A DNA stretch of 64,000 bases from Hyphomicrobiales bacterium (GTDB taxonomy: Bacteria; Pseudomonadota; Alphaproteobacteria; Rhizobiales; Xanthobacteraceae), in the NCBI GenBank assembly GCA_016185205.1, contig JACPOA010000018.1:59914-123913 (forward strand), given 5' to 3'. The position numbers and the translations under genes are program-made. This document shows positions 1 through 64,000 of this stretch, one piece after another; position 1 is the first letter of the stretch; every line of letters begins with the position of its first letter. The notes beneath the pieces are model-generated. The model made no database searches. It saw only the letters and a program-made list of their open reading frames with translations, and had not been told where the DNA came from.

Positions 1-662
1 TCGATAGATTGTCCGGTGACGATGTCCGTGTTTCGGTCTGGGGGGCTATCGATTCGTCGGGCCCGGTGGCTGAGCGTGCGCGGGCGATGCGACACCCGGA
101 GCGCGTCGAGTTTCGTGGCGAGACGGCCGAGCCGGCGGCCGCGCTTTCCGAGGCGGATATTTTTTTCTACCCGCTGCAACCCGATCATTACGGCACGGCC
201 GAGAACGCGCTCATCGAGGCGATGTCGCTCGGGCTGGTTCCAGTCGTCTTGAACAACGCCGCGGAGAGGGCGATCGTTCGTGACGGCAAGACCGGCTTTG
301 TTGCGCATTCCATCGAGGAGTCCGCTTCGCTGTTGCAAATGCTGCTTTCGTCACCGGACATGCGGGAAAGAGTCTCGCGAAATTCCATGGACCAGATCGC
401 GGAAACCCGGACGCCGGACCAATCCATGCGGGACTTCATGATTGTCTGGCTGGGGATACTCAGCAAGTCGCCGAGGCATTGCGATTTCCGCGCTGCGATC
501 GGGGACAGCCCAGCGGATTGGTTTGTCGCGACCCAGTGCCTGCCTGGAGCGAAATGGAAATCTCCAGGCTGGAAAAGCGCGCAACAGCCGTCGAAAGGCA
601 CGCTTGCGCATTTCGAAAGCGTCTTTGCCGGCGACGTGTCTCTCGCCCGGCTGCGGCGTTAG
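1..662 (+). CDS. Glycosyltransferase family 1 (GT-B/GT4 type), C-terminal part; 5' end outside window
   Basis: Frame stays open to base 1. 'YPLQPDHYGTAENALIEAMSLGLVPVV...RDGKTGF' is the E-x7-E nucleotide-sugar motif region of GT4 enzymes. Confidence 0.7.
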   Translation, partial: DRLSGDDVRVSVWGAIDSSGPVAERARAMRHPERVEFRGETAEPAAALSEADIFFYPLQPDHYGTAENALIEAMSLGLVPVVLNNAAERAIVRDGKTGFVAHSIEESASLLQMLLSSPDMRERVSRNSMDQIAETRTPDQSMRDFMIVWLGILSKSPRHCDFRAAIGDSPADWFVATQCLPGAKWKSPGWKSAQQPSKGTLAHFESVFAGDVSLARLRR

Positions 663-677
663 TAGATATCGTTTGGC

Positions 678-1313
678 TCAAGTCTTATCATTTCGCTTCT
701 GCATGATGCGTTGCCGACTTGGCAAAGGACGATCCACCCCCAGCCGTTTCCGGTCAGGATCAAACTTGGTTAGCGGCTCGACCGCCATTAGCGTGGCGAG
801 GCTTCGGCGAGCCAATTCGTGATACAGACGGGTACCCTCGATCTTTTGGGCAACGTCGTCGTCCGTCAATTCACGCAGGATTCGTGCCGGCACACCGGCG
901 GCCAGATGCCTGGGGGGAATATTGGCGCCGGTCTTGACGAAGCTCATCGCTGCGACGATGGCCGACTCGCCAATCGTCGCACAGTCCATGATGACGCTAT
1001 TCATTCCCACCATGGCGTTGGCGCCAATATGAGCGCTATGGAGGATCGCGCCATGCCCGATATGACCGTCACGACCGATAACCAGATCAAACCCCGGCAT
1101 GGTGTGCAGCGTGCAATTGTCCTGGACATTGCAACCATCCCCGAGGATCAGCCGGCTGAAATCGCCGCGCAATGATGCACACGGTCCGACATAGCATCCG
1201 GCGCCGACCACGACGTCGCCGATCAGAACCGCATCGGGATGCACGAAAGCTGTCGGATCTATGACGGGCGCGACGCCGTCTATGGCATAGGTCTTGTATC
1301 GGCGAGAACGCAT
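678..1313 (-). CDS. Hexapeptide-repeat (left-handed beta-helix) protein, gamma-carbonic-anhydrase-like / PaaY / CaiE family
   Basis: Hexapeptide repeats 'VLIGDVVVGAGCYVGPCASLRGD...IGHGAILHSAHIGANAMVGMNSVIMD'. Length about 210 aa. Confidence 0.75.
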   Translation of the reverse strand: MRSRRYKTYAIDGVAPVIDPTAFVHPDAVLIGDVVVGAGCYVGPCASLRGDFSRLILGDGCNVQDNCTLHTMPGFDLVIGRDGHIGHGAILHSAHIGANAMVGMNSVIMDCATIGESAIVAAMSFVKTGANIPPRHLAAGVPARILRELTDDDVAQKIEGTRLYHELARRSLATLMAVEPLTKFDPDRKRLGVDRPLPSRQRIMQKRNDKT

Positions 1314-1523
1314 GGCGACAATCTGACGTTAGGTGAACAGCAACAATGTGGCGGATTTCGCCACAAAAGTTTTGTAGCGGGCGTTTGGCAACGTCTCTTG
1401 ATGTGGATCAAGCGTGGGTTGATCGGATGCGCGCCAGCTTCAATTACGCAATGGCGCGGAGGCGTTTTTTCGCTATGAGCGAACAACGAATGCCGGTATT
1501 CGTACAAACCATAGCCGGCTTTA

Positions 1524-2336
1524 TTGAGGTCTTTGGAAATGCCTAAAGAACGAGAATGCACCTCTGCTCTGCTCAACCAACACGCCATCGTCACCGGTGC
1601 GTCGCTCGGGATCGGAAGAGCAATAGTGCAAGAATTATACAGGCTGGGTGCCAATGTTACACTCATTGCGAGGAGGGAGTCCGCGCTTCAGGAAGCGGCT
1701 AAACTGCTGCCGAAAATGCCGGATAGAGCTTGGTGCATTGCGCCGGCCGACGTCACCGATCCCGCGGCACTGAAGGCGGCGGTCGACGCCGGGCAAAAGA
1801 AATTCGGCCCGGCCACCATCCTGGTCAACAATGCTGGCGCGGGCGAGGGCATCCCGTTTTTGAAGCTCGACATGGCGGCGTGGCAGCGCGCGCTTGATTT
1901 GAATCTGACGTCGGCATTCGTGGCGACGCAGCTCGTGCTTCCGGCGATGCTGAAAGCCGGCGCCGGCCGCATCATCAATTTGGCATCGGTCGCGGGGCTC
2001 AAAGGGATAGCATATGTATCTGCATACACGACCGCCAAACACGGCCTGATCGGATTGACACGCTCACTCGCACTTGAATGTGCGAAGAAAGGCGTGACGG
2101 TCAATGCGGTCTGCCCGGGCTATGTGGATACGCCGATGATTGACAAATCGGTGGAAGAAATCGTCCAGAAAACGTCGCGGCCAGCGGAAGAGATTCGCAA
2201 GACACTCGCGTCCATCAATCCGCAGGGGCGTTTCGTAACGCCGGAGGAAGTCGCCGCCGCTGTTGGCTGGCTCTGCCTTCCGTCCGCAGCCGCGATCAAC
2301 GGTATCGCGCTTCCGATCGCGGGCGGTGAAGTCTAA
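1524..2336 (+). CDS. SDR-family oxidoreductase
   Basis: 'TGASLGIGRAI' (TGxxxGxG), 'NNAG', 'YVSAYTTAKHG' (YxxxK). An alternative ATG at 1539 is possible. Confidence 0.8.
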   Translation: MRSLEMPKERECTSALLNQHAIVTGASLGIGRAIVQELYRLGANVTLIARRESALQEAAKLLPKMPDRAWCIAPADVTDPAALKAAVDAGQKKFGPATILVNNAGAGEGIPFLKLDMAAWQRALDLNLTSAFVATQLVLPAMLKAGAGRIINLASVAGLKGIAYVSAYTTAKHGLIGLTRSLALECAKKGVTVNAVCPGYVDTPMIDKSVEEIVQKTSRPAEEIRKTLASINPQGRFVTPEEVAAAVGWLCLPSAAAINGIALPIAGGEV

Positions 2337-2498
2337 TTGCGGCCGATAAGGAGAACGTATTCCAACCATGGCCGCTTGCTGAGGACTTGTTTTAATTGGG
2401 GTTTCGAGTAAGACGGGCGGCGCGACGGGAATCCTTCCCACGCGCTCATAAACTTGATCGCGCGAACGAGGCAATGTGAAGTGTTACAACGAACGGCC

Positions 2499-3383
2499 AT
2501 GACTCGGCACCTCACGCCCGCCACCGCGACCTTCATCGGCGCCGCCGGCAACAAACTTGTCGCCGACGTGTTCGGTGACAGCGGGTCTCCCGTGCTGTTG
2601 CTGCACGGCGGTGGCCAGACCCGCCACGCCTGGTTCAAAACCGCGGAAGAAATCGCACGCAAAGGCCATACAGCTTATGCACTCGATCAACGCGGCCATG
2701 GCGACTCCGAATGGGTAGCGAACGGCGCCTACGAATTCTCGGATTATGCCGCGGACGCCAAGGTCGTCGCGGTCGAGCTTGCCCGCCGCTCTGGTGTAAG
2801 GCCGATAGTTATTGGCGCTTCGCTCGGCGGCATTGCTGCGCTGCTCGCTGAAGGCCAATCCGAACATGACAAGGGCGCCAATGTTTTCTCCGCGCTGGTG
2901 CTAGTCGACATCACCCCGCGAGTGGACCGAACCGGCGTCGCCAAGGTTCTCGGCTTCATGCGCGCACGTGCCAAGGAAGGTTTCGAGTCGATCGCCGACG
3001 CCGCGCAGGCGGTCGCCGATTATCTCCCGCAGCGGCCGCGGCCGAAGAGCAATGAGGGATTGAAGAAGAATCTTCGCCTATCGCCCGATGGCCGCTGGCG
3101 TTGGCACTGGGATCCGCGCTTTCTCGATGGCCCGCGTGCGGCCGGAGCTAACCGCCGTGTGCTCGAAGTGGCGTTGACCGAGGCCGCGCGCAGAATTGCG
3201 ATCCCGGCCCTGCTTGTACGCGGCGCATCCTCCGAGCTCGTGAAGGAGGCGCATGCCAAAGAATTTCTCGAACTCGTACCGCACGCCGAATACGTCGATG
3301 TCAGCGGTGCGCGACATATGGTGGCGGGCGACCGCAACGATCATTTCTCCTCTGCCGTCCTGTCGTTCATCGAGCGACTGTAG
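2499..3383 (+). CDS. Alpha/beta-fold hydrolase
   Basis: 'LLLHGGGQTRHAW', nucleophile elbow 'GASLGG', C-terminal 'GARHMVAGD'. The ORF opens at 2454; the ATG at 2499 is chosen. Confidence 0.75.
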   Translation: MTRHLTPATATFIGAAGNKLVADVFGDSGSPVLLLHGGGQTRHAWFKTAEEIARKGHTAYALDQRGHGDSEWVANGAYEFSDYAADAKVVAVELARRSGVRPIVIGASLGGIAALLAEGQSEHDKGANVFSALVLVDITPRVDRTGVAKVLGFMRARAKEGFESIADAAQAVADYLPQRPRPKSNEGLKKNLRLSPDGRWRWHWDPRFLDGPRAAGANRRVLEVALTEAARRIAIPALLVRGASSELVKEAHAKEFLELVPHAEYVDVSGARHMVAGDRNDHFSSAVLSFIERL

Positions 3384-3441
3384 CGCAAGCATCGGAGGGT
3401 AGGGCAGGGCTTTCGGGTGGCTACCGAGTAGGCATTGCCGC

Positions 3442-3681
3442 TTAGTGGCTTGAACGGCGAGGGTTAGTCGGGCCGCTGGCTTCGCTCTTCTCGAGCAACA
3501 AACTTCCTAGATTTGCCATAACATCGGCCATCAGCATGGACTGCTCATCCGCAGGAGCCATCAAGATTAAGTCGGCAAGCACTTCGGTTACCTTTGCCGC
3601 GATTTCCGCCAGATTAGCCGATGGGCTTTGTAAGTGACTCTCCAGCATTTCATGGATGTCACAGTGTAGACAGTCAGACAT
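3442..3681 (-). CDS. Hypothetical small acidic protein (79 aa)
   Basis: Clean ORF in an otherwise empty gap, with a helical acidic composition. No family recognised. Confidence 0.35.
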   Translation of the reverse strand: MSDCLHCDIHEMLESHLQSPSANLAEIAAKVTEVLADLILMAPADEQSMLMADVMANLGSLLLEKSEASGPTNPRRSSH

Positions 3682-3880
3682 GTGAACTCCTTTGACCGCA
3701 CCATGTTGCGCTATCTTTCCCGCTGGTCAACTCGATCGCAGTTCAGGTCCGGCTAACAACGCCCGAACGCTTGTCAGCCTCATTCGAATCAGCGGCAAAG
3801 GTTGTTCGCTGATTGACAATCCGATAAAACCAATGCAGGTCGGACGCGTCGGCGAAGCGACAAAAAGGGTGGCGCATAGG

Positions 3881-4297
3881 ATGACAAAGCTCCGAATTAC
3901 GGCCGGGCCATTTACCTTCGACGCGCGTTTTGAAAGCACGGCGGCGCCAAAGACCTGTGATATCTTTCGTCGTTTGTTGCCGTACGAAAACAAAATCATT
4001 CATGTTCGCTGGAGCGGCGAAGCGGTCTGGATTCCGCTTGGGGACCTCGATTTAGGGCTGCCGCTCGAAAACCACACCAGCTATCCCGCGCCTGGGCAAA
4101 TTATCGTATATCCGGGAGGACTGAGCGAGTGTGAAATCCTTTTCGCCTATGGCGCGGTGCATTTTGCCAGCAAGGTGGGTCAGCTCGCAGGCAGTCATTT
4201 CATGACGATAACGTCCAACCTCGACAAGCTACCCGAACTCGGGCGCATAGTCTTATGGCAAGGCGCACAGACGATCCGGATTGATGCTTCTAAATGA
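3881..4297 (+). CDS. DUF3830-family (cyclophilin-like) protein
   Basis: 'MTKLRITAGPFTFDARFESTAAPKTCDIFRRLLPY...HVRWSGEAVWIPLG' resembles DUF3830 proteins. The ATG at 3881 is chosen inside the longer ORF 3692-4297. Confidence 0.6.
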   Translation: MTKLRITAGPFTFDARFESTAAPKTCDIFRRLLPYENKIIHVRWSGEAVWIPLGDLDLGLPLENHTSYPAPGQIIVYPGGLSECEILFAYGAVHFASKVGQLAGSHFMTITSNLDKLPELGRIVLWQGAQTIRIDASK

Positions 4298-4327
4298 GAA
4301 ACTCGCAATCCCGTTTCTTGATCGATG

Positions 4328-5560
4328 TCATATGGGTTTAAAATTGCGCAGGAAATCGAGAAGTATGCGAACGCATATATCCGCATCCTGAAGAGAAATC
4401 GCCTCCTTTGGATTATGGCTGATCCCGCCGGCGCAACGCACGAACAGCATGCCGATGGGACAGAGCTGCGCGATCGCCATTGCGTCGTGGCCGGCTCCTG
4501 ACGGCAGCAGCCGCGTCGCAAATCCCAATTGCTTAATCGCCCGCGAAAGGGCGTCGATCATGACCGGCGAACAGGCGGTCGCCGGCGCCTCGTGTGTGGT
4601 GGAGATCGATAGCTCAACTTGCCGGTCGGCGGCAATCTTGCGGGTGGAGCGCGTGATCTCTTCAGTTGCGGCGTCTCGCTGCGTGTCTTCGGGTGACCTG
4701 ACGTCAATCGTGAACTGAACGCTGCCCGGAATGACGTTCACCGCGCTCGGAAACACCTCCATCCGGCCGACGGTCGCCACTACACCCGGCAACGAATTTG
4801 CGACGCGCTCGACGGCGAGCACCATCTCCGCCGCCGCGGTGAGCGCGTCGCGCCGAAGCCGCATGGGGACGGTGCCCGCGTGTCCTGCTTCCCCAATCAC
4901 GGCCACCGCAAGCCGTCGGATGCCGTTGATGGCTGTCACCACCCCAACCGGCAAGTTGGCGGATTCGAGGACCGGCCCCTGTTCGATATGGACTTCAATG
5001 TATGCGTGAACCTCCTCGCGCGATTTAGCGGCCCTCGCGATCGCGGCGGGATCGCCGCCAAAAGCGATCAGCGCTTTGCGCAGACTGACGCCGTCGGCAT
5101 CACATACGTCGAGGATCGCTGGGTCAAAATAGCCGGCCAAGGCCCGAGACGAAGTGAGCGTCGTCGGAAAGCGTACGCCTTCCTCATCGCCGAAGGCGAC
5201 AACCTCGATGGCGAACGGCAATGTTTCGCGGTGCTTCGACAGTTCCTCGACGGCAACGAGGCCCGCGATGACACCGAGAGCGCCGTCGTAACGGCCGGCG
5301 TCGCGTACAGTATCGATATGTGAACCTAAAAGGAGGGCCGGCGCGCCGGGTATCGCGCTCTCATAACGCCCCACCACCGTTCCAAGCGCATCGATTGAAA
5401 CCGCGAGGCCTGCCTCACGCATCCAGCCAGCGAGTATCTCGGCGGCGGCTTTGTGAGCTGCCGACAAATAGAGCCGCGTCAATTTTCCCGGCTCGTCGGA
5501 ATGACGCGCCAGCGCATCCAGGCGTTCCATAACGCGACATCCCAGATGTTCGTCGCTCAC
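4328..5560 (-). CDS. M20-family Zn amidohydrolase, allantoate amidohydrolase / N-carbamoyl-L-amino-acid hydrolase type
   Basis: AmaB/AllC-like sequence ('LLLGSHIDTVRDAGRYDGALGV', 'FGDEEGVRF', 'GAGHDAM'). Its GTG start overlaps the puuE stop (GTGA). Confidence 0.75.
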   Translation of the reverse strand: MSDEHLGCRVMERLDALARHSDEPGKLTRLYLSAAHKAAAEILAGWMREAGLAVSIDALGTVVGRYESAIPGAPALLLGSHIDTVRDAGRYDGALGVIAGLVAVEELSKHRETLPFAIEVVAFGDEEGVRFPTTLTSSRALAGYFDPAILDVCDADGVSLRKALIAFGGDPAAIARAAKSREEVHAYIEVHIEQGPVLESANLPVGVVTAINGIRRLAVAVIGEAGHAGTVPMRLRRDALTAAAEMVLAVERVANSLPGVVATVGRMEVFPSAVNVIPGSVQFTIDVRSPEDTQRDAATEEITRSTRKIAADRQVELSISTTHEAPATACSPVMIDALSRAIKQLGFATRLLPSGAGHDAMAIAQLCPIGMLFVRCAGGISHNPKEAISLQDADICVRILLDFLRNFKPI

Positions 5561-6486
5561 GCGCCACCCTTCCGGGCTGGATGTTCAGCCTGCCAATGGC
5601 GCGCAATCTCTACGCGGCGCGCAATCCAAACATTCTCGTGGCCGAGCACATAGTCGAGGAAGCGCGCCAGCGCTGCCGCCCGACCGGGGCGGCCGACGAG
5701 CCGGCAATGCATGCCGACAGACATCATGCGCGGGCGTTCGGCACCTTCCGCATAGAGGACGTCGAAGGAATCTTTCAGATAGTTGAAGAATTGATCGCCG
5801 CAATTGAAGCCCTGTGCGCTGGCGAAGCGCATGTCGTTGGCATCGAGAGAGTACGGAATAATGAGATGGAATCCGCATGGGCCTTCCACCCAATAAGGCA
5901 AATCGTCGGCATAGCTGTCGGAGGAGTAGAGGAATTCGCCGTGTTCCATGACGAGATCGAGCGTGTGCTCCGACGACCGCCCGGTGTACCAGCCATGCGG
6001 GTGTTCGCCGGTCACTTCGGTATGAATGCGGATCGCCTCCAGCATGTGATGGCGTTCCGCATCGCGAGAAAAATCCTTATAATCGATCCATTTCAGTCCA
6101 TGGCTGGCAATTTCCCAGCCAGCCTCCTTCATGGCGGCAACTTGTTCGGGGCCGCGCATGAGCGCCGTTGCGACGCCATAAACGGTGAGCGGGCAATGGC
6201 GCTCGGTAAACATTCTCCAAATCCGCCAAAACCCTGCTCGCGCACCATATTCGTAGATCGATTCCATGCTCATATGACGCTGCCCCAACCATGGCTGCGC
6301 GCTGATGATCTCGGACAGAAATGCCTCTGACGCAGGATCGCCATGGAGAATGCAATTCTCTCCGCCCTCTTCGTAATTGAGCACGAATTGGACCGCGATC
6401 CGCGCCTCGCCCGGCCAGCGCGCGTGCGGCGGTGTTCGTCCATAGCCTTTCATGTCGCGGGGATAGGAGATCGTGGGGGGCATCAA
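5557..6486 (-). CDS. puuE: Allantoinase PuuE (polysaccharide-deacetylase family)
   Basis: 'YPRDMKGYGRTPPHARWPGEARIAVQFVLNYEEGGE' is the typical PuuE N-terminus. About 309 aa. Confidence 0.85.
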   Translation of the reverse strand: MMPPTISYPRDMKGYGRTPPHARWPGEARIAVQFVLNYEEGGENCILHGDPASEAFLSEIISAQPWLGQRHMSMESIYEYGARAGFWRIWRMFTERHCPLTVYGVATALMRGPEQVAAMKEAGWEIASHGLKWIDYKDFSRDAERHHMLEAIRIHTEVTGEHPHGWYTGRSSEHTLDLVMEHGEFLYSSDSYADDLPYWVEGPCGFHLIIPYSLDANDMRFASAQGFNCGDQFFNYLKDSFDVLYAEGAERPRMMSVGMHCRLVGRPGRAAALARFLDYVLGHENVWIARRVEIARHWQAEHPARKGGA

Positions 6487-6734
6487 TCGACTCCATTCAG
6501 GACGTCAGCAGATCACACCATCAGAAGCGCCACATAATTCAAAATTGAATCCTCTCCCCAACTCATGCAGTAACTAATCGTTCTGCGCCGCCGCATCGTG
6601 CCTTCGTCGGCAAGATGTATACAAGATTTCCAGGAAACCGGAAGCAATGCGTCGAGAAGCGCGACTGACACCTTAAATTTGAGCTACCGGGAGGCGCGAT
6701 TCTCGTCTACAAACGGTGCAGGCATGGAGGCCGT

Positions 6735-7265
6735 ATGAGGCCCGCCCGGAGACCCGGTCTGGAACTGGTCAATTCGGCAGACAGGAGTGAGTTCATCGCA
6801 CTGTTGGGCGGTGTCTTCGAGAATACTCCCTGGATTGCCGAAGCTGTCCTTGCGTGCCGGCCATTTCGAAGCATCGAAGAGTTGCATCGTGCGATGATGC
6901 AGTGCGTGCACGATGCACCGCCTTCTAGGCAACTCGCGCTGATCCGTACCCATCCTGAGCTTGCGGGCCGGGAGGCGGCCGCGGGTGTCTTGACATCGGA
7001 CTCAACGAGCGAACAAGATCGGCTCGGCTTTTTGGCATTGACCCGCAGCGAACTCGAAGAGATCTCCGAACTTAATCGCCGCTACCGCGATAAATTCGGT
7101 TTCCCCTGCATTGTCGCGCTGCGCCAGCATGAAACGCGAGAAAGCGTCATAGCAGAGATGACACGACGTATCGGCAATGGTGCCGGGACTGAAATCGCGA
7201 ATGCATTACAGCAGATTGGCCATATCACGCGCGGTCGGCTTGCTAAAATCATGGGCGGGACTTGA
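6735..7265 (+). CDS. uraD: 2-oxo-4-hydroxy-4-carboxy-5-ureidoimidazoline (OHCU) decarboxylase
   Basis: 'FIALLGGVFENTPWIAE...ALIRTHPELAG...LNRRYRDKFGFPCIVALR' are OHCU decarboxylase hallmarks. Confidence 0.85.
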   Translation: MRPARRPGLELVNSADRSEFIALLGGVFENTPWIAEAVLACRPFRSIEELHRAMMQCVHDAPPSRQLALIRTHPELAGREAAAGVLTSDSTSEQDRLGFLALTRSELEEISELNRRYRDKFGFPCIVALRQHETRESVIAEMTRRIGNGAGTEIANALQQIGHITRGRLAKIMGGT

Positions 7266-7266
7266 G

Positions 7267-7620
7267 ATGGGCAGGCTTTCGACCCACGTTCTCGACACGT
7301 CATGCGGACAGCCCGCCGTCGGAATGAAGATCGATCTATTTCGAATGGAAAACACGGGTTGGCAACGCCTCAAAACCGTTCTGACCGATACTGACGGGCG
7401 GGTGAGCGAACCGCTGCTGGCCGATGCCGATCTCGTCGCGGGCCGCTACCGGCTCGATTTCCACGTCGGCGCTTATTTCCGCGCGATGGGGGTCACTTTG
7501 CCCAATCCGTCATTCCTGGAAGAAGTGCCGATCCAGATCGGCATCGCCGATCCAAGCTTGCATTACCACGTGCCGTTACTTTGCTCGCCATGGAGCTATG
7601 CGACGTATCGGGGAAGTTGA
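7267..7620 (+). CDS. uraH: 5-hydroxyisourate hydrolase (transthyretin-like)
   Basis: 'MGRLSTHVLDT..G.PA.GM...' and the C-terminal 'YHVPLLCSPWSYATYRGS' signature. The start lies 1 nt after the uraD stop. Confidence 0.9.
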   Translation: MGRLSTHVLDTSCGQPAVGMKIDLFRMENTGWQRLKTVLTDTDGRVSEPLLADADLVAGRYRLDFHVGAYFRAMGVTLPNPSFLEEVPIQIGIADPSLHYHVPLLCSPWSYATYRGS

Positions 7621-7798
7621 AACGTGACCGTACACCCTACGGACCTGTTTTCGAGGCGGCACCTGATACCGACCTGACACTGTTGCTTGTGTTCTGTTGT
7701 GTCTTGCTTGCGGGCCATGACACGCTTAGCAATGAGGCAGCTGGGGACCTATTCCTCAAAGTAAATGCTAATCGCTATCAACAAGCCGGGGGGCTTCT

Positions 7799-9160
7799 AT
7801 GGCTAATCCTATTCATCCTGTCGACGAGCGCTTGCCGCTCACCCAACTTCTTCCACTCGGACTGCAGCATGTGCTCGTCATGTACGCGGGCGCCGTTGCG
7901 GTACCACTCATCATCGGACGTGCTCTAAAGCTGCCGCCGGAACAGATCGCAATTCTCGTCAATGCCGATCTGTTCGCCTGCGGCATCGTCACGCTCATAC
8001 AGTCGATCGGCATCGGGCCATTCGGAATTCGTCTGCCGATCATGATGGGCGTGACCTTTGCCTCCGTGGCGCCGATGCTGGCCATGGCCGGCAACCCCGC
8101 GCTCGGACTTGGCGGCATCTTTGGCTCGGTGATCGCCGCTGGTATTTTCGGCCTCATCGTTGCGCCATTCATGAGCGCAATGCTGCGCTTTTTCCCGCCG
8201 GTCGTCACCGGAACGATCATTGCCGTGATTGGAATTTCGTTGATGCGCATTGGCATCAACTGGGCGGCGGGGGCGGCGGCACCAAATCTTCCCGGCTATG
8301 GCGATCCGATCAACCTGCTCATCGCCGGCTTTGTGCTGATCGTCATTCTGCTCATCACGAAATTTGCCAAAGGCTTTGTCTCTAATATCGCGGTGCTGCT
8401 GGGCATCATCATCGGTTTCATCGTGGCGTGGCTGATCGGCAAAGTCAGTTTCACAGCGTTCAACAACGCCCCCTGGCTGGACATCATATATCCCTTCCAG
8501 CTCGCCAAACCGACGTTCGAGGTCTTTTCGATAATCACGATGTGTCTGGTCATGCTCGTGGTCATGGTCGAATCGACGGGTATGTTCATTGCGGTCGGCG
8601 AAATGACGGACCGGAAGGTAGAACAGCGCGATCTGACCCGCGGTCTATTGACCGACGGTTTGGGCACGCTCATCGGCGGCATCTTCAATACCTTCCCCTA
8701 TACCTCGTTCTCGCAGAATGTCGGACTGGTCGGCGTCACCGGCGTGAGGAGCCGCTGGGTTACCGCGGTGGGCGGGATCATCCTGTTGATTCTCGGCTTG
8801 ATTCCGAAGCTCGGCGCACTGGTCACCGCGGTTCCGCTGTTCGTTCTTGGCGGAGCGGGCATCGTCATGTTCGGGATGGTTATTGCGACCGGAATTCGTA
8901 TTCTGGCATCCGTCGATTACAAGACGAACCGCAACAACCTGTTCATCGTCGCAATCTCGATCGGATTCGGCATGATCCCTCTGGTGGCGCCAGCTTTCTT
9001 CTCGAAGCTGCCAAAGGAACTCGAGCCGCTGTTGAATTCCGGCATCGTGCTCGCCGCTGTCGCCGCCGTCTTGCTGAACGCCTATTACAACGGGGCCGGC
9101 TCAAAGAGTACGGGCAGCGCTGGAGCGGCCAGCGCGGCGAAGGCATCCGGGCACATCTGA
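7799..9160 (+). CDS. NCS2/NAT-family nucleobase:cation symporter (xanthine/urate permease type)
   Basis: About 13 TM segments. Contains the NAT signature 'SQNVGLVGVTGVRSR' (QNxGxxxxTG). Confidence 0.85.
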   Translation: MANPIHPVDERLPLTQLLPLGLQHVLVMYAGAVAVPLIIGRALKLPPEQIAILVNADLFACGIVTLIQSIGIGPFGIRLPIMMGVTFASVAPMLAMAGNPALGLGGIFGSVIAAGIFGLIVAPFMSAMLRFFPPVVTGTIIAVIGISLMRIGINWAAGAAAPNLPGYGDPINLLIAGFVLIVILLITKFAKGFVSNIAVLLGIIIGFIVAWLIGKVSFTAFNNAPWLDIIYPFQLAKPTFEVFSIITMCLVMLVVMVESTGMFIAVGEMTDRKVEQRDLTRGLLTDGLGTLIGGIFNTFPYTSFSQNVGLVGVTGVRSRWVTAVGGIILLILGLIPKLGALVTAVPLFVLGGAGIVMFGMVIATGIRILASVDYKTNRNNLFIVAISIGFGMIPLVAPAFFSKLPKELEPLLNSGIVLAAVAAVLLNAYYNGAGSKSTGSAGAASAAKASGHI

Positions 9161-9183
9161 GTACGCGCCGTTCCGAACTGCAG

Positions 9184-9221
9184 CCCGTCATGTCTTGCGT
9201 AAGCAAGGCATGACGGGTTTT
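9184..9221 (+). terminator. Rho-independent terminator after the permease
   Basis: 9-bp stem cccgtcatg (9184-9192) / catgacggg (9209-9217), followed by TTTT. Confidence 0.6.
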
Positions 9222-9282
9222 GTCAATTCGAAATTCGGAATCAAAACTGAGATTCTAACTTGGCAAGCTGCCAAGCTAAATT

Positions 9283-10482
9283 TCATTTTGCCGGCGCGCC
9301 GGCGGCGACCCAGGCAGCAAGCATCCGCCGCTCTTCCGCGGTCATTTCCGTAATATTGCCGGGCGGCATGGCGTTTGAGCGCACCGCGTTGCGCTCGATC
9401 AGCCTCGCATTGCGATGAATTGATTCATTGGTATCAAGAAGCACGCCTTTGGGGGCCGTTGCGATTGTCGCCCAGACCGACTCTTTTGCGTGGCACATGC
9501 TGCATCGGGACAGCACAATAGTTTCCACTTGTGCAAATTGCGGCGCTGGCGGTAGCGCACCGGTCGTCGTTTCGCGTGGTCCAGCGGCCGAGAGCCATGC
9601 GACAGCCGCCATGCCTCCGGCCGCAACGGCCCAGGTCCACCAAGGACTGCCTCTACCGGCGTGGCGCGAATTGAAGAAGTGACGAATGATCGGACCGAGC
9701 GCCAGGATGATGGCCACGATGACCCAATTGTACCGGGTGGCAAATAGCAGAGGATAATGGTTGCTGATCATGAGGAAGATGACCGGCAAGGTCAGATAGT
9801 TGTTGTGGACCGAGCGTTGCTTGCCGATCTTTACCCATTCGGGATTGGGTTCGCGTCCGGCGAGCAGGGCGGCGACGGTCTTCTTCTGGTTCGGAATGAT
9901 GATCGCAAAAACATTTGCCACCATCACTGTGCCAATGATGGCGCCGATTTGGTTGAACGCGCCGCGGCCGCTCAACATATGAGTAAATGCAAAAGTCAAA
10001 ATCACGATAAAGCAATAGCCAACCCAGGCGAGCGCCGCCTCATGCCTGCCTAACGGCGAACGACACAAGACCTCATAGATCAGCCAGGCGGAAATCAAGC
10101 TTCCCAAACTGAATGCGCCAGCCGCAAATGGCGTCAGATCCATCGAAGATTTGTCGATGAGGAAAAGCTCCGCATCGAGATAATAGACGACGACCAGCAA
10201 CGCAAACCCGGACAGCCACGTGGTGTACGCCTCCCACTTGAACCAAGTCAGTTCGTCAGGCATGCGCGCGGGCGCCAGCAAATATTTGACCATGTGATAG
10301 AAGCCGCCGCCATGCACCTGCCAAGCGTCGCCCTGCACGCCCGTGGGAAGTCCGTCACGATGCTTGAGACTGAGGTCGAGATGAATAAAATAAAATGAAC
10401 TGCCAATCCATGCCATGGCTGCGATCACATGCAGCCAGCGAAGCACAAGACTAAGCCATTCGGTCAATATCGGGTTAAACAT
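9283..10482 (-). CDS. puuD: Urate hydroxylase PuuD (membrane protein with C-terminal cytochrome c domain)
   Basis: 'LRWLHVIAAMAWIGSSFYFIHLD' N-terminus, multiple TM helices, C-terminal haem-c motif 'CSMCH'. Confidence 0.85.
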   Translation of the reverse strand: MFNPILTEWLSLVLRWLHVIAAMAWIGSSFYFIHLDLSLKHRDGLPTGVQGDAWQVHGGGFYHMVKYLLAPARMPDELTWFKWEAYTTWLSGFALLVVVYYLDAELFLIDKSSMDLTPFAAGAFSLGSLISAWLIYEVLCRSPLGRHEAALAWVGYCFIVILTFAFTHMLSGRGAFNQIGAIIGTVMVANVFAIIIPNQKKTVAALLAGREPNPEWVKIGKQRSVHNNYLTLPVIFLMISNHYPLLFATRYNWVIVAIILALGPIIRHFFNSRHAGRGSPWWTWAVAAGGMAAVAWLSAAGPRETTTGALPPAPQFAQVETIVLSRCSMCHAKESVWATIATAPKGVLLDTNESIHRNARLIERNAVRSNAMPPGNITEMTAEERRMLAAWVAAGAPAK

Positions 10483-10552
10483 GTGCGGGCCTGCCCGGGA
10501 GACTGCAACTGTAGCATGGCGAGCGAATGCCGAACGGAGAAGTCGCCGTGGT

Positions 10553-10737
10553 TCAGGGTATCGGCACGCAGGTATTCGGGATCGGGCACACCTTGGCGCA
10601 TTGCTGGGTGTCGTACTCGCCCTTGCATTCCTGGCACTTGTCCGGGTCGATCGCGTAGACGTCGCCCGCGACGCTGATGGCCGAGTTCGGGCATTCGAAT
10701 TCGCAGGCGCCGCACGCCGTGCACAGGGAAGGGACGA

Positions 10738-10750
<13 letters not shown>
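10553..10750 (-). CDS. Small 2x[4Fe-4S] ferredoxin (YfhL-like, 65 aa)
   Basis: '[12 protein letters not shown]' plus '[18 protein letters not shown]'. The start overlaps the upstream gene by 13 nt. Confidence 0.8.
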
Positions 10751-12831
<2,081 letters not shown>

Positions 12832-12855
12832 GTTCCCTCATCGACGCACGTGCAC

Positions 12856-14133
12856 TTAACGCTCGACCCCGGAGAAGATCAACGCAATGGAACCCTGGTC
12901 GCCGGGCAGGCTCATGGCGCCCGCGAGGCCCGCCGTGCCGGTCGCCGACGCCTGAATGCCGGTGTGCCTGCGCGCGAGATCGCGCGCGCAGGCGATTATG
13001 TCCTCGTCCACGACCACGGGCCGCCCGCCGCTCGTGCGCATGCCTTCGACCACCGCCCACCAGTCGTAGGTTTCGTCGTCGAGGATGCCGCTAGCGAGGC
13101 TTGCCGGCGTCGTCTCCCAGGGCCACATGAAACGGGAGCGATGGCGCGCCGCCTTGGCGAGATCGAGGCCGTCCAGTTTGTTCCAGGCGCGCGCCAGCGG
13201 CGCACAGCTCGCAGTCTGGACGGCGTTCACTTTCGGCATCTTTGCCAGCACGCCGCGCGCGCATGCGAGCGCGAACCCTTGCGTCAAAGCGCTCGCCAGC
13301 GCGCCGCCCCCCACCTGCACGAACAGCGAGTCGGGCACAACGCCGATGCGGCTAAATTCCTCCGCCATCTCGAAGGCGAGGGTGTGAGCGCCCTCGACCG
13401 CGAGGCCGTTTTCGGTTCCCTGTACGCCGAAGGGAATGGCGCCTTGCGCCACCGACTCGCGAAAGCGCAGGACGCACGGATCGCCCGCTTCGCCCGCGCG
13501 GCGTTCGCAGACGGTGATACGCGCCCCGAGATTTTGCAGTGACTGTTTTACGGCCGCGCCGGCATCGGGCGGGATGAACACGTCGAGCGGCCAGTCAGCG
13601 GCGCGCGCAATCACGGCCGCGGCGAGCGCGGCATTGCCGCAGGAGGCGATGGCGAGGCGGCGCTTGCGCAGCGCGTGGCCGGCTGGCAGTTTGGCAATTT
13701 CCAGCACGCGCAGATAGAGCATCACCCCCATAAGGTGGCGCGCCTTGTGCGAGCCGGACACGTTTGCGGTCTCGTCCTTGACCCAAAGCGAATCTTTTAG
13801 TCCCAGCGCAGCCGCCAGTCGTTTCTGCTCGATCATCGGCGTAAGGCGGAAGCCGCGGCCGTCGACGGTGACCAGCGCCGCATCCAGCTCCTCGACGATC
13901 TCGCTCCAGGCCGCGTCGGAAAGACTGGCCGCGCGCGCCAGCCGGTAGGGCGACAGCAGCGTCCGATAGCGCAGGAAGGGATTTTGTTCAGCGCCACTCG
14001 GGAATGCCTGGTCGGGCGGCTCCGCGATCAGCACATGATCGATGTCGTCGCCCGCGCCCGCCTGCGGGCAGCGGAACGGCAACGCGTGGGCGGCGTCGAC
14101 CGTCGTGCCGCAGCCATGACAGCGAAATTGCAT
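12856..14133 (-). CDS. PLP-dependent fold-type-II enzyme (threonine-synthase-like) with Cys-rich N-terminus
   Basis: 'VKDETANVSGSHKARH' (PLP lysine region), 'ASCGNAALAAA', N-terminal 'CHGCG...FRCP'. The ATG at 14133 is chosen; the upstream ORF extension is an Arg-rich artefact. Confidence 0.7.
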   Translation of the reverse strand: MQFRCHGCGTTVDAAHALPFRCPQAGAGDDIDHVLIAEPPDQAFPSGAEQNPFLRYRTLLSPYRLARAASLSDAAWSEIVEELDAALVTVDGRGFRLTPMIEQKRLAAALGLKDSLWVKDETANVSGSHKARHLMGVMLYLRVLEIAKLPAGHALRKRRLAIASCGNAALAAAVIARAADWPLDVFIPPDAGAAVKQSLQNLGARITVCERRAGEAGDPCVLRFRESVAQGAIPFGVQGTENGLAVEGAHTLAFEMAEEFSRIGVVPDSLFVQVGGGALASALTQGFALACARGVLAKMPKVNAVQTASCAPLARAWNKLDGLDLAKAARHRSRFMWPWETTPASLASGILDDETYDWWAVVEGMRTSGGRPVVVDEDIIACARDLARRHTGIQASATGTAGLAGAMSLPGDQGSIALIFSGVER

Positions 14134-14141
14134 CGTCACGC

Positions 14142-15647
14142 TCACAGACCGCGCTTCTTGTCGGCGCCGCTCTTCGCGTTGAACTCGGCGATCATGGCGT
14201 CCCAGGCAGGGACCAAGCCGAGCAGATCGTCCCAGAAGGACTGCTTGGCGCGCGCGGAAAATTCCTCGACCGACACGCCCTGCTGCTCCACCCAGGTGAA
14301 GTAGCCGAGGTTGAACACGCGTTGGCGATCGATCTGGGTCATTTCGATAAGACGATCGGTGCCGGCGCCGGCCAAAGCCCGGCCCCAGGTCTCGCCGGCC
14401 GCCACCGCATCGAACCGGTTGCTGAAATAGCGTACGACCGCCTTGTCGATCTCGCTGCCATACATGGCGGCGCCGTCGGTCGCGACGGTGAGAATGACGT
14501 CGTCGGGTCCGAGATCGAAGTATTTGGCGGTCTTGATCGCCGCCAGCATGTTGCACAGAGACGACAGGCCGAGATCGGCGAGTCGTGCGACCAGCTTGGC
14601 ATCGACGCCTCGGCGCTCGATCAGATATTTTCGTCCGGTCTCGGTATTGAACAGTACCAGCAGCGTGTCGGTCGACTGGTCGCTGACGCCGGTCACCACG
14701 TCGGTGTTCATCACGTTGTGGATATAGGGAACGTGTTTGTCGCCGATGCCCTGGATATTGTGTTCGCCGAAGCCGTTATAGAGCAGCGTCGGGCATTCGG
14801 CCGCCTCCACCGCGACGATGCGGGCCCCAAGCTTCTCCTTGAGATGATCGCCGGCGGCCAGCGTTCCGCTCGATCCCGAGGCAGAGACGTACGCCGCGAG
14901 CTTGGTGCCGGGGCGGTCTTGCGCGAGCGCGCCGAACAGCTTTTCCATCGCCGCGCCGGTGCAGACGCGGTGAATCAGATAATTCCCGAACTCGCAGAAC
15001 TGATTAAAGATGATATTGGTCGGCTCGCGATCGAGCGCGGCACAGGTGTCGTAGATTTCCTTGACGTTGCTTTCCGAGCCGGGCGTGCGGACGATGTCGG
15101 TCGGATCGGCCACCCATCGATCGAGCCAGTCGAATCGTTCGCGGCTCATGTTCTCCGGCAGCACGGCGGTGCCGCGGCAGCCGAGGATGCGCGAGATGGC
15201 GACGCCGCCGCGGCAGTAGTTGCCGGTCGAGGGCCACACCGCGCGGTCGCGCTCCGGATCGAATTGGCCGGTCACCAGCCGCGGCACCAGACAGCCATAG
15301 GCGGCCAGCACCTTATGGGCGGCGATCATCGGGAACCGGTTGCCCAATGCGAGCACGATGCGCGCCTTCACGCCGGTCAGTTCGGGCGGCAGTTCCACGT
15401 AATCGGGCACTGAGACCAGGTGCTTCCGATCGGCGCCATTGAACCAATGCACGCGGAACAAATTGAGGGCGTGCGCGCCATCGGGATCGACATCGGCGAG
15501 CCCGGCGCGGACGGCGGCGGGAATCGTCGAGGGATCTTTCAGCTGCGCGATCGTTGGCAGCACCACGCCGGCTTGGCCCAAGCGCGCGGCCGTGCGTTCG
15601 AGCACCGCCGCATCGACGACGGTGCGTTCAAGTCCGAGGCGCGCCAT
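14142..15647 (-). CDS. PLP-dependent fold-type-II enzyme (long cysteine-synthase/PALP-like, 501 aa)
   Basis: '[10 protein letters not shown]', '[11 protein letters not shown]', '[10 protein letters not shown]' resemble the CysK/CBS fold. A GGAAG Shine-Dalgarno precedes the ATG. Confidence 0.7.
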
Positions 15648-15668
15648 TGTTCTTCCTTTCGTCTTGCA

Positions 15669-16849
15669 TCACATCGCCGCCATGCGGTCCCATAGGCCGG
15701 CCGCATGTTTCTGCGCGCCGGCCGCGATCGCATCCATGTCGCCGCCGGCGAGGCGGCCGTTCTCTACCACGATGCGCCCGCCCACAATGACGTGGCGGAC
15801 GCGGCCGTTTTCCCGCACCACGACATCGCCAAGCGCGCCGGCGCTAAGCGGTTGGGGAGACGCGGCGAAGCGTTCGGCGATCAGCGCATGTCCCGTCGCC
15901 AGGCGGGGCGCCGCGCGATCGTCGCCATGAAGCTTGGCGAGGCGGAACAGCGCGACCTCTTCCTCCGCCATGTCGCCGTTCCAGCCATCGGTGCCGAGCG
16001 CGACGCGGTTTGAGGTGCGCAGGTTGTCGGCATAGCCAACACGGTTGCCTTCGTTCGAGCGTGGGTTCTGCACCAGCCAGCACGACAGCGCGTCCACCAT
16101 CTCCACCTGCGCGCGGCTCAAATGCACGCCATGCGCCAGGATCGAGCCGGGCACCAGCGCGCCCAGCGTCGCAAGCCGCTCCAGCGGGCCGTCGAAGCCG
16201 CGCGACCGCGCGTCATCGACGTCGGCTGAATCTTCCGCGACATGCACATGCAGGATGGTGGCAAGTTCGCGGGCGAGGGCGCCCGCCTCGCGTACGGTGT
16301 CGTCGGAGACGGTGAAGCTCGCGTGCAGGCCGACCATTCCGCGTATCAGTTGCGACGCAGGAACGCGGCGGCACTCGGCCAGGCCGCGCGCGGCCTCCTC
16401 ACGGCCGAAATTGCGCTCGGTCGCGCCGTAGCAAAGCAGCGCGCGCATGCCGAGCTGCTCGCAAACCTTGGCGAGGATGGCGAGCGATCCCTCGATCAGA
16501 TGCGGCGATTCGTGATGATCGATGAGCGCGGTGGTGCCGGCGAGCAGCGCGCGCGCGACATAGTCCAGAGCGGAGACGCGTAGCGTCTCGGCGTCGAGCG
16601 CACGGTCGAGCCGCCACCACACCCGCTCGAGGATTTGCACGAAATTTTCCGGCAGCGGGGAGGCTGGCGGCATGCCATAGCGTGCAAGCCCGCTGTAGAG
16701 GTGCGTATGCGCGCAAACCGCGCCGGCGGCGATCTCGCCATCGCCGCAGGCGAGCACGCGCGCGCCTTCGGGCGGCGACGCCGCAATCATCCCGTCGATC
16801 ACGGCGACGCGACGGCCGTGACGGTCGGGGCCGATCAGGAGCGGTTCGG

Positions 16850-16859
<10 letters not shown>
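15669..16859 (-). CDS. ssnA: SsnA-like amidohydrolase (chlorohydrolase/deaminase superfamily)
   Basis: 'CAHTHLYSGLAR...ILERVWWRLDRALD...LIDHHESPHLIEGSL...HVHVAED...NPRSNEGNRVGY...LGTDG' tracks E. coli SsnA as I recall it. Confidence 0.65.
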
Positions 16860-19492
<2,633 letters not shown>

Positions 19493-19507
19493 CTTGGGAT
19501 TTTCCCG

Positions 19508-20344
19508 TCAACGCTCGAGATCGCTGAATTCCTCATGCAACGACTCGATGCGCCGCAGACGCTCCTGCGCCGACGCGCCGAGCGCCAGCGCCACGCCGGA
19601 GCCGAGATAGTTCACGAGACTCATGGCAGCGACGTAGGAATCGAACAGGCGCGCCCCGCGGCTGTAACAGCGGAATACGATATGGGCCGATTTTCCGACC
19701 TTGCCGAGCGAGGAATCGCCCAGCAGGACGGTCCGCGCCTTGGCGGCGGCGGCGGCACGGAGGATTCGTCCCAGCACCGGCGGACGCCGGCGGAAGCCGA
19801 ACGCCAAAACGGCGTCACCCCGTCCCAGGTCGGAGAATTCTTCGGCCACGGTCTGGCCCGGGACCGGTAGCAGGTTCACCTGCGGGCGCACCTGCACCAG
19901 CAGCTCACGGGCGTAAAAGGCAAGCGGATAGCTGTTGCGGAATCCGACCACGGTTACGCGTTGCGCGCCGGCGAGGATTTTAACGGCGGCTTGCACATGG
20001 TCGGCAGGAATCGTCTCGATGGTACGCCTGAGGTAGGCAATGTCGTGCCCGAGATGCTCCGCCAATGTTCCGTCCAAATCCCGGGTATTTGACAGCTCGG
20101 CGAGCGGCGAGCCGTTATGATAGTGATTGCGCGCCTGCTGGCGCATTTCGTGGAAATCCGCATAGCCAAGACGGCGCACCAGCCGTGCGGCGGTCGCCTT
20201 CGACACCCCCGAGCGGGCTGCCAATTCGGTTGCGGAATAGGCCGCAAGGTCGCCCCGCATCTCAAGAATCAGCTCCGCCAGCTTCCGCTCGCCGAGCGGA
20301 AGCGCGTCATATGTCTCGCGGATTCGGTGAACCAGCGGGTCCAT
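19508..20344 (-). CDS. MurR/RpiR-family transcriptional regulator (HTH + SIS domain)
   Basis: 'LSATELAARSGVSKATAARLVRRLGYADFHEMR' HTH_6, then a SIS-like C-terminus. Confidence 0.8.
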   Translation of the reverse strand: MDPLVHRIRETYDALPLGERKLAELILEMRGDLAAYSATELAARSGVSKATAARLVRRLGYADFHEMRQQARNHYHNGSPLAELSNTRDLDGTLAEHLGHDIAYLRRTIETIPADHVQAAVKILAGAQRVTVVGFRNSYPLAFYARELLVQVRPQVNLLPVPGQTVAEEFSDLGRGDAVLAFGFRRRPPVLGRILRAAAAAKARTVLLGDSSLGKVGKSAHIVFRCYSRGARLFDSYVAAMSLVNYLGSGVALALGASAQERLRRIESLHEEFSDLER

Positions 20345-20353
20345 GGCAGCGAA

Positions 20354-20407
20354 GAAACATATGTTTCATAGATATGCAATAAGGAAATATACGTTTCATT
20401 CCTTATT
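20354..20407. promoter_or_regulatory. Candidate operator pair in the rpiR / M20-ygeW-arcC divergent region
   Basis: Perfect 14-bp palindrome GAAACATATGTTTC (20354-20367). Related GAAATATACGTTTC (20384-20397). 9-bp arms AATAAGGAA (20378-20386) / TTCCTTATT (20399-20407). AT-rich island in GC-rich DNA. Confidence 0.45.
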
Positions 20408-20468
20408 GACCCGCCATTTTGGCTCTGATTTCGTGCGCGCGCTTATTCGGCTTTTACTGGAGAAATTC

Positions 20469-22010
20469 ATGTCCAACCTCGATGCGCGCGTGGCCGAACT
20501 GGCCGCCAAATATCACCCCCTGGCGGTCGAAATACTGAAGGAGGCCATCCGCATCCCCGCCGACTATGTGGACCGTCCGGCCGACCAGGGCGGCGACCCT
20601 CGCTGCGGCACCTCCAACCACGAGTTCCCGCGGCTCGACTACCTGCGCAAGAAGATCATCGAGATCAAGGCGGTGCGCCGCCCCGAGGATGTCGACTTCG
20701 ACGCGTTCGGCAATCTCGTCTGGATGGTCGCCGATCCGGACGACGGCATCGCGTCCGACCAGAAGAAGGTTATCTACCTCGACGGCCACACCGATACGGT
20801 GAAGCCGCTGCGGCCGGTGTGGCTCGAGAAGACCAATGGCGGCGTTGACGTCTACAACGGCTTGATCGATCGGACCAAGATCGACAAGGCCATGCTCGAA
20901 AAGGAACTTGGCTGGGTGCCGCCGGAGTCCGAGTGGGAGCATCTGCTGTTTGGACGCGGCTCGGCCGACCAGTTGGGCGGCGTCATCGCCCAGATCGTCG
21001 CCTCGAAGATTCTTCTGGAACTGGCGCCGGAAGGTGCCCTGAAGGGCGTCATCGTGCGCTCCTACGCCACCGTGTGCGAGGAGGACAATGACGGCGCCGG
21101 CCCGATGTATGTCATGCGCAACGTCTTGCCGGGCGCCAAGGCCGAGCTCATTCCCGATGTCGTCATCCTCACCGACTCGACCGGCGACGCCAAGAAGGGC
21201 GCGCTCGGCATCTACCGCGGGCAGCGCGGCCGCATGCAGATCGAGGTGACGGTGACGGGCCGTTCCTCCCACGGCTCGATGCCGTGGGAAGGCCTCAACC
21301 CGCTCGAATTCGGCGGCGCCATCATCAAGGAGGCGGCCGAGAAATACGAGAAGCGCGAGGGCTTCCTCGACAACGCCTTCCTGGGTCACGGCACGCGCAC
21401 GGCGTCCTGGTCGAATCTCGATACGCCGAGCGACTGTGCGGTGCCGGCCCGTTTCGTGTTCCGCTTCGACCGTCGCCTCACTATCGGCGAGACGCCCGAG
21501 CAGGCGGTGGCCGATGTCGAGGGGCTTTCCTCGGTCGCCAAGGCACGTCAGGCGGGCCTCAAGGTCGAGGTCGGCGTGCCCACATACGGGGAGGCCAGCT
21601 GGAAAGGCTTCGTCCTCAACAATCCGCAGATCTATCTGGGCTGGGTCACGCCGGAGGAGCACCCCGCGATCCAGGCGGCGGTGACGGCCTACAAGGGCGT
21701 CGTCAGCCCGCACGTGAACGGCAAGAGCGGCACCGGCGGCGGCATCCCGAAGGAGCCGCGCGTCGATCGCTGGATCTTCTCGACCGACGGCGTGGGTTAC
21801 CCGGTGTCGAAGGACGACACCAGCATTCCGGTCGGCAAGGCCAAGCAGTGGGTGGTTTCCGGCGCTTACAAGCATCCGGCCATGTTCGGCTTCGCGCCCG
21901 GCATCGAGCAGAATACGCACAAGATCGCCGAGTGCGTCGATGTTCGCGAGGTGCGGCACGCCATCGCGTTCCTGGCGCGCTTCCCCAGCGTGTTCGCCGG
22001 CAGGGTCTGA
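20469..22010 (+). CDS. M20-family metallohydrolase in the YgeY position (513 aa)
   Basis: 'LDGHTDTV', 'FGRGSADQLGG', 'CEEDNDGAG'. GGAG lies 8 nt upstream of the ATG at 20469. Confidence 0.7.
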   Translation: MSNLDARVAELAAKYHPLAVEILKEAIRIPADYVDRPADQGGDPRCGTSNHEFPRLDYLRKKIIEIKAVRRPEDVDFDAFGNLVWMVADPDDGIASDQKKVIYLDGHTDTVKPLRPVWLEKTNGGVDVYNGLIDRTKIDKAMLEKELGWVPPESEWEHLLFGRGSADQLGGVIAQIVASKILLELAPEGALKGVIVRSYATVCEEDNDGAGPMYVMRNVLPGAKAELIPDVVILTDSTGDAKKGALGIYRGQRGRMQIEVTVTGRSSHGSMPWEGLNPLEFGGAIIKEAAEKYEKREGFLDNAFLGHGTRTASWSNLDTPSDCAVPARFVFRFDRRLTIGETPEQAVADVEGLSSVAKARQAGLKVEVGVPTYGEASWKGFVLNNPQIYLGWVTPEEHPAIQAAVTAYKGVVSPHVNGKSGTGGGIPKEPRVDRWIFSTDGVGYPVSKDDTSIPVGKAKQWVVSGAYKHPAMFGFAPGIEQNTHKIAECVDVREVRHAIAFLARFPSVFAGRV

Positions 22011-22043
22011 CCAGAACCTCACCCATCACGCAAGGAGCCATTC

Positions 22044-23237
22044 ATGCCCAGCGCCGCCATCGAGAAGCAGCTCGCCGCGTTTAACGCCCTGAAGACCGAT
22101 CTCTTCCACAAGGACTTCCTGCTGACGTGGGAGCATTCGACCGACGAAATCAAGGCCATCCTGACGTTGGCCGAGGCGCTCAAGCTCCTGCATCAGGAGG
22201 GTGTCTCGTGCCGCGCCTTCGACTCAGGGCTCGCCATCTCGATCTTCCGCGACAACTCCACCCGCACCCGCTTCTCCTTCGCCGCCGCGGCGAGCGCGCT
22301 CGGCTTCACGCTGTCGGATCTGGACGAGGAGAAGAGCCAGATTGCGCACGGCGAGACCGTGCGCGAGACCGCCAACATGATCAGCTTTCTCGCTGAGGTC
22401 ATCGGCATCCGCGACGACATGTTCCTGGGCGAGGGCAACAAATACATGCGCGAGGTCGGCGACGCCCTCACCGAAGGCAAGCAGCAAGGCGTGCTGCACC
22501 GCCGGCCCAGCATCATCAATCTTCAGTGCGACATCGATCACCCGACGCAATCGCTCGCTGACCTGGCCTGGCTGAAGAAGCACTTCGGCGGCATCGAGAA
22601 CCTGCGCGGCAAGAAACTCGCCATGACCTGGGCCTACAGCCCGAGCTACGGCAAGCCGCTCTCGGTCCCGCAGGGCGTCATCGGCCTCATGACCCGTTTC
22701 GGCATGGAGGTGAGCCTGGCGCACCCGGAAGGCTACGGGCTCATACCGGAGGTGATCGAGGTCGCCCGCAAGAACGCGGTGCAGAGCGGCGGCAAGTTCG
22801 AGGTGGTGAACAGTATGGAGCAGGCCTTCCAGGGCGCCCACATCGTCTATCCCAAGTCCTGGGCGCCGTATCACGTCATGCAGCGCCGCACCGAGCTGCT
22901 CAAGACGTCCGACAAGGACGGGCTCAAGGCGCTGGAGAAGGAGTGCCTGGCCAACAACGCCCGTTTCTCGAGTTGGGAGTGCGACCGGGCCAAGATGAAC
23001 CTGACCCACGACCGTTCTGCGCTCTACATGCACTGCCTGCCGGCCGACATCACAGACGTGAGCTGCAAGGCCGGCGAGGTCAGCGCCGAGGTCTTCGAGC
23101 AGTACCGCATTCCGACCTACCACGAAGCGAGCTACAAGCCGTTTGTCATTAGCGCCCTCATGTTCCTCACGCGTCTGCGGGATCCGGGCGCGAAGTTGGA
23201 GCAGATCATCCGCCGCGCCAAAGGCCTGAGTATCTGA
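22044..23237 (+). CDS. ygeW: YgeW-type (knotted) carbamoyltransferase
   Basis: 'KDFLLTWE', 'SIFRDNSTRTRFS', 'KSQIAHGETVRETANMISF', 'NLQCDIDHPTQSLADLAWL', 'MTWAYSPSYGKPLSVPQG', 'LYMHCLPAD'. Near-collinear with E. coli YgeW from memory. Confidence 0.85.
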   Translation: MPSAAIEKQLAAFNALKTDLFHKDFLLTWEHSTDEIKAILTLAEALKLLHQEGVSCRAFDSGLAISIFRDNSTRTRFSFAAAASALGFTLSDLDEEKSQIAHGETVRETANMISFLAEVIGIRDDMFLGEGNKYMREVGDALTEGKQQGVLHRRPSIINLQCDIDHPTQSLADLAWLKKHFGGIENLRGKKLAMTWAYSPSYGKPLSVPQGVIGLMTRFGMEVSLAHPEGYGLIPEVIEVARKNAVQSGGKFEVVNSMEQAFQGAHIVYPKSWAPYHVMQRRTELLKTSDKDGLKALEKECLANNARFSSWECDRAKMNLTHDRSALYMHCLPADITDVSCKAGEVSAEVFEQYRIPTYHEASYKPFVISALMFLTRLRDPGAKLEQIIRRAKGLSI

Positions 23238-23271
23238 CCATCGGCGTGGTCTCCCCTCGTCGGAGGCTGTC

Positions 23272-24216
23272 ATGAAGAAGACGGTGATCGTAGCCCTGGG
23301 TGGCAACCTGTTCGTCTCGGACGAGACGCATCAGTCGGTGCCCGACCAGTACCGCGCCGCGGAGCGGGCCTGCGCACATATCGTGCCGCTGCTGCGCGAT
23401 CCGGAGCTGCGTCTCGTCGTGACGCACGGGAACGGCCCGCAGGTCGGGTTCATCCTGCGCCGCTCCGAGCTGGCCGCCCTGGAGCTGCACCAGGTGCCGC
23501 TCGACGCCTGCGTTGCCGACACGCAGGGCGCGCTCGGCTACCAGATTGAGCGCGCGCTGCGCAACGAGCTTCGGCGCCACCGCCTGGCCAGGTCGCCCGC
23601 CGCCGTAGTGACACTCGTACTGGTCGACCGGGACGATCCCGCCTTCAGCCATCCCACCAAGCCCATCGGCGCCTTCCTCTCGAAGGAGCGCGCCGAGGAA
23701 CACCGGCAGAAGGACGGCTGGGACGTGGTGGAGGACGCCGGGCGCGGCTGGCGGCGTGTCGTGGCCTCTCCCACGCCTAAGGCCATCCTCGACCTCGAAG
23801 CGGTCCGCAGCCTGCTCGATGCCGGCTTTGTTGTTGTTGCCGCCGGCGGCGGCGGCATCGCCGTGGTCGAGGACCCGAGCGGCGACATCTTTGGCGCGTC
23901 CGCCGTCGTGGACAAGGACCTCGCCTCGAGCCTGCTCGCACGCCAGCTCGGCGCCGATGTGCTCGTCATCACGACGGACGTGGAAAAGGTCTGCATCGAC
24001 TATGGCAAGCCGGGGCAAAAGGCCCTCGACGCGATGACGGTGGCGGAGGCGAAGCGGTACATGGCGGAAGGGCACTTCAAGCCCGGCAGCATGCTGCCCA
24101 AGGTGCAGGCGATCATCGAGTTCCTGGGAGGCGGCGGCAAGCAGGCCATCATCACCGATCCCGAGCACATCGCCGCGGCGCTGGAAGGCAGCGGGGGCAC
24201 ACGCGTCACGCCGTGA
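23272..24216 (+). CDS. arcC: Carbamate kinase
   Basis: 'KKTVIVALGGN', 'VVTHGNGPQVG', 'VVAAGGGGI' are carbamate kinase signatures. 314 aa. Confidence 0.85.
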   Translation: MKKTVIVALGGNLFVSDETHQSVPDQYRAAERACAHIVPLLRDPELRLVVTHGNGPQVGFILRRSELAALELHQVPLDACVADTQGALGYQIERALRNELRRHRLARSPAAVVTLVLVDRDDPAFSHPTKPIGAFLSKERAEEHRQKDGWDVVEDAGRGWRRVVASPTPKAILDLEAVRSLLDAGFVVVAAGGGGIAVVEDPSGDIFGASAVVDKDLASSLLARQLGADVLVITTDVEKVCIDYGKPGQKALDAMTVAEAKRYMAEGHFKPGSMLPKVQAIIEFLGGGGKQAIITDPEHIAAALEGSGGTRVTP

Positions 24217-24255
24217 TCGGGCGAGCTGGGCACGGCGGCTGTTTGTTCGCCGGCG

Positions 24256-25659
24256 TTAGATTGTTTCCGCGTAGGCCGCACCGAATGGCTTGCGTGGCAG
24301 ATAACTGCCGGCGCCGCGCTCGGCACGCAAATCGCCGTCCGCCCAGACATGGCGTCCGCGTGCGAGCGTGTGGGTCACCACGCCCTTGATCTGCATTCCC
24401 TCCCACACCGAGAAGTCGGTGTTCTGATGCTGGGTTGCCGCGGAGAGGGTTTTCGTCCGCTCGGGATCGAGCACGATCAGGTCGGCGTCGGCGCCGACCT
24501 CCAGCGAACCCTTGCGCGGCCACAGATTGAACGCCTTGGCCGCATTCGCCGAGGTGAGGGCGACGAACCGCTCCGGCGTCAGGCGTCCGCTGTTGACTCC
24601 GAGATGCCACAGCACGTGCAGCCGCTCCTCGATCCCGCCGCAACCATTGGGAATCTTGGTGAAGTCGTTAAGGCCGAGGCGCTTCTGCGCTTTGGTGAAA
24701 CAGCAGTGATCGGTACCCGTGGTGCTGAGCGTGCCGGCCTCCACCGCCCGCCAGATCGCCTCCTGATGGCCCTTCGGCCGGTAGGGTGGGCTCATCACAT
24801 GGCCGGCGGCGATGTCGAAATTTTCCGCGCGGTAGACCGTGTCGTCGATGGCGAGAAATCCCGGCAAGGTCTCGCCGATGACTTTCACGCCGCGCCGCCT
24901 GGCTTGCCCGATGGCATCCGCGGCCTCAGCCGCCGAGACGTGCACCACGTAGAGCGGCACGTCGACAATCTCCGCCATGGTGATGGCGCGCAGCGTCGCC
25001 TCGCCCTCGCATTGCGAGGGGCGCGACAGCGCATGACCGAGCGGCGAGGTGATCCCGTCGGCCAACACTTTCTGCTGCAGATAGGCGATCAGTTCTCCGT
25101 TCTCGGCGTGCACCTGCACCAGCGCTCCGAGCTCGCGGCAGCGGCGAAAGCCGGCGATGAGGTCCTCGTCGGGCAGCATCAGGCGGCCCTTGTAGGCGAG
25201 AAAGAACTTGAAGCTGGCGATGCCGTGGTCGTTGACCAGGCTCGCCATCGCCGTGGAGAAAGCTTCGCTCCACCACGACACGGTCATGTGGAAGCCGTAG
25301 TCCACCGTCGACTTGGCCGCCCGGTCCTGCCAGATCGTCAGCGCCTCCAATGGCGATTGCCCCGGTTCGGGGCCGACGAAATCGAGGATCGTGGTGGTCC
25401 CGCCCGCCGCCGCCGCCGCCGTGCCGGTGAAGAAATCATCCGCCATGACGGTTCCCATCATCGGCAATTGCATGTGGGTGTGCGGGTCGATCCCGCCGGG
25501 CATCACGTAGCAGCCGCCGGCATCGATGACCTCAGTGCCGGCCGGCGCCGCGATCGCGTCGCCGATGGCGACGATGCGCCCGTCATGGGTGAGCATGTCG
25601 GCGCGCCGACGCCCCCGTTCCGTCACGACCGTGCCGCCTCGGATCAAATTCATCGTCAT
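24256..25659 (-). CDS. Dihydropyrimidinase / D-hydantoinase (HyuA-type cyclic amidohydrolase)
   Basis: 'VMPGGIDPHTHMQLP', 'GGTTTILDF', 'FKFFLAYKG', 'VHAENGE', 'GTDHC'. 467 aa. Confidence 0.85.
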   Translation of the reverse strand: MTMNLIRGGTVVTERGRRRADMLTHDGRIVAIGDAIAAPAGTEVIDAGGCYVMPGGIDPHTHMQLPMMGTVMADDFFTGTAAAAAGGTTTILDFVGPEPGQSPLEALTIWQDRAAKSTVDYGFHMTVSWWSEAFSTAMASLVNDHGIASFKFFLAYKGRLMLPDEDLIAGFRRCRELGALVQVHAENGELIAYLQQKVLADGITSPLGHALSRPSQCEGEATLRAITMAEIVDVPLYVVHVSAAEAADAIGQARRRGVKVIGETLPGFLAIDDTVYRAENFDIAAGHVMSPPYRPKGHQEAIWRAVEAGTLSTTGTDHCCFTKAQKRLGLNDFTKIPNGCGGIEERLHVLWHLGVNSGRLTPERFVALTSANAAKAFNLWPRKGSLEVGADADLIVLDPERTKTLSAATQHQNTDFSVWEGMQIKGVVTHTLARGRHVWADGDLRAERGAGSYLPRKPFGAAYAETI

Positions 25660-25722
25660 TGCCCACTCGGCCCCGAAACGTTCCTACGCCGGATACGTAC
25701 TCACCCTTAGTCACTGAATACT

Positions 25723-25946
25723 AGAGACTGTCTTCAGTTGAGCAAAATGATAGCGCAAGCGAGCTGCACTCCAGCGAGAAAATTTCTGGCGAGTTTGTCG
25801 TAGCGCGTAGCGATGGCGCGAAAGTGCTTGAGTTTGTTGAAGAAGTGCTCGACGAGATTGCGTTCGCAGTAGAGCGCGAAGTCGCAATTGCGCGGCGTCT
25901 TGCGATTGGCCTTGGGGGGAATCCCCCCTAACTGAAGACCGGCTCT
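25723..25946. mobile_element. Internally deleted IS5-family element (MITE-like remnant with both termini)
   Basis: Terminal inverted repeats AGAGACTGTCTTCAGTT (25723-25739) and AACTGAAGACCGGCTCT (25930-25946) match at 15/17. It encloses the last ~60 codons of a DDE transposase. TA flanks both ends if the ends are set at GAG.../...CTC. Confidence 0.75.
25735..25915 (-). pseudogene. IS5/IS427-group transposase, C-terminal fragment only
   Basis: Minus-strand translation 'KANRKTPRNCDFALYCERNLVEHFFNKLKHFRAIATRYDKLARNFLAGVQLACAIILLN*'. This is the conserved DDE_Tnp_1 C-terminus, with no N-terminal part present. Confidence 0.8.
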
Positions 25947-25949
25947 AAT

Positions 25950-26654
25950 TCACAACGACATGTTACGCGGTAATGTTGCGTGCATCATAGTCCTTGCATT
26001 GGCATAGAATCCTTCAACCAATTGCTTGACGGCGCCGTCAATGTCCGATGGCGCTTTAACGTGATACACCCATTTTCTCATGCCGATATAAAAAATGCTT
26101 CCGTGCAAGCTCCACATCAGCTCCATTTCCGGTTCGGTTATCTCCAGCTGTTCTATCGGCCGAAAGCCGAATTCGTGCCTCAGCTCGTCAATCACGGGTC
26201 TGAAGATGCGTTCGTTTGCAAGGCGAACATAACGCCGATTGATGGAAGCGCCGGCCAGTCCGGCATAAAGATAGATGCGCCCCCATTCGTATTCGAGCGG
26301 CAGCTTCGCGTAATCGGCATAGAACGCCTTGAGGCGTTCAATCAGCGGACGATTGCGGTCGGTCAACACGGCTTGCCATGTCGGACTCCAACGGCGCAGA
26401 AATACTTCCTGGTAAACCGATTCGATGAGCGCTTCTTTGCTGGGAAAATAGCGATACAAGAGTCCCTTTGAGATACCGAGATCGCTGGCCAGTTCGCGCG
26501 TTTGCCCGCTAAATCCGTGGGCGGCGAAAAAACGGATCGCTCCCTTCAGGATTTGTTCGGCGCGCAGGTTCGGCGCGAGCCGTTTACCGGATTTCTGCTT
26601 TGGCGGTTGCGATGAGTGCGCGGACTGTTTCTTAGGTTTTCGTTGCACGGACAT
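25950..26654 (-). CDS. TetR/AcrR-family transcriptional regulator
   Basis: 'ILKGAIRFFAAHGFSGQTRELASDLGISKGLLYRYFPSKEALI' TetR HTH. Confidence 0.85.
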   Translation of the reverse strand: MSVQRKPKKQSAHSSQPPKQKSGKRLAPNLRAEQILKGAIRFFAAHGFSGQTRELASDLGISKGLLYRYFPSKEALIESVYQEVFLRRWSPTWQAVLTDRNRPLIERLKAFYADYAKLPLEYEWGRIYLYAGLAGASINRRYVRLANERIFRPVIDELRHEFGFRPIEQLEITEPEMELMWSLHGSIFYIGMRKWVYHVKAPSDIDGAVKQLVEGFYANARTMMHATLPRNMSL

Positions 26655-26735
26655 TTTTCGAATTTCTGGTCAGTGTCATGAGCCCTAATCCATCCGGTAT
26701 GTCGGGCTTGCCATTGACTCTATAGCACAGCCTGT

Positions 26736-26757
26736 TTAATGAGCGTATGCTCAATAA
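26736..26757. promoter_or_regulatory. Candidate TetR operator
   Basis: 22-bp imperfect palindrome TTAATGAGC-GTAT-GCTCAATAA (one arm mismatch) in the tetR / acyl-CoA dehydrogenase divergent gap. Confidence 0.4.
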
Positions 26758-26808
26758 GAAGATTATCTTGATTACACCGCAATTACATAGAGCGTAAAGC
26801 AACCGGCC

Positions 26809-27993
26809 ATGCAAAATATCTTCATCCAGAATGAAAATCAGCGCATGATTCTAGGGACCGTAAAGCGGTTTGTCGACGCTGAGGTCAGGCCGCGCGCGGC
26901 GGCGCTCGATGCCCAGCAGGATCCCGAAAAAAGTTTTTCCTGGGAGATCGTCGAACGGGCGAACGAAGTCGGTATCCGCACCATGACGCTCGACGAGAAA
27001 TGGGGCGGTCTCGGAACGGATTCGCTGACCACGTCCATGGTGATCGAGGAGCTGGGCAAGGGCGACATCGGGGTTTCGGTCATCTTTGCGCAAACCCTGA
27101 AGATCGCGCAGATCATGCAGAATGCGCTCAACGACGAGCAAAAGGCGCGCGTGCTGCCGGGCTTTGCCAAAGACCCCCGCGGCATGCTGGCGATCGGCAT
27201 TACCGAGCCGGATAACGCCTCTAATTATTTTCTGCCCTATCCAACCTCGTTCCGCACCACGGGGCAAAAGACAAACGGCGGCTGGATCGTCAACGGCATG
27301 AAGCACTTCATCTCGAACGGCAATCGCTCCAGCCATTACCTTTTGTTCGTGCAGACCGAAAAGGGAAAGCCGTTGGCCGAAGGCAGCACCTGCTTTCTGG
27401 TGGAGCGGGATCGGCCCGGGTTCACCATCGGCCGCGTGCACGACAAGATGGGCGAGCGCCTTGCCAACAATGCCGAGCTTGTCTTCCAGGACTGCTTCAT
27501 CCCCGACGAAAACGTCGTCGGCAAGGTCGGCAAAGGTTTTGGCGTCCTGGCGGAATTCTTCCCGCAGTCCAACGCCTATGCCGGCGCCACCATCCTCGGC
27601 GTTGCTGTCGCCCTGCATGAAAAGGCCATCGATTGGGCCAAAGTTCGTGTCCAGGGCGGCAAGCCGCTGATCGAGCACGATGGTATCCGCGCGCAATTGG
27701 CCGAGATGCGCATGCTGATCGACGCCTCGCGCTCCTACATCCATCGCGCCTGCTGGCTTGCCGACCACCAGGACCACGGCTGGGACAAGACCCTGGGGGT
27801 GCTTCCCAAGGCGATGGCGTCGCAGGCGGCGTGGAAGATCGCCACCTGGTGTCTCGAGATCCATGGCGGCCACGGCTACATGAAGGAATTCGGCGTCGAA
27901 AAGCTGGTGCGCGACGCGGCGGCGTTCCTGCATTCGGACGGCGTCAACCGGACACTGTTTCTCAAGGCTGCCAATTTCATGTTCCAGAAGTAG
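26809..27993 (+). CDS. Acyl-CoA dehydrogenase-family flavoprotein, paralogue 1
   Basis: ACAD N, middle and C-terminal domains ('GITEPDNASNY', 'NGMKHFISN', 'EIHGGHGYMKEFGVEKLVRDA'). Confidence 0.8.
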   Translation: MQNIFIQNENQRMILGTVKRFVDAEVRPRAAALDAQQDPEKSFSWEIVERANEVGIRTMTLDEKWGGLGTDSLTTSMVIEELGKGDIGVSVIFAQTLKIAQIMQNALNDEQKARVLPGFAKDPRGMLAIGITEPDNASNYFLPYPTSFRTTGQKTNGGWIVNGMKHFISNGNRSSHYLLFVQTEKGKPLAEGSTCFLVERDRPGFTIGRVHDKMGERLANNAELVFQDCFIPDENVVGKVGKGFGVLAEFFPQSNAYAGATILGVAVALHEKAIDWAKVRVQGGKPLIEHDGIRAQLAEMRMLIDASRSYIHRACWLADHQDHGWDKTLGVLPKAMASQAAWKIATWCLEIHGGHGYMKEFGVEKLVRDAAAFLHSDGVNRTLFLKAANFMFQK

Positions 27994-28038
27994 GTGCTGT
28001 TTCGTCGCCGCAGCGCGGTCAATCAGTAGGGGATCGCA

Positions 28039-29223
28039 ATGGAGGGCCTCTTCGTACAGACCGAGAACCAGCGCGCTTTCGTCGAGACCGTCGGGCGGTT
28101 TGTCGAAGAGGAGGTCGTGCCGCGGGCAGCGGCGCTTGACGCCGAGCCAGACCCGGCAAAATGCTATTCCTGGGACATTGTCGAAAAGGCGCACGCGCTC
28201 GGCGTCCGTACCATGACCCTCGACGAGAAGTGGGGCGGGCTGGGCGCCGATCCGCTGACCACCGCCATGGTGATCGAGGAGCTGAGCAAGGGCGATCTCG
28301 GCGTTGCCATAACCCTGGGCCAGACCCTGAAGCTCGCGCAGATATTCCAGAGCGGGCTCAACGAAGAACAGAAGGCGCGCGTGCTGCCGGGGTTTTCGAA
28401 GGACCCGCGCGGGATGCTGGCGATCGGCATCACCGAACCCGACAACGCCTCGAACTATCTGGTGCCTTATCCGGCGCCGTTCCGTACCGTCGCCGTGAAA
28501 ACCAACGGCGGGTGGATCGTCAACGGCATGAAGCACTTCATTTCCAATGCCAATCGGGCAAGTCACTTCTTATTTTTCGCCCAGACCGAGAAGGGCAAGC
28601 CGATGACGGCAGGCTCGACCTGTTTTCTGGTCGAACGCGACCGCGCCGGTTTCACGATTGGCCGCGTGCACGACAAGATGGGTGAGCGTCTGGCCAACAA
28701 CGCCGAGATGATTTTCCAGGATTGCTATATCCCGGATGAAAACGTCGTCGGCAAAGTCGGCGACGGCTTTAACGAACTCGCCAAGTTCATGCCGTGGTCG
28801 AATGCCTATGGCGGCGCCACGATCCTGGGCGTCGCGGTGGCTTTGCACAAGAAAGCCGTCGATTGGGCCAAGGTGCGGGTGCAAGGCGGCAAGCTGCTAA
28901 TCGAACATGACGGCATCCGCGCTCAGCTCGCCGAGATGCGCATGCTGATCGACGCTTCGCGGGCCTATATCCATCGCGCCTGCTGGCTTGCCGTTCACCC
29001 TGAGCACGGCTGGGACAAGACGCTGGGCGCGCTTCCCAAGGTGATGGCGTCGCAGGCGACGTGGAAGATCGCCACCTGGTGTCTCGAGATCCACGGCGGT
29101 CACGGCTACATGAAGGAGTTCGGCGTGGAGAAGCTGGTGCGCGACGCGGCGGCCTATCTACATTCGGACGGCGTCAACCGGACGCTTTTCCTCAAGGCGG
29201 CCAACTTCATGTTTCAGAAATAA
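28039..29223 (+). CDS. Acyl-CoA dehydrogenase-family flavoprotein, paralogue 2 (tandem duplicate)
   Basis: Same length (394 aa) as paralogue 1 and roughly four-fifths identical to it by eye. Confidence 0.8.
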   Translation: MEGLFVQTENQRAFVETVGRFVEEEVVPRAAALDAEPDPAKCYSWDIVEKAHALGVRTMTLDEKWGGLGADPLTTAMVIEELSKGDLGVAITLGQTLKLAQIFQSGLNEEQKARVLPGFSKDPRGMLAIGITEPDNASNYLVPYPAPFRTVAVKTNGGWIVNGMKHFISNANRASHFLFFAQTEKGKPMTAGSTCFLVERDRAGFTIGRVHDKMGERLANNAEMIFQDCYIPDENVVGKVGDGFNELAKFMPWSNAYGGATILGVAVALHKKAVDWAKVRVQGGKLLIEHDGIRAQLAEMRMLIDASRAYIHRACWLAVHPEHGWDKTLGALPKVMASQATWKIATWCLEIHGGHGYMKEFGVEKLVRDAAAYLHSDGVNRTLFLKAANFMFQK

Positions 29224-29250
29224 TCTTGCTCTCCGGCTAAAGGCACGATC

Positions 29251-30291
29251 ATGAAAGCACTGGTACTGAAAGGGCCGAACGCGCCATTCGAAATGAGGCA
29301 GGTTCCCGATCCGGTGGCCGGACCGGGAGAGGCCGTCGCGCATGTTCTTGCCTGCGGCTCCGGACTGACCATTCAGCACGTCAAGGCCGGCCGCTTGCCG
29401 GTGCAGTTTCCTCGTATCATCGGGCATGAGATCACGGCCGAAATCGTCGAAGTCGGTGTCGGTGTCAGCAGTCTTGCCGTCGGCGACGCGGTGACGGCCT
29501 ACGCTTACTTGAATTGCGGCCATTGCCGCTGGTGCCTGAGCATGCTGGAGCCGCTGTGTGAGAACACCGGCGGCGGAACCGGGATGGTCGGCATGAGTTG
29601 CGATGGCGGCTATGCCGAGTACATCAAGCTTCCGGCGCATGTCTTCATCAAACTGCCGGAGGGCTTGGACTACAAAGCGCACCCGGCTGAAATCGGCGTC
29701 GTCACCGATGCGCTGGCGACGCCTTATAAAGTTTTACGCCGCGCGCAGGTTAAAGCTGGAGAAACGGTCGCCGTATTCGGCGCCGGAGGCGGCGTCGGCA
29801 TCCATCAACTGATGTTGGCAAAGTGGGCCCGCGCCAAGGTGATCGCCGTCGATGTCGCCGCCGACAAGTTCGACGCCTGTCGCAAGGCCGGCGCCGACGA
29901 GGTGGTCGATGCCTCGACCTGCGATGCGGCGGAGGCGCTGCTCGATCTCACCGGCGGCCGCGGCGTCGATGTCGCCATCGATTATGTATCGGTCACCTCG
30001 ACCTTGGAAGCCGCCGCCAAGGCGCTCGGCCGCCGCGGTCGTCTGGTCACGCTGGGCGGCGCCGGAAAATCGTTCCAGGTGTCGGCCTTCGACATGTTGT
30101 ACAAGGAGCAGGCTTTGCTGGGCAGCCGCTACGTCACGCGCGTCGAGGTGCTTGAGACGTTCGATCTGGTCGCGCGCGGCGAGATATGGCCTCTGGTTAG
30201 CGACATCCGGCCGTGGACAGAGGCCGAGGCAGTGCACGCGCGCGTGGAACGCGGCGAGGTCATAGGGCGCGCCGCACTTCTTATCGGCTAG
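29251..30291 (+). CDS. Zn-dependent alcohol dehydrogenase (MDR family)
   Basis: 'GHEITAEIVEVG', structural-Zn motif 'CGHCRWCLSMLEPLC', Rossmann motif 'VFGAGGGVG'. Confidence 0.85.
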   Translation: MKALVLKGPNAPFEMRQVPDPVAGPGEAVAHVLACGSGLTIQHVKAGRLPVQFPRIIGHEITAEIVEVGVGVSSLAVGDAVTAYAYLNCGHCRWCLSMLEPLCENTGGGTGMVGMSCDGGYAEYIKLPAHVFIKLPEGLDYKAHPAEIGVVTDALATPYKVLRRAQVKAGETVAVFGAGGGVGIHQLMLAKWARAKVIAVDVAADKFDACRKAGADEVVDASTCDAAEALLDLTGGRGVDVAIDYVSVTSTLEAAAKALGRRGRLVTLGGAGKSFQVSAFDMLYKEQALLGSRYVTRVEVLETFDLVARGEIWPLVSDIRPWTEAEAVHARVERGEVIGRAALLIG

Positions 30292-30321
30292 CCTGCACAG
30301 GCAAAACCTGAAGGACATTGG

Positions 30322-31497
30322 ATGTTCACCGCCACAAAAGACAAGGCGCTTCTCACCACCACCACCGGGGCGCTGCCGCGGCCCAGCTGGTACACCGAAA
30401 ACCTGCGCGGCATCCCGCTGTCGCAAGGCTTCTCCCGCCTGGCCTATCGCGAGCAGCATTTCGACTGCCTGGCCTGCCACGTGGCGGCGCAACATCGCGC
30501 CGGCATCGATATCATGGTGGACGGCGACACCAGGCTCGACGATGACGTCGCCGGGCGGGCCTGGGTCAGCTACGTCACCGAACGCGTCGCCGGCATCGGA
30601 GCGCCGCGCGTGGAAGTGCCGCCGGCGGGCTTCATGGCCGACAAGGGCCCCGGCGACCTGATGTGGGAAGTGATCGAGACCCGCATGACGCCGCCGGTGA
30701 CCGGCAAGATCGGCGAAACATCGCTGCAGCTCGACCGCGCCTACAAGGCGATCGCGCCGATGACCGACAAGCCGGTGAAGATCGGCTCGATCTCGGCGCA
30801 GATATTGGCGCTGATGCTGACCAACGAGCATTACAAGGACCGGCTCGATCTACTGATGGATCTGTCGGCCGCGCTCAACCGCGAATATCACGCGCTCGCC
30901 GATACCGGCGCGCCGCTGGTGCAGATCGAGGAGCCGGCGATCCATCAGATCGTCTCCGATCCCCGGCAGAAACCGCAGCAATGGGTCGATGCGTTCAATG
31001 TCGAGGTGAAGGGCCTGCGCGACAAATGCGAGGTGTGGTGCCACACCTGCTGGGGCAGTCCGGCGGCGCAGCGGGTAGCCAGCAAGGATCAATCCTACAA
31101 GGCGGCATTGCCTTATTTCGATCAGCTCGACGTCGATGTAATCACGGTCGAGGGCGCTTTCAACAAGGGCATGGACCTCGAGCATGTCGGCACCATGATC
31201 TCGAAGAGCAAGAAGATCGCGCTCGGCGTCATCAGCCACCGCACGCTGCAAGTGGAGCGGCCGGAGGAGATCGCCGAGCTCATTCGCCGCGCGCTGAAAT
31301 ATATCGAGCCGGAGCGGCTGATCCTGACCAGCGATTGCGGCTTCGGCCGCCAGTCGATGAGCCGCATGCACGCGTTCTACAAGATGGTGGCGCTCACGCG
31401 CGGCACCAATATCGTGCGCAAGGAGCTTGGACTGCCGGAAGCCTATATCCCTGCCACCGACGCGAAATTGTCGATGGTGCCGCTGGCGGGCCGATGA
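30322..31497 (+). CDS. Cobalamin-independent methionine-synthase-like (MetE C-terminal / UROD-fold) Zn methyltransferase family protein
   Basis: 'TGALPRPSWY', 'VDGDTRLDD', Zn-ligand-like 'WCHTCWG' and 'LTSDCGFG'. Confidence 0.7.
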   Translation: MFTATKDKALLTTTTGALPRPSWYTENLRGIPLSQGFSRLAYREQHFDCLACHVAAQHRAGIDIMVDGDTRLDDDVAGRAWVSYVTERVAGIGAPRVEVPPAGFMADKGPGDLMWEVIETRMTPPVTGKIGETSLQLDRAYKAIAPMTDKPVKIGSISAQILALMLTNEHYKDRLDLLMDLSAALNREYHALADTGAPLVQIEEPAIHQIVSDPRQKPQQWVDAFNVEVKGLRDKCEVWCHTCWGSPAAQRVASKDQSYKAALPYFDQLDVDVITVEGAFNKGMDLEHVGTMISKSKKIALGVISHRTLQVERPEEIAELIRRALKYIEPERLILTSDCGFGRQSMSRMHAFYKMVALTRGTNIVRKELGLPEAYIPATDAKLSMVPLAGR

Positions 31498-31560
31498 CCT
31501 CATAGTGCAAACTCATGATTAGCGATTGATCCATCGCGACAGCCGCGGAACGTCAGTCTC

Positions 31561-32553
31561 ATGCGCCCTCGAATTTTTGTGACGCAGCCGATTGCCGAAA
31601 GCGCACTTGCGCGGCTTCGCGCGGTTGCCGAGGTGACGGTTAATTCCGACAGCAGTTGCATCCTCCCGAAGGACAAGCTCTGTGCCGCCGTGCGCGAGCA
31701 CGACATCTTGTTCGCGCTGCTGCACGATACGGTCGATAGCGACGTCTTGACCGCGAACCCGAAGCTCAAGGCGGTGGCATCCATGTCGGCCAATGCCGAC
31801 CGGATCGACGTGGCGGTCGCGACGGCGCTCAAGATTCCCGTCACCGTGATCCTGCCGATCGCCGTTACGGAATCGACCGCCGACTTGCATTTCGCTCTCC
31901 TGCTCTCGGTGGCCCGCCGCGTTGTGGAGGGCGACCGGCTCATTCGCGCCGGATCCTTTCCGGGCGCGCAGTCCAATCTTCTCGCGGGCACGTGGGTCTA
32001 CGGCAAGGTGCTCGGTCTTGTTGGCGGCAAGGGACGGATTGGCCAAGCCGTGGCGCGGCGCGCGCTCGGCTTCGGGATGCGCATCCTCTATTCGGGCCCG
32101 CACCGCATGCCCGAGGCCGATGAGGCCAAGTTCGGCATGGCTTACGTCTCGCTCGACCAGTTGTTGGCCGAATCCGATTTTGTCTCATTGCATCCGGCGC
32201 TCAAGGCCGAAACGCGCCATATGATTGGCGAGCGTGAGCTCCGGCTCATGAAGCGCACTGCATTTTTGATCAATACGGCGCGTGGCCCCATCGTGGACGA
32301 GAAAGTGCTCGCCAAGATCCTTGCGGAAAATCGGATCGCGGGGGCAGCACTTGACGTTTTCGAGAATGAGCCCGTCGTTGAGCCGGCGCTTTTAAAACTG
32401 ACGAATGTCGTGCTGACCCCGCATCTCGGCAGCGCGATCATGGAAGTCCGCGAAACATTGGCGCATGTCGTGGTCGATAACATCATGGCAATCCTCGCGG
32501 GACGACAGCCGCCGAACTGCTTCAACCCGGAAGTCTATACGGTCGAGCGATGA
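31561..32553 (+). CDS. D-isomer-specific 2-hydroxyacid dehydrogenase (glyoxylate/hydroxypyruvate reductase-like)
   Basis: 'GLVGGKGRIGQAVARRA', 'NTARGPIVDE', 'LDVFENEP', 'VLTPHLGSA'. Confidence 0.85.
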   Translation: MRPRIFVTQPIAESALARLRAVAEVTVNSDSSCILPKDKLCAAVREHDILFALLHDTVDSDVLTANPKLKAVASMSANADRIDVAVATALKIPVTVILPIAVTESTADLHFALLLSVARRVVEGDRLIRAGSFPGAQSNLLAGTWVYGKVLGLVGGKGRIGQAVARRALGFGMRILYSGPHRMPEADEAKFGMAYVSLDQLLAESDFVSLHPALKAETRHMIGERELRLMKRTAFLINTARGPIVDEKVLAKILAENRIAGAALDVFENEPVVEPALLKLTNVVLTPHLGSAIMEVRETLAHVVVDNIMAILAGRQPPNCFNPEVYTVER

Positions 32554-33395
32554 CTGATATTCCACAGACGCTTGTCGATCCCGCTTGGCTGGAGGCTCGC
32601 CTAGGCGATCCGAAGGTGAGAATCATCGCGCTCAATTTTACCGACAGTCAGGATTTTGATGCCGGTCACATTCCGGGTGCGGTCTATTGGGATTGGAAGG
32701 GCATGCTGTGGGACCCGCTGATGCGGGATTTCCCGAATGCCGAAACTTTTGCCATGCGTTGCGCGGCCGCCGGCATCACGAACGATACGACCGTCGTGTT
32801 CTATGGCGATCCGGCGGTCCAGTTCGGCACTTACGCCTGGTGGGTGTTCAAGTATTGCGGCCACCAGGACGCCCGCGTGCTCAATGGCTCGCGCGTCCGT
32901 TGGGAGTGCGAAGGGCGGCCGTTGACGGCCGAGCGCAGCAAGATCGAAGCGACCCATTACACGCCCAATACGAGGCTCGCCAACGCGCACATGCGCGCGA
33001 TGCGCAACGACGTCCTTGCTGCGCTCGATCGCAAGGATACGGTGATCCTCGATCACCGATCGCCGGAAGAATACCACGGCGAATTATTGAGTCCGCCGGG
33101 TTCTCCGAACCATGGCGCCGAACGCCTTGGCCGCATTCCAGGCGCCAAGCACCTGTATTTCGAGGACTTCCTCGGCGAGGACAAATCGTTCAAGCCGGTC
33201 GAGGAAATCCGCGCCCTCTTGCGAGAGCGCGAAGCGACGCCGGACAAAAACATCATTTCGTATTGTCGCCTCAGCCATCGAGCGACTCTGGCTTACTTCG
33301 CGATGACCGAACTGCTCGGTTATCCGAATGTGCGCAGCTATGACGGCTCGTGGACCGAATGGGGCAGTGTCGTTGGCGTCCCGATCGAACGTTAG
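32550..33395 (+). CDS. Two-domain rhodanese sulfurtransferase (thiosulfate/3-mercaptopyruvate type)
   Basis: 'GHIPGAVYWDW', 'GRIPGAKHL', active-site loop 'YCRLSHRAT'. The start overlaps the upstream stop (ATGA). Confidence 0.8.
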   Translation: MTDIPQTLVDPAWLEARLGDPKVRIIALNFTDSQDFDAGHIPGAVYWDWKGMLWDPLMRDFPNAETFAMRCAAAGITNDTTVVFYGDPAVQFGTYAWWVFKYCGHQDARVLNGSRVRWECEGRPLTAERSKIEATHYTPNTRLANAHMRAMRNDVLAALDRKDTVILDHRSPEEYHGELLSPPGSPNHGAERLGRIPGAKHLYFEDFLGEDKSFKPVEEIRALLREREATPDKNIISYCRLSHRATLAYFAMTELLGYPNVRSYDGSWTEWGSVVGVPIER

Positions 33396-33669
33396 AAGAC
33401 AGTTGTATTTGTACTGCTGGCGCTCCGTCCGCCCGCATCATCGGACATGCGGAAGCAGGCGCCTTCGCGATCAATGTTGAATCGTAATCAACCTCGCGCA
33501 AATTTACATGCTGAAACCTTTGCGCGAGTGCGTACGCGACGGCTTGGGGGTAGAACAGCGCCGACACAGCTTGTCCGAACAAAAATCGCGGATTGATAAG
33601 GATGAAATCTGCGCTCACGTTCGGCGCCTTAGGGTGCAGTGCGGCATTTGCAAACGCGAGAATTATTTT

Positions 33670-33683
33670 TTGATCTAGATCAA
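33670..33683. promoter_or_regulatory. Perfect FNR/FixK-type box TTGAT-N4-ATCAA
   Basis: TTGATCTAGATCAA, a perfect 14-bp palindrome matching the FNR/FixK consensus, in an AT-rich gap. Confidence 0.5.
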
Positions 33684-33854
33684 GATGCTCAAGCAGCGGT
33701 CAATGTCATTTTGATAGTTGATAGGCGTCTCGGAACGATGGGCTCTCGCACCTTTTTGCAGTTTCGACTCGCGCTGCCAACGATCCCAACAGTCCAGAAA
33801 GCGGAAAGGCGATTCATCGTGACGTTATTTGAACGGGGCCTTATCGCAAAAAAA

Positions 33855-34232
33855 TGAATACACAGTTCTGGGTGATCCAAGTCTTCAACGGCGTGTCCTA
33901 CGGCGCGCTGCTGTTTCTTGTCGGCAGCGGCCTATCGCTGATCTTCGGCGTCATGCCATCGTCAATCTGTCGCATGGCTCCTACTGCATGTTGGGCGGCT
34001 ACATCGCATTGTCGGTGATCAACGCCACCGGTTCGTGGGCGTTGTCGATTCCGTGGCCGCGCTCGCGGTCGCCGTCATCGGCTTGCTGATGGAGCGCATA
34101 CTCCTGCGTCCGCTCGGTTTTGACCCGCTGCGCCAGGTGCTGCTGACGGTGGGATTTGCGTTTCTGTTTCAGCAGGCGGCGCTCGACATCTGGGGCGGCA
34201 ACAACATGGACATAACGCCGCCGGCGGTGCTC
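33855..34232 (+). pseudogene. Branched-chain amino-acid ABC permease (LivH-type), N-terminal fragment with frameshifts
   Basis: 'MNTQFWVIQVFNGVSYGALLFLVGSGLSLIFGVM', then 'IVNLSHGSYCMLGGYIALSV', then 'AALAVAVIGLLMERILLRPL...LTVGFAFLFQQAALDIWG' lie in three different frames. The remaining ~200 codons are missing. Confidence 0.7.
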
Positions 34233-35281
34233 ACGCGCGCGGAAGCTGCCAAGGCCATGATCCTGGGCGGTACAAAAATCGTGCGCGAGAAGTTCGCCCG
34301 CCGCGAGATCGACGGCGTGCTCGGCGTCGGCGGCGCCAACGGCTCGACCATGGCCTGCGCGATCATGCGCGCGTTGCCGCTGTCATTTCCCAAAGTCATG
34401 GTGACGCCGGTCGCTGCGACCGCGGCCGTGCAATGGTACATCGCCGAAAGCGACATCGCCATGTATCCGACCATTGGCGACATCTCGCTCAACCGCGCGA
34501 CTCGTGCGGCCATGGCAAACGCGGCTTATGCCGTGGCCGGAATGCGAGGGCGTGGAAGCGGCAGGATAATGCCGCAAACGCGCCTTTGGTCGGCGTCTCC
34601 TCCTTCGGCAATATCCAGCCGGCGGTCGATCGCATCACGGCGCGATTGGAAGCGGACGGCTTCGAAGTTATTCATTTTCACGCCTCCGGGCCGGGCGGAC
34701 GTGCGCTCGAGAAATTGGCGGCAGCGGGCGAGCTTGCCGCGGTCATCGATCTCACCACCTCAGAGCTGACCGATCTTGTCACCGGCGGCGTCTACAGCGC
34801 GGGCGAGACGCGGCTCACCGCCGCTAGTGCCGCCGGCCTGCCGCAAGTGGCGGTGCCGGGCTGTCTCGATTTCACCAATTGGTGGGTAGGGCAGGTGCCC
34901 GACAAATATCGGCAGCGTGAATTCTATCAGTACAATGTCGAGATTATGCTGATGCGGACCAATGCCGAGGAATTCTCCACGCTCGGGAAACTATTCGGCG
35001 AACGGCTGCGTGCCGCCAAAGGTCCGGTCAGCGTGCTTATCCCGGGCGGCGGCATGAGCCAGCTCGTCGGCCGCAAGACCTGCGATCTTGCCGGCAATGA
35101 ACTCGGCGCGTGGGCGCAGCCTGATATCGATCGGGTGTTTGTGGAAACGCTCAAACGCTATCTGCCACCCGGCGCGATCAAGGAATTGCCGCACCATATC
35201 AACGATGAACCCTTCGCGGATGCCTGCGTGACCGAAATGATCGAGATGATGCCGGCGCGCCTTAAACCTGCTCGGCGTTGA
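34233..35281 (+). pseudogene. UPF0261 (Tm-1-like ATP-binding) family gene lacking its 5' ~100 codons and frameshifted
   Basis: 'IDGVLGVGGANGSTMACAIMRALPLSFPKVMV...NRATRAAMANAAYAVAGM' in one frame, continuing as 'PLVGVSSFGNIQPAVDRITARLEADGFEVIHFHASGPGGRALE...' in another. The switch falls near 34540-34580. Confidence 0.7.
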
Positions 35282-35405
35282 GAAAACCAAGGCAGCTTTT
35301 TCCGGATTGGCTATAAGGAGCAGACGAGAAGCGCCCCAGAGGCGCAAACTGGGCGTCGATCCGAACGTTGACTGTGACTCAGCGGCACCCTAAATAATTG
35401 TTTAA

Positions 35406-36407
35406 ATGGCTGATATCGTTAGAAGATTTTCTATCGCACCCATGATGGAATGGACCGACCGGCACTGCCGGTTCTTCCATCGCCTGCTGACGCGCCGCAC
35501 GCTGCTCTATACCGAAATGCTCACCACCGGCGCGGTGCTGCGCGGCGACCGCGCGCGGTTGCTCGGCTTCGATGCGTTCGAGCACCCGGTCGCGCTGCAG
35601 CTCGGCGGCAGCGACGCGGCGGCGCTCAGCGCTTGCGCGCGCATCGCCGAGGATTTCGGCTATGACGAGATCAATCTCAATGTCGGTTGTCCGTCCGACC
35701 GCGTGCAGGAGGGCCGCTTTGGCGCCTGCCTGATGGTCGAGCCGGCGCTGGTCGCCGACTGCGTGGCCGCGATGAAGGCCGCGGTCAAGATTCCGGTGAC
35801 GGTGAAATGCCGCCTCGGCATCGACGAGCAGGAGCCCGACGAGGCGCTGTTTTCCTTTACCGATACGGTCAAGGCCGCTGGCATCGATGCCCTGATCGTG
35901 CACGCGCGCAAGGCCTGGCTGAAGGGATTGTCGCCGCGTGAAAATCGCGAGGTGCCGCCGCTCGATTATTCCATCGTGCACCGGCTTAAACGCGCGCATC
36001 CCGGCCTCGAAATCGTGCTCAATGGCGGCATCGCCAGCCTGGAGCAGGCGCAAGAACAACTCGGGCATGTGGACGGCGTGATGATGGGGCGGGCCGCCTA
36101 CCAGGAACCCTGGCGGTTGCTGGGCGTCGATCCGCTGCTGTTCGGCGAGCCGGCGCCGTTCGATACGCCGAAGGCGGCCGCGCTCGCGCTCATGCCTTAT
36201 ATCGAGCGCGAGATTTCCAACGGCGTGCGGCTGCACTCCATCACCCGCCACGTGCTCGGCCTGTTCCATGCGGTGCCGGGCGCGCGCGCCTTCCGGCGGC
36301 ATCTGGCCACCGAAGCGGTCAAGCCCGGCGCTAGCGCCGCTGTCATGGCTGATGCGCTGGCGCTGGTGCTGGACACGCGATCGGATTTATCGCACATCGC
36401 GGCATAG
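35406..36407 (+). CDS. dusA: tRNA-dihydrouridine(20/20a) synthase DusA
   Basis: 'FSIAPMMEWTDRHCRFFHRLLT...EINLNVGCPSDRVQEGRFGACLM...VTVKCRLG'. Confidence 0.9.
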   Translation: MADIVRRFSIAPMMEWTDRHCRFFHRLLTRRTLLYTEMLTTGAVLRGDRARLLGFDAFEHPVALQLGGSDAAALSACARIAEDFGYDEINLNVGCPSDRVQEGRFGACLMVEPALVADCVAAMKAAVKIPVTVKCRLGIDEQEPDEALFSFTDTVKAAGIDALIVHARKAWLKGLSPRENREVPPLDYSIVHRLKRAHPGLEIVLNGGIASLEQAQEQLGHVDGVMMGRAAYQEPWRLLGVDPLLFGEPAPFDTPKAAALALMPYIEREISNGVRLHSITRHVLGLFHAVPGARAFRRHLATEAVKPGASAAVMADALALVLDTRSDLSHIAA

Positions 36408-36455
36408 CGCATGATCCCGAAAAGTGGGAACCGGTTTTCGGATAAGATCATGCGC
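36407..36455. repeat. 49-bp extragenic palindrome (REP-like family, copy 1); likely dusA terminator
   Basis: GCGCATGATC+CCGAAAA ... TTTTCGG+(ATAA)+GATCATGCGC, with core GTGGGAACCGG. It starts at the last base of the dusA stop codon. Confidence 0.75.
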
Positions 36456-36493
36456 AAATAAACAAGTCACGCCGCCACACATTCCGGAGAAAC

Positions 36494-37324
36494 ATGCTGC
36501 TGGGTTATCCGATCGGCGAGCTCGTTCTGCTCGCACTCTTGATCGCGGGCGCCGGCATTCTGGTCGGGGTTCTCGCCGGCCTGTTCGGTATCGGCGGCGG
36601 CGCCGTCATCGTGCCCGTGCTGTACGAAGTGTTTCGCGCGCTCGGCGTGCCGGAGGACGTGCGCATGCAGATGTGCATCGGCACTTCGCTCGCCATCATC
36701 GTGCCGACCACGGTGCGCTCGTATATCGCGCACAAGAAGAAGGGCGCCGTGATCCCGCAGGTGGTGCGGATTTGGGCGCTGCCGGCAGTCATCGGCGTCG
36801 CCATAGGGGCCGTCATCGCGCACTATGCGCCGGCGCAGCTGTTCAAGATCGTGTTCGTCGTTTTTGCAGTGCTGATCGCCTTGCGCATGCTGTTCGGCAC
36901 CGATCGCTGGATACTCGGCAGCGATTTGCCGGGACGCCCCTGGCTCACTTTCTATGGCTTCCTCACCGGCCTGATCTCGTCGCTCGTCGGCGTGAGCGGC
37001 GGTTCGGTTTCGAACGCGGTTCTGACATTCTATGGGCGATCGATGCAGCAGGCGGTCGCGACCTCGGCCGGCGTCGGCGTGCCGATCACCATTGCCGGCA
37101 CCCTAGGCTATATGCTGGCCGGCTGGCCCTACATGGCGCAAACGCCGCCATTGTCGATCGGCTTCGTATCGTTGATCGGCTTTGCGCTGATGGCGCCGGT
37201 GTCGAGCTACACGGCGAGCTATGGCGTGCGGCTGGCGCACTGGCTGCCGCGCCGCAAGCTCGAAATCGCCTTCGCTATTTTCCTGTTTCTGGTGGCGCTG
37301 CGCTTCGCCGTCAGCCTGATCTAG
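36494..37324 (+). CDS. TauE/SafE-family (DUF81) anion exporter membrane protein
   Basis: Eight hydrophobic segments. 'GLFGIGGGAVIVP' and the second-half repeat 'SLVGVSGGSV'. Confidence 0.8.
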   Translation: MLLGYPIGELVLLALLIAGAGILVGVLAGLFGIGGGAVIVPVLYEVFRALGVPEDVRMQMCIGTSLAIIVPTTVRSYIAHKKKGAVIPQVVRIWALPAVIGVAIGAVIAHYAPAQLFKIVFVVFAVLIALRMLFGTDRWILGSDLPGRPWLTFYGFLTGLISSLVGVSGGSVSNAVLTFYGRSMQQAVATSAGVGVPITIAGTLGYMLAGWPYMAQTPPLSIGFVSLIGFALMAPVSSYTASYGVRLAHWLPRRKLEIAFAIFLFLVALRFAVSLI

Positions 37325-37332
37325 CCACGCGG

Positions 37333-38034
37333 TTACGGCGTGCCGCGCATGCGCAGCTTGTCGCCGCGCACCTCCCAGCTTTGCAGCCGGTTGAGGAAGC
37401 TCATGCCGAGCAGATTGCTCTTGAGCTGGCCGGGCTGCGCCACCAGCGCCGGCACGGCGCGTTCGGTCAGTCCGCCGACGGCGATACGATCGAGCGTCAC
37501 CGCGGCGGCGCGCGTGCGGCCATTGGCGGTGTCGACATTGACCGTGTAATTGAGCACTTCGAGCGGCAGTCCGGCGGCCTTGGCCGCTTCCTGCGTGAGC
37601 ACCACCGAGCTCGCGCCGGTGTCGAGCACCATCGCGACGCGCGCGCCATTGATGTGCGCGGCCAAGGAGAAATCGCCGCGCTGCCCGCGCACGACCTCGA
37701 CGTTGCGGCCATGGCCGGCCACGTGGCCGGGAATCAGTTCCGCCATCACGCGGTCGACGACGTCGCGCAATTCGAGGCGATAGCTGTAGCCCACCACCAG
37801 CAGCAGGCCGATCACCGTCCAGAACAGGATCGCCTCCAGCGCCGCCGACAGCCGTTCGCGGAACAAGACCAGCACCAGGCCGCCGACAAAAATGAGCAAT
37901 GTGAGTTTGAGCGCCAGCGAGCCGACGTCATGGCGCAGCAGGTTGGCGATGGCGTCCTGATCGCTGCTGGCGATCAGCGCCGCCAGCGACAGCGCGACGC
38001 CAAGCACGAAAGACCATGTCAGGCGGCGGCTCAC
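37333..38034 (-). CDS. Membrane-anchored retropepsin-like (clan AA, TIGR02281-type) aspartic protease
   Basis: N-terminal TM helices plus 'VAMVLDTGASSVVL' active-site motif. The GTG at 38034 with an AGGA Shine-Dalgarno is preferred over the GTG at 38088. Confidence 0.7.
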   Translation of the reverse strand: MSRRLTWSFVLGVALSLAALIASSDQDAIANLLRHDVGSLALKLTLLIFVGGLVLVLFRERLSAALEAILFWTVIGLLLVVGYSYRLELRDVVDRVMAELIPGHVAGHGRNVEVVRGQRGDFSLAAHINGARVAMVLDTGASSVVLTQEAAKAAGLPLEVLNYTVNVDTANGRTRAAAVTLDRIAVGGLTERAVPALVAQPGQLKSNLLGMSFLNRLQSWEVRGDKLRMRGTP

Positions 38035-38038
38035 GGGC

Positions 38039-38221
38039 TCATCCTGTCGCGGCGACGGCGGCGCCGGAATTGCGGGACGGCAATTCACGCATCACGCGCG
38101 CCCGCTCGGCGGCGCTCATGGCGCTCCAGCGCGCGATCTCGTCGACGGTGCGGCCGCAACCGAGACACAGCCCGGAACGGGCGTCGAGCGTGCAGACCTT
38201 GACGCAAGGACTTTCGATCAT
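38039..38221 (-). CDS. DUF1289 family protein (small Cys4 protein)
   Basis: 'SPCVKVCTLDARSGLCLGCGRTVDEIARW'. The ATG at 38221 is chosen within the longer ORF. Confidence 0.7.
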   Translation of the reverse strand: MIESPCVKVCTLDARSGLCLGCGRTVDEIARWSAMSAAERARVMRELPSRNSGAAVAATG

Positions 38222-38322
38222 GTGCTTTCGATCATTGTCCGTCTCAGAGGGCTGATGAGGGGCGAAGATAAGCGCCGTGGGCGGGAACGCAATCGCGCGA
38301 TTGTCGCACGCTTCCAATTTAT

Positions 38323-39969
38323 TCAAGTGCCGGCCCGGAACAGCGGCCGTCGGCTCAGCCGGCGCCGTTCCTCCGAACTGAGGATAGGCTCGCCCGGCGG
38401 GGTGATCGGTGGGGCGTGTTCGCTCATCGGCGCCATGGCCGCCACCACCCGTTCGGGCGGGAAGGTGACGATCACTTCGGTGCCGATGCGCAGCTTCGAC
38501 TTGAGCACGAAGCTGCCGCCGTGCATGTCGGTCAGGCTCTTGGCGATCGGCAGCCCAAGGCCAGCGCCCTGTTCGGCCGATTTGATCGAGTTCGAGCCCT
38601 GGCCGAAGGAGGACAGCACGATCGGGATTTCCTCTTCCGGAATGCCGGCGCCGGTGTCCTTCACGCTCATGTATTGGCCGCCGGAGGCGGTCCAGCCCAC
38701 TTTCAGCCAGATCTCGCCGGCCTGCGGCGTGAACTTGATCGCGTTCGACAGCAGGTTAAGGCAGATCTGCCGCAAGGCGCGCTCGTCCGCCCACAGCCGC
38801 GGCAGGTCGCTTTCGAACACGTCGTGCAAGGTGATACCGCGGTTGGTGGCGCGCAGCTTCAAGAGATGATGGCAATCCTCGACGATGCCGACCAGCGAGA
38901 CGGATTCCTCGTTGAGCTCGTAGCGGCCGGCCTCGATGCGCGACAGGTCGAGAATTTCGTTGATCAGCCCGAGCAGGTGCACGCCGGAATTATGGATGTC
39001 GGCGGAATATTCCTTGTAGGCCGGCACCGCGTGCTGGCCGAACACCTCGGTCTTCATCACTTCGGAAAAACCGAGAATGGCGTTGAGCGGAGTGCGCAAT
39101 TCGTGGCTCATCTGCGCCAGGAAGCGCGACTTGGCGATATTGGCCGCTTCCGCGCGCCGCCGCCCCTCGTCGGAAATCGACTTCGCCTGTTCGAGTTCGC
39201 CGATCAGCGCATCCTTTTCGGCGCGCGCTTCCAGCGTCGCCAGCGTGGTCGAGTACAGCCGGTAGGCCAGCACGGCGAAATAGCCCTGCGCGGTCAGCGC
39301 CATGATGGCGAGGATGTAGTCGCGCAGCGTGCCTTGCAGCGCGAAATTGAGCGCGATGCCGACGGTGACCGGAAAGGTGGCGGCGAACACCGCCATCGGC
39401 AGGCTCGAGGCCAGCATGCTGGAAACCGCCACCACCAGCAGCATGACGAACAGCATGAACGTGTTCGAGCTTTGGTCGATGCCGACCGGATGGATCAGGA
39501 TGAACATCCAGGCCAGGCCGTAGAACAAGTCGAGCATGATGAAGCGCAGCCGCCAGGCGCGCGCCGAGATTTCCGCCACCGGTTGGTCGAGGAATTGCCG
39601 GCACTTGGTGATGATGACCGCGTGAATGATCAGCACCGAGGCGGTCCAGGCGCCGGCGGTGACCGCGCCGGTCCACAGGCTCGACAGCAAGCCGATGGTG
39701 GCCACCAGCAGCAGCATCACCAGCGAGGCCGACAGACGGTTCTGCGCGTATTGGCGCAGCAGCTCGTAATCGAAAGCGGGGCGGGTGCCGCTCGACGAAG
39801 TCAGCCGGTCGCGCGCCTCGCGCACATATTGCGCGGCAAGGCGGCGCTTCACCGGCGAGGTTTCCGGTGGCAGGGCGGTGAGGTCGGGCTGTTCGCCTGG
39901 AATCGGCATCAAATAACGCTTGTACGCATGGGGCCAAGGTGCACGCTCGCCTAAAATCCTTAAAGCCAA
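38323..39969 (-). CDS. Membrane sensor histidine kinase (PleC/DivJ-type H-box)
   Basis: About six N-terminal TM helices. 'FLAQMSHELRTPLNAILGFSEVM', 'LLSNAIKFT', 'DTGAGI', 'GLGLPIAK'. Confidence 0.85.
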   Translation of the reverse strand: MALRILGERAPWPHAYKRYLMPIPGEQPDLTALPPETSPVKRRLAAQYVREARDRLTSSSGTRPAFDYELLRQYAQNRLSASLVMLLLVATIGLLSSLWTGAVTAGAWTASVLIIHAVIITKCRQFLDQPVAEISARAWRLRFIMLDLFYGLAWMFILIHPVGIDQSSNTFMLFVMLLVVAVSSMLASSLPMAVFAATFPVTVGIALNFALQGTLRDYILAIMALTAQGYFAVLAYRLYSTTLATLEARAEKDALIGELEQAKSISDEGRRRAEAANIAKSRFLAQMSHELRTPLNAILGFSEVMKTEVFGQHAVPAYKEYSADIHNSGVHLLGLINEILDLSRIEAGRYELNEESVSLVGIVEDCHHLLKLRATNRGITLHDVFESDLPRLWADERALRQICLNLLSNAIKFTPQAGEIWLKVGWTASGGQYMSVKDTGAGIPEEEIPIVLSSFGQGSNSIKSAEQGAGLGLPIAKSLTDMHGGSFVLKSKLRIGTEVIVTFPPERVVAAMAPMSEHAPPITPPGEPILSSEERRRLSRRPLFRAGT

Positions 39970-40095
39970 GCTTAAGAGGAGGCTAAAAACCCTGGTTAAC
40001 GAATGTTACCCCCGGCATGCTCGCAGCCCTTTGACAGGGCTTTTTGCCCATGGTCGGCTGGCTTTGAGGGGACAATCGAACCGAGGGCACCCAAA

Positions 40096-40707
40096 ATGAA
40101 GCTTTACGACAGCAAACAGGCGCCAAATCCCCGGCGCGCCCGCATTTTCCTCGCCGAAAAGGGCATCGCGCTGCCGACCGAGCAGGTCGACATCATGGCC
40201 ATGCAACATAAGACGGCGGAATACACCGCGATCAACCCGTTGCAGCGCATGCCGGCCCTGGTGCTGGACGACGGCACGGTGATCACCGAGTCGATCGCGA
40301 TCTGCCGCTATTTCGAGGTGGTGCAGCCGGAGCCGCCGCTGTTCGGCGTCGGGCCTAAGGAAATCGCGCTGGTCGAGATGTGGAACCGGCGCGCCGAGAT
40401 CAACTTCTTCGCCAATGTGGCGGCGGTGTTCCGCCATCTGCATCCGGCCATGAAGGAGCTGGAGGTGCCGCAGGTGCCGGCCTATGCCGAGGCCATGCGG
40501 CCGCGCGCGCTCTGGTTCCTGCAATTTCTCGACGGCGAGCTGGCCACGCGCGAATTCGTCGCCAGCGACCGCTTCTCGGTTGCCGACATCACAACGTTGG
40601 TCGCGGTCGACTTCCTCAAGCCGGCGCGGCTGACGATGCCGGAGGGATTGGCGCACGTGCAGCGCTGGCACGCCGCGGTGTCGGCACGGCCGAGCGCCAA
40701 AGCTTAG
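40096..40707 (+). CDS. Glutathione S-transferase
   Basis: 'MKLYDSKQAPNPRRARIFLAEKGI...MPALVLDDGTVITESIAICRYFE' GST N-domain plus C-domain. Confidence 0.85.
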   Translation: MKLYDSKQAPNPRRARIFLAEKGIALPTEQVDIMAMQHKTAEYTAINPLQRMPALVLDDGTVITESIAICRYFEVVQPEPPLFGVGPKEIALVEMWNRRAEINFFANVAAVFRHLHPAMKELEVPQVPAYAEAMRPRALWFLQFLDGELATREFVASDRFSVADITTLVAVDFLKPARLTMPEGLAHVQRWHAAVSARPSAKA

Positions 40708-40717
40708 CGGCCCGTAG

Positions 40718-40794
40718 CCCGCATGGAGCGAAGCGAAATGCGGGGCGATTATCGCTTGTGGCGTGAACCCCGGATTGGGCTTCGCTTCATCCGA
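40718..40794. repeat. Pair of inverted 'GAGCGAAGCGA'-core hairpin repeats after the GST gene
   Basis: CCCGCAT-GGAGCGAAGCGAA-ATGCGGG (40718-40744), and an oppositely oriented CCGGAT-TGGGCTTCGCTTC-ATCCGA (40770-40794). Confidence 0.55.
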
Positions 40795-40883
40795 GCTACA
40801 CGCTCAGTTTTCCCCAAAGCGCAGAATTATTGACAGCATTGAAAAATGCCATCGAGGCGCTGTCGCGGTTTCTCAGATGATCG

Positions 40884-41153
40884 CTACTTGCCCCGCTTCA
40901 CCTTCATCCGTACGCCCGGCGCATCGCCGTTGGTGAATTCGACGCCGGCGGCTTCCAAGGTGTGCTTGATCGTTTCGGCGTTGGCCACTGTGATCGGCAC
41001 CGGTCCGTCCACCGCTTCCGCGCGACGGACGGTCATGATGCCGAGCTTCGATCGCTCGGCTAAATCATTGGCGGTCCAGCGCAGCAGCGCGCGCGCCGCC
41101 CTGATCTGACCGCCGCAAATCTTGGTTGTACCAAGTGGTCTTTTATTGACCAT
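40884..41153 (-). CDS. XRE-family helix-turn-helix protein (89 aa)
   Basis: 'GGQIRAARALLRWTANDLAERSKLGIMTVRRAE'. The ATG at 41153 is chosen within the longer ORF. Confidence 0.7.
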   Translation of the reverse strand: MVNKRPLGTTKICGGQIRAARALLRWTANDLAERSKLGIMTVRRAEAVDGPVPITVANAETIKHTLEAAGVEFTNGDAPGVRMKVKRGK

Positions 41154-41201
41154 TTGCTTTCCGTGTGGTATTAAATCGACCAAGAGATCGAGAGCCATAC
41201 A

Positions 41202-41858
41202 ATGCCGAAAACAGCGATTCCGGCAAACCCTATTTCTATGCCGTCGCTCGGCCGGCGCGCCTTGCTGGTCGGCGCCGCGACCGCCGCCGCGTCCGCTTTC
41301 GTGCCGGCGGCAGCGTCTGCGCCGCACGACTCCAGGCTCGCCGCGCTGGAGCGCGCCTTCGATGCCGCGCTCGCCGAATACGAGGCGGCCCAGTGGCATT
41401 ATAACGCGTGCGAACAGCGCTTCTTTGCCGCCTGTCCCGATCCGCCGGCGATCCTCACCTGCGATGGCCCGCTGGCGAAGTTGTTGTGCAACGACTGGTC
41501 ATGGGTCAACGCGCGGGACCTTCAATGGCTGCTGCGGCAGCCCAAGCAGCGCCGCCTGCGGAAAGCCGCGCGCGCCGCGCTGCCTGTTGCCAAAGCCTAC
41601 GAAGCGGAAATCCGCCGCGTGAAACGGGCGTGCGGACTTGCCGCCGCCGAAGTCGCCCAGGTTGCGGCTATGGATTGCCTGCACGAGCTGAGCGAGCGCA
41701 TCGCCGGCGTTCCCGCGCGCGCGCTCGCCGATCTGGCGGTCAAGGCGCGGGTCGTGCGCCGCTGGGCGGCGCCGGAATGGTGGAACGATGCCGGCCCGGC
41801 CGAGTTGCTGGCGAGGCAGGTGCTCGATGCCGTCATGGGCCTGGCCGCCGGAAAATAA
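41202..41858 (+). CDS. Hypothetical exported protein with twin-arginine-like signal
   Basis: 'SLGRRALLVGAATAAASAFVPAAASA' signal, then a helical Ala/Arg-rich body. No family recognised. Confidence 0.5.
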   Translation: MPKTAIPANPISMPSLGRRALLVGAATAAASAFVPAAASAPHDSRLAALERAFDAALAEYEAAQWHYNACEQRFFAACPDPPAILTCDGPLAKLLCNDWSWVNARDLQWLLRQPKQRRLRKAARAALPVAKAYEAEIRRVKRACGLAAAEVAQVAAMDCLHELSERIAGVPARALADLAVKARVVRRWAAPEWWNDAGPAELLARQVLDAVMGLAAGK

Positions 41859-42437
41859 TCCAAATATCTCTTGACTTAAATCCCAGCACATGCATTCCTA
41901 TCGGCGTCCGGTCCTTCGAGGGGCGCTGTCATGAGGCGTCTTGATGGTGGAGCCGGATGCGGCGCCCGCGGGCGGGGGACGAAACGTACCCCCCGCACCC
42001 GGGCGGCGCCGGGCTCCGCCCGGGGACATTACGATCCCCCGCGAGGAGCTCGCTGACGGTGGACCGTCGCGGTCCGCCCGAGGCCTGGAAGGCGCGGTTG
42101 ACCCAAAAGGCGCCGCAAGCTCCGGGCCGGAGGCGGGACAAGACGAGAAGCCGAAAGCGCGGACCCGGCGCCGAAGGAGAACGCCGCCATGGAGCGCCGA
42201 GAGGCGCCCGCACGTTACCGGCAACGGTGCGTGCCCTGTTAAGGTTGCGCCGATCGGCGCTCCATCCCCTCGCTTTATGAGGGGGAAGGGCTTGTCCGCC
42301 GAAGCCCGCAGGGCGAAGGCGGAAGAGACGACGGCGCACCCGGCGCCGCAAGGAATCCGGGCGGCGCAGCGTTGGCTGGCGCATCATCCAGAAAAATGGG
42401 AAATGGTTTCCGCAAAAATCACGCGTAAGGAAAATTC
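41859..42437. other. GC-rich ~580-bp stretch with no convincing CDS: hairpin/repeat-dense, possible structured RNA or repeat graveyard
   Basis: All six frames give only Arg/Pro/Gly-rich shadow ORFs. Contains TTGACT (41870-41875), many short hairpins, and a degenerate REP copy at 42379-42425. Confidence 0.4.
42379..42425. repeat. Degenerate copy of the REP-like palindrome (copy 2)
   Basis: GCGCATCATCCAGAAAAATGGGAAATGGTTTCCGCAAAAATCACGCG aligns with the 36407-36455 element, with several substitutions. Confidence 0.55.
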
Positions 42438-43181
42438 ATGCGCTTAACGATTGCCGGCTGCGGTGACGCCTTCGGCTCGGGCGGCCGCTTCAACACCTGC
42501 TTCTGGCTGGAAACCGCCAAGGGCACGTTGCTGGTCGATTGCGGCGCCTCGGCTTTGCCGGCCTTGAAGACGCGCGGCCTCGATCCGAACCGGATCGACG
42601 GCATCGTGCTGTCGCATCTGCACGGCGATCATTTCGGCGGCTTGCCGTTCCTGCTGCTCGACGCGCAGTTTCTCGCGCGCCGCGAAAAGCCGCTGCTGAT
42701 CGCGGGGCCGCCCGGCACGCGCGCGCGGCTCGATGCGCTGCTCGAAGTGTTTTTCCCGAAGTCGGGCGGGACGAAGTGGCGGTTTCCCTGGCAGGTGATG
42801 GAAGTCACGCCGGGGCAGGGCGCCGAGCTGCTCGGCCATTCGCTCATCACCGCCGAGGTGGTGCATGGCTCGGGCGCGCCGTCGACCGCGCTGCGGCTTT
42901 CGGACGGCGAGAAAGTCTTCGCCTATTCCGGCGACACCGAATGGACCGACGCGCTGCTGCCAATCGCGCGCGAGGCCGACCTGTTCGTGTGCGAGTGCTA
43001 CGCCTATGCCGGCAAGCTCACCGGCCATATGACGTGGGAAATCTTGCAAACGAAATTGCCGGCGCTGCGCGCCAAGCGCGTCATGGCCACGCACATGAAC
43101 CCGACCGTGCTGGCGCATCTCGACGAAATCCGCGCCGCCGACGTGCTCATCGCCGCCGACGGCTTGGTGCTGGAATTCTAG
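42438..43181 (+). CDS. MBL-fold metallo-hydrolase
   Basis: 'LVDCGAS', 'VLSHLHGDHFGG' (HxHxDH). Confidence 0.8.
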   Translation: MRLTIAGCGDAFGSGGRFNTCFWLETAKGTLLVDCGASALPALKTRGLDPNRIDGIVLSHLHGDHFGGLPFLLLDAQFLARREKPLLIAGPPGTRARLDALLEVFFPKSGGTKWRFPWQVMEVTPGQGAELLGHSLITAEVVHGSGAPSTALRLSDGEKVFAYSGDTEWTDALLPIAREADLFVCECYAYAGKLTGHMTWEILQTKLPALRAKRVMATHMNPTVLAHLDEIRAADVLIAADGLVLEF

Positions 43182-44047
43182 CGCTCCAAAAGCGCGATCA
43201 GGCTCGACGTGTCCCAGCGCTTGCCGCCCATCGCCTGGATTTCGGAATAGAACTGGTCGACCAGCGCGGTGACCGGCAGATGCGCGCCGCTCTTGCGCGC
43301 CTCGCCCAGGCAAATTCCCAAATCCTTGCGCATCCAATCGACGGCAAAACCGAAATCGAATTTGCCGGCCGCCATGGTCTTGTAGCGGTTCTCCATCTGC
43401 CAGGACTGCGCCGCGCCTTTGGAAATGGTGGCGATCAGCTTCTCGACGTCGAGGCCGGCTTTCTTGGCGAAGTGCAGACCCTCGGCGAGGCCCTGCACCA
43501 GACCGGCGATGCAGATCTGGTTGACCATCTTGGCGAGCTGGCCGGAGCCGGGCGAGCCCATCAGGTTGCAGGCGCGCGCGTAAGCCGCGATCACCTTCTC
43601 GGCGCGTCCGAACGGCTCGGCGTCGCCGCCGCACATCACGGTGAGCACGCCGTTCTCGGCGCCGGCTTGGCCGCCCGACACCGGCGCGTCGATGGCGTCG
43701 AAGCCGCCTTGCTTCGCCGCCGCGTACAGCTCGCGCGCAATTTCTGCGGAAGCCGTGGTGTGATCGACGAACACCTTGCCCTTAGCGATACCGGCGAAGG
43801 CGCCATTCGGTCCAAGGGTTACCTCGCGCAGGTCGTGGTCGTTGCCCACGCAGCACATGACGAAATCCTGACCTTCGGCGGCGGCTTTCGGCGTGGGGGC
43901 GGATTTGCCGCCGAATTGCGCCACCCATTTTTCGGCCTTGGCGGCGGTGCGGTTATAGACGGTGACCTCGTGCCCGCCTTTGTTCTTGAGATGCCCGGCC
44001 ATGGGGTAGCCCATGACGCCCAAGCCCAAAAACGCCACCTTCGCCAT
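43178..44047 (-). CDS. NAD(P)-dependent 3-hydroxyisobutyrate / 2-hydroxy-3-oxopropionate dehydrogenase-family oxidoreductase
   Basis: 'KVAFLGLGVMGYPMAGHL', 'VDAPVSGG', 'GSGQLAKMVNQ'. The ATG at 44047 follows AGGGAGA. Confidence 0.85.
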   Translation of the reverse strand: MAKVAFLGLGVMGYPMAGHLKNKGGHEVTVYNRTAAKAEKWVAQFGGKSAPTPKAAAEGQDFVMCCVGNDHDLREVTLGPNGAFAGIAKGKVFVDHTTASAEIARELYAAAKQGGFDAIDAPVSGGQAGAENGVLTVMCGGDAEPFGRAEKVIAAYARACNLMGSPGSGQLAKMVNQICIAGLVQGLAEGLHFAKKAGLDVEKLIATISKGAAQSWQMENRYKTMAAGKFDFGFAVDWMRKDLGICLGEARKSGAHLPVTALVDQFYSEIQAMGGKRWDTSSLIALLER

Positions 44048-44220
44048 CGTCGTTCTCCCTGAAATACGCCCAGGCCTGGCCGGCCTTGCTCGCCGCCTAT
44101 CTCTCAAGAGGGAGGCGGGCGCGTCAACCTTTCTTGAGCGGGTGCCGCATTGACCGGCCGCCGCCTGCGCCTATGGTGTCGGCGCAAAGGGGCAGGCTGG
44201 CGAGTTCAGGGATAACGATC

Positions 44221-45384
44221 ATGGCTGTGAGCAAGGAACAGGTTCTTAGCGCGTTGGCGAAAGTGCCATCGCCCACGGGCGAGACTTTGCCGGACGCCCG
44301 CGTGTTGTCGGACATCGTCGTCAGCGACGGCAAGGTGTTTTTCTCGATGACCGTCGATGCCGCCGCCGTGAAGGCCTGGGAACCGGTGCGTGAGGCGGCC
44401 GAGAAGGCGGTGCGCGCCATTTCCGGCGTGCAATCCGCTCTGGTGGCGCTGACCGCGGAACGCAGCCCCGGCGCCGCTGCGCGCGGGCCGCAGCCGGCCC
44501 ATGTCGCCACCCAACCGCGCGCGGCGGGGGCGCCCGCGGCGCACGCCCACGCCCATCCTGCCGACAAGGTGCAGCCCGGCATTCCCGGTGTCGATGCGGT
44601 GATCGCGGTTGCCTCCGGCAAAGGCGGCGTCGGCAAATCCACCACCGCGGTCAATCTCGCGCTCGGCCTGCGCGATCTCGGCCTCAAGGTCGGCATGCTC
44701 GACGCCGATATTTACGGGCCCTCGCTGCCCAAGCTGCTCGCCATCAAGGAAAAGCCGCAGACCATCGGCGGCACCAAGCTCAAGCCGATCGAGCGTTACG
44801 GGCTCTCGGTGATGTCGATCGGTTTTCTGATCGACGAAGAGACGCCGATGATCTGGCGCGGGCCGATGGTGATGTCGGCGATCACACAGATGCTGCGCGA
44901 GGTGGAGTGGGGCAAGCTCGACATCATGGTGGTCGATATGCCGCCCGGCACCGGCGACGCCCAGCTCACCATGGCGCAGCAGGTGCCGCTCAAGGGCGCG
45001 GTCATCGTCTCGACGCCGCAGGATCTGGCTTTGATCGACGCGCGGCGCGGCGTGGCGATGTTCAAGCGCGTGAACGTGCCGGTGCTCGGCGTGGTCGAGA
45101 ACATGAGCTACTTCCTGTGCCCGCAATGCGGCACGCGCTCCGACATTTTCAGTCATGGCGGCGCGCGCCACGAGGCCGAACGGCTGGGCGTGCCGTTCCT
45201 CGGCGAAGTGCCGCTGCACATGACGATCCGGGAGAAATCCGATGCCGGCCTGCCGGTGGTCGCCACCGAGCCGGACGGCCCGCATGCCAAGATCTATCGC
45301 GACATCGCCGCCAAGGTGCTCGAGCAGATCAAGGGCGGCGCGGCTTCCGGTCGCGCGACGCCGAAGATTGTGATCGAGGCTTAG
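44221..45384 (+). CDS. apbC: Mrp/NBP35/ApbC-family Fe-S cluster carrier ATPase
   Basis: N-terminal DUF59-like domain, Walker A 'ASGKGGVGKSTT', 'CPQCG'. Confidence 0.85.
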   Translation: MAVSKEQVLSALAKVPSPTGETLPDARVLSDIVVSDGKVFFSMTVDAAAVKAWEPVREAAEKAVRAISGVQSALVALTAERSPGAAARGPQPAHVATQPRAAGAPAAHAHAHPADKVQPGIPGVDAVIAVASGKGGVGKSTTAVNLALGLRDLGLKVGMLDADIYGPSLPKLLAIKEKPQTIGGTKLKPIERYGLSVMSIGFLIDEETPMIWRGPMVMSAITQMLREVEWGKLDIMVVDMPPGTGDAQLTMAQQVPLKGAVIVSTPQDLALIDARRGVAMFKRVNVPVLGVVENMSYFLCPQCGTRSDIFSHGGARHEAERLGVPFLGEVPLHMTIREKSDAGLPVVATEPDGPHAKIYRDIAAKVLEQIKGGAASGRATPKIVIEA

Positions 45385-45613
45385 GGTCCGCCGTCCGCGC
45401 CGGATTTGCGCAACTCAATCAGGCCGTAAAGCTCAATTAAACGCGCATGAGCGTGGCCGCGCGCATCTCGATGCGATATTCGCATTGCTCCCATGCGCGT
45501 CTTGCAGCCATGACCCTAGGTCACATTGACGCGGGACTGTTTTTGCAGTTTCCCCAAGGGTGATCCCGTCAATCCTGACGGAAACTTTTAAGAAAAATTG
45601 GAGCTGGATCGAA

Positions 45614-46705
<1,092 letters not shown>

Positions 46706-46739
46706 CCGCGGTTTCCGCGCGCCTTTCGCGACGAATTTC

Positions 46740-46774
46740 GCCCCCGCCCGAACCGGGCGGGGGCCTTTTCTTTT
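46740..46774 (+). terminator. Rho-independent terminator after SBP paralogue 1
   Basis: 10-bp GC stem GCCCCCGCCC / GGGCGGGGGC followed by CTTTTCTTTT. Confidence 0.75.
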
Positions 46775-46888
46775 GTCGCGAACCGGCTGGATTTCCGCCG
46801 CGCAAAGAGCCATCCTGAACGGAGAATGCCGTCGAGAAACGCTAAACCGCATTGAAAAAACAGCCACCATCGGAGGGAGATTATCGCA

Positions 46889-47977
<1,089 letters not shown>

Positions 47978-48001
47978 TCGAATTACTGAATACATGCGAT
48001 C

Positions 48002-48036
48002 GGGGCCGGCCCGCAAAGCCGGCCCCGGCGTTTTTT
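48002..48036 (+). terminator. Rho-independent terminator after SBP paralogue 2
   Basis: GGGGCCGGC / GCCGGCCCC stem followed by GGCGTTTTTT. Confidence 0.75.
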
Positions 48037-48197
48037 GGGCGCCTTTCTACGGCTGCCCCACTTACAACTTTTGTCAAACCGTTGCAGACTGGGGCCAAGT
48101 AGCGGGCTCCGTCATGGTTCCAGCCATGACCCAGAGGGCGAATGACGCTGCACGTGGGGTAGGGGGCGCTATGAAAAATCAATGGGAGGACAGTAGG

Positions 48198-49283
48198 ATG
48201 AAACGTCGTCAATTCATAAAGGCCGCCGGTCTCGGCGTTGCCGCCAGCGCGGTCGCCGCGCCGGCGATCGCGCAGTCGATGCCGGAACTCAAGTGGCGGA
48301 TGACCTGTAGCTGGCCGAAATCGCTCGAAACGCTCTACGGCGGCGCGGAAACGATGGCCAGGGCCGTCGCCGAGGCGACCGATAACAAGTTCCAGATCCA
48401 GGTTTTCGCCGCCGGCGAAATCGTGCCGGCCCTTCAAGTCGTCGACGCCGTGCAGAACGGAACCGTCGAATGCGGCCACACCGCTTCGTACTATTACTTC
48501 GGCAAGGATCCGACCTTCGCCTTCGGCACTTCGGTCGGGTTTGGCCCCAATGCGCGGCTGAACCAGGGTTGGTGGACGCAGGGTGGCGGTTCCGAGGCGC
48601 TCAACGAATTCTACAAGAAGTATAACTCGGTAGCTCTGCTCGCGGGGAATACCGGTTGCCAGATGGGCGGTTGGTTCCGCAAGGAGATCAATACTCTCGA
48701 CGACCTCAAGGGTCTCAAGTTTAGGATCGGCGGGTTCACCGGCCGTGTTTTGCAGAGACTCGGAGTCGTCCCGCAACAGATCGGTGCGCCGGATATTTAT
48801 CCGGCGTTGGAGAAAGGCACCATCGACGCCGCCGAATGGGTCGGTCCCTACGATGATGAAAAGCTCGGTTTCTACAAGGTCGCTCCAAACTATTATTACC
48901 CGGGCTGGTGGGAAGGCGGCTCGATGCTGCTCGCCTTCATCAATCTCGACAAATGGAACGCCTTGCCAAAGTCGTACAAGGCGATCCTTGAACAGGCTGG
49001 CCACTACGCCAATACCTGGATGATCGCGAAGTACGACCTGCTCAATCCGCCGGCGCTGCGCCGTCTGCTCGCCAACGGCGTCAAACTGCATGGCTTCTCG
49101 CCGGCGATCATGGATGCTTGCTTCAAGGAGGCGATGGCACTGCACGGCGAAATCGCCAAGGACAATGCCAGCTTCAAGAAGGTGAATGACTCGATGATGA
49201 ATTTCACCCGGAACGGCTACCAATGGCACCAAGTGGCCGAACTCGGCTACGACAGTTACATGGTGCGTCAGACCCGCGCCTGA
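48198..49283 (+). CDS. TRAP transporter solute-binding protein, paralogue 3
   Basis: ATG at 48198 after GGGAGGA. Same motifs as the other paralogues. Confidence 0.85.
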   Translation: MKRRQFIKAAGLGVAASAVAAPAIAQSMPELKWRMTCSWPKSLETLYGGAETMARAVAEATDNKFQIQVFAAGEIVPALQVVDAVQNGTVECGHTASYYYFGKDPTFAFGTSVGFGPNARLNQGWWTQGGGSEALNEFYKKYNSVALLAGNTGCQMGGWFRKEINTLDDLKGLKFRIGGFTGRVLQRLGVVPQQIGAPDIYPALEKGTIDAAEWVGPYDDEKLGFYKVAPNYYYPGWWEGGSMLLAFINLDKWNALPKSYKAILEQAGHYANTWMIAKYDLLNPPALRRLLANGVKLHGFSPAIMDACFKEAMALHGEIAKDNASFKKVNDSMMNFTRNGYQWHQVAELGYDSYMVRQTRA

Positions 49284-49303
49284 CCGCTGGCGTCAAACAG
49301 AAA

Positions 49304-49337
49304 CCCCGGAGCCTTCGGTTCCGGGGCCGTTTGTTTT
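49304..49337. terminator. Hairpin between convergent SBP3 and dctM (possible bidirectional terminator)
   Basis: CCCCGGA (49304-49310) / TCCGGGG (49320-49326) followed by a T-rich run. Confidence 0.5.
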
Positions 49338-49357
49338 ATTCGGATGCCGCCGCGGTT

Positions 49358-50779
49358 CTACTTGGGATTCGGCGGTTCGTCGAAGTTGAGCGGTGGCAGC
49401 TCAATCTGCGGAATTTCGATCTTGATCGTACTCGGATCGACGCCGGTCCCCTTGCCGAGCCAGTAGGTGACGGACCCTGGCCAGAAAATGAGAATGACGA
49501 CGAGGATGACTTGCAATCCCACCCAGGGCACAGCTCCCCAGTATATATCCGAAGTCTTGATGGATCGCGGGGCGATGCCGCGCAGATAAAACAGCGCAAA
49601 GCCGAAAGGCGGATGCATGAAGCTCGTCTGGATGTTGGCGCAGATCAGCACACCGAACCAGATAAGGTCGATTCCGAGCTTCTCGGCGGCCGGTGCGAGC
49701 AACGGAATGAGGATGAAGGCGATCTCGAAAAAATCAAGAAAGAATGCGACCACGAAGATGAAGATGTTGACGAAGATCAGGAAACCGAGCTGTCCGCCGG
49801 GCAGCGAAGTGAGCAGGTGCTCGATCCACTCCTTGCCGCCGACGCCCTGGAATACCAGGCTGAACACGCGTGCTCCGATCAGGATGAATACGACCATGGC
49901 CGTGAGGCGCATGGTGGTAGACATTCCCTGGTAGAGGAGCTTCCAGGTGAGGGTGCCATAGAATGCGGCGAGCGCGATTGCTCCAACCACGCCCATCGCT
50001 CCCGCCTCAGACGGGGTGGCTAGTCCCATGAAAATCGTCCCGAGGACGAGAAAAATGAGCCCAAGCGAAGGGATCATGCCGCGCAGGCACTTTTTCCAGA
50101 GCGCCCAGCCGTGCAGGGTGCGGGCCTCTAGCGGGAGTGCCGGCACGTCGTTCGGCCAGATAATGCTGACGATGCCGACCCACATACAGAACAGCGCGAG
50201 TTGGATGAGGCTCGGGCCAATGGATCCGGCATACATGTCGCCGACCGAACGCCCAAGTTGGTCGGCGAGCACGACGAGGACCAGCGAAGGCGGAATGAGC
50301 TGAGTGATGGTTCCCGATGCCGCGATGACGCCCATGGTATGACGCGTCGAATAGCCGTACTTCAGCATCGGCGTCATCGAGATCACGCCCATGGCGATGA
50401 CCGAGGCAGCGACGGTACCGGTGATCGCGCCGAGAATGGCGCCGACGAAAATCACCGCATAGGACATGCCGCCGCGCACCGAACCGAATAGCTGGCCGAT
50501 CGAATCGAGCAAATCTTCGGCCAGCCCGCAGCGCTCAAGAATAGCGCCCATGAAAGTGAAGAACGGAATTGCCAGCAGCAGGTCGTTCGAGATAATGCCG
50601 AACAGCTGATAGGTGAGATTTCCGAGGAATTCCGGACGAATGAGACCGAATTCGATGCCGATGAAACCGAAAAACAATCCGGTCGCGGCGAGCGAGAACG
50701 CCGCCGGATAGCCGACGAGCATAAAGAGAATCATTCCCCCAAACATCAGGGGCGCCATGTTGTCCCGGATGATATTCAT
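49358..50779 (-). CDS. TRAP transporter large permease (DctM-type)
   Basis: 473-aa polytopic membrane protein with a typical COG4664-type sequence. It overlaps the dctQ stop by 4 nt. Confidence 0.85.
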   Translation of the reverse strand: MNIIRDNMAPLMFGGMILFMLVGYPAAFSLAATGLFFGFIGIEFGLIRPEFLGNLTYQLFGIISNDLLLAIPFFTFMGAILERCGLAEDLLDSIGQLFGSVRGGMSYAVIFVGAILGAITGTVAASVIAMGVISMTPMLKYGYSTRHTMGVIAASGTITQLIPPSLVLVVLADQLGRSVGDMYAGSIGPSLIQLALFCMWVGIVSIIWPNDVPALPLEARTLHGWALWKKCLRGMIPSLGLIFLVLGTIFMGLATPSEAGAMGVVGAIALAAFYGTLTWKLLYQGMSTTMRLTAMVVFILIGARVFSLVFQGVGGKEWIEHLLTSLPGGQLGFLIFVNIFIFVVAFFLDFFEIAFILIPLLAPAAEKLGIDLIWFGVLICANIQTSFMHPPFGFALFYLRGIAPRSIKTSDIYWGAVPWVGLQVILVVILIFWPGSVTYWLGKGTGVDPSTIKIEIPQIELPPLNFDEPPNPK

Positions 50780-51315
50780 TGCAGGGGCTTTTCGTATTTG
50801 AATTCGATATCGATCACGTGCTCAAGCGCGGCAATGCGTTTGATGATTTCGGAAATACCCTGCAGCGCCATCAAGGCAAACCCCAGCGGAAGCAGGAGCT
50901 TCACCGGCCAACGGACCAGACCGCCGGCGTTCGACGATTGCTCATTCCCAAGCCACGACTCGACGAACCATGGCCAGGTGAAATAGGTGAGGATTACGCA
51001 GATCGGCAGCAGGAACAGAATCCCGCCGACGATGTCGATCCATATCTGCGTGCGCTCGGAAGCCATTCCGTATAAAAGATCGACGCGGACATGCTCATTC
51101 ATCTTGAGGGCGTAGGGCGCGCCGAGAAGCACCATGCCGGCGAACATGTACCACTGTATCTCGAGCCAGCCGTTCGAACTTTCGCTGAACAGATAGCGGC
51201 TGCTGGCGTTGCCGGCGCTGATCAGTGCCGCGAACAACACCAGCCAATTTGCCACCACAGCGAATTGCGAATTGAACCAGTCGACGACGCGACTGAACGC
51301 CAACAGACCTCGCAC
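50776..51315 (-). CDS. TRAP transporter small permease (DctQ-type)
   Basis: Four TM helices. The GTG at 51315 behind GGGAGGGG is preferred; the ORF stays open up to the ATG at 51405. Confidence 0.75.
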   Translation of the reverse strand: MRGLLAFSRVVDWFNSQFAVVANWLVLFAALISAGNASSRYLFSESSNGWLEIQWYMFAGMVLLGAPYALKMNEHVRVDLLYGMASERTQIWIDIVGGILFLLPICVILTYFTWPWFVESWLGNEQSSNAGGLVRWPVKLLLPLGFALMALQGISEIIKRIAALEHVIDIEFKYEKPLQ

Positions 51316-51650
51316 GTCCCCTCCCAATTGGCCGGTTGAACCGGCAATTTTGCTTTTTTGTCGTCCCCTAGGACCACTTAATCCAATCCCGCCATAAGGC
51401 GTCAATGGATAAATTGTCAGCCATTAGTCGGTAGAAAGGCTCCTTAGTGCTGGTGAAAGCCCGCCAAAATTCGGTTCGACGCGTCGCCGCGTCCGGCCGC
51501 GAAGGGCTGAAACCCATGGTTAACGAACCCTAAACCCTCGGTTAACCACGGTGAGGCTACAAAAGCCGCTGGCCTGCACCCTGGAGGGCGCTGGCCGCGC
51601 CTCGTCCGGCCATTACGCCGGCATGGCTGCGCGGCACGCGAGGACACAAC

Positions 51651-53183
51651 ATGCGGCAGTTTACGATCGCCGAGCGGCTGATAGCGGCCGTCCTGCTGTC
51701 GCTCTCCGCTATGGCGGCGGTGCCGTATCTGGCTGCAATGCTTGTGCCTGTTGTTGGCGAGGCCAATGCCGGCTATGTCCGCATCGTCCTGGGGCTCGCC
51801 GTCATCGGCTCGGCCATCGCCGCGGTGCTGGCGATGGCGCGCGGAATCGCGGGCCCGTTGGCCGAGGTCGCCGATACCATCGACGCCATCGCCCATGTGG
51901 AACTCGCATCCGCACCGCCACTGCCGCCCGGCCGGGATGAATTGGCGCATTTGATTTCTGCCACCGATCGGCTCGCCGAGGTGCTTGGCGAACGCCAGCG
52001 CCGCGAGCTCGTCCATGACGATCTCGAGCGCGCCCGGCAGGCCTCGCGTCGCGTCAACCTATCGAACCTGGCGCGCCAGGTGGAGGTCGCCACCGAGGGC
52101 GGCATCCAGCCGATCGTCGCTGGCGCCTCGATCCTGCAATTCAAGGCCGAAGACATGCTTGCCGAGCTGGAAACCGTGCGGACGGCTTTCGAGGAAACCG
52201 CGCGCGCCGCCGAAGGATCGCGCGCCATGAACCAGGCTGCCGGTCAATTATCCGACCAGGTGATGCGGGCGATTGTCGAGATCGCAGAGCAGGTGCGGCG
52301 CGGCAGCGGTCTCGGCCGCGAGGCGGTGACGCGCGCCAATGCCTCGCGCATCACGATCGACGCGCTCAGCAAGGCGGCCAACCAGATCGGCGAGATTGTC
52401 ACGGTGATCGACCGGATCGCGGCGCAGACCAATCTGCTGGCGCTCAACGCGACCATCGAGGCGGCGCGCGCGGGCGAGGCCGGGCGCGGCTTTTCGGTGG
52501 TCGCCTCCGAGGTCAAGACGCTGGCGACGCAAACCGGGCAATCGACCGAACGGATCGGCGCCAAGATCGCCGAAATTCAATCCACCACGCGCGAAGTCGT
52601 GGCGTCGCTGTCCGGCGTCGCCGAGGCTATCGATCAGTTCTCCGACGTTACCGAGACCGTATCGGTGGCGATCGAACAGCAGCGCGCCGCCACCGAGAGT
52701 TTCGCCGTCAGCGCGCGCGAAACCAGCGCCGCCGTGTCGGATGTCGCCGGGCGCATGATCGATATCGCCGACATGGTGGCACGCTCGCGCACGACCGCGC
52801 AGGACGTCTCCGCCGTTGCCGCCGACATGCAAGCGACATCACATTCGCTGTGCCGCGAAATCCCCGACATTGTGCGCAAGGCGGTCAAGGCCGATTTGCG
52901 CGAATTCCCGCGCTACGAAGTCAATTTCTCCGCACGCATGGAGGTCAACGGCACCATTGCCGACGTTTCCGTCCATGACGTCAGCGAAGGCGGCGTGCGC
53001 ATCACGGCCGCCGGCCATCTCGCGGTCGGCGACGAGGTCGCCTTGACGTTCCCCGGTATGAAAAAAATCGTCGGCCAGATCGTGCGCAACGGCGGGGACG
53101 GTTGCGGCGTGTGTTTCACGCCGGCTCGGCTGCGGCCGGAGGAATTGCGCGATCTGGTGACGGCGCCAGGGCAGGCGGCATGA
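51651..53183 (+). CDS. Methyl-accepting chemotaxis protein with C-terminal PilZ domain
   Basis: Two N-terminal TM helices. MCP signalling hairpin '[37 protein letters not shown]'. C-terminus 'REFPRYEV...DVSEGGVRI' has the PilZ RxxxR...D/NxSxxG pattern. Confidence 0.8.
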
Positions 53184-53191
53184 TCATGAGT

Positions 53192-53323
53192 TGAGCATGA
53201 TCTAATCCGACCTTCCTTCGCCCGCCGATCCAGCCTTCGCAGCCGAAGCGGCTGCTTCGGCGGAGTAGGCAGCGGGCTTCGCGAAGGCGGGAAACCGGTT
53301 CCCACTTTTCAGGATCATGCTCA
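53192..53323. repeat. 132-bp composite palindromic element (REP-like family, copy 3) filling the MCP/moaA convergent gap
   Basis: Outer arms TGAGCATGATC (53192-53202) / GATCATGCTCA (53313-53323). Inner perfect hairpin GCCGAAGC-GGCT-GCTTCGGC (53242-53261). 'GAAACCGGTTCCCACTTTTC' core as in copy 1, in the opposite orientation. Confidence 0.7.
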
Positions 53324-54373
53324 GCCGCCGGTCACGCTCATGTGGCGCGCCAGCGCCGGCCCCTGGTGGCGGCGATCGATGATGAAATCGTGGCCCTTGG
53401 GCTTGCGCGTGATCGCTTCGTCGATCGCGGCATGGACCAGCTGGTCGCTATCCGAGGCGCGCAGCGGCGTGCGCAGGTCGGCGGCGTCATCCTGGCCGAG
53501 ACACATATAGAGCGTGCCGGTGCAGGTGATGCGCACCCGATTGCACGTCTCGCAGAAATTATGCGTCATCGGCGTGATGAAGCCGAGCCGGCCGCCGGTT
53601 TCCTTGATGCGCACATATCGCGCCGGTCCGCCGGTGCGATAATCGATATCCTCGAGCGTATAGCGTTCGGCGAGGCGCGCCCGCACCATCGACAGCGGTA
53701 GATACTGATCGAGACGGTTCTCGTCGACGTCGCCGAGCGGCATCACCTCGATCACCGTGAGATCCATGCCGCGGCCATGCGCCCATTCGACCAGGCCGGC
53801 GATCTCGTCCTCGTTGACGCCCTTGAGCGCCACCGCGTTGATCTTGACCTGCAGGCCGGCCGCCTGCGCCGCGCCGATGCCGGCCAGCACTTTGTTGAGG
53901 TCGCCCCAGCGCGTGATTTCGCGGAACGTGTCGGCATTCAGCGTATCGAGCGACACATTGATGCGCTCCACGCCGTGCGCCTTGATCTCGGCGGAATATT
54001 TTTCCAATTGCGAGCCATTGGTGGTGAGCGTGAGTTCCTTGAGCGCACCGCTGGCGAGGTGGCGCGATAGCGACGACACCAGCGTCATGATACCGCGTCG
54101 CACCAGCGGCTCGCCGCCAGTCAGGCGCAGCTTGCTCACACCCTTGGCGATGAACGCGCTGCACAGCCGGTCGAGTTCCTCGAGGCTGAGCAGGTCCGCC
54201 TTCGGCAAAAACGTCATATGTTCCGACATGCAATAGACGCAGCGGAAATCGCAGCGATCGGTCACCGACACGCGCAAATAGGTGATGGCGCGCGCAAACG
54301 GGTCGATCAGCGCGCGCGGGTTGCTGCCGGCGCGGTCGCGTTCGAGCGTGGAACTGCCATTGGCTAAGGCCAT
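53321..54373 (-). CDS. moaA: GTP 3',8-cyclase MoaA (molybdenum cofactor biosynthesis)
   Basis: Radical-SAM 'CDFRCVYC', 'LRLTGGEPL', C-terminal '[13 protein letters not shown]'. Confidence 0.9.
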
Positions 54374-54505
54374 TATCCGTCCCCGGGCGCGGATGCCAGC
54401 ATTCCCCGCCTCTTCATATAAGAGTAGTGGCCGACAATGGCCATAGCGTCCAGCGCGCCGCGAAAATGTTGCGGCGCAATCAGCTCGAAAGCTTGCGTGG
54501 TCGCG

Positions 54506-55012
54506 TCAGCGCTGCGGTGGCGTGGCCGGCCAGGGCGCCGGCGCTTGCTGCGGAGCCGCCGACATAGGGGCCGGAGCTGCTGGCTTCGCGCGGGCCGCGG
54601 CCGGCTTGGCGGCAGGTTTGGCGGCGGGCTTCTTCTTGGGCGGAGCCGGCTTTTTGACCTGCTTCGGCGGCGGCGGTGCCGGGGTGAGTTCCACGATCAC
54701 CGGGTTCGGCCGCAATTCGTTGGGAGACCCGGTCATCGCGATCGGCTCGATGGTCTCGGTTTCCGGCTGATAACCGTTGAGCGTGAAGGAGACGGTCAGC
54801 GGCGAATTGACCGGCAGCGCGAGTGCGCAAGGCGTGCGGCAGGTTTGCCCAGTGGAGGTCTTAGCTTCGGCGCCCGGCGGCTCGGACTCGAAGCGCACCG
54901 TGTCCATGACCGGCGCGGGCTTCATAGCGTCGAGATTCATCCAATCGGAAGTCGATGAACATGCGGCGAGAGCAAGTGCGCCGCTCACCATCACAATGAC
55001 TCGGTACATCAT
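54506..55012 (-). CDS. PEGA-domain lipoprotein with Pro/Ala/Lys-rich tail
   Basis: Lipobox 'LALAAC'. 'FESEPPGAEAKTSTGQTCRTPCAL...FTLNGYQP' is PEGA-like. Low-complexity 'PAPPPPKQVKKPAPPKKKPAAKPAAKPAA'. Confidence 0.7.
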   Translation of the reverse strand: MMYRVIVMVSGALALAACSSTSDWMNLDAMKPAPVMDTVRFESEPPGAEAKTSTGQTCRTPCALALPVNSPLTVSFTLNGYQPETETIEPIAMTGSPNELRPNPVIVELTPAPPPPKQVKKPAPPKKKPAAKPAAKPAAARAKPAAPAPMSAAPQQAPAPWPATPPQR

Positions 55013-55140
55013 GCTAACCCGTCCATTTGAGCGGCATAGACCGCTCTACCCATCATGCAGAATAGGGCTGCGGTCATGGGGTGGCAACCAGTAGCGCTGC
55101 GTTAACCTTACCGCGTTAACCATACGGCATAGCGCTACCA

Positions 55141-55815
55141 TCATTGTGCGGAAAAAATGGCGGTAATCGCTGCCGGCAATTGCGCGAACTGACTGATGAT
55201 GCGGTCGGGTCCGAATTCGGCCACCGGGCGTTCGCTGTAGCCGAAGTCGACGGCTATGACCGGGATGCCGGCCGCGCGCGCGGTCCGGATATCGGTGGCG
55301 GAATCGCCGATCATGATGGCGTCTTGCAGGTGCCCACCTGCCGCCGCGACCGTGCGTCGCAGGACCTCCGGATCGGGCTTCTGCATGCCGAACGTATCTT
55401 GTCCGCAGATTACGTCGAAGCGCCCGGCAAGCTTGAGCTGTTCGAGCAGCAGCACCGATAATCGTTCGAGCTTGTTGGTGCAGACGGCGAACCGGCAGCC
55501 GCGGCTTGCCAGAGCATCAAGGGCATCCACGAGACCGGGGAAGGGCCGCGAGCGGTCGGCAATGTGTGCGGAATAATGCTCGATAAAATCCACAAACATT
55601 TGCTCGAGCTTCGTCGGCGCAAAGACGCGGCCTTCCGCCTCGATCCCGCGCGCGATCATGGCCCGGGCGCCGCCTCCGATCAGGTTGCGCGCGGTCTCGT
55701 ACGGCACCGGCGGCAATCCCTCGCGCGCGAACACCACGTTGAGGGTGTCGACGAGATCGGGCGCGGTATCGATCAGGGTGCCGTCGAGGTCGAAAACAAT
55801 GGTCTGGGCGGGCAT
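55141..55815 (-). CDS. gph: Phosphoglycolate phosphatase (HAD superfamily)
   Basis: 'IVFDLDGTLIDT', 'VCTNK', 'MIGDSATDIRTARAAG'. The ATG at 55815 is chosen. Confidence 0.75.
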   Translation of the reverse strand: MPAQTIVFDLDGTLIDTAPDLVDTLNVVFAREGLPPVPYETARNLIGGGARAMIARGIEAEGRVFAPTKLEQMFVDFIEHYSAHIADRSRPFPGLVDALDALASRGCRFAVCTNKLERLSVLLLEQLKLAGRFDVICGQDTFGMQKPDPEVLRRTVAAAGGHLQDAIMIGDSATDIRTARAAGIPVIAVDFGYSERPVAEFGPDRIISQFAQLPAAITAIFSAQ

Positions 55816-55963
55816 GGCCGGATCGCTAGCTCTCGCCCGCGGTCGATGCAAGGCCAAATGCCGTAACGGCCGACCTTCGATTTTCGGCTATTCAGGCTCG
55901 GCGAACGGGGCTAGATAGGCGGGGCCATAACATCTCCGATCCGCCGTAACGAATTCTCAGCCG

Positions 55964-56668
55964 GTGACGATGAACGCTGATGCCCAGAAACGCGCAGCTG
56001 CCGCTCGCGCCGTCGAATTTGTGCAGTCCGGCATGCGGCTCGGGCTCGGTACCGGGTCGACCGCGAAGTATTTCGTCGAACTGGTCGGCGAGCGCGTTCG
56101 CGCTGGCCTCGACATCGTCGCGGTACCGACCTCGGAGGCCACCCATGCCGACGCCAAGCGCTGCGGCATCCCGCTGACAACGCTGGACGAGACCCCTGAA
56201 CTCGACCTCACCGTGGACGGCGCCGACGAGATCGCGCCCGACCTGAACCTGATCAAGGGGGGCGGCGGGGCGCTGCTGCGGGAAAAGATCGTCGCCGTGG
56301 CCTCCGCGCGCATGATCGTGATCGCCGATCAGAGCAAATGGGTTGGCGCACTTGGCGGCTTTCCGCTACCGATCGAGGTGACCCCGTTCGGGTTTGCGGC
56401 GACGCGGCGGGCGGTGGAGAAGGCAATTGCCGCGATTGGGCGGCCGGGGCCGCTAAACCTCAGGCAGGGCAAGGACGGCCATGCTTTCGTCACGGATGGC
56501 GGCCACTGGATCATCGACGCCGCGCTCGGCCGGATTGACGATCCGGAAGCGATGGCGCATGCGCTTGCGGGTATCCCGGGGGTGATGGAGCATGGTTTGT
56601 TTGTCGGCCTCGCGCAGATGGCGATTATTGGCGGCTCTGATGGCATCAAGATCGTCGAACGATCCTGA
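55964..56668 (+). CDS. rpiA: Ribose-5-phosphate isomerase A
   Basis: '[13 protein letters not shown]', '[10 protein letters not shown]', '[14 protein letters not shown]'. Confidence 0.9.
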
Positions 56669-56689
56669 TGTCCTGAGCCAAATGGAGTT

Positions 56690-57208
56690 ATGACGATGCG
56701 TTTTATTCAGACCACTCACCGCGCAATCCGCGTGGCTACGGTTGCCGTCGTGCTGGCGCTCGCCAGTCCGGCCGCTTACGCCCAGCAGCCGTCGGCGACG
56801 GCGATCGCAACCGCCAAGGAAATCGTGGCCGTCACCGGCGCCACCGCCTCGTTCAACCCTTTGATCTCCGGCGTGGTCGAGCAGGCGAAACTTCTGTTTC
56901 TCCAGCAGAACCCGGGCTTGGCCAAGGATCTCAGCGAGATTACCGCCAAGCTGCGCACCGACCTGGCGCCCCGTTTCCAGGAACTGGTCAATGACGTTGC
57001 GAAAAATTATGCAACTTCGTTCACGGAGCAGGAGCTCAAGGACATCCTCGCCTTCTACAAGTCGCCGTCGGGAGCGAAGCTGATCGCCAATCAGCCCAAG
57101 GTGGTCGATGCAAGCCTGAAATTCGCGCAAACCTGGGCGAATACTCTGTCCGAAGAGGTGATCGCGAAAATGCGCGATGAATTGAAAAAGAAAGGCCACG
57201 CGCTTTGA
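56690..57208 (+). CDS. DUF2059-domain periplasmic protein
   Basis: Signal peptide ending 'AAYAQ'. 'FTEQELKDILAFYKSPSGAKL'. Confidence 0.75.
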   Translation: MTMRFIQTTHRAIRVATVAVVLALASPAAYAQQPSATAIATAKEIVAVTGATASFNPLISGVVEQAKLLFLQQNPGLAKDLSEITAKLRTDLAPRFQELVNDVAKNYATSFTEQELKDILAFYKSPSGAKLIANQPKVVDASLKFAQTWANTLSEEVIAKMRDELKKKGHAL

Positions 57209-57264
57209 CGCGCGATTACCGGATCGCAATCCGGCGGGCCTGGCCGGCGGGGCGATAGCGGCCG

Positions 57265-58647
57265 ATGGCGGATTACGACGTCGATCTTTTTGTCATCGGC
57301 GCGGGCTCCGGCGGCGTGCGTGCCGCGCGTATAGCGTCGAGCTACGGCGCAAGTGTCATGATCGCGGAGGAGTACCGGGTCGGCGGCACCTGCGTGATCC
57401 GCGGCTGCGTGCCGAAGAAGCTCCTGGTCTATGCCTCGCGATTTTCCGGCGATTTCGAAGACGCCGCCGGTTACGGCTGGACCGTCCCCGATGCCACGTT
57501 CCATTGGCCAACCCTGATCGCCAACAAGGATCGCGAGATCGCGCGGCTGGAAGCGGCCTATACCACCACGCTCGAACGCTTCAACGTCAAGCTGGTCAAA
57601 AGCCGTGCCGTGCTGGAAGACGCCCACACCGTGCGGCTTTCGACCGGCGCGCGCGTGCGCGCCGAAACGATCCTGATTGCGACCGGCGCCAGGCCTTATC
57701 ATGGCGCCCAGATCGCGGGCCTCGATCACGTCATCTCATCGAACGAAGCCTTTCATCTCAAGCAATTGCCCAAGCGCGTGTTGGTCCAGGGCGGCGGTTA
57801 CATCGCGGTGGAGTTTGCTGGCATCTTCGCCGGGCTGGGCGCGCAGGTGACGCTGGTCTATCGCGGCGAAAATATCCTGCGCGGTTTCGACGACGACGTG
57901 CGCGAGCATTTGCGCTCGGAAATGCAACGGCGCGGCATCAAGATCATTACCAAGCAGACCGTGGCAGCGATCGAGAAGGTAGGCCACGGTTACGATGTCG
58001 AATTGTCGGACAACGAACAGATCATGGCGGATTTGGTCATGTTCGCGACCGGCCGCAAGCCGAATGTACATGGCCTCGGCCTCGAAGCCGTGGGCGTCAA
58101 GCTTGGCGAGACGGGTGGCATCGCGGTCGATGGCTATTCGAGGACCTTGGTTCCCAACATCTACGCGGTCGGCGATGTCACCAACCGGATCAATCTCACG
58201 CCGGTGGCGATCCGCGAAGGGCATGCCTTCGCCGACACGGTTTACGGCGGCAAACCGACCGAGGTCGATCACAGCAATGTACCGACCGCCGTGTTCTCCG
58301 AGCCCGAGCTCGGCGTCGTCGGCTTGACCGAGGCGCAGGCGCGCGAGCGGCTGGCCAAAGTCGATATCTATAAGACCAGCTTCCGGCCGATGAAGGCGAC
58401 GCTGTCCGGACGCGACACCCGAACTTTCATGAAACTGGTCGTGGATGGCGTCACCGACCGCGTGGTCGGGTGCCACATTATTGGCCTCGACGCCGGCGAA
58501 TTGATCCAGCTCGTCGGCGTGGCGGTCAGGATGGGTGCGACCAAGGCCGATTTCGACGCCACCATGGCGGTGCACCCGACCGCAGCCGAGGAACTGGTGA
58601 CCATGCGCGAGAAAGCCATGAGCTATGGCCGCGCGGCGGCGGAATAA
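57265..58647 (+). CDS. gor: Glutathione-disulfide reductase
   Basis: 'DLFVIGAGSGGVRAAR', redox-active 'GGTCVIRGCVPKK', C-terminal 'HPTAAEE'. Confidence 0.85.
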   Translation: MADYDVDLFVIGAGSGGVRAARIASSYGASVMIAEEYRVGGTCVIRGCVPKKLLVYASRFSGDFEDAAGYGWTVPDATFHWPTLIANKDREIARLEAAYTTTLERFNVKLVKSRAVLEDAHTVRLSTGARVRAETILIATGARPYHGAQIAGLDHVISSNEAFHLKQLPKRVLVQGGGYIAVEFAGIFAGLGAQVTLVYRGENILRGFDDDVREHLRSEMQRRGIKIITKQTVAAIEKVGHGYDVELSDNEQIMADLVMFATGRKPNVHGLGLEAVGVKLGETGGIAVDGYSRTLVPNIYAVGDVTNRINLTPVAIREGHAFADTVYGGKPTEVDHSNVPTAVFSEPELGVVGLTEAQARERLAKVDIYKTSFRPMKATLSGRDTRTFMKLVVDGVTDRVVGCHIIGLDAGELIQLVGVAVRMGATKADFDATMAVHPTAAEELVTMREKAMSYGRAAAE

Positions 58648-58732
58648 CCATCTGGCATTACGGCTATTCGAATATCTGGCATGGGCAGGGGGCTCTCGTG
58701 TATAACCTGCGCCAGCCGTTGGAGTTTTCGTG

Positions 58733-60115
58733 ATGCCCGAGCGTTGGACGCCCGATAGTTGGCGCAAAAAGCCTATTCAGCAGGCTCCGGTGTATCCGGA
58801 CCGGCAGGTGCTGGCCGATACCGAAAAGCAGCTGGCGACCTTCCCACCGCTGGTCTTTGCCGGCGAGGCGCGCAATCTGAAAAAGGCGCTCGCCAAGGTC
58901 GCCAATCGCCAGGCTTTCCTGCTGCAAGGCGGCGACTGCGCGGAAAGCTTCGCCGAGCATGGCGCCAACAACATCCGCGATTTCTTCCGCATGTTCCTGC
59001 AAATGGCGGTGGTGCTCACTTATGCCGCGGCCATGCCGGTGGTGAAGGTCGGCCGCATCGCCGGCCAATTCGCCAAGCCGCGCTCCTCGCCGACCGAGAA
59101 GCGCGACGGCAAGGAACTGCCGAGCTATCGCGGCGACATCATCAACGACTTCGCCTTCACCGAGGACGCGCGCCGTCCCGATCCGCGCCGGCAGGTCGAA
59201 GCCTATCGCCAGTCGGCGGCGACGCTCAATCTGCTGCGCGCCTTCGCGCAAGGCGGCTATGCCAATCTCGCCAGCGTGCGGCAGTGGATGCTCGGCTTCG
59301 TCAAGGACTCGCCGCAGTCGCGGCGCTACGTCGAATTGTCCGACCGCATCTCGGAGGCGCTCGGCTTCATGCAGGCCTGCGGTCTCGACCTCGAGAGCCA
59401 TCCCGAACTGCGCACCACCGATTTCTACACCAGCCACGAAGCCCTGCTCCTGGGCTTCGAGGAAGCGCTCACCCGCATCGATTCGACCACCGGCGACTGG
59501 TACGCCACTTCCGGTCACATGATCTGGATCGGCGACCGCACGCGCCAGCACGATCACGCGCATATCGAATATGCCCGCGGCATCAAGAATCCGATTGGCC
59601 TTAAATGCGGACCTTCGCTCAAGGCCGACGATCTGCTGCGGCTGATCGATATCCTCAATCCGGACAATGAGGCCGGCCGCCTCACGCTGATCGGCCGCTT
59701 CGGCGCCGAGAAGGTCGGCGAGCATCTGCCGGCGCTGGTGCGCGCCGTGAAACGCGAGGGCAGGGTCGTGCTGTGGTCATGCGATCCGATGCACGGCAAC
59801 ACCATCACCTCGGCGAGCGGCTACAAGACGCGGCCATTCGACCTGATCCTGAAGGAAGTGCGCGGATTCTTCGAGGTGCATCAGGCCGAAGGCAGCTATG
59901 CTGGCGGCGTGCATCTGGAGATGACCGGACAGAACGTTACCGAATGCACCGGCGGCGCCCGCGCCATTTCCGACGCGGAACTCAACGACCGCTATCACAC
60001 GGTCTGCGATCCGCGGCTCAATGCCGAGCAGGCCATCGATCTCGCCTTCCTGCTGGCCGAGCTGCTCAAGAAAGAGCGCTCGTCCAAGCCGCTGCCGGCG
60101 GTCGCCGGGCTCTGA
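58733..60115 (+). CDS. Class II (plant-type) 3-deoxy-7-phosphoheptulonate synthase
   Basis: '[19 protein letters not shown]', '[11 protein letters not shown]', '[10 protein letters not shown]', 'CDPMHGN'. Confidence 0.9.
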
Positions 60116-60222
60116 TCTCCGGAAGATTTTTCTCCGGTCCGGTGTTAGTCTAGTCGTGTGAACCCGTTAGCTCGGTGCGGGTACCCGGCATTCGACAACA
60201 ACATCCGGGTTGGGGAGACATC

Positions 60223-61210
60223 ATGAAACGCCATTTTTGACACCCAGCGACGCTTGGCTTCGCACTGGCTGCCTTGCCGTTTTTCTCGGCCGCTTCCGTG
60301 GCACAAATCGCCATATCCGCGAACGACAACAAGGGGTGCGATCAAGATCGATCCCGCCGATCCGAAGAAGACCACGGCCAATAATCAGGTCTCGGTAATC
60401 GATCTCAAGGCCAAGCCGCCGGCGGTGATCGCAACCGTCGAGGCGGGCGCCGCCCCGTCCGGTCTTTCGATCAATCCGGCGGGCACTTTGGCGCTGGTTG
60501 CCAACCGCAATGATGGCACCGTGTCGATTTTCACCATTGCCAACAAGACGCTGACCGCGGCCGGCACGGTCGATTTCGGAAATCCGAAGTCTGGACCGAG
60601 CCATGTCGCGTTTATGCCCGACGGCAAGACGGCGCTGGTGACACGCGATGGCGATCATCGCATCTCCGTGCTCAGCGTTGACGGTAACAAGGTCGAGGAC
60701 ACGAAGAAGTTCATGGTTGCCGGCTTCCGCCCCTATAGCATATCCATCAGTCCGAAGGGCACCGTGGCCGTGCTGACCAACCAAGGTGGCGGGCAGGGCG
60801 ACACCGACATGATTTCGGTCATCGACCTCAAGCAAAACCCACCGCGCATCGTGGATACGATTGCCGTCGAGCAAATTCCCGAAGGCGCCACAATGTCGCC
60901 CGATGGAAACTATGTCGCGGTGACGATGCAGAACGGCTCGAACAAGCCGAAGGCGCATCCGAACTATCACAAGGGCAGCGTCCTCTCGATCTTCCGTATC
61001 AACGGAACCAAGCTGACGCTGGCGGCGAAGGGCGAATTCGGCGCCTGGGGGCAAGGCGTGGTGTGGAGCAAGGATGGCAAGACCCTGTTGGCCCAATCGA
61101 TGGCGGACAAGTCGCTCGACGTGTTCTCGTTCACCGGCAGGGCGCTGAAAAAGACCGACACAATTAAGGTCAATGGTGGCGCGGCGGGTATTCGCACCGC
61201 GTTGGACTGA
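60223..61210 (+). pseudogene. Secreted beta-propeller repeat protein (YncE/lactonase-like) disrupted at the 5' end
   Basis: ATG at 60223 behind GGGGAGA. In-frame TGA at 60238-60240. The signal peptide 'ATLGFALAALPFFSAASVAQ' is in the ATG frame, and the propeller body (60254-61210 ORF) is in another frame; the switch falls at a GGGG run near 60333. Confidence 0.55.
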
Positions 61211-61272
61211 CTTGCGGCTGATATCGCCGTTCACGATTGCCGTAAGGAAGGGCAGGCGCTAGATCATTCCCC

Positions 61273-62928
61273 ATGAGCGCCCGCCCTTCCGATAGGCTCG
61301 CGATCGCCGTCGCGCAGCTCAACTCGACCGTCGGCGATATCGCCGGTAATGCCGAGAAGGTCCGCCGCGCGCGCCAGGAAGCAGCCGCGCAGGGCGCCGA
61401 TCTGGTGGTTTTCCCCGAACTGTTCATCGCCGGCTATCCGCCCGAGGACCTGGTGCTCAAGCCGGCGTTCCAGGCCGCCTGCCGCTCGGCGGTCGAGGCG
61501 CTTGCCCGTGAAACCGCAACGCCCGGACCGGCCTTGCTGGTCGGCACGCCCTGGTTGGAAGGCGGCAAGCTCTACAACGCGGTAGCGCTGCTCGATGGCG
61601 GCGCGATCGCGGCGCTGCGCTACAAGGTCGATCTGCCCAACTACGGCGTGTTCGACGAAAAGCGTGTATTTGCCGCCGGCCCGATGCCGGGGCCGGTGAA
61701 TTTCCGCGGCGTGCGCCTGGGGCTGCCGATCTGCGAGGACATCTGGGGCGAGGAGATCGTCGAGTGTCTGGCGGAGACCGGCGCCGAACTGCTGGTGGTG
61801 CCGAACGGTTCGCCCTATTGGCGGCAGAAGGGCGACGTGCGCATCAACATCGCGGTCGCGCGGGTTACGGAACAGGGGCTGCCGACCGTTTACGTCAACC
61901 AGGTCGGCGGACAAGACGAACTGGTGTTCGACGGCGTCTCGTTCGGCCTGCACGCCGATTGCACGCTGGCGTTCCAGCTCGCGGGCTTTCTGGAAGCCGT
62001 CGTCACCACGCAATGGGTTAGGCGCGACGCCACCTGGCGCTGCGAGAACGGGCCGATGGCTGCCAGCGTGGAAGCCGAGCGCGCCGACTATGCCGCCTGC
62101 GTGCTTGGTTTGCGCGACTATGTAAACAAGAACGGATTTCCCGGCGTCGTCCTCGGTCTTTCCGGCGGCGTCGATTCCGCGCTGTGCGCGGCGATGGCGG
62201 TCGATGCGCTTGGCTCCGAGCGGGTGCGCTGCGTGATGCTGCCGTTCAAATTCACGGCGCAGGAATCGCTCGACGACGCGGCCGCCTGCGCCAAGGCGCT
62301 CGGCGCGCCCTATCAGGTATTGCCCATCGCGCGCGCCGTCGAAGGGATCGAGGCGGCGCTCGCGCCTGCATTCGATGGATTGAAGCGCGACGTGACCGAG
62401 GAAAATCTGCAAGCGCGCGCCCGCGGCACGATTCTGATGGCGCTCTCCAACAAATTCAATCTGATGGTGGTGACGACCGGCAACAAGTCGGAAATGTCGG
62501 TCGGTTACGCGACGCTCTATGGCGATATGAACGGCGGTTTCAATCCGATCAAGGACCTCTACAAGACCGAGGTGTTCCGGCTGGCGCGTCTGCGCAACGA
62601 ATGGAAGCCGGAAGACGCGCTGGGGCCCGGCGGTTTGGTGATCCCCGAGAACATCATCACGCGGCCGCCGACGGCGGAATTGCGCGAGAATCAGAAGGAC
62701 GAGGACTCGCTGCCGCCTTATTCGGTTCTCGATCCGATTCTGGAGCGGCTGGTCGAGCGCGAGGAGCCGATCTCGGCCATTGTCGCGGCCGGCTTCGACC
62801 GCGATACCGTGGTGCGGGTCGAGCGCATGCTCAACATCGCCGAATACAAACGCCGGCAGGCGGCGCCGGGCGTGAAGGTGACGCTGAAGAATTTCGGCCG
62901 CGACCGCTGGGCTGCAAACCAGCCATGA
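61273..62928 (+). CDS. nadE: Glutamine-dependent NAD+ synthetase
   Basis: N-terminal CN-hydrolase domain ('VVFPELFIAGYPPEDL', 'ICEDIW') plus C-terminal 'LGLSGGVDSA' PP-loop. Confidence 0.9.
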   Translation: MSARPSDRLAIAVAQLNSTVGDIAGNAEKVRRARQEAAAQGADLVVFPELFIAGYPPEDLVLKPAFQAACRSAVEALARETATPGPALLVGTPWLEGGKLYNAVALLDGGAIAALRYKVDLPNYGVFDEKRVFAAGPMPGPVNFRGVRLGLPICEDIWGEEIVECLAETGAELLVVPNGSPYWRQKGDVRINIAVARVTEQGLPTVYVNQVGGQDELVFDGVSFGLHADCTLAFQLAGFLEAVVTTQWVRRDATWRCENGPMAASVEAERADYAACVLGLRDYVNKNGFPGVVLGLSGGVDSALCAAMAVDALGSERVRCVMLPFKFTAQESLDDAAACAKALGAPYQVLPIARAVEGIEAALAPAFDGLKRDVTEENLQARARGTILMALSNKFNLMVVTTGNKSEMSVGYATLYGDMNGGFNPIKDLYKTEVFRLARLRNEWKPEDALGPGGLVIPENIITRPPTAELRENQKDEDSLPPYSVLDPILERLVEREEPISAIVAAGFDRDTVVRVERMLNIAEYKRRQAAPGVKVTLKNFGRDRWAANQP

Positions 62929-63575
62929 ACGAGTTGGCAAACTTTCTCCGGGCTCGCACTGGCGAGAGCCTTTTCGTCGGAAAAGGTTTGCATATCGGCG
63001 TTGGTCCAACCCAGCTTGGTCAGGCCAGCTTTTACGACTTCGTAATCGCCTGCGATTGCCGGCGGATGCTTGCGTGGGGACTTGCGGCCGTCGGCGATCG
63101 CCTGAAATACGGTTTCCATTTGAGCTTGCAGCCGATCTGCGTAGGGCGAGCCGTGCGCGAGGCCGATGATCACAGGGCTTGCCTCGCCACGTGAAATGAA
63201 TTCGAAGCAGGCATTGACGTTGTTCTTCTTTAGTTGCGTCAGGTTACTGAAAAATGCCATCGCTACCGTTTTAAGCAGCGGCAAGTTGGCGGAGAGCGCC
63301 TCATCCGCGTGTTGCCGTCGCAGCGCGACCAGCGCACGATACAGATGCTGATATATTTCGTTATCTGTTTTGTTTTGACCGGCGAAGTCGCCGGCCTCTT
63401 TAAGTCTTGCCGCGTACCAGTCCGGAAAATCCCGTTGGACGATCCGCCACACGGCTGTTGATCGAAGCTTCGCATCGATTGAAGCGACGCCGCCGAATGT
63501 CTGTTGAGCGCGCGCCGCAAGCGGCCACGCAACAGCCAAGGCCACTGATGTTGTGACGAAATCGCGCCGTCTCAT
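62718..63575 (-). CDS. Hypothetical exported protein; 3' end uncertain
   Basis: Signal 'MRRRDFVTTSVALAVAWPLAARAQ'. The last ~70 codons run antisense through nadE and look non-protein-like (Ser/Arg/Thr-rich). Confidence 0.5.
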   Translation of the reverse strand: MRRRDFVTTSVALAVAWPLAARAQQTFGGVASIDAKLRSTAVWRIVQRDFPDWYAARLKEAGDFAGQNKTDNEIYQHLYRALVALRRQHADEALSANLPLLKTVAMAFFSNLTQLKKNNVNACFEFISRGEASPVIIGLAHGSPYADRLQAQMETVFQAIADGRKSPRKHPPAIAGDYEVVKAGLTKLGWTNADMQTFSDEKALASASPEKVCQLVHGWFAAQRSRPKFFSVTFTPGAACRRLYSAMLSMRSTRTTVSRSKPAATMAEIGSSRSTSRSRIGSRTE

Positions 63576-63622
63576 CTTTAAGCCCCCTCAACGTTTCTGT
63601 CGGCACTGTGCTTTTGGCTATG

Positions 63623-64000
63623 CTAGCGTGCCGGCAGGAAAGTCGGGCCGACGGTGCGCACGGTCCGTTTGGCCGGATCGGTTTCGCCCGGGGCCTCGAC
63701 AAGCGGCGCTGGATTGGCCGGCGTGGGTGCGGCTGTCTTCGCCCGCGGATCGACCCGGATCGGCTTGCCGTCGGCGCCGATCCGCGGCTGCGACAATTGC
63801 TTGGCGTTCTTCTCAGTCACCACGACGTCGCCGGGTATTACGGTGTCGTCAGTACCGTTGACCTTGAGGGCATCGGCCCAGCTTTCGCCCGGCTTGCGGC
63901 AACCGCACGATGGAATGAGCGCCTTGCGATAGCTGAACGCGGTCGGCAGTTCGGTGTAGAGCCGGCCGCTGAGCGACACCGCCTGCGCTACTTCCTCGCC
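63623..64000 (-). CDS. DUF2865-domain protein, C-terminal part; 5' end outside window
   Basis: 'LSGRLYTELPTAFSYRKALIPSCGCRKPGESW' is typical of the DUF2865 C-terminus. The frame stays open to base 64000. Confidence 0.6.
   Translation of the reverse strand, partial: GEEVAQAVSLSGRLYTELPTAFSYRKALIPSCGCRKPGESWADALKVNGTDDTVIPGDVVVTEKNAKQLSQPRIGADGKPIRVDPRAKTAAPTPANPAPLVEAPGETDPAKRTVRTVGPTFLPAR

Follow-up and report, generated by a model that had tools for sequence, protein, structure and literature searches.

The gene sets of a probable urate locus

The window analysed here, i.e., the whole 64-kb stretch of DNA, carries between positions 3881 and 25659 a set of genes for oxidative urate breakdown adjoined by a second, reductive set, which raises the question of what this second set does and whether the two belong together. 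A first-pass annotation had already placed two purine gene sets next to each other in this region; all the genes that it named were recovered in place, and its quoted peptide motifs were all found in the translations. Proteins of the window were compared by BLASTP with those of E. coli K-12, and families were assigned by setting bit scores against the curated NCBIfam cut-offs, with Pfam matches used as well. Related loci were sought with the SsnA-like protein as the query of a scan; 80 were obtained, distributed over Alpha- and Betaproteobacteria, Myxococcota, Acidobacteriota, and other groups. The homology, domain architecture, synteny, and co-occurrence of the genes reported below were read directly from these comparisons. 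Our reading, which we hold to be probable, is that the region forms one locus for urate utilisation, in which a single importer of the UacT type is combined with two alternative routes of catabolism.

The oxidative set is bordered by a plus-strand gene for a cyclophilin-like DUF3830 protein of 138 aa (3881–4297; PF12903, 113 bits), which has no NCBIfam match. It includes, on the minus strand, an M20 allantoate amidohydrolase (4328–5560; NF006775, 576 bits against a cut-off of 479), the allantoinase PuuE (5557–6486; TIGR03212, 541 against 425), and the membrane cytochrome-c urate hydroxylase PuuD (9283–10482; PF06181, 442 bits) with a C-terminal CSMCH haem motif, and on the plus strand the OHCU decarboxylase UraD (6735–7265; TIGR03164, 169 against 96) and the 5-hydroxyisourate hydrolase UraH (7267–7620; TIGR02962, 132 against 87). 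These enzymes would provide the standard oxidative route, from PuuD through UraH, UraD, and PuuE to the allantoate amidohydrolase. Between both sets lies the plus-strand gene of a UacT-like urate/xanthine:H+ symporter of the NCS2 family (7799–9160; TIGR03173, 535 bits against 414), 56% identical to E. coli UacT versus 29% to XanQ. UacT-like permeases were also found within the clusters of seven related loci (L003, L004, L006, L007, L011, L012, and L022).

The reductive set compared with the published pathway

A reductive urate pathway through 2,8-dioxopurine ("yanthine") has been described in gut bacteria in two 2025 studies, which reconstituted it from E. coli and Clostridia as urate to 2,8-dioxopurine, UMH, 2,3-diureidopropionate, DAP, and pyruvate (PMC12507026; bioRxiv 10.1101/2025.04.24.650524), so the earlier statement that most of its steps are biochemically undefined is outdated. 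As the first-pass annotation had proposed, the second set matches the ygeW...xdhD urate island by homology at each step, and within one 15-kb block only YgeX, among the steps of the published pathway, is left without a homologue. Searches by tblastn found no homologue of ygeX, mocA/ygfJ, or ygfM anywhere in the 64-kb window, nor of yqeB and yqeC, in agreement with the absences already listed for ygeX, yqeB, yqeC, ygfJ, and ygfM. Of these, yqeB and yqeC are selenium-cofactor genes that accompanied every cluster in the strain library of Liu et al.; among our 80 loci, they were adjacent only in Propionivibrio (L011).

On the minus strand, the genes for an RpiR-type regulator, the Mo enzyme, the SsnA-like protein, PLP2, PLP1, YgfK-N, and a ferredoxin overlap or are at most 24 nt apart, a spacing that suggests a single tight operon. 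The order Mo enzyme, SsnA, PLP2, PLP1 (then YgfK-N and ferredoxin) forms the core common to the related loci, and because this synteny is conserved in the 80 of them, the association of the genes is not due to chance.

The Mo enzyme (16850–19492, minus strand) is a protein of 880 aa that fuses two [2Fe-2S] clusters to a Mo-cofactor hydroxylase without an FAD domain, i.e., the XdhAC/DOPDH architecture, which according to Liu et al. does not use NAD(P)H. It passed TIGR03311 (904 bits against a cut-off of 830) and is a putative urate 6-dehydroxylase. The earlier label of an XdhD-like molybdoenzyme was right as to the presence of a Mo enzyme but imprecise as to its class, which is XdhAC/TIGR03311. 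XdhD orthology was rejected, as the XdhD model TIGR03313 gave 236 bits, under its cut-off of 1102; identities were 30% to XdhA and 26% to XdhD. With bits summed over subunits, the solved structure that comes closest is that of the Se-dependent nicotinate dehydrogenase, 3HRD (267 + 87 + 112 bits), ahead of D. gigas AOR (327 bits) and bovine XDH (248); Liu et al. likewise report nicotinate dehydrogenase as the closest solved relative of DOPDH. In addition, alignment by hand points to T at the position of bovine A1078, as in DOPDH, and L at that of F1009.

Could this protein be a genuine (selenium-dependent) xanthine dehydrogenase, producing urate from xanthine or hypoxanthine and thus feeding PuuD? 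TIGR03311 bears the NCBIfam name "selenium-dependent xanthine dehydrogenase", the window has no other XDH, and puuD is 70 nt downstream of the ferredoxin gene that ends the operon, on the same strand. However, the stop of the Mo gene overlaps the start of ssnA by 10 nt, ssnA immediately follows the Mo gene in 53 of 74 loci, and the nearest solved structure is a nicotinate dehydrogenase, not an XDH. Moreover, 14 loci have an additional FAD-subunit gene, mostly beside a second Mo enzyme of the conventional XDH type, and for the FAD-less XdhAC of C. sporogenes the only interconversion is that between urate and 2,8-dioxopurine. We consider an XDH function very unlikely and retain the assignment as a putative urate 6-dehydroxylase.

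The SsnA-like amidohydrolase (15669–16859, minus strand), a putative ring-opening hydrolase, is shorter than E. coli SsnA (396 versus 442 aa), to which it is 35% identical over its full length. It carries the HTH metal motif and scored 273 bits with NF005540, under the cut-off of 444, with the next-best family at just 83 bits.

YgfK-N (10738–12831, minus strand), a putative 2,8-dioxopurine reductase, combines an N-terminal YgfK-type putative FMN/substrate domain (41% identity to YgfK residues 5–395) with a C-terminal 2x[4Fe-4S] region (33% to residues 898–991). In contrast to E. coli YgfK, which has Fer4_20 at 453–532 and Pyr_redox_2 at 552–839, it is devoid of both and thus of the FAD/NAD(P)H module of about 500 aa. 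The "YgfK-like Fe-S protein" of the first-pass annotation is therefore a real homologue, but one that lacks this module and reaches 397 bits with TIGR03315, under the cut-off of 835; it has no relative in the PDB. Its stop codon overlaps by 13 nt the ATG of a ferredoxin gene that had been overlooked (10553–10750, minus strand), recognised as an ORF encoding 65 aa with the CxxCxxCxxxCP motifs of a 2x[4Fe-4S] protein. Its best NCBIfam match is the YfhL-type NF033683 (70.6 bits, under the cut-off of 86). This candidate electron carrier is conserved in 15 related loci with 58–89% identity, in six of them directly after YgfK-N; L014 and L016 have it flanked by SsnA on one side and, on the other, by PFOR (pyruvate:ferredoxin oxidoreductase) together with a PF01180 UacX-like reductase. 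Since an NAD(P)H/FAD module is lacking in both redox enzymes, we propose that the four electrons would reach both of them via this small ferredoxin.

The remaining genes encode ureido-cleavage enzymes, a carbamate kinase, and a hydantoinase. The first, on the plus strand, is a YgeY-like M20 hydrolase of 513 aa with an N-terminal insertion (20469–22010, start from the public gene call), a putative ureido-group hydrolase that is 33% identical to YgeY over residues 197–526 only and scored 182 bits with NF009555, under the cut-off of 321. The next gene (22044–23237, plus strand) encodes a knotted carbamoyltransferase of 397 aa with 66% identity to E. coli YgeW that passed both YgeW equivalog models (NF005538, 662 against 453 bits; TIGR03316, 618 against 500), confirming it as YgeW and not an ordinary OTC or PTC. 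It is followed by a YqeA-like carbamate kinase (23272–24216, plus strand; 44% to YqeA; NF009007, 399 bits against 266) and by a HyuA-like D-hydantoinase/dihydropyrimidinase (24256–25659, minus strand; 40% to HyuA; TIGR02033, 583 against 393). Two ureido-cleavage modules exclude each other among the related loci: YgeW and/or the YgeY-like M20 protein occur in 19, a UacY-like PF07969 amidohydrolase in another 19, and both in none. The YgeY-like protein is found alongside YgeW but in no locus alongside the UacY-like protein, whereas an M20 carbamoylase is present in 16 of the 19 UacY-like loci. Li et al. describe the same alternation of YgeW/YqeA and UacY between E. coli and C. difficile.

The PLP pair as a probable substitute for YgeX

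The "extra PLP enzymes" of the first-pass annotation proved to be two real genes (PF00291), although they had not been recognised as the most conserved part of the reductive variant. PLP2 (14142–15647, minus strand) is a fold-type II enzyme of 501 aa, similar to cysteine synthase (beta-substituted-alanine synthases), with N- and C-terminal helical extensions. Its AF2 model (pLDDT 80) gave as best Foldseek matches O-acetylserine sulfhydrylases, beta-cyanoalanine synthase, and CBS (target TM about 0.75, 20–27% identity), and its AHK lysine and STGN (carboxylate) loop are invariant. PLP1 (12856–14133, minus strand, start from the public gene call), also of fold type II, has 425 aa, an N-terminal CxxC...C region, and likeness to threonine synthase and serine racemase; its model (pLDDT 88) matched best threonine synthase, serine racemase, and threonine deaminase, with YgeX not in the top 50 matches.

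PLP2 was found in 50 of the 80 loci and directly downstream of SsnA in 38 of 74; of the 45 loci with both genes, 42 have PLP1 immediately after PLP2. All but one of the 80 loci are without YgeX, the exception (L014) having a homologue of 42% identity divergent from ygfKN and no PLP pair. The pair probably replaces YgeX. It should be noted that E. coli needs a single protein, YgeX, where the variant has two, a point against the substitution.

A different task for the pair, such as racemisation plus beta-replacement to give serine or a beta-substituted alanine, or the detoxification of diaminopropionate or albizziin, seems to us possible though doubtful. Stand-alone PLP2-PLP1 two-gene operons, far from SsnA and Mo genes, occur in Pleomorphomonas and in a metagenomic (JGI) contig. 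The Siculibacillus pair also stands alone, its surroundings holding, at a distance of about 8.5–10 kb, an M20 gene and a Fer4 gene that the end of the retrieved sequence truncates. The pair is thus not dedicated to the reductive cluster. In the same direction points the resemblance of PLP2 to beta-replacement enzymes and not lyases, and an Fe-S L-serine dehydratase embedded beside the pair in L010, L013, and L021 hints at a serine intermediate. Against this, the pair sits mid-operon and is conserved across phyla, the last step has no other candidate, and its presence is anti-correlated with that of YgeX in L014.

Proposed reductive route and its substrate

With the pair as the probable YgeX replacement, the reductive route is likely a divergent environmental version of the known pathway. 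We infer its catalytic activities as follows. The FAD-less Fe-S/Mo enzyme would take the 6-oxo group off urate to give 2,8-dioxopurine, whose C4=C5 bond would be reduced by YgfK-N, and the short SsnA would open the pyrimidine ring to yield ureidomethyl-hydantoin. The D-hydantoinase would then open the hydantoin to 2,3-diureidopropionate, from which YgeW would phosphorolyse one ureido group, with ATP made from carbamoyl phosphate by the carbamate kinase, and the YgeY-like M20 enzyme would hydrolyse the other to leave 2,3-diaminopropionate. Finally, pyruvate and ammonia would be formed by the PLP2/PLP1 pair from this compound or from its ureido precursor.

The SsnA-, YgeY-, and YgfK-like proteins all fall under their curated family cut-offs, and because of this the substrate could differ. 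The same chemistry might act on another oxidised N-heterocycle (another oxopurine, a pterin, or 5-substituted hydantoins/dihydropyrimidines), which would also suit the match of the hydantoinase to the general dihydropyrimidinase model, the lack of YgeX in the window, and the portability of the PLP pair to unrelated contexts. We judge this unlikely in view of the YgeW identification, the UacT-like permeases in several clusters, the oxidative urate genes adjoining the cluster in five relatives, and the step-for-step match, which, like the alternations of the YgeW/UacY and YgfK/UacX type, mirrors known urate clusters. Urate thus remains our preferred substrate.

Regulation and possible coupling of the two routes

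The first gene of the minus-strand operon (19508–20344) encodes an RpiR/MurR-family regulator, with weak RpiR-family matches and HTH_6 in the public gene call; an RpiR regulator occupies the same position in the Alphaproteobacteria of cluster 7 (17 sequences, window included). In the divergent promoter region (20354–20397, no strand assigned), two exact palindromic boxes, GAAACATATGTTTC and GAAATATACGTTTC, form a putative RpiR operator, whose motif has 6 matches versus 0.37 expected by chance. The palindrome is conserved at the same position in L002–L007, L013, and L036, which include both module types. An RpiR-type repressor acting on the two operators would control the reductive route. No FNR-type box was found near the operon.

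Co-regulation of both routes is not supported, because oxidative genes lie within 10 kb of the cluster in only 5 of the 80 related loci, the operator motif was not found at the oxidative promoters, and GC3 differs between the two sets (0.60–0.74 versus 0.76–0.90). The same observations would fit an incidental juxtaposition of two autonomous modules with neither shared regulation nor physiological coupling, as would the nearest relative, L002, where an FAD subunit and a second Mo enzyme take the place of puuD. We regard such an accident as somewhat unlikely, given that the whole locus shares one UacT gene, that no terminator-like site is predicted in the fdx–puuD gap (10483 to 10553), and that the adjacency recurs, with PuuD, UraD/H, or PuuE in L006, L017, L029, L032, and L038, the last four arranged differently from the window. 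These neighbours, together with the permeases, bear out the expected co-conservation with purine genes. For one locus with two alternative routes, in the simplest case, the oxidative route would be used with an oxidant and the reductive one under O2 limitation.

Distribution of the reductive variant

At least 177 species-level genomes, from bacteria of soil, peat, groundwater, and sediment, carry the reductive variant, so that its earlier description as known from enterics and gut anaerobes reflects the literature and not nature. Strict and facultative anaerobes (Propionivibrio, Rhodoplanes, and Anaeromyxobacter) are among the carriers, and the assumption that the window comes from an aerobe is not established. 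In conclusion, a probable variant of the "anaerobic" 2,8-dioxopurine-type urate pathway is widespread in environmental bacteria, and in this soil-type alphaproteobacterium it lies beside oxidative genes.

Gene Content of the Putative Urate Locus

The chemistry of the Escherichia coli ygeW–xdhD island, which the first-pass annotation had described as biochemically undefined, was reconstituted in 2025 by Li et al. and Liu et al., so that this description is outdated. In the published pathway (PMC12507026; bioRxiv 10.1101/2025.04.24.650524), urate is converted to 2,8-dioxopurine by XdhD–YgfM in E. coli or by the FAD-less, selenium-dependent XdhAC/DOPDH in C. sporogenes, reduction of this product is catalysed by YgfK or, in C. 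difficile, by UacX, and the ring is opened by SsnA to yield ureidomethyl-hydantoin, from which HyuA produces 2,3-diureidopropionate. One ureido group is removed by YgeW, with a carbamate kinase making ATP, or by the hydrolase UacY, and the other by YgeY, after which YgeX turns 2,3-diaminopropionate into pyruvate.

An oxidative and a reductive set of urate genes had been noted side by side in the window, and curated models, BLASTP, and tblastn confirmed this arrangement with corrections. In the gene map, true genes were told apart from antisense ORFs by their high GC3. At the edge of the oxidative set lies a gene for a cyclophilin-like DUF3830 protein (3881-4297, plus strand), which converges at 30 nt on that of the allantoate amidohydrolase (4328-5560, minus). 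The set continues with PuuE (5557-6486, minus), UraD (6735-7265, plus), UraH (7267-7620, plus), an NCS2 permease (7799-9160, plus), and PuuD (9283-10482, minus), the last with a Urate_ox_N domain and a CSMCH motif; the amidohydrolase, PuuE, UraD, UraH, and PuuD each passed their curated models. All five enzymes qualify as those of PuuD-type uricolysis and do not differ from them. The permease is UacT-like, with 56% identity to UacT, the urate symporter of E. coli, vs only 29% to XanQ by BLASTP. No xdhB or guaD was detected in the window by tblastn of the E. coli proteins, and enzymes acting downstream of the allantoate amidohydrolase (ureidoglycine and ureidoglycolate steps) were likewise absent from it.

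The reductive block begins on the minus strand with an RpiR regulator gene (19508-20344), followed by those of a fused Fe-S/Mo enzyme of 880 aa (16850-19492), an SsnA-like protein (15669-16859), two fold-type II PLP enzymes, PLP2 (14142-15647) and PLP1 (12856-14133), a YgfK-like protein of 697 aa, here YgfK-N (10738-12831), and a ferredoxin of 65 aa (10553-10750). These seven genes are spaced by 24 nt or less or overlap, by 10 nt between the Mo enzyme and ssnA and by 13 nt between ygfK-N and the ferredoxin gene. The ferredoxin, missing from the first-pass gene list, matches the YfhL family best and carries CxxCxxCxxxCP-type motifs in two places. On the plus strand, genes for a YgeY-like M20 hydrolase (20469-22010), YgeW (22044-23237), and a carbamate kinase (23272-24216) are followed by that of a D-hydantoinase on the minus strand (24256-25659).

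BLASTP against the E. coli K-12 island proteins identified YgeW most firmly (66% identity), with scores above both equivalog cut-offs (NF005538, 662 bits vs 453; TIGR03316, 618 bits vs 500). The reading of this 397-aa protein as YgeW thus stands, far from OTC, PTC, and ATC: its runner-up family, AOTC, scored 129 bits vs 662/618. The carbamate kinase (44% to YqeA; NF009007, 399 bits, cut-off 266) and the hydantoinase (40% to HyuA; TIGR02033, 583 bits, cut-off 393) also passed. Other members are more divergent and fell below their family cut-offs. The SsnA-like protein is 35% identical to E. coli SsnA and scored 273 bits vs family cut-offs of 444 and 455, with SsnA (IPR017700/TIGR03314) still its best family by a wide margin (runner-up, 83 bits). 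The M20 hydrolase is 33% identical to YgeY over two thirds of the protein, with YgeY as its best family (182 bits vs a cut-off of 321). YgfK-N matches the N-terminal 395 aa of YgfK (41%) and its C-terminal Fe-S domain (33%), and TIGR03315 is clearly its best family (397 bits vs a cut-off of 835). Homologues of ygeX, yqeB, yqeC, mocA, and ygfM, already reported as missing, were not found by tblastn of the E. coli proteins over the whole 64-kb window.

Compared with the E. coli ygeW-ygeX-ygeY-hyuA-yqeA...ygfK-ssnA-ygfM-xdhD cluster (PMC12507026), the inferred order of reactions is the same, and homologues of YgeW, YqeA, HyuA, SsnA, YgeY, the N- and C-terminal domains of YgfK, and UacT are shared. 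In contrast, YgeX, YgfM, YqeB, YqeC, and MocA belong to the E. coli cluster only, the Mo enzyme of the window is no XdhD orthologue, an RpiR regulator replaces the sigma54 activator YgeV, and the window has in addition a small ferredoxin and two PLP enzymes of a novel kind. We consider it reasonably probable, judging from the encoded proteins, that this is a single urate locus in which one importer serves two routes. The second would then be a new, environmental form of the reductive 2,8-dioxopurine pathway that is probably driven by ferredoxin and in which the PLP pair would replace YgeX. The xanthinase (Rabinowitz) pathway was also considered and rejected, as its downstream decarboxylase and formimino enzymes are not encoded and the cluster fits the reductive pathway instead.

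The block shares with the Pyd pathway (PydA, PydB, PydC) the logic of reducing a ring, hydrolysing it, and decarbamoylating the product, as well as a hydantoinase of the dihydropyrimidinase family, and relatives of the locus have M20 or nitrilase carbamoylases as that pathway does. However, the Pyd pathway has no place for a Mo hydroxylase, SsnA, YgeW, a urate permease, or the PLP enzymes. We regard it as rather improbable that the reductive block acts on a different heterocyclic substrate.

Neither flank of the locus has ties to purine metabolism, the left one encoding a glycosyltransferase, an SDR, and a hydrolase, and the right one a TetR regulator and acyl-CoA dehydrogenases. Directly past the hydantoinase gene, two tandem 394-aa acyl-CoA dehydrogenase paralogues (26809-29223) follow the divergent TetR gene (25950-26654), probably as an unrelated catabolic unit. 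Further right, housekeeping genes such as those for MoaA, RpiA, DAHP synthase, and NadE indicate that the window is chromosomal; a plasmid origin was rejected, as megablast of 10700-25700 against PLSDB returned nothing and the remaining window holds chromosomal housekeeping genes. The window also includes three DctP-type TRAP solute-binding protein genes in tandem beside a convergent DctQ/DctM pair (45560-51405) and a gene for a methyl-accepting chemotaxis signalling domain with a PilZ (c-di-GMP-binding) domain fused at its C-terminus (51651-53183). Proteins identical to those of the locus were found on a contig assembled from run SRR12113392.

Distribution and Variants of the Reductive Cluster

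With the SsnA-like protein as seed, scanning a single genome for each species revealed 177 relatives, and 80 loci were kept for comparison by tblastn and ORF clustering. Alphaproteobacterial carriers included MAGs of Xanthobacteraceae and Hyphomicrobiales (up to 90% identity), Rhodoplanes species, Astrobacterium, Rhodospirillales, and Acetobacteraceae; others were Propionivibrio, Ramlibacter, Rhodoferax, Anaeromyxobacter, many Myxococcota, Acidobacteriota, Eisenbacteria, and Planctomycetota. These carriers, at least 177 species-level genomes from several phyla, come from soil, peat, groundwater, and marine habitats. Strict and facultative anaerobes are among them, and the assignment of the locus to an aerobe in the first-pass annotation is not established.

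The Mo enzyme gene lies directly upstream of ssnA in 53 of the 74 informative loci, and the PLP2 gene directly downstream in 38 of 74 and within 10 kb in 50 of 80. PLP1 was found in 45 of the 80 loci, directly after PLP2 in all but three of these (42/45). YgfK-N belongs to a cluster of 34 sequences (cluster 3), that of the window included. Two types of module for ureido cleavage were distinguished: 19 loci encode YgeW and/or a YgeY-like M20 hydrolase, another 19 encode an amidohydrolase of PF07969, the Pfam family of C. difficile UacY, and the overlap is zero. An M20 carbamoylase, 31-38% identical to the allantoate amidohydrolase of the window, accompanies the latter in 16 of the 19 cases, and some loci of Myxococcota and Planctomycetota have a nitrilase-type carbamoylase instead.

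Redox Enzymes and Candidate Electron Donor

The Mo enzyme passed the cut-off of TIGR03311 (904 bits; cut-off 830) and consists of fused Fe-S and Mo parts without a FAD domain. Its earlier description as XdhD-like did not hold (TIGR03313, 236 bits vs a cut-off of 1102; 26% identity to XdhD vs 30% to XdhA). That it might be a true xanthine dehydrogenase supplying PuuD with urate is, in our view, quite improbable. By tblastn, no FAD subunit is encoded in the window. Among the related loci, a FAD-subunit gene (PF00941) occurs in 14, mostly beside a second, conventional Mo enzyme of the XDH type.

E. coli YgfK carries Fer4_20 at 453-532 and Pyr_redox_2 at 552-839, and exactly this module is absent from YgfK-N. 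Thus, with no FAD in the Mo enzyme and no Pyr_redox_2 in YgfK-N, both proteins lack an entry point for NAD(P)H. In this respect, the locus resembles the clostridial variant (C. sporogenes XdhAC, C. difficile UacX/UacY), with a FAD-less fused Fe-S/Mo enzyme, for which use of NAD(P)H is not expected, a reductase without an NAD(P)H module, and a suspected ferredoxin-type donor. Clostridial XdhAC did not use NAD(P)H (Liu et al. 2025, bioRxiv 10.1101/2025.04.24.650524). The nearest solved relative of the Mo enzyme, with subunits summed, is the selenium-dependent nicotinate dehydrogenase of E. barkeri, to which DOPDH is likewise nearest according to Liu et al. (bioRxiv 10.1101/2025.04.24.650524). 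The locus differs from the clostridial variant in that its reductase is a truncated YgfK rather than a PydA/UacX homologue, YgeX is absent and probably replaced, and selenium-cofactor genes are not nearby. Moreover, in place of Bacillota of the gut, its carriers are Proteobacteria, Myxococcota, and Acidobacteriota of the environment; UacY-like (PF07969) and UacX-like (PF01180) alternatives do occur in related loci, as in the clostridial variant.

Individual residues were also compared. In a MAFFT alignment, Glu606 of XdhD, the site suggested by Li et al., falls within a poorly conserved linker, which makes the column uninterpretable; aligning by hand, with the motifs of MOP and NDH as a bridge, places L at bovine F1009 and T at A1078, which is suggestive only. 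Homologues of yqeB and yqeC adjoin the cluster in just one of the 80 loci, that of Propionivibrio dicarboxylicus DSM 5885 (L011), where selenium-cofactor genes lie within the cluster at 13549-15715, between the permease and the PLP pair, as an XdhC-like half of yqeB, yqeC, and a TIGR03309-like half of yqeB; a 954-aa YgfT/GltD-like protein is encoded at the edge of this cluster.

The small ferredoxin is kept in 15 loci and follows YgfK-N in the six closest. In three loci of alphaproteobacterial MAGs (L012, L014, and L016), a pyruvate:ferredoxin oxidoreductase (PFOR) of 1200 aa and a UacX-like, dihydroorotate-dehydrogenase-like reductase (PF01180) are encoded right after SsnA. The PFOR-bearing stretches of L014 (11211-16253) and L016 (11218-16241) also have the small ferredoxin gene between those of SsnA and PFOR, on the opposite strand. 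The PFOR loci suggest that pyruvate, the end product of the pathway, supplies reduced ferredoxin for both reductions, and the ferredoxin in the operon together with PFOR in three loci provides a concrete candidate for the electron donor of XdhAC-type enzymes.

A Pair of PLP Enzymes Proposed for the YgeX Step

Within the block, conservation is highest for PLP2, with at least 90% identity in close relatives and 61-66% in Acidobacteriota. The protein is abundant in metagenomes, with at least 8000 significant matches (all of the candidates that were scored), the best 120 of them at least 77% identical; their annotations go no further than "cysteine synthase" or "PLP-dependent enzyme". Clustered at 50%, the sequences form a compact family distant from CysK, with 380 clusters at E <= 1e-30, of which many are fragments, and with distant relatives at 30-47% identity. 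Neither the Schiff-base lysine (AHK) nor the STGN carboxylate loop varies. The AlphaFold model of PLP2 (pLDDT 80) matches O-acetylserine sulfhydrylases, beta-cyanoalanine synthase, and CBS at 20-27% identity (target TM ~0.75), with additional helices at the N- and C-terminus, and that of PLP1 (pLDDT 88) matches threonine synthase, serine racemase, and threonine deaminase.

Both proteins share fold-type II and PF00291 with YgeX, the 2,3-diaminopropionate ammonia-lyase, whose step is the only unfilled one. YgeX structures were missing from the 50 best Foldseek matches of each model, and PLP1 is 24% identical to YgeX by BLASTP (E = 2e-5). A YgeX homologue is missing from 79 of the 80 loci, and the exception (L014), where one with 42% identity is encoded divergently from ygfK-N, lacks the PLP pair; for this reason, the pair probably fills the YgeX step of the pathway. 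Given a D-specific type of hydantoinase and the resemblance of UacY to D-aminoacylases (Li et al. 2025, PMC12507026), we speculate that the racemase-like PLP1 could deal with stereochemistry and PLP2 with beta-elimination or replacement.

A role of the pair other than substituting for YgeX is less probable, although several observations point that way. Two proteins stand where YgeX is one, which argues against simple equivalence. In addition, an Fe-S type L-serine dehydratase is encoded among the pathway genes of three loci that also have the pair (L010, 2223-3629; L013, 76-1083; L021, 3794-5206), which hints at serine as an intermediate in some versions. Finally, Pleomorphomonas and a JGI contig carry the pair by itself, and neither an SsnA nor a Mo enzyme gene lies within 10 kb of it there. 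Such pairs of PLP2 (501 aa) and PLP1 (~425 aa) outside the cluster (L083, 8485-11278; L084, 8488-11281; L085, 8492-11278; L086, 8491-11284) form stand-alone two-gene operons in Pleomorphomonas oryzae, a related MAG, and the JGI contig, in unrelated surroundings (a threonine-aldolase-like gene, DeoR, Dak1/Dak2, and TIM). The pair of Siculibacillus lacustris has, ~8.5-10 kb downstream, an M20 gene and a Fer4 gene of 680 aa that is cut off where the retrieved sequence ends. The pair is, then, a portable module. If a role could be assigned to PLP2, the annotations of many proteins would be corrected, and a new enzyme that degrades diaminopropionate or albizziin might come to light.

Possible Link between the Two Gene Sets

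Two palindromes, GAAACATATGTTTC and GAAATATACGTTTC, lie in the divergent promoter that separates rpiR from the M20-ygeW-arcC operon. The palindrome has six matches vs 0.37 expected, is confined to 20354-20397 in the window, and is kept at the same position in loci of both ureido-cleavage types. A k-mer comparison of all intergenic regions, looking for an operator common to the oxidative and reductive promoters, gave only chance-level 9-13-mers, and FNR/anaerobox control was discarded, as no TTGAT-N4-ATCAA box lies close to the operon. Elsewhere in the window, two FNR/FixK-like boxes 77 bp apart, one perfect (TTGATCTAGATCAA) and one with a single mismatch (TTGATAAGGATGAA), occupy a non-coding gap upstream of a UPF0261-family gene (33593-33683), and one more perfect box lies at 1398-1411.

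GC3 is 0.60-0.74 in the oxidative genes and the left flank (1-10500), 0.76-0.90 in the reductive genes (10500-25700), and 0.70-0.87 in most of the remaining window; therefore, the compositionally atypical part is the oxidative set and not the reductive block. With no shared operator, no FNR box, and differing GC3, the evidence for co-regulation of the two routes is weak. What is unusual for PuuD-type uricolysis is that puuD lies only 70 nt behind the ferredoxin gene that ends the reductive operon, on the same strand and with no terminator predicted in between. Oxidative urate genes were found within 10 kb in five related loci (L006, L017, L029, L032, L038), so the juxtaposition recurs but is not the rule. 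That the adjacency is incidental, a minority possibility in our judgement, would be compatible with the reading of a urate locus with two routes.

Implications

The chemistry of the pathway has been known since 2025. What appears to be new, as far as gene content can tell, is an environmental lineage with a truncated YgfK, an operon-encoded ferredoxin with its PFOR association, the PLP pair, a strict alternation of two ureido modules, and a physical link to PuuD-type uricolysis. Among the titles and abstracts listed by searches on the pathway intermediates, the gene names, or ssnA with soil, none described an environmental or aerobic variant, and the text of Liu et al. (bioRxiv 10.1101/2025.04.24.650524) makes no mention of Proteobacteria or environmental habitats. 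These authors defined a cluster by at least 4 of 7 proteins over identity cut-offs to the C. sporogenes proteins with 80% coverage (bioRxiv 10.1101/2025.04.24.650524), a rule of which the YgfK (by coverage), YgeY, and YgeX criteria would probably fail here. We infer that the environmental lineage probably fell outside the IPR017700 survey of Li et al., since its SsnA scores under the TIGR03314 cut-off. More tentatively, it may constitute a widespread and undescribed lineage that is ferredoxin-driven, with some members wired to PFOR, and that carries out the last step by a new PLP2 and PLP1 system.

In his commentary, Percudani (PMC12990295) restricted the pathway to obligate or facultative anaerobes and named as open the electron donor of XdhAC, the stereochemistry, and an ancient vs a recent gut origin, leaning towards a recent gut adaptation. 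The homologous cluster in at least 177 species-level environmental genomes bears directly on this question of origin, and cultured carriers (Rhodoplanes spp., Astrobacterium, Propionivibrio) give experimental access to the proposed features. If the more tentative reading is true, the "gut" pathway would be an old environmental invention and not a recent intestinal adaptation, and some soil Alphaproteobacteria would hard-wire the reductive to the oxidative route for the use of urate across oxygen regimes.

Follow-up and report, generated by a model that had tools for sequence, protein, structure and literature searches.

Two adjacent genes for different fold-type II PLP enzymes, here called PLP1 and PLP2, occupy the position of YgeX in a purine degradation locus of an uncultured Xanthobacteraceae-like soil MAG. 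Judging by its gene content, the locus represents a variant cluster for the reductive urate (2,8-dioxopurine) pathway. It is proposed, with a probability of roughly 0.55, that the two proteins act as a unit that converts 2,3-diaminopropionate (DAP) to pyruvate and two molecules of ammonia in place of YgeX/DpaL; both the substrate and this net reaction are what we infer for the pair, which probably completes the pathway in the source bacterium. As part of this explanation, PLP1 and PLP2 are both predicted to be active PLP enzymes forming a conserved two-gene module. The reductive urate pathway is oxygen-independent and was published in 2025 with YgeX as its final enzyme and DAP as its established end product (10.1101/2025.05.19.654654; 10.1101/2025.04.24.650524). 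A paper describing the PLP1-PLP2 pair was not found in the literature.

The gene pair and its operon

The window, i.e., the whole stretch of 64,000 nucleotides that was analysed, contains both of the adjacent reading frames of 501 and 425 aa that the initial annotation had described as fold-type II PLP genes (Table 1). The motifs quoted there for PLP2 were also found, VKDETANVSGSHKARH at residues 118-133 and CHGCG...FRCP at residues 5-23. Both proteins match Pfam PALP (PF00291; PLP1 41 bits and PLP2 137 bits, cut-off 35) and have a Schiff-base lysine and a glycine-rich phosphate loop, and AF2 models and Foldseek searches agree with the fold-type II assignment. A 566-aa reading frame (12856-14556, GTG at 14556) was rejected as the start of PLP2, because it is an overprint of the 3' end of PLP1 that stems from the high GC content.

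Table 1. Positions of the PLP pair and the neighbouring cluster genes in the window
Feature	Position	Strand	Assignment and evidence
YgfK N-terminal half	10738..12831	minus	DHOD-like barrel + 4Fe-4S motifs; TIGR03315 positions 4-411 of 1012
PLP2	12856-14133	minus	ThrC-like PLP enzyme, 425 aa from ATG 14133 (Pfam, NCBIfam, alignment, AF2, Foldseek, tree)
PLP1	14142-15647	minus	Divergent CysK/CBS-fold PLP enzyme, 501 aa (Pfam, NCBIfam, alignment, AF2, Foldseek, tree)
SsnA-like amidohydrolase	15669..16859	minus	Ring-opening step; NF005540 273 bits, below cut-off 444; 35% identity to E. coli SsnA
XdhD-type hydroxylase	16850..19492	minus	[2Fe-2S]-molybdopterin enzyme without FAD subunit; TIGR03311 904 bits, cut-off 830
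RpiR/MurR-family regulator	19508..20344	minus	Heads the minus-strand array; upstream of xdhD in related loci too
YgeY-like M20 hydrolase	20343..22010	plus	listed with 555 aa, but the real start is uncertain; NF009555 182 bits, below cut-off 321
YgeW knotted carbamoyltransferase	22044..23237	plus	NF005538 662 bits, cut-off 453; 66% identity to E. coli YgeW
Carbamate kinase (YqeA equivalent)	23272..24216	plus	NF009007 398 bits, cut-off 266
D-hydantoinase/dihydropyrimidinase (HyuA equivalent)	24256..25659	minus	TIGR02033 583 bits, cut-off 393; 40% identity to E. coli HyuA

The operon is read from the minus strand in the order XdhD-SsnA-PLP1-PLP2-YgfK (N-half), opposite YgeY, YgeW, carbamate kinase and HyuA. 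It is tightly packed. The xdhD and ssnA genes overlap by 10 nt, and the following gaps are 21 nt (SsnA-PLP1), 8 nt (from the PLP1 stop to the PLP2 start) and 24 nt (PLP2-YgfK); a search for a terminator-like site on the operon strand between ssnA and ygfK gave none. Homologues of all seven pathway components (XdhD, YgfK, SsnA, HyuA, YgeW, carbamate kinase and YgeY) fall within 10738-25659, and the cluster is homologous to the ygeW-xdhD island of enteric bacteria, which bears out the earlier placement of the pair inside a purine-ring degradation operon. XdhD, YgeW, carbamate kinase and HyuA score above their own cut-offs; SsnA, YgeY and YgfK are recognisable yet below theirs. The truncated YgfK, which is 41% identical to residues 5-395 of the E. 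coli protein, is without the GltD-like NAD(P)H/FAD half, and the M20 hydrolase is 33% identical to E. coli YgeY. By analogy with the published pathway, the XdhD-type enzyme would convert urate to 2,8-dioxopurine and the YgeY-like enzyme would carry out 3-ureido cleavage. Because every one of these components is encoded, the cluster should deliver DAP, probably as the D-isomer.

Relationship to YgeX and to housekeeping enzymes

The E. coli island holds a single PLP enzyme gene, as the initial annotation had stated for the enteric cluster; this gene, ygeX, stands between ygeW and ygeY. By profile scores, alignment and tree placement, neither PLP1 nor PLP2 is an orthologue of this diaminopropionate ammonia-lyase (DAPAL). 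PLP2 (P0002) reached 23.8 bits against a cut-off of 276 with the DAPAL model NF006058 and 21.4 against 532 with TIGR03528, while true DAPALs score 460-545 bits; PLP1 (P0001) had no match to these models. Similarly, E. coli YgeX is 24% identical to PLP2 over 206 aa and does not match PLP1. The catalytic role of Lys77 and Asp120 in DAPAL has been described (PMC4000059). In E. coli YgeX, these residues are K77 and the D120 of TTDGNHG, and the Asp120 position (T-D-G-N-H) is taken by Cys165 in PLP2 (S-C-G-N-A) and by Thr141 in PLP1 (S-T-G-N-Y). In a superfamily tree of 36 rows (IQ-TREE), PLP2 falls beside ThrC and PLP1 beside CysK, and DAPAL stands apart among the dehydratases. As the initial annotation had stated, neither protein shows the DAPAL motif, and the phylogenetic placement that had been suggested as a check puts both of them outside DAPAL.

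PLP1 is built on a CysK core with about 85 additional N-terminal and about 100 additional C-terminal residues (about 180 in total), which are helical. Its likely PLP lysine is K112 (AHK), and alignment shows CysK-like motifs in the S140-T-G-N loop, N215-Q-F and the G258-S-x-G-T phosphate loop. The AF2 model (pLDDT 94) has its best Foldseek matches in CysK/CBS, with a TM to target of about 0.8, and its structural neighbours include O-ureidoserine synthase 3x44. In the tree, PLP1 forms its own clade, sister to CysK (SH-aLRT 99, branch 1.0).

PLP2 has invariant C5, C8, C22 and H33 in its N-terminus, a Cys3-His set that is probably a zinc ribbon. Its PLP lysine is K130 (GSHK), and the S164-C165-G-N loop, the G275-G-G loop and a family-specific ILDDETYDW motif are invariant in the alignment. 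The AF2 model (pLDDT 89.5) matches ThrC 2zsj best (E 1e-18), and the protein is sister to ThrC (SH-aLRT 92) on a long separate branch of 1.36.

No curated NCBIfam cut-off is approached by either protein: PLP1 scores 66 bits with the CysK/CysM models (TIGR01139/TIGR01136; cut-off 351) and PLP2 scores 102 bits with the threonine synthase models (TIGR00260/NF006050; cut-off 303). The public annotation names for the pair are 'threonine synthase' and 'cysteine synthase A', and a protein atlas look-up returned generic names only. The source genome has a separate ThrC (G000 C5:79904-81220, 692 bits) and two true CysK elsewhere (369 and 528 bits), as well as TrpB and IlvA. Judged in this way, neither PLP1 nor PLP2 is the genome's housekeeping ThrC or CysK. 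In the same genome, which is 96% complete, no DAPAL above the cut-off was found; the best score was 69.8 against 276 bits.

Conservation, neighbours and fusions

Among 72 related loci, which come from Alpha- and Betaproteobacteria, Myxococcota and Acidobacteriota, 71 have PLP2 immediately after PLP1, with a median of about 26 nt between the aligned ends. Cultured carriers of the pair include Rhodoplanes, Telmatospirillum siberiense, Propionivibrio dicarboxylicus and Astrobacterium formosum. SsnA is directly upstream of the pair in 35 of 68 loci, and SsnA-like, PLP2-like and PLP1-like genes also stand together in a distant low-GC locus (L123). The pair is thus kept beside ssnA/xdhD/ygfK in several phyla, and neither of the two outcomes that the initial annotation had named as refuting is seen. 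In loci that lack an adjacent SsnA, the pair is accompanied by YgeY and YgeW, or by an M20 enzyme, a CN-hydrolase, a TRAP transporter and RpiR; in some loci, a UacY-like Amidohydro_3 protein and an M20 enzyme take the place of YgeW and YgeY. Two decarbamoylating enzymes are thus found in every cluster variant (YgeW and YgeY, UacY-like and M20, or M20 and CN-hydrolase), which suggests that the pair acts on fully decarbamoylated DAP.

Of the 31 genomes in which the pair stands next to SsnA/XdhD, 29 are without DAPAL, an absence that falls short of proof because many of these genomes are MAGs. A bona fide DAPAL accompanies the pair in 13 of 56 pair-bearing genomes, and the two are therefore not strictly equivalent. 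In one Rhodospirillales MAG (L104), they form a single co-directional array, PLP1-PLP2-x-DAPAL-M20-CK-YgeW. In Pleomorphomonas (L100), a separate DAPAL belongs to the XdhD-SsnA-YgfK cluster, and the pair is found at another site, next to genes for a beta-eliminating lyase, DeoR, TIM, dihydroxyacetone kinase, ADH and MCP, which give no coherent functional hint. Such coexistence suggests that the pair may have a role beyond that of DAPAL. The idea that the coexisting DAPALs might lack the D-specific Asp gains no support, as the one that was aligned, from Pleomorphomonas, keeps T-D-G-N-H.

Clustering at 50% identity gives 380 clusters for the PLP1 family (E up to 1e-30). In an NCBIfam scan of ten distant members, no named family was found. 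Paralogues also occur without PLP2; one conserved operon, for instance, combines such a gene with those for CoA-transferase alpha/beta and a luciferase-like enzyme. Solitary PLP1-like genes were also seen beside an arginase-family gene or beside an OCD/proline-racemase/M24 set. OrtB, the PLP beta subunit of 2-amino-4-ketopentanoate thiolase, was considered as a possible relative of PLP1 as well; the SsnA-PLP1 gap leaves no room for an OrtA-sized gene upstream of PLP1.

In two lineages, a ThrC-like domain is fused to a PLP1-like domain (P0400 and P0401, 48% identical over the full length), which supports physical cooperation of the two enzymes. The fused ThrC-like domain has S-T-G-N, so Cys165 is not kept there. 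Among the apparent fusions, only these two look real. P0398, P0399 and P0405 were rejected as frameshift artefacts; their Arg/Pro-rich out-of-frame junctions correspond to what is read when the PLP2 frame is extended upstream, and this overprint also accounts for the 566-aa reading frame. An SsnA-PLP1 fusion (P0397) is doubtful, with a junk-like linker of 95 aa.

The proposed reaction, its alternatives and known systems

The initial annotation had suggested that the two enzymes indicate a different handling of the C3 end product. This idea is supported, and once DAP was known as the end product, it could be narrowed to the DAP-consuming step. Following the preceding enzymes of the cluster, the pair would turn DAP into pyruvate and two ammonia. 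The PLP lysine, the substrate-carboxylate loop and the phosphate loop are kept in both proteins. How the work would be shared can be put forward only tentatively: PLP2 may handle D-DAP, by racemisation or D-specific proton abstraction, because Cys165 stands at the DAPAL Asp120 position, and PLP1 may form aminoacrylate by beta-elimination of ammonia from L-DAP because its active site is of the CysK type. That two enzymes would serve for a reaction that YgeX performs alone counts against this best explanation, as do the coexistence with DAPAL and the loss of Cys165 in the fused forms.

A more speculative form of the proposal, held to be possible at most, is an obligate hetero-complex with chemistry not seen in DAPAL, which would be a general bacterial module for the catabolism of beta-substituted alanines, taken over by the purine pathway. 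Cys165 and Lys130 would act as two bases in the racemisation of D-DAP, which would be channelled into the CysK-type aminoacrylate-forming site; alternatively, DAP and other beta-substituted alanines would be converted to serine or cysteine.

Formation of serine or cysteine is also the core of an unlikely salvage route, in which one or both enzymes perform beta-replacement on DAP, with ammonia leaving and water or sulfide entering, and DAPAL or serine dehydratase deaminates further. The last step of ThrC chemistry is the addition of water to an aminoacrylate-type intermediate, which favours this route, as do the CysK beta-replacement motifs kept in PLP1. The shared array with DAPAL in L104 fits this route too. 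In the source genome, the PLP1 paralogue is followed, four genes further downstream, by a gene for an Fe-S L-serine dehydratase, in a cluster with no PLP2; the other paralogue loci do not share this neighbour. In addition, 29 of the 31 SsnA-linked genomes are without DAPAL, so that carbon would have to exit through serine anyway.

It is improbable that one member of the pair is the DAP lyase and the other a helper (a racemase, an enamine/imine-handling partner or a regulatory subunit) or part of a co-inherited pathway. That YgeX needs no partner and that PLP1 paralogues occur without PLP2 would agree with such an arrangement, but the near-constant adjacency, the short gaps, the real fusions and the full catalytic motifs in both proteins speak against it.

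Rather improbable, too, is an action one step earlier, in which the pair would remove the ureido group of 2-amino-3-ureidopropionate (albizziin) by beta-elimination or replacement and free DAP would never form. CysK-fold enzymes do accept ureido-bearing beta-substituents, as the structural neighbour 3x44 illustrates, and the YgeY-like M20 is divergent, at 182 bits against 321 in the window and with only 28-29% identity in Rhodospirillales loci; however, the two decarbamoylases of every variant would then be redundant. Finally, the public annotation names would make the pair ordinary threonine synthase and cysteine synthase paralogues with no purine role, a reading, named in the initial annotation as one that would undo its claim, that is effectively refuted by scores 3- to 5-fold under the curated cut-offs, the true ThrC and CysK elsewhere, the separate long-branch clades and the ssnA synteny kept across several phyla.

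If the pair does act on DAP as proposed, a large share of the environmental carriers would end the pathway with PLP1-PLP2 instead of YgeX. Gene-content surveys based on ygeX, or on the rule that every PF00291 neighbour is YgeX, would then misjudge which organisms complete the pathway because these carriers use a mislabelled pair. Work is under way to build the reductive urate pathway into probiotics against gout. It is also rare for two different fold-type II PLP enzymes to be inherited together as they are here, with fusion into one protein in some lineages, and knowledge of the pair's reaction would give a function to the PLP1 family and its partner family.

The exchange of pathway steps for non-orthologous enzymes between lineages has a parallel in the urate cluster of C. 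difficile, with UacX and UacY (Li et al. 2025); in that study, any PF00291 neighbour was coloured 'YgeX', and the pair was not set apart. PLP2 shares with zinc-ribbon threonine synthase (PRK08197) the fold, the Cys-rich N-terminal ribbon and the GS-x-K lysine motif, but differs in its own invariant SCGN and ILDDETYDW motifs and its catabolic context. PLP1 superposes on the CysK/cystathionine beta-synthase core and has in common with it the lysine, the S/T-G-N loop, the NQF motif and the glycine loop. Unlike CysK, it falls far under the cut-off, carries extra helical extensions, forms a separate clade and always occurs with a ThrC-like partner or, in the paralogue, with CoA-transferase. YgeX/DpaL (EC 4.3.1.15; E. 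coli, Clostridium) is likewise a fold-type II PLP enzyme in the same slot near ygeW/ygeY/ssnA-type genes, presumably with the same substrate and net products. A ygeX mutant of E. coli or C. sporogenes accumulates DAP on urate. It differs from the pair in being one protein instead of two, in the lack of orthology and in the Asp120 that is replaced in both partners, and the two systems are sometimes found in one genome.

Reductive urate genes of the window

The pathway of the enteric and clostridial clusters was reconstituted in two 2025 preprints (10.1101/2025.05.19.654654; 10.1101/2025.04.24.650524). Urate is reduced by XdhD to 2,8-dioxopurine, the pyrimidine ring is reduced and opened by YgfK and SsnA to give ureidomethyl-hydantoin, and the hydantoin is opened by HyuA to 2,3-diureidopropionate. 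Two ureido groups are then removed by YgeW (or UacY, which resembles D-aminoacylases, in the clostridial variant) and YgeY. The resulting 2,3-diaminopropionate (DAP) is converted to pyruvate and ammonia by YgeX, the DAP ammonia-lyase (DAPAL). Each of these steps has a counterpart in the window, with the sole exception of YgeX. Compared with the annotated island of E. coli K-12, identity is 66% for YgeW, 45% for YqeA, 41% for YgfK (N-terminal half), 40% for HyuA, 35% for SsnA, 33% for YgeY and 26% for XdhD.

GC content in the window is high (57–69%), and a tightly packed array on its minus strand includes the genes of two PLP proteins, PLP1 and PLP2. Between 20344 and 10500, no terminator-like site was found on that strand, which weakly suggests a single transcription unit.

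Genes of the aerobic urate route directly adjoin the reductive cluster (window 4328-10482). Since PuuD, an NCS2 permease, a PuuE-like protein and an M20 amidohydrolase stand beside it, both urate routes are apparently present in one organism. The window YgfK lacks the GltD-like NAD(P)H/FAD half, a truncation shared by most related loci, and there is no YgfM-like FAD subunit for XdhD within the window. Thus, the electron donor of both reductive steps is not evident.

Coordinates of the PLP genes, their window neighbours and related loci in other contigs or genomes
Feature	Location	Coordinates	Strand	Remark
M20 amidohydrolase	window	4328-5560		aerobic urate route neighbour
PuuE-like polysaccharide-deacetylase-family protein	window	5557-6486		aerobic urate route neighbour
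NCS2 permease	window	7799-9160		aerobic urate route neighbour
PuuD membrane urate hydroxylase	window	9283-10482	-	end of array
YgfK N-terminal half	window	10738-12831	-	24 nt after PLP2
PLP2 (425 aa, ThrC-like)	window	12856-14133	-	8 nt after PLP1
PLP1 (501 aa, CysK-like)	window	14142-15647	-	21 nt after SsnA
SsnA-like amidohydrolase	window	15669-16859	-	10-nt overlap with XdhD end
XdhD-type [2Fe-2S]-molybdopterin hydroxylase	window	16850-19492	-
RpiR-family regulator	window	19508-20344	-	head of array
YgeY-like M20 hydrolase, YgeW, carbamate kinase	window		+	divergent from RpiR regulator
D-hydantoinase	window	24256-25659	-	beyond plus-strand genes
PLP1 paralogue	L014	9416-10912	-	same genome, within C57:236000-256000
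DAPAL-containing cluster	L100	5985-16224		Pleomorphomonas diazotrophica
Pair and DAPAL in one array	L104	5761-14136		Rhodospirillales MAG51
Solitary PLP1-like gene	L120	9092-11638		region in which it lies directly after an arginase-family gene
Solitary PLP1-like gene	L122	7154-13857		region in which it has an OCD/mu-crystallin gene on one side and genes of the M20, M24 and proline-racemase families on the other
Very divergent module	L123	3486-10556		low-GC alphaproteobacterium (GC 37%)

Families and active sites of the two PLP proteins

Both proteins lie above the Pfam PALP cut-off, and neither reaches the cut-off of any curated family. With the CysK model, PLP1 reaches 66 bits (cut-off 351); PLP2 reaches 102 bits with the zinc-ribbon ThrC model (cut-off 303) and 24 bits with the DAPAL model (cut-off 276). 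In PDB sequence searches, only CysK and CBS were matched by PLP1; for PLP2, ThrC came first, followed by serine dehydratases and racemases. Both proteins were modelled with good confidence by AlphaFold (pLDDT 94.1 and 89.5 for PLP1 and PLP2, respectively). The top Foldseek matches of PLP1 were CysK/CBS (TM to target ~0.8), and additional helices at both termini (~180 residues in all) lie outside the match. The PLP2 model matched ThrC best, and serine racemases, threonine deaminases and DAPAL ranked lower.

In an alignment of 25 PLP1 family members, K112 (AHK), S140-T-G-N, N215-Q-F, G258-S-x-G-T and S362 are conserved; the corresponding elements among 21 PLP2 family members are K130 (GSHK), S164-C165-G-N and G275-G-G. 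As judged from sequence, these patterns show that both families retain the motifs required of active enzymes. C5, C8, C22 and H33 are invariant in PLP2 and likely form a zinc site, and the motif ILDDETYDW is specific to this family.

E. coli YgeX has K77 and, within TTDGNHG, D120, which are cited as candidate catalytic residues (PMC4000059). In a structure-aware alignment, the loop with the second catalytic residue reads T-D-G-N-H in one bona fide Pleomorphomonas DAPAL, T/N-G-N in ThrC, S/A-G-N-H in dehydratases and S-C-G-N in PLP2, so the invariant Cys of PLP2 falls exactly at the second catalytic residue of DAPAL. The initial annotation had seen no DAPAL motif in either PLP protein. This is borne out at that position, where DAPAL has Asp, whereas PLP2 has Cys and PLP1 has Thr.

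The phylogenetic placement proposed there points the same way. In a maximum-likelihood superfamily tree (36 rows), the PLP1 family is a clade of its own (SH-aLRT 99, stem 1.0), sister to CysK (98), the PLP2 family is another (SH-aLRT 100, stem 1.36), sister to ThrC (92), and DAPAL stands apart from both. Ten PALP-fold genes are present in the genome. NCBIfam models assign, elsewhere than the pair, a true ThrC (692 bits), two CysK (369 and 528 bits), TrpB, a TrpB-like protein, a threonine ammonia-lyase and a serine/threonine-dehydratase-like protein; the tenth gene is a PLP1 paralogue. No DAPAL above cut-off was found in this 96%-complete genome (best match 69.8 bits).

Conservation and genomic settings of the pair

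Full-text searching of a literature collection for the pathway genes and metabolites returned pathway papers, reviews and unrelated matches, none of which describes the pair; the published similarity network counts any PF00291 neighbour as YgeX (2025 preprint). PLP1 homologues of 77–97% identity are abundant in metagenomes, and a complete HMMER search against 1.8 billion representatives gave 380 clusters at 50% identity (E up to 1e-30). Among 185,579 species genomes, 80 loci carry PLP1 at an identity of at least 66%, in Xanthobacteraceae, Rhodoplanes, Pleomorphomonas, Telmatospirillum, Astrobacterium, Propionivibrio, Accumulibacter, Sterolibacterium, Anaeromyxobacteraceae and Acidobacteriota.

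Of the 72 loci long enough to include PLP2, 71 have it directly downstream of PLP1, mostly at a spacing of 8–50 nt. Co-occurrence with ssnA and ygfK, also raised by the initial annotation, was found: the commonest order is XdhD-SsnA-PLP1-PLP2(-YgfK N-half), accompanied by YgeY/YgeW/carbamate kinase/HyuA or by a UacY-like Amidohydro_3 protein and an M20 hydrolase. SsnA is directly upstream of PLP1 on the same strand in 35/68 loci, and 43 of 50 pair-bearing genomes have a homologue. The pair also occurs with RpiR, a TRAP transporter, M20 and a CN-hydrolase (Accumulibacter, Propionivibrio), as RpiR followed by PLP1-PLP2-YgeY-like-YgeW (Rhodospirillales), with a PnrA-type ABC system, M20, a CN-hydrolase and conventional XDH (Rhodocyclaceae), with NMT1-type binding proteins, GGT and M20, and as a stand-alone two-gene unit (Pleomorphomonas). 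The very divergent module L123 combines an SsnA-like amidohydrolase (33%) with PLP1-like (44%) and PLP2-like (29%, 513 aa) proteins, a MocA/MobB-like protein and a ClC channel.

The database PLP1-PLP2 "fusions" P0398, P0399 and P0405 were rejected as artefacts with out-of-frame junctions. The PLP2 frame is open for 423 nt upstream of the real start, overprinting the PLP1 3' end (window 12856-14556, minus strand); P0398 and P0399 switch into this extended frame and look like frameshift artefacts. P0400 and P0401 (~910 aa, different lineages, 48% mutual identity over the full length) are natural fusions, in which a ThrC-like domain that exceeds the TIGR00260 cut-off and has an S-T-G-N loop is followed by a PLP1-like domain, the reverse of the window gene order. 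Support for the idea that PLP1 and PLP2 would act as one unit comes from these fusions, from the near-invariant adjacency of the two genes and from the short gap between them.

The PLP1 family also has other partners. The paralogue of the same genome (60% identical) has no PLP2 partner; its operon also encodes CoA-transferase alpha/beta and a luciferase-like enzyme that is probably F420-dependent, a core also found in four further genomes. Thus, the family is not bound to PLP2 in every setting. The flanks carry F420 biosynthesis genes (FbiC/CofD/CofE/F420-NADP reductase), an M20 hydrolase, a Mo-hydroxylase 2Fe-2S/CoxG subunit and an Fe-S L-serine dehydratase, and the operon may represent another, F420-linked N-heterocycle pathway. 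The solitary genes of L120 and L122 hint at other substrates.

Proposed reaction and comparison with YgeX

DAP is an alpha-amino acid bearing a beta leaving group, and no chemistry other than that of PLP is known for its disposal. The upstream window enzymes would deliver DAP, PLP1 and PLP2 are the sole PLP enzymes of the operon, and two decarbamoylases are kept in every cluster variant. For these reasons, the conversion of DAP to pyruvate and 2 NH3 by the pair is favoured, with a probability of roughly 0.55. The upstream enzymes are of D-selective types (D-hydantoinase and, in the clostridial variant, UacY), and E. coli YgeX is reportedly equally active on both DAP isomers. A division of labour is plausible, in which PLP2 (Lys130/Cys165) would handle the D-isomer and the CysK-like PLP1 would form aminoacrylate.

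Salvage to serine or cysteine by the pair, a pair made up of one active enzyme and one helper, and action on albizziin are unlikely alternatives of about equal weight. Against albizziin, the two retained decarbamoylases argue for fully decarbamoylated DAP as the substrate.

In counts that include many MAGs, 31 genomes, the present one among them, have the pair beside SsnA/XdhD, and DAPAL is above cut-off in two of these (Rhodoplanes serenus and an Azospirillaceae MAG), vs 11/25 with the pair elsewhere, mostly Pleomorphomonas. In the latter genus, the pair lies outside the YgfK(N)-XdhD-SsnA cluster; L100, with RpiR, DAPAL, M20, YgfK N-half, XdhD and SsnA, is a third reductive urate cluster layout, combining a shortened YgfK with a classical YgeX-type lyase. 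L104 is a single co-directional array of PLP1, PLP2, a 247-aa ORF, a bona fide DAPAL (545 bits), M20, carbamate kinase and YgeW; this coexistence speaks against the pair and DAPAL being strictly equivalent in function. Together, these distributions indicate that the pair, while not strictly exclusive of YgeX, replaces it in most purine clusters.
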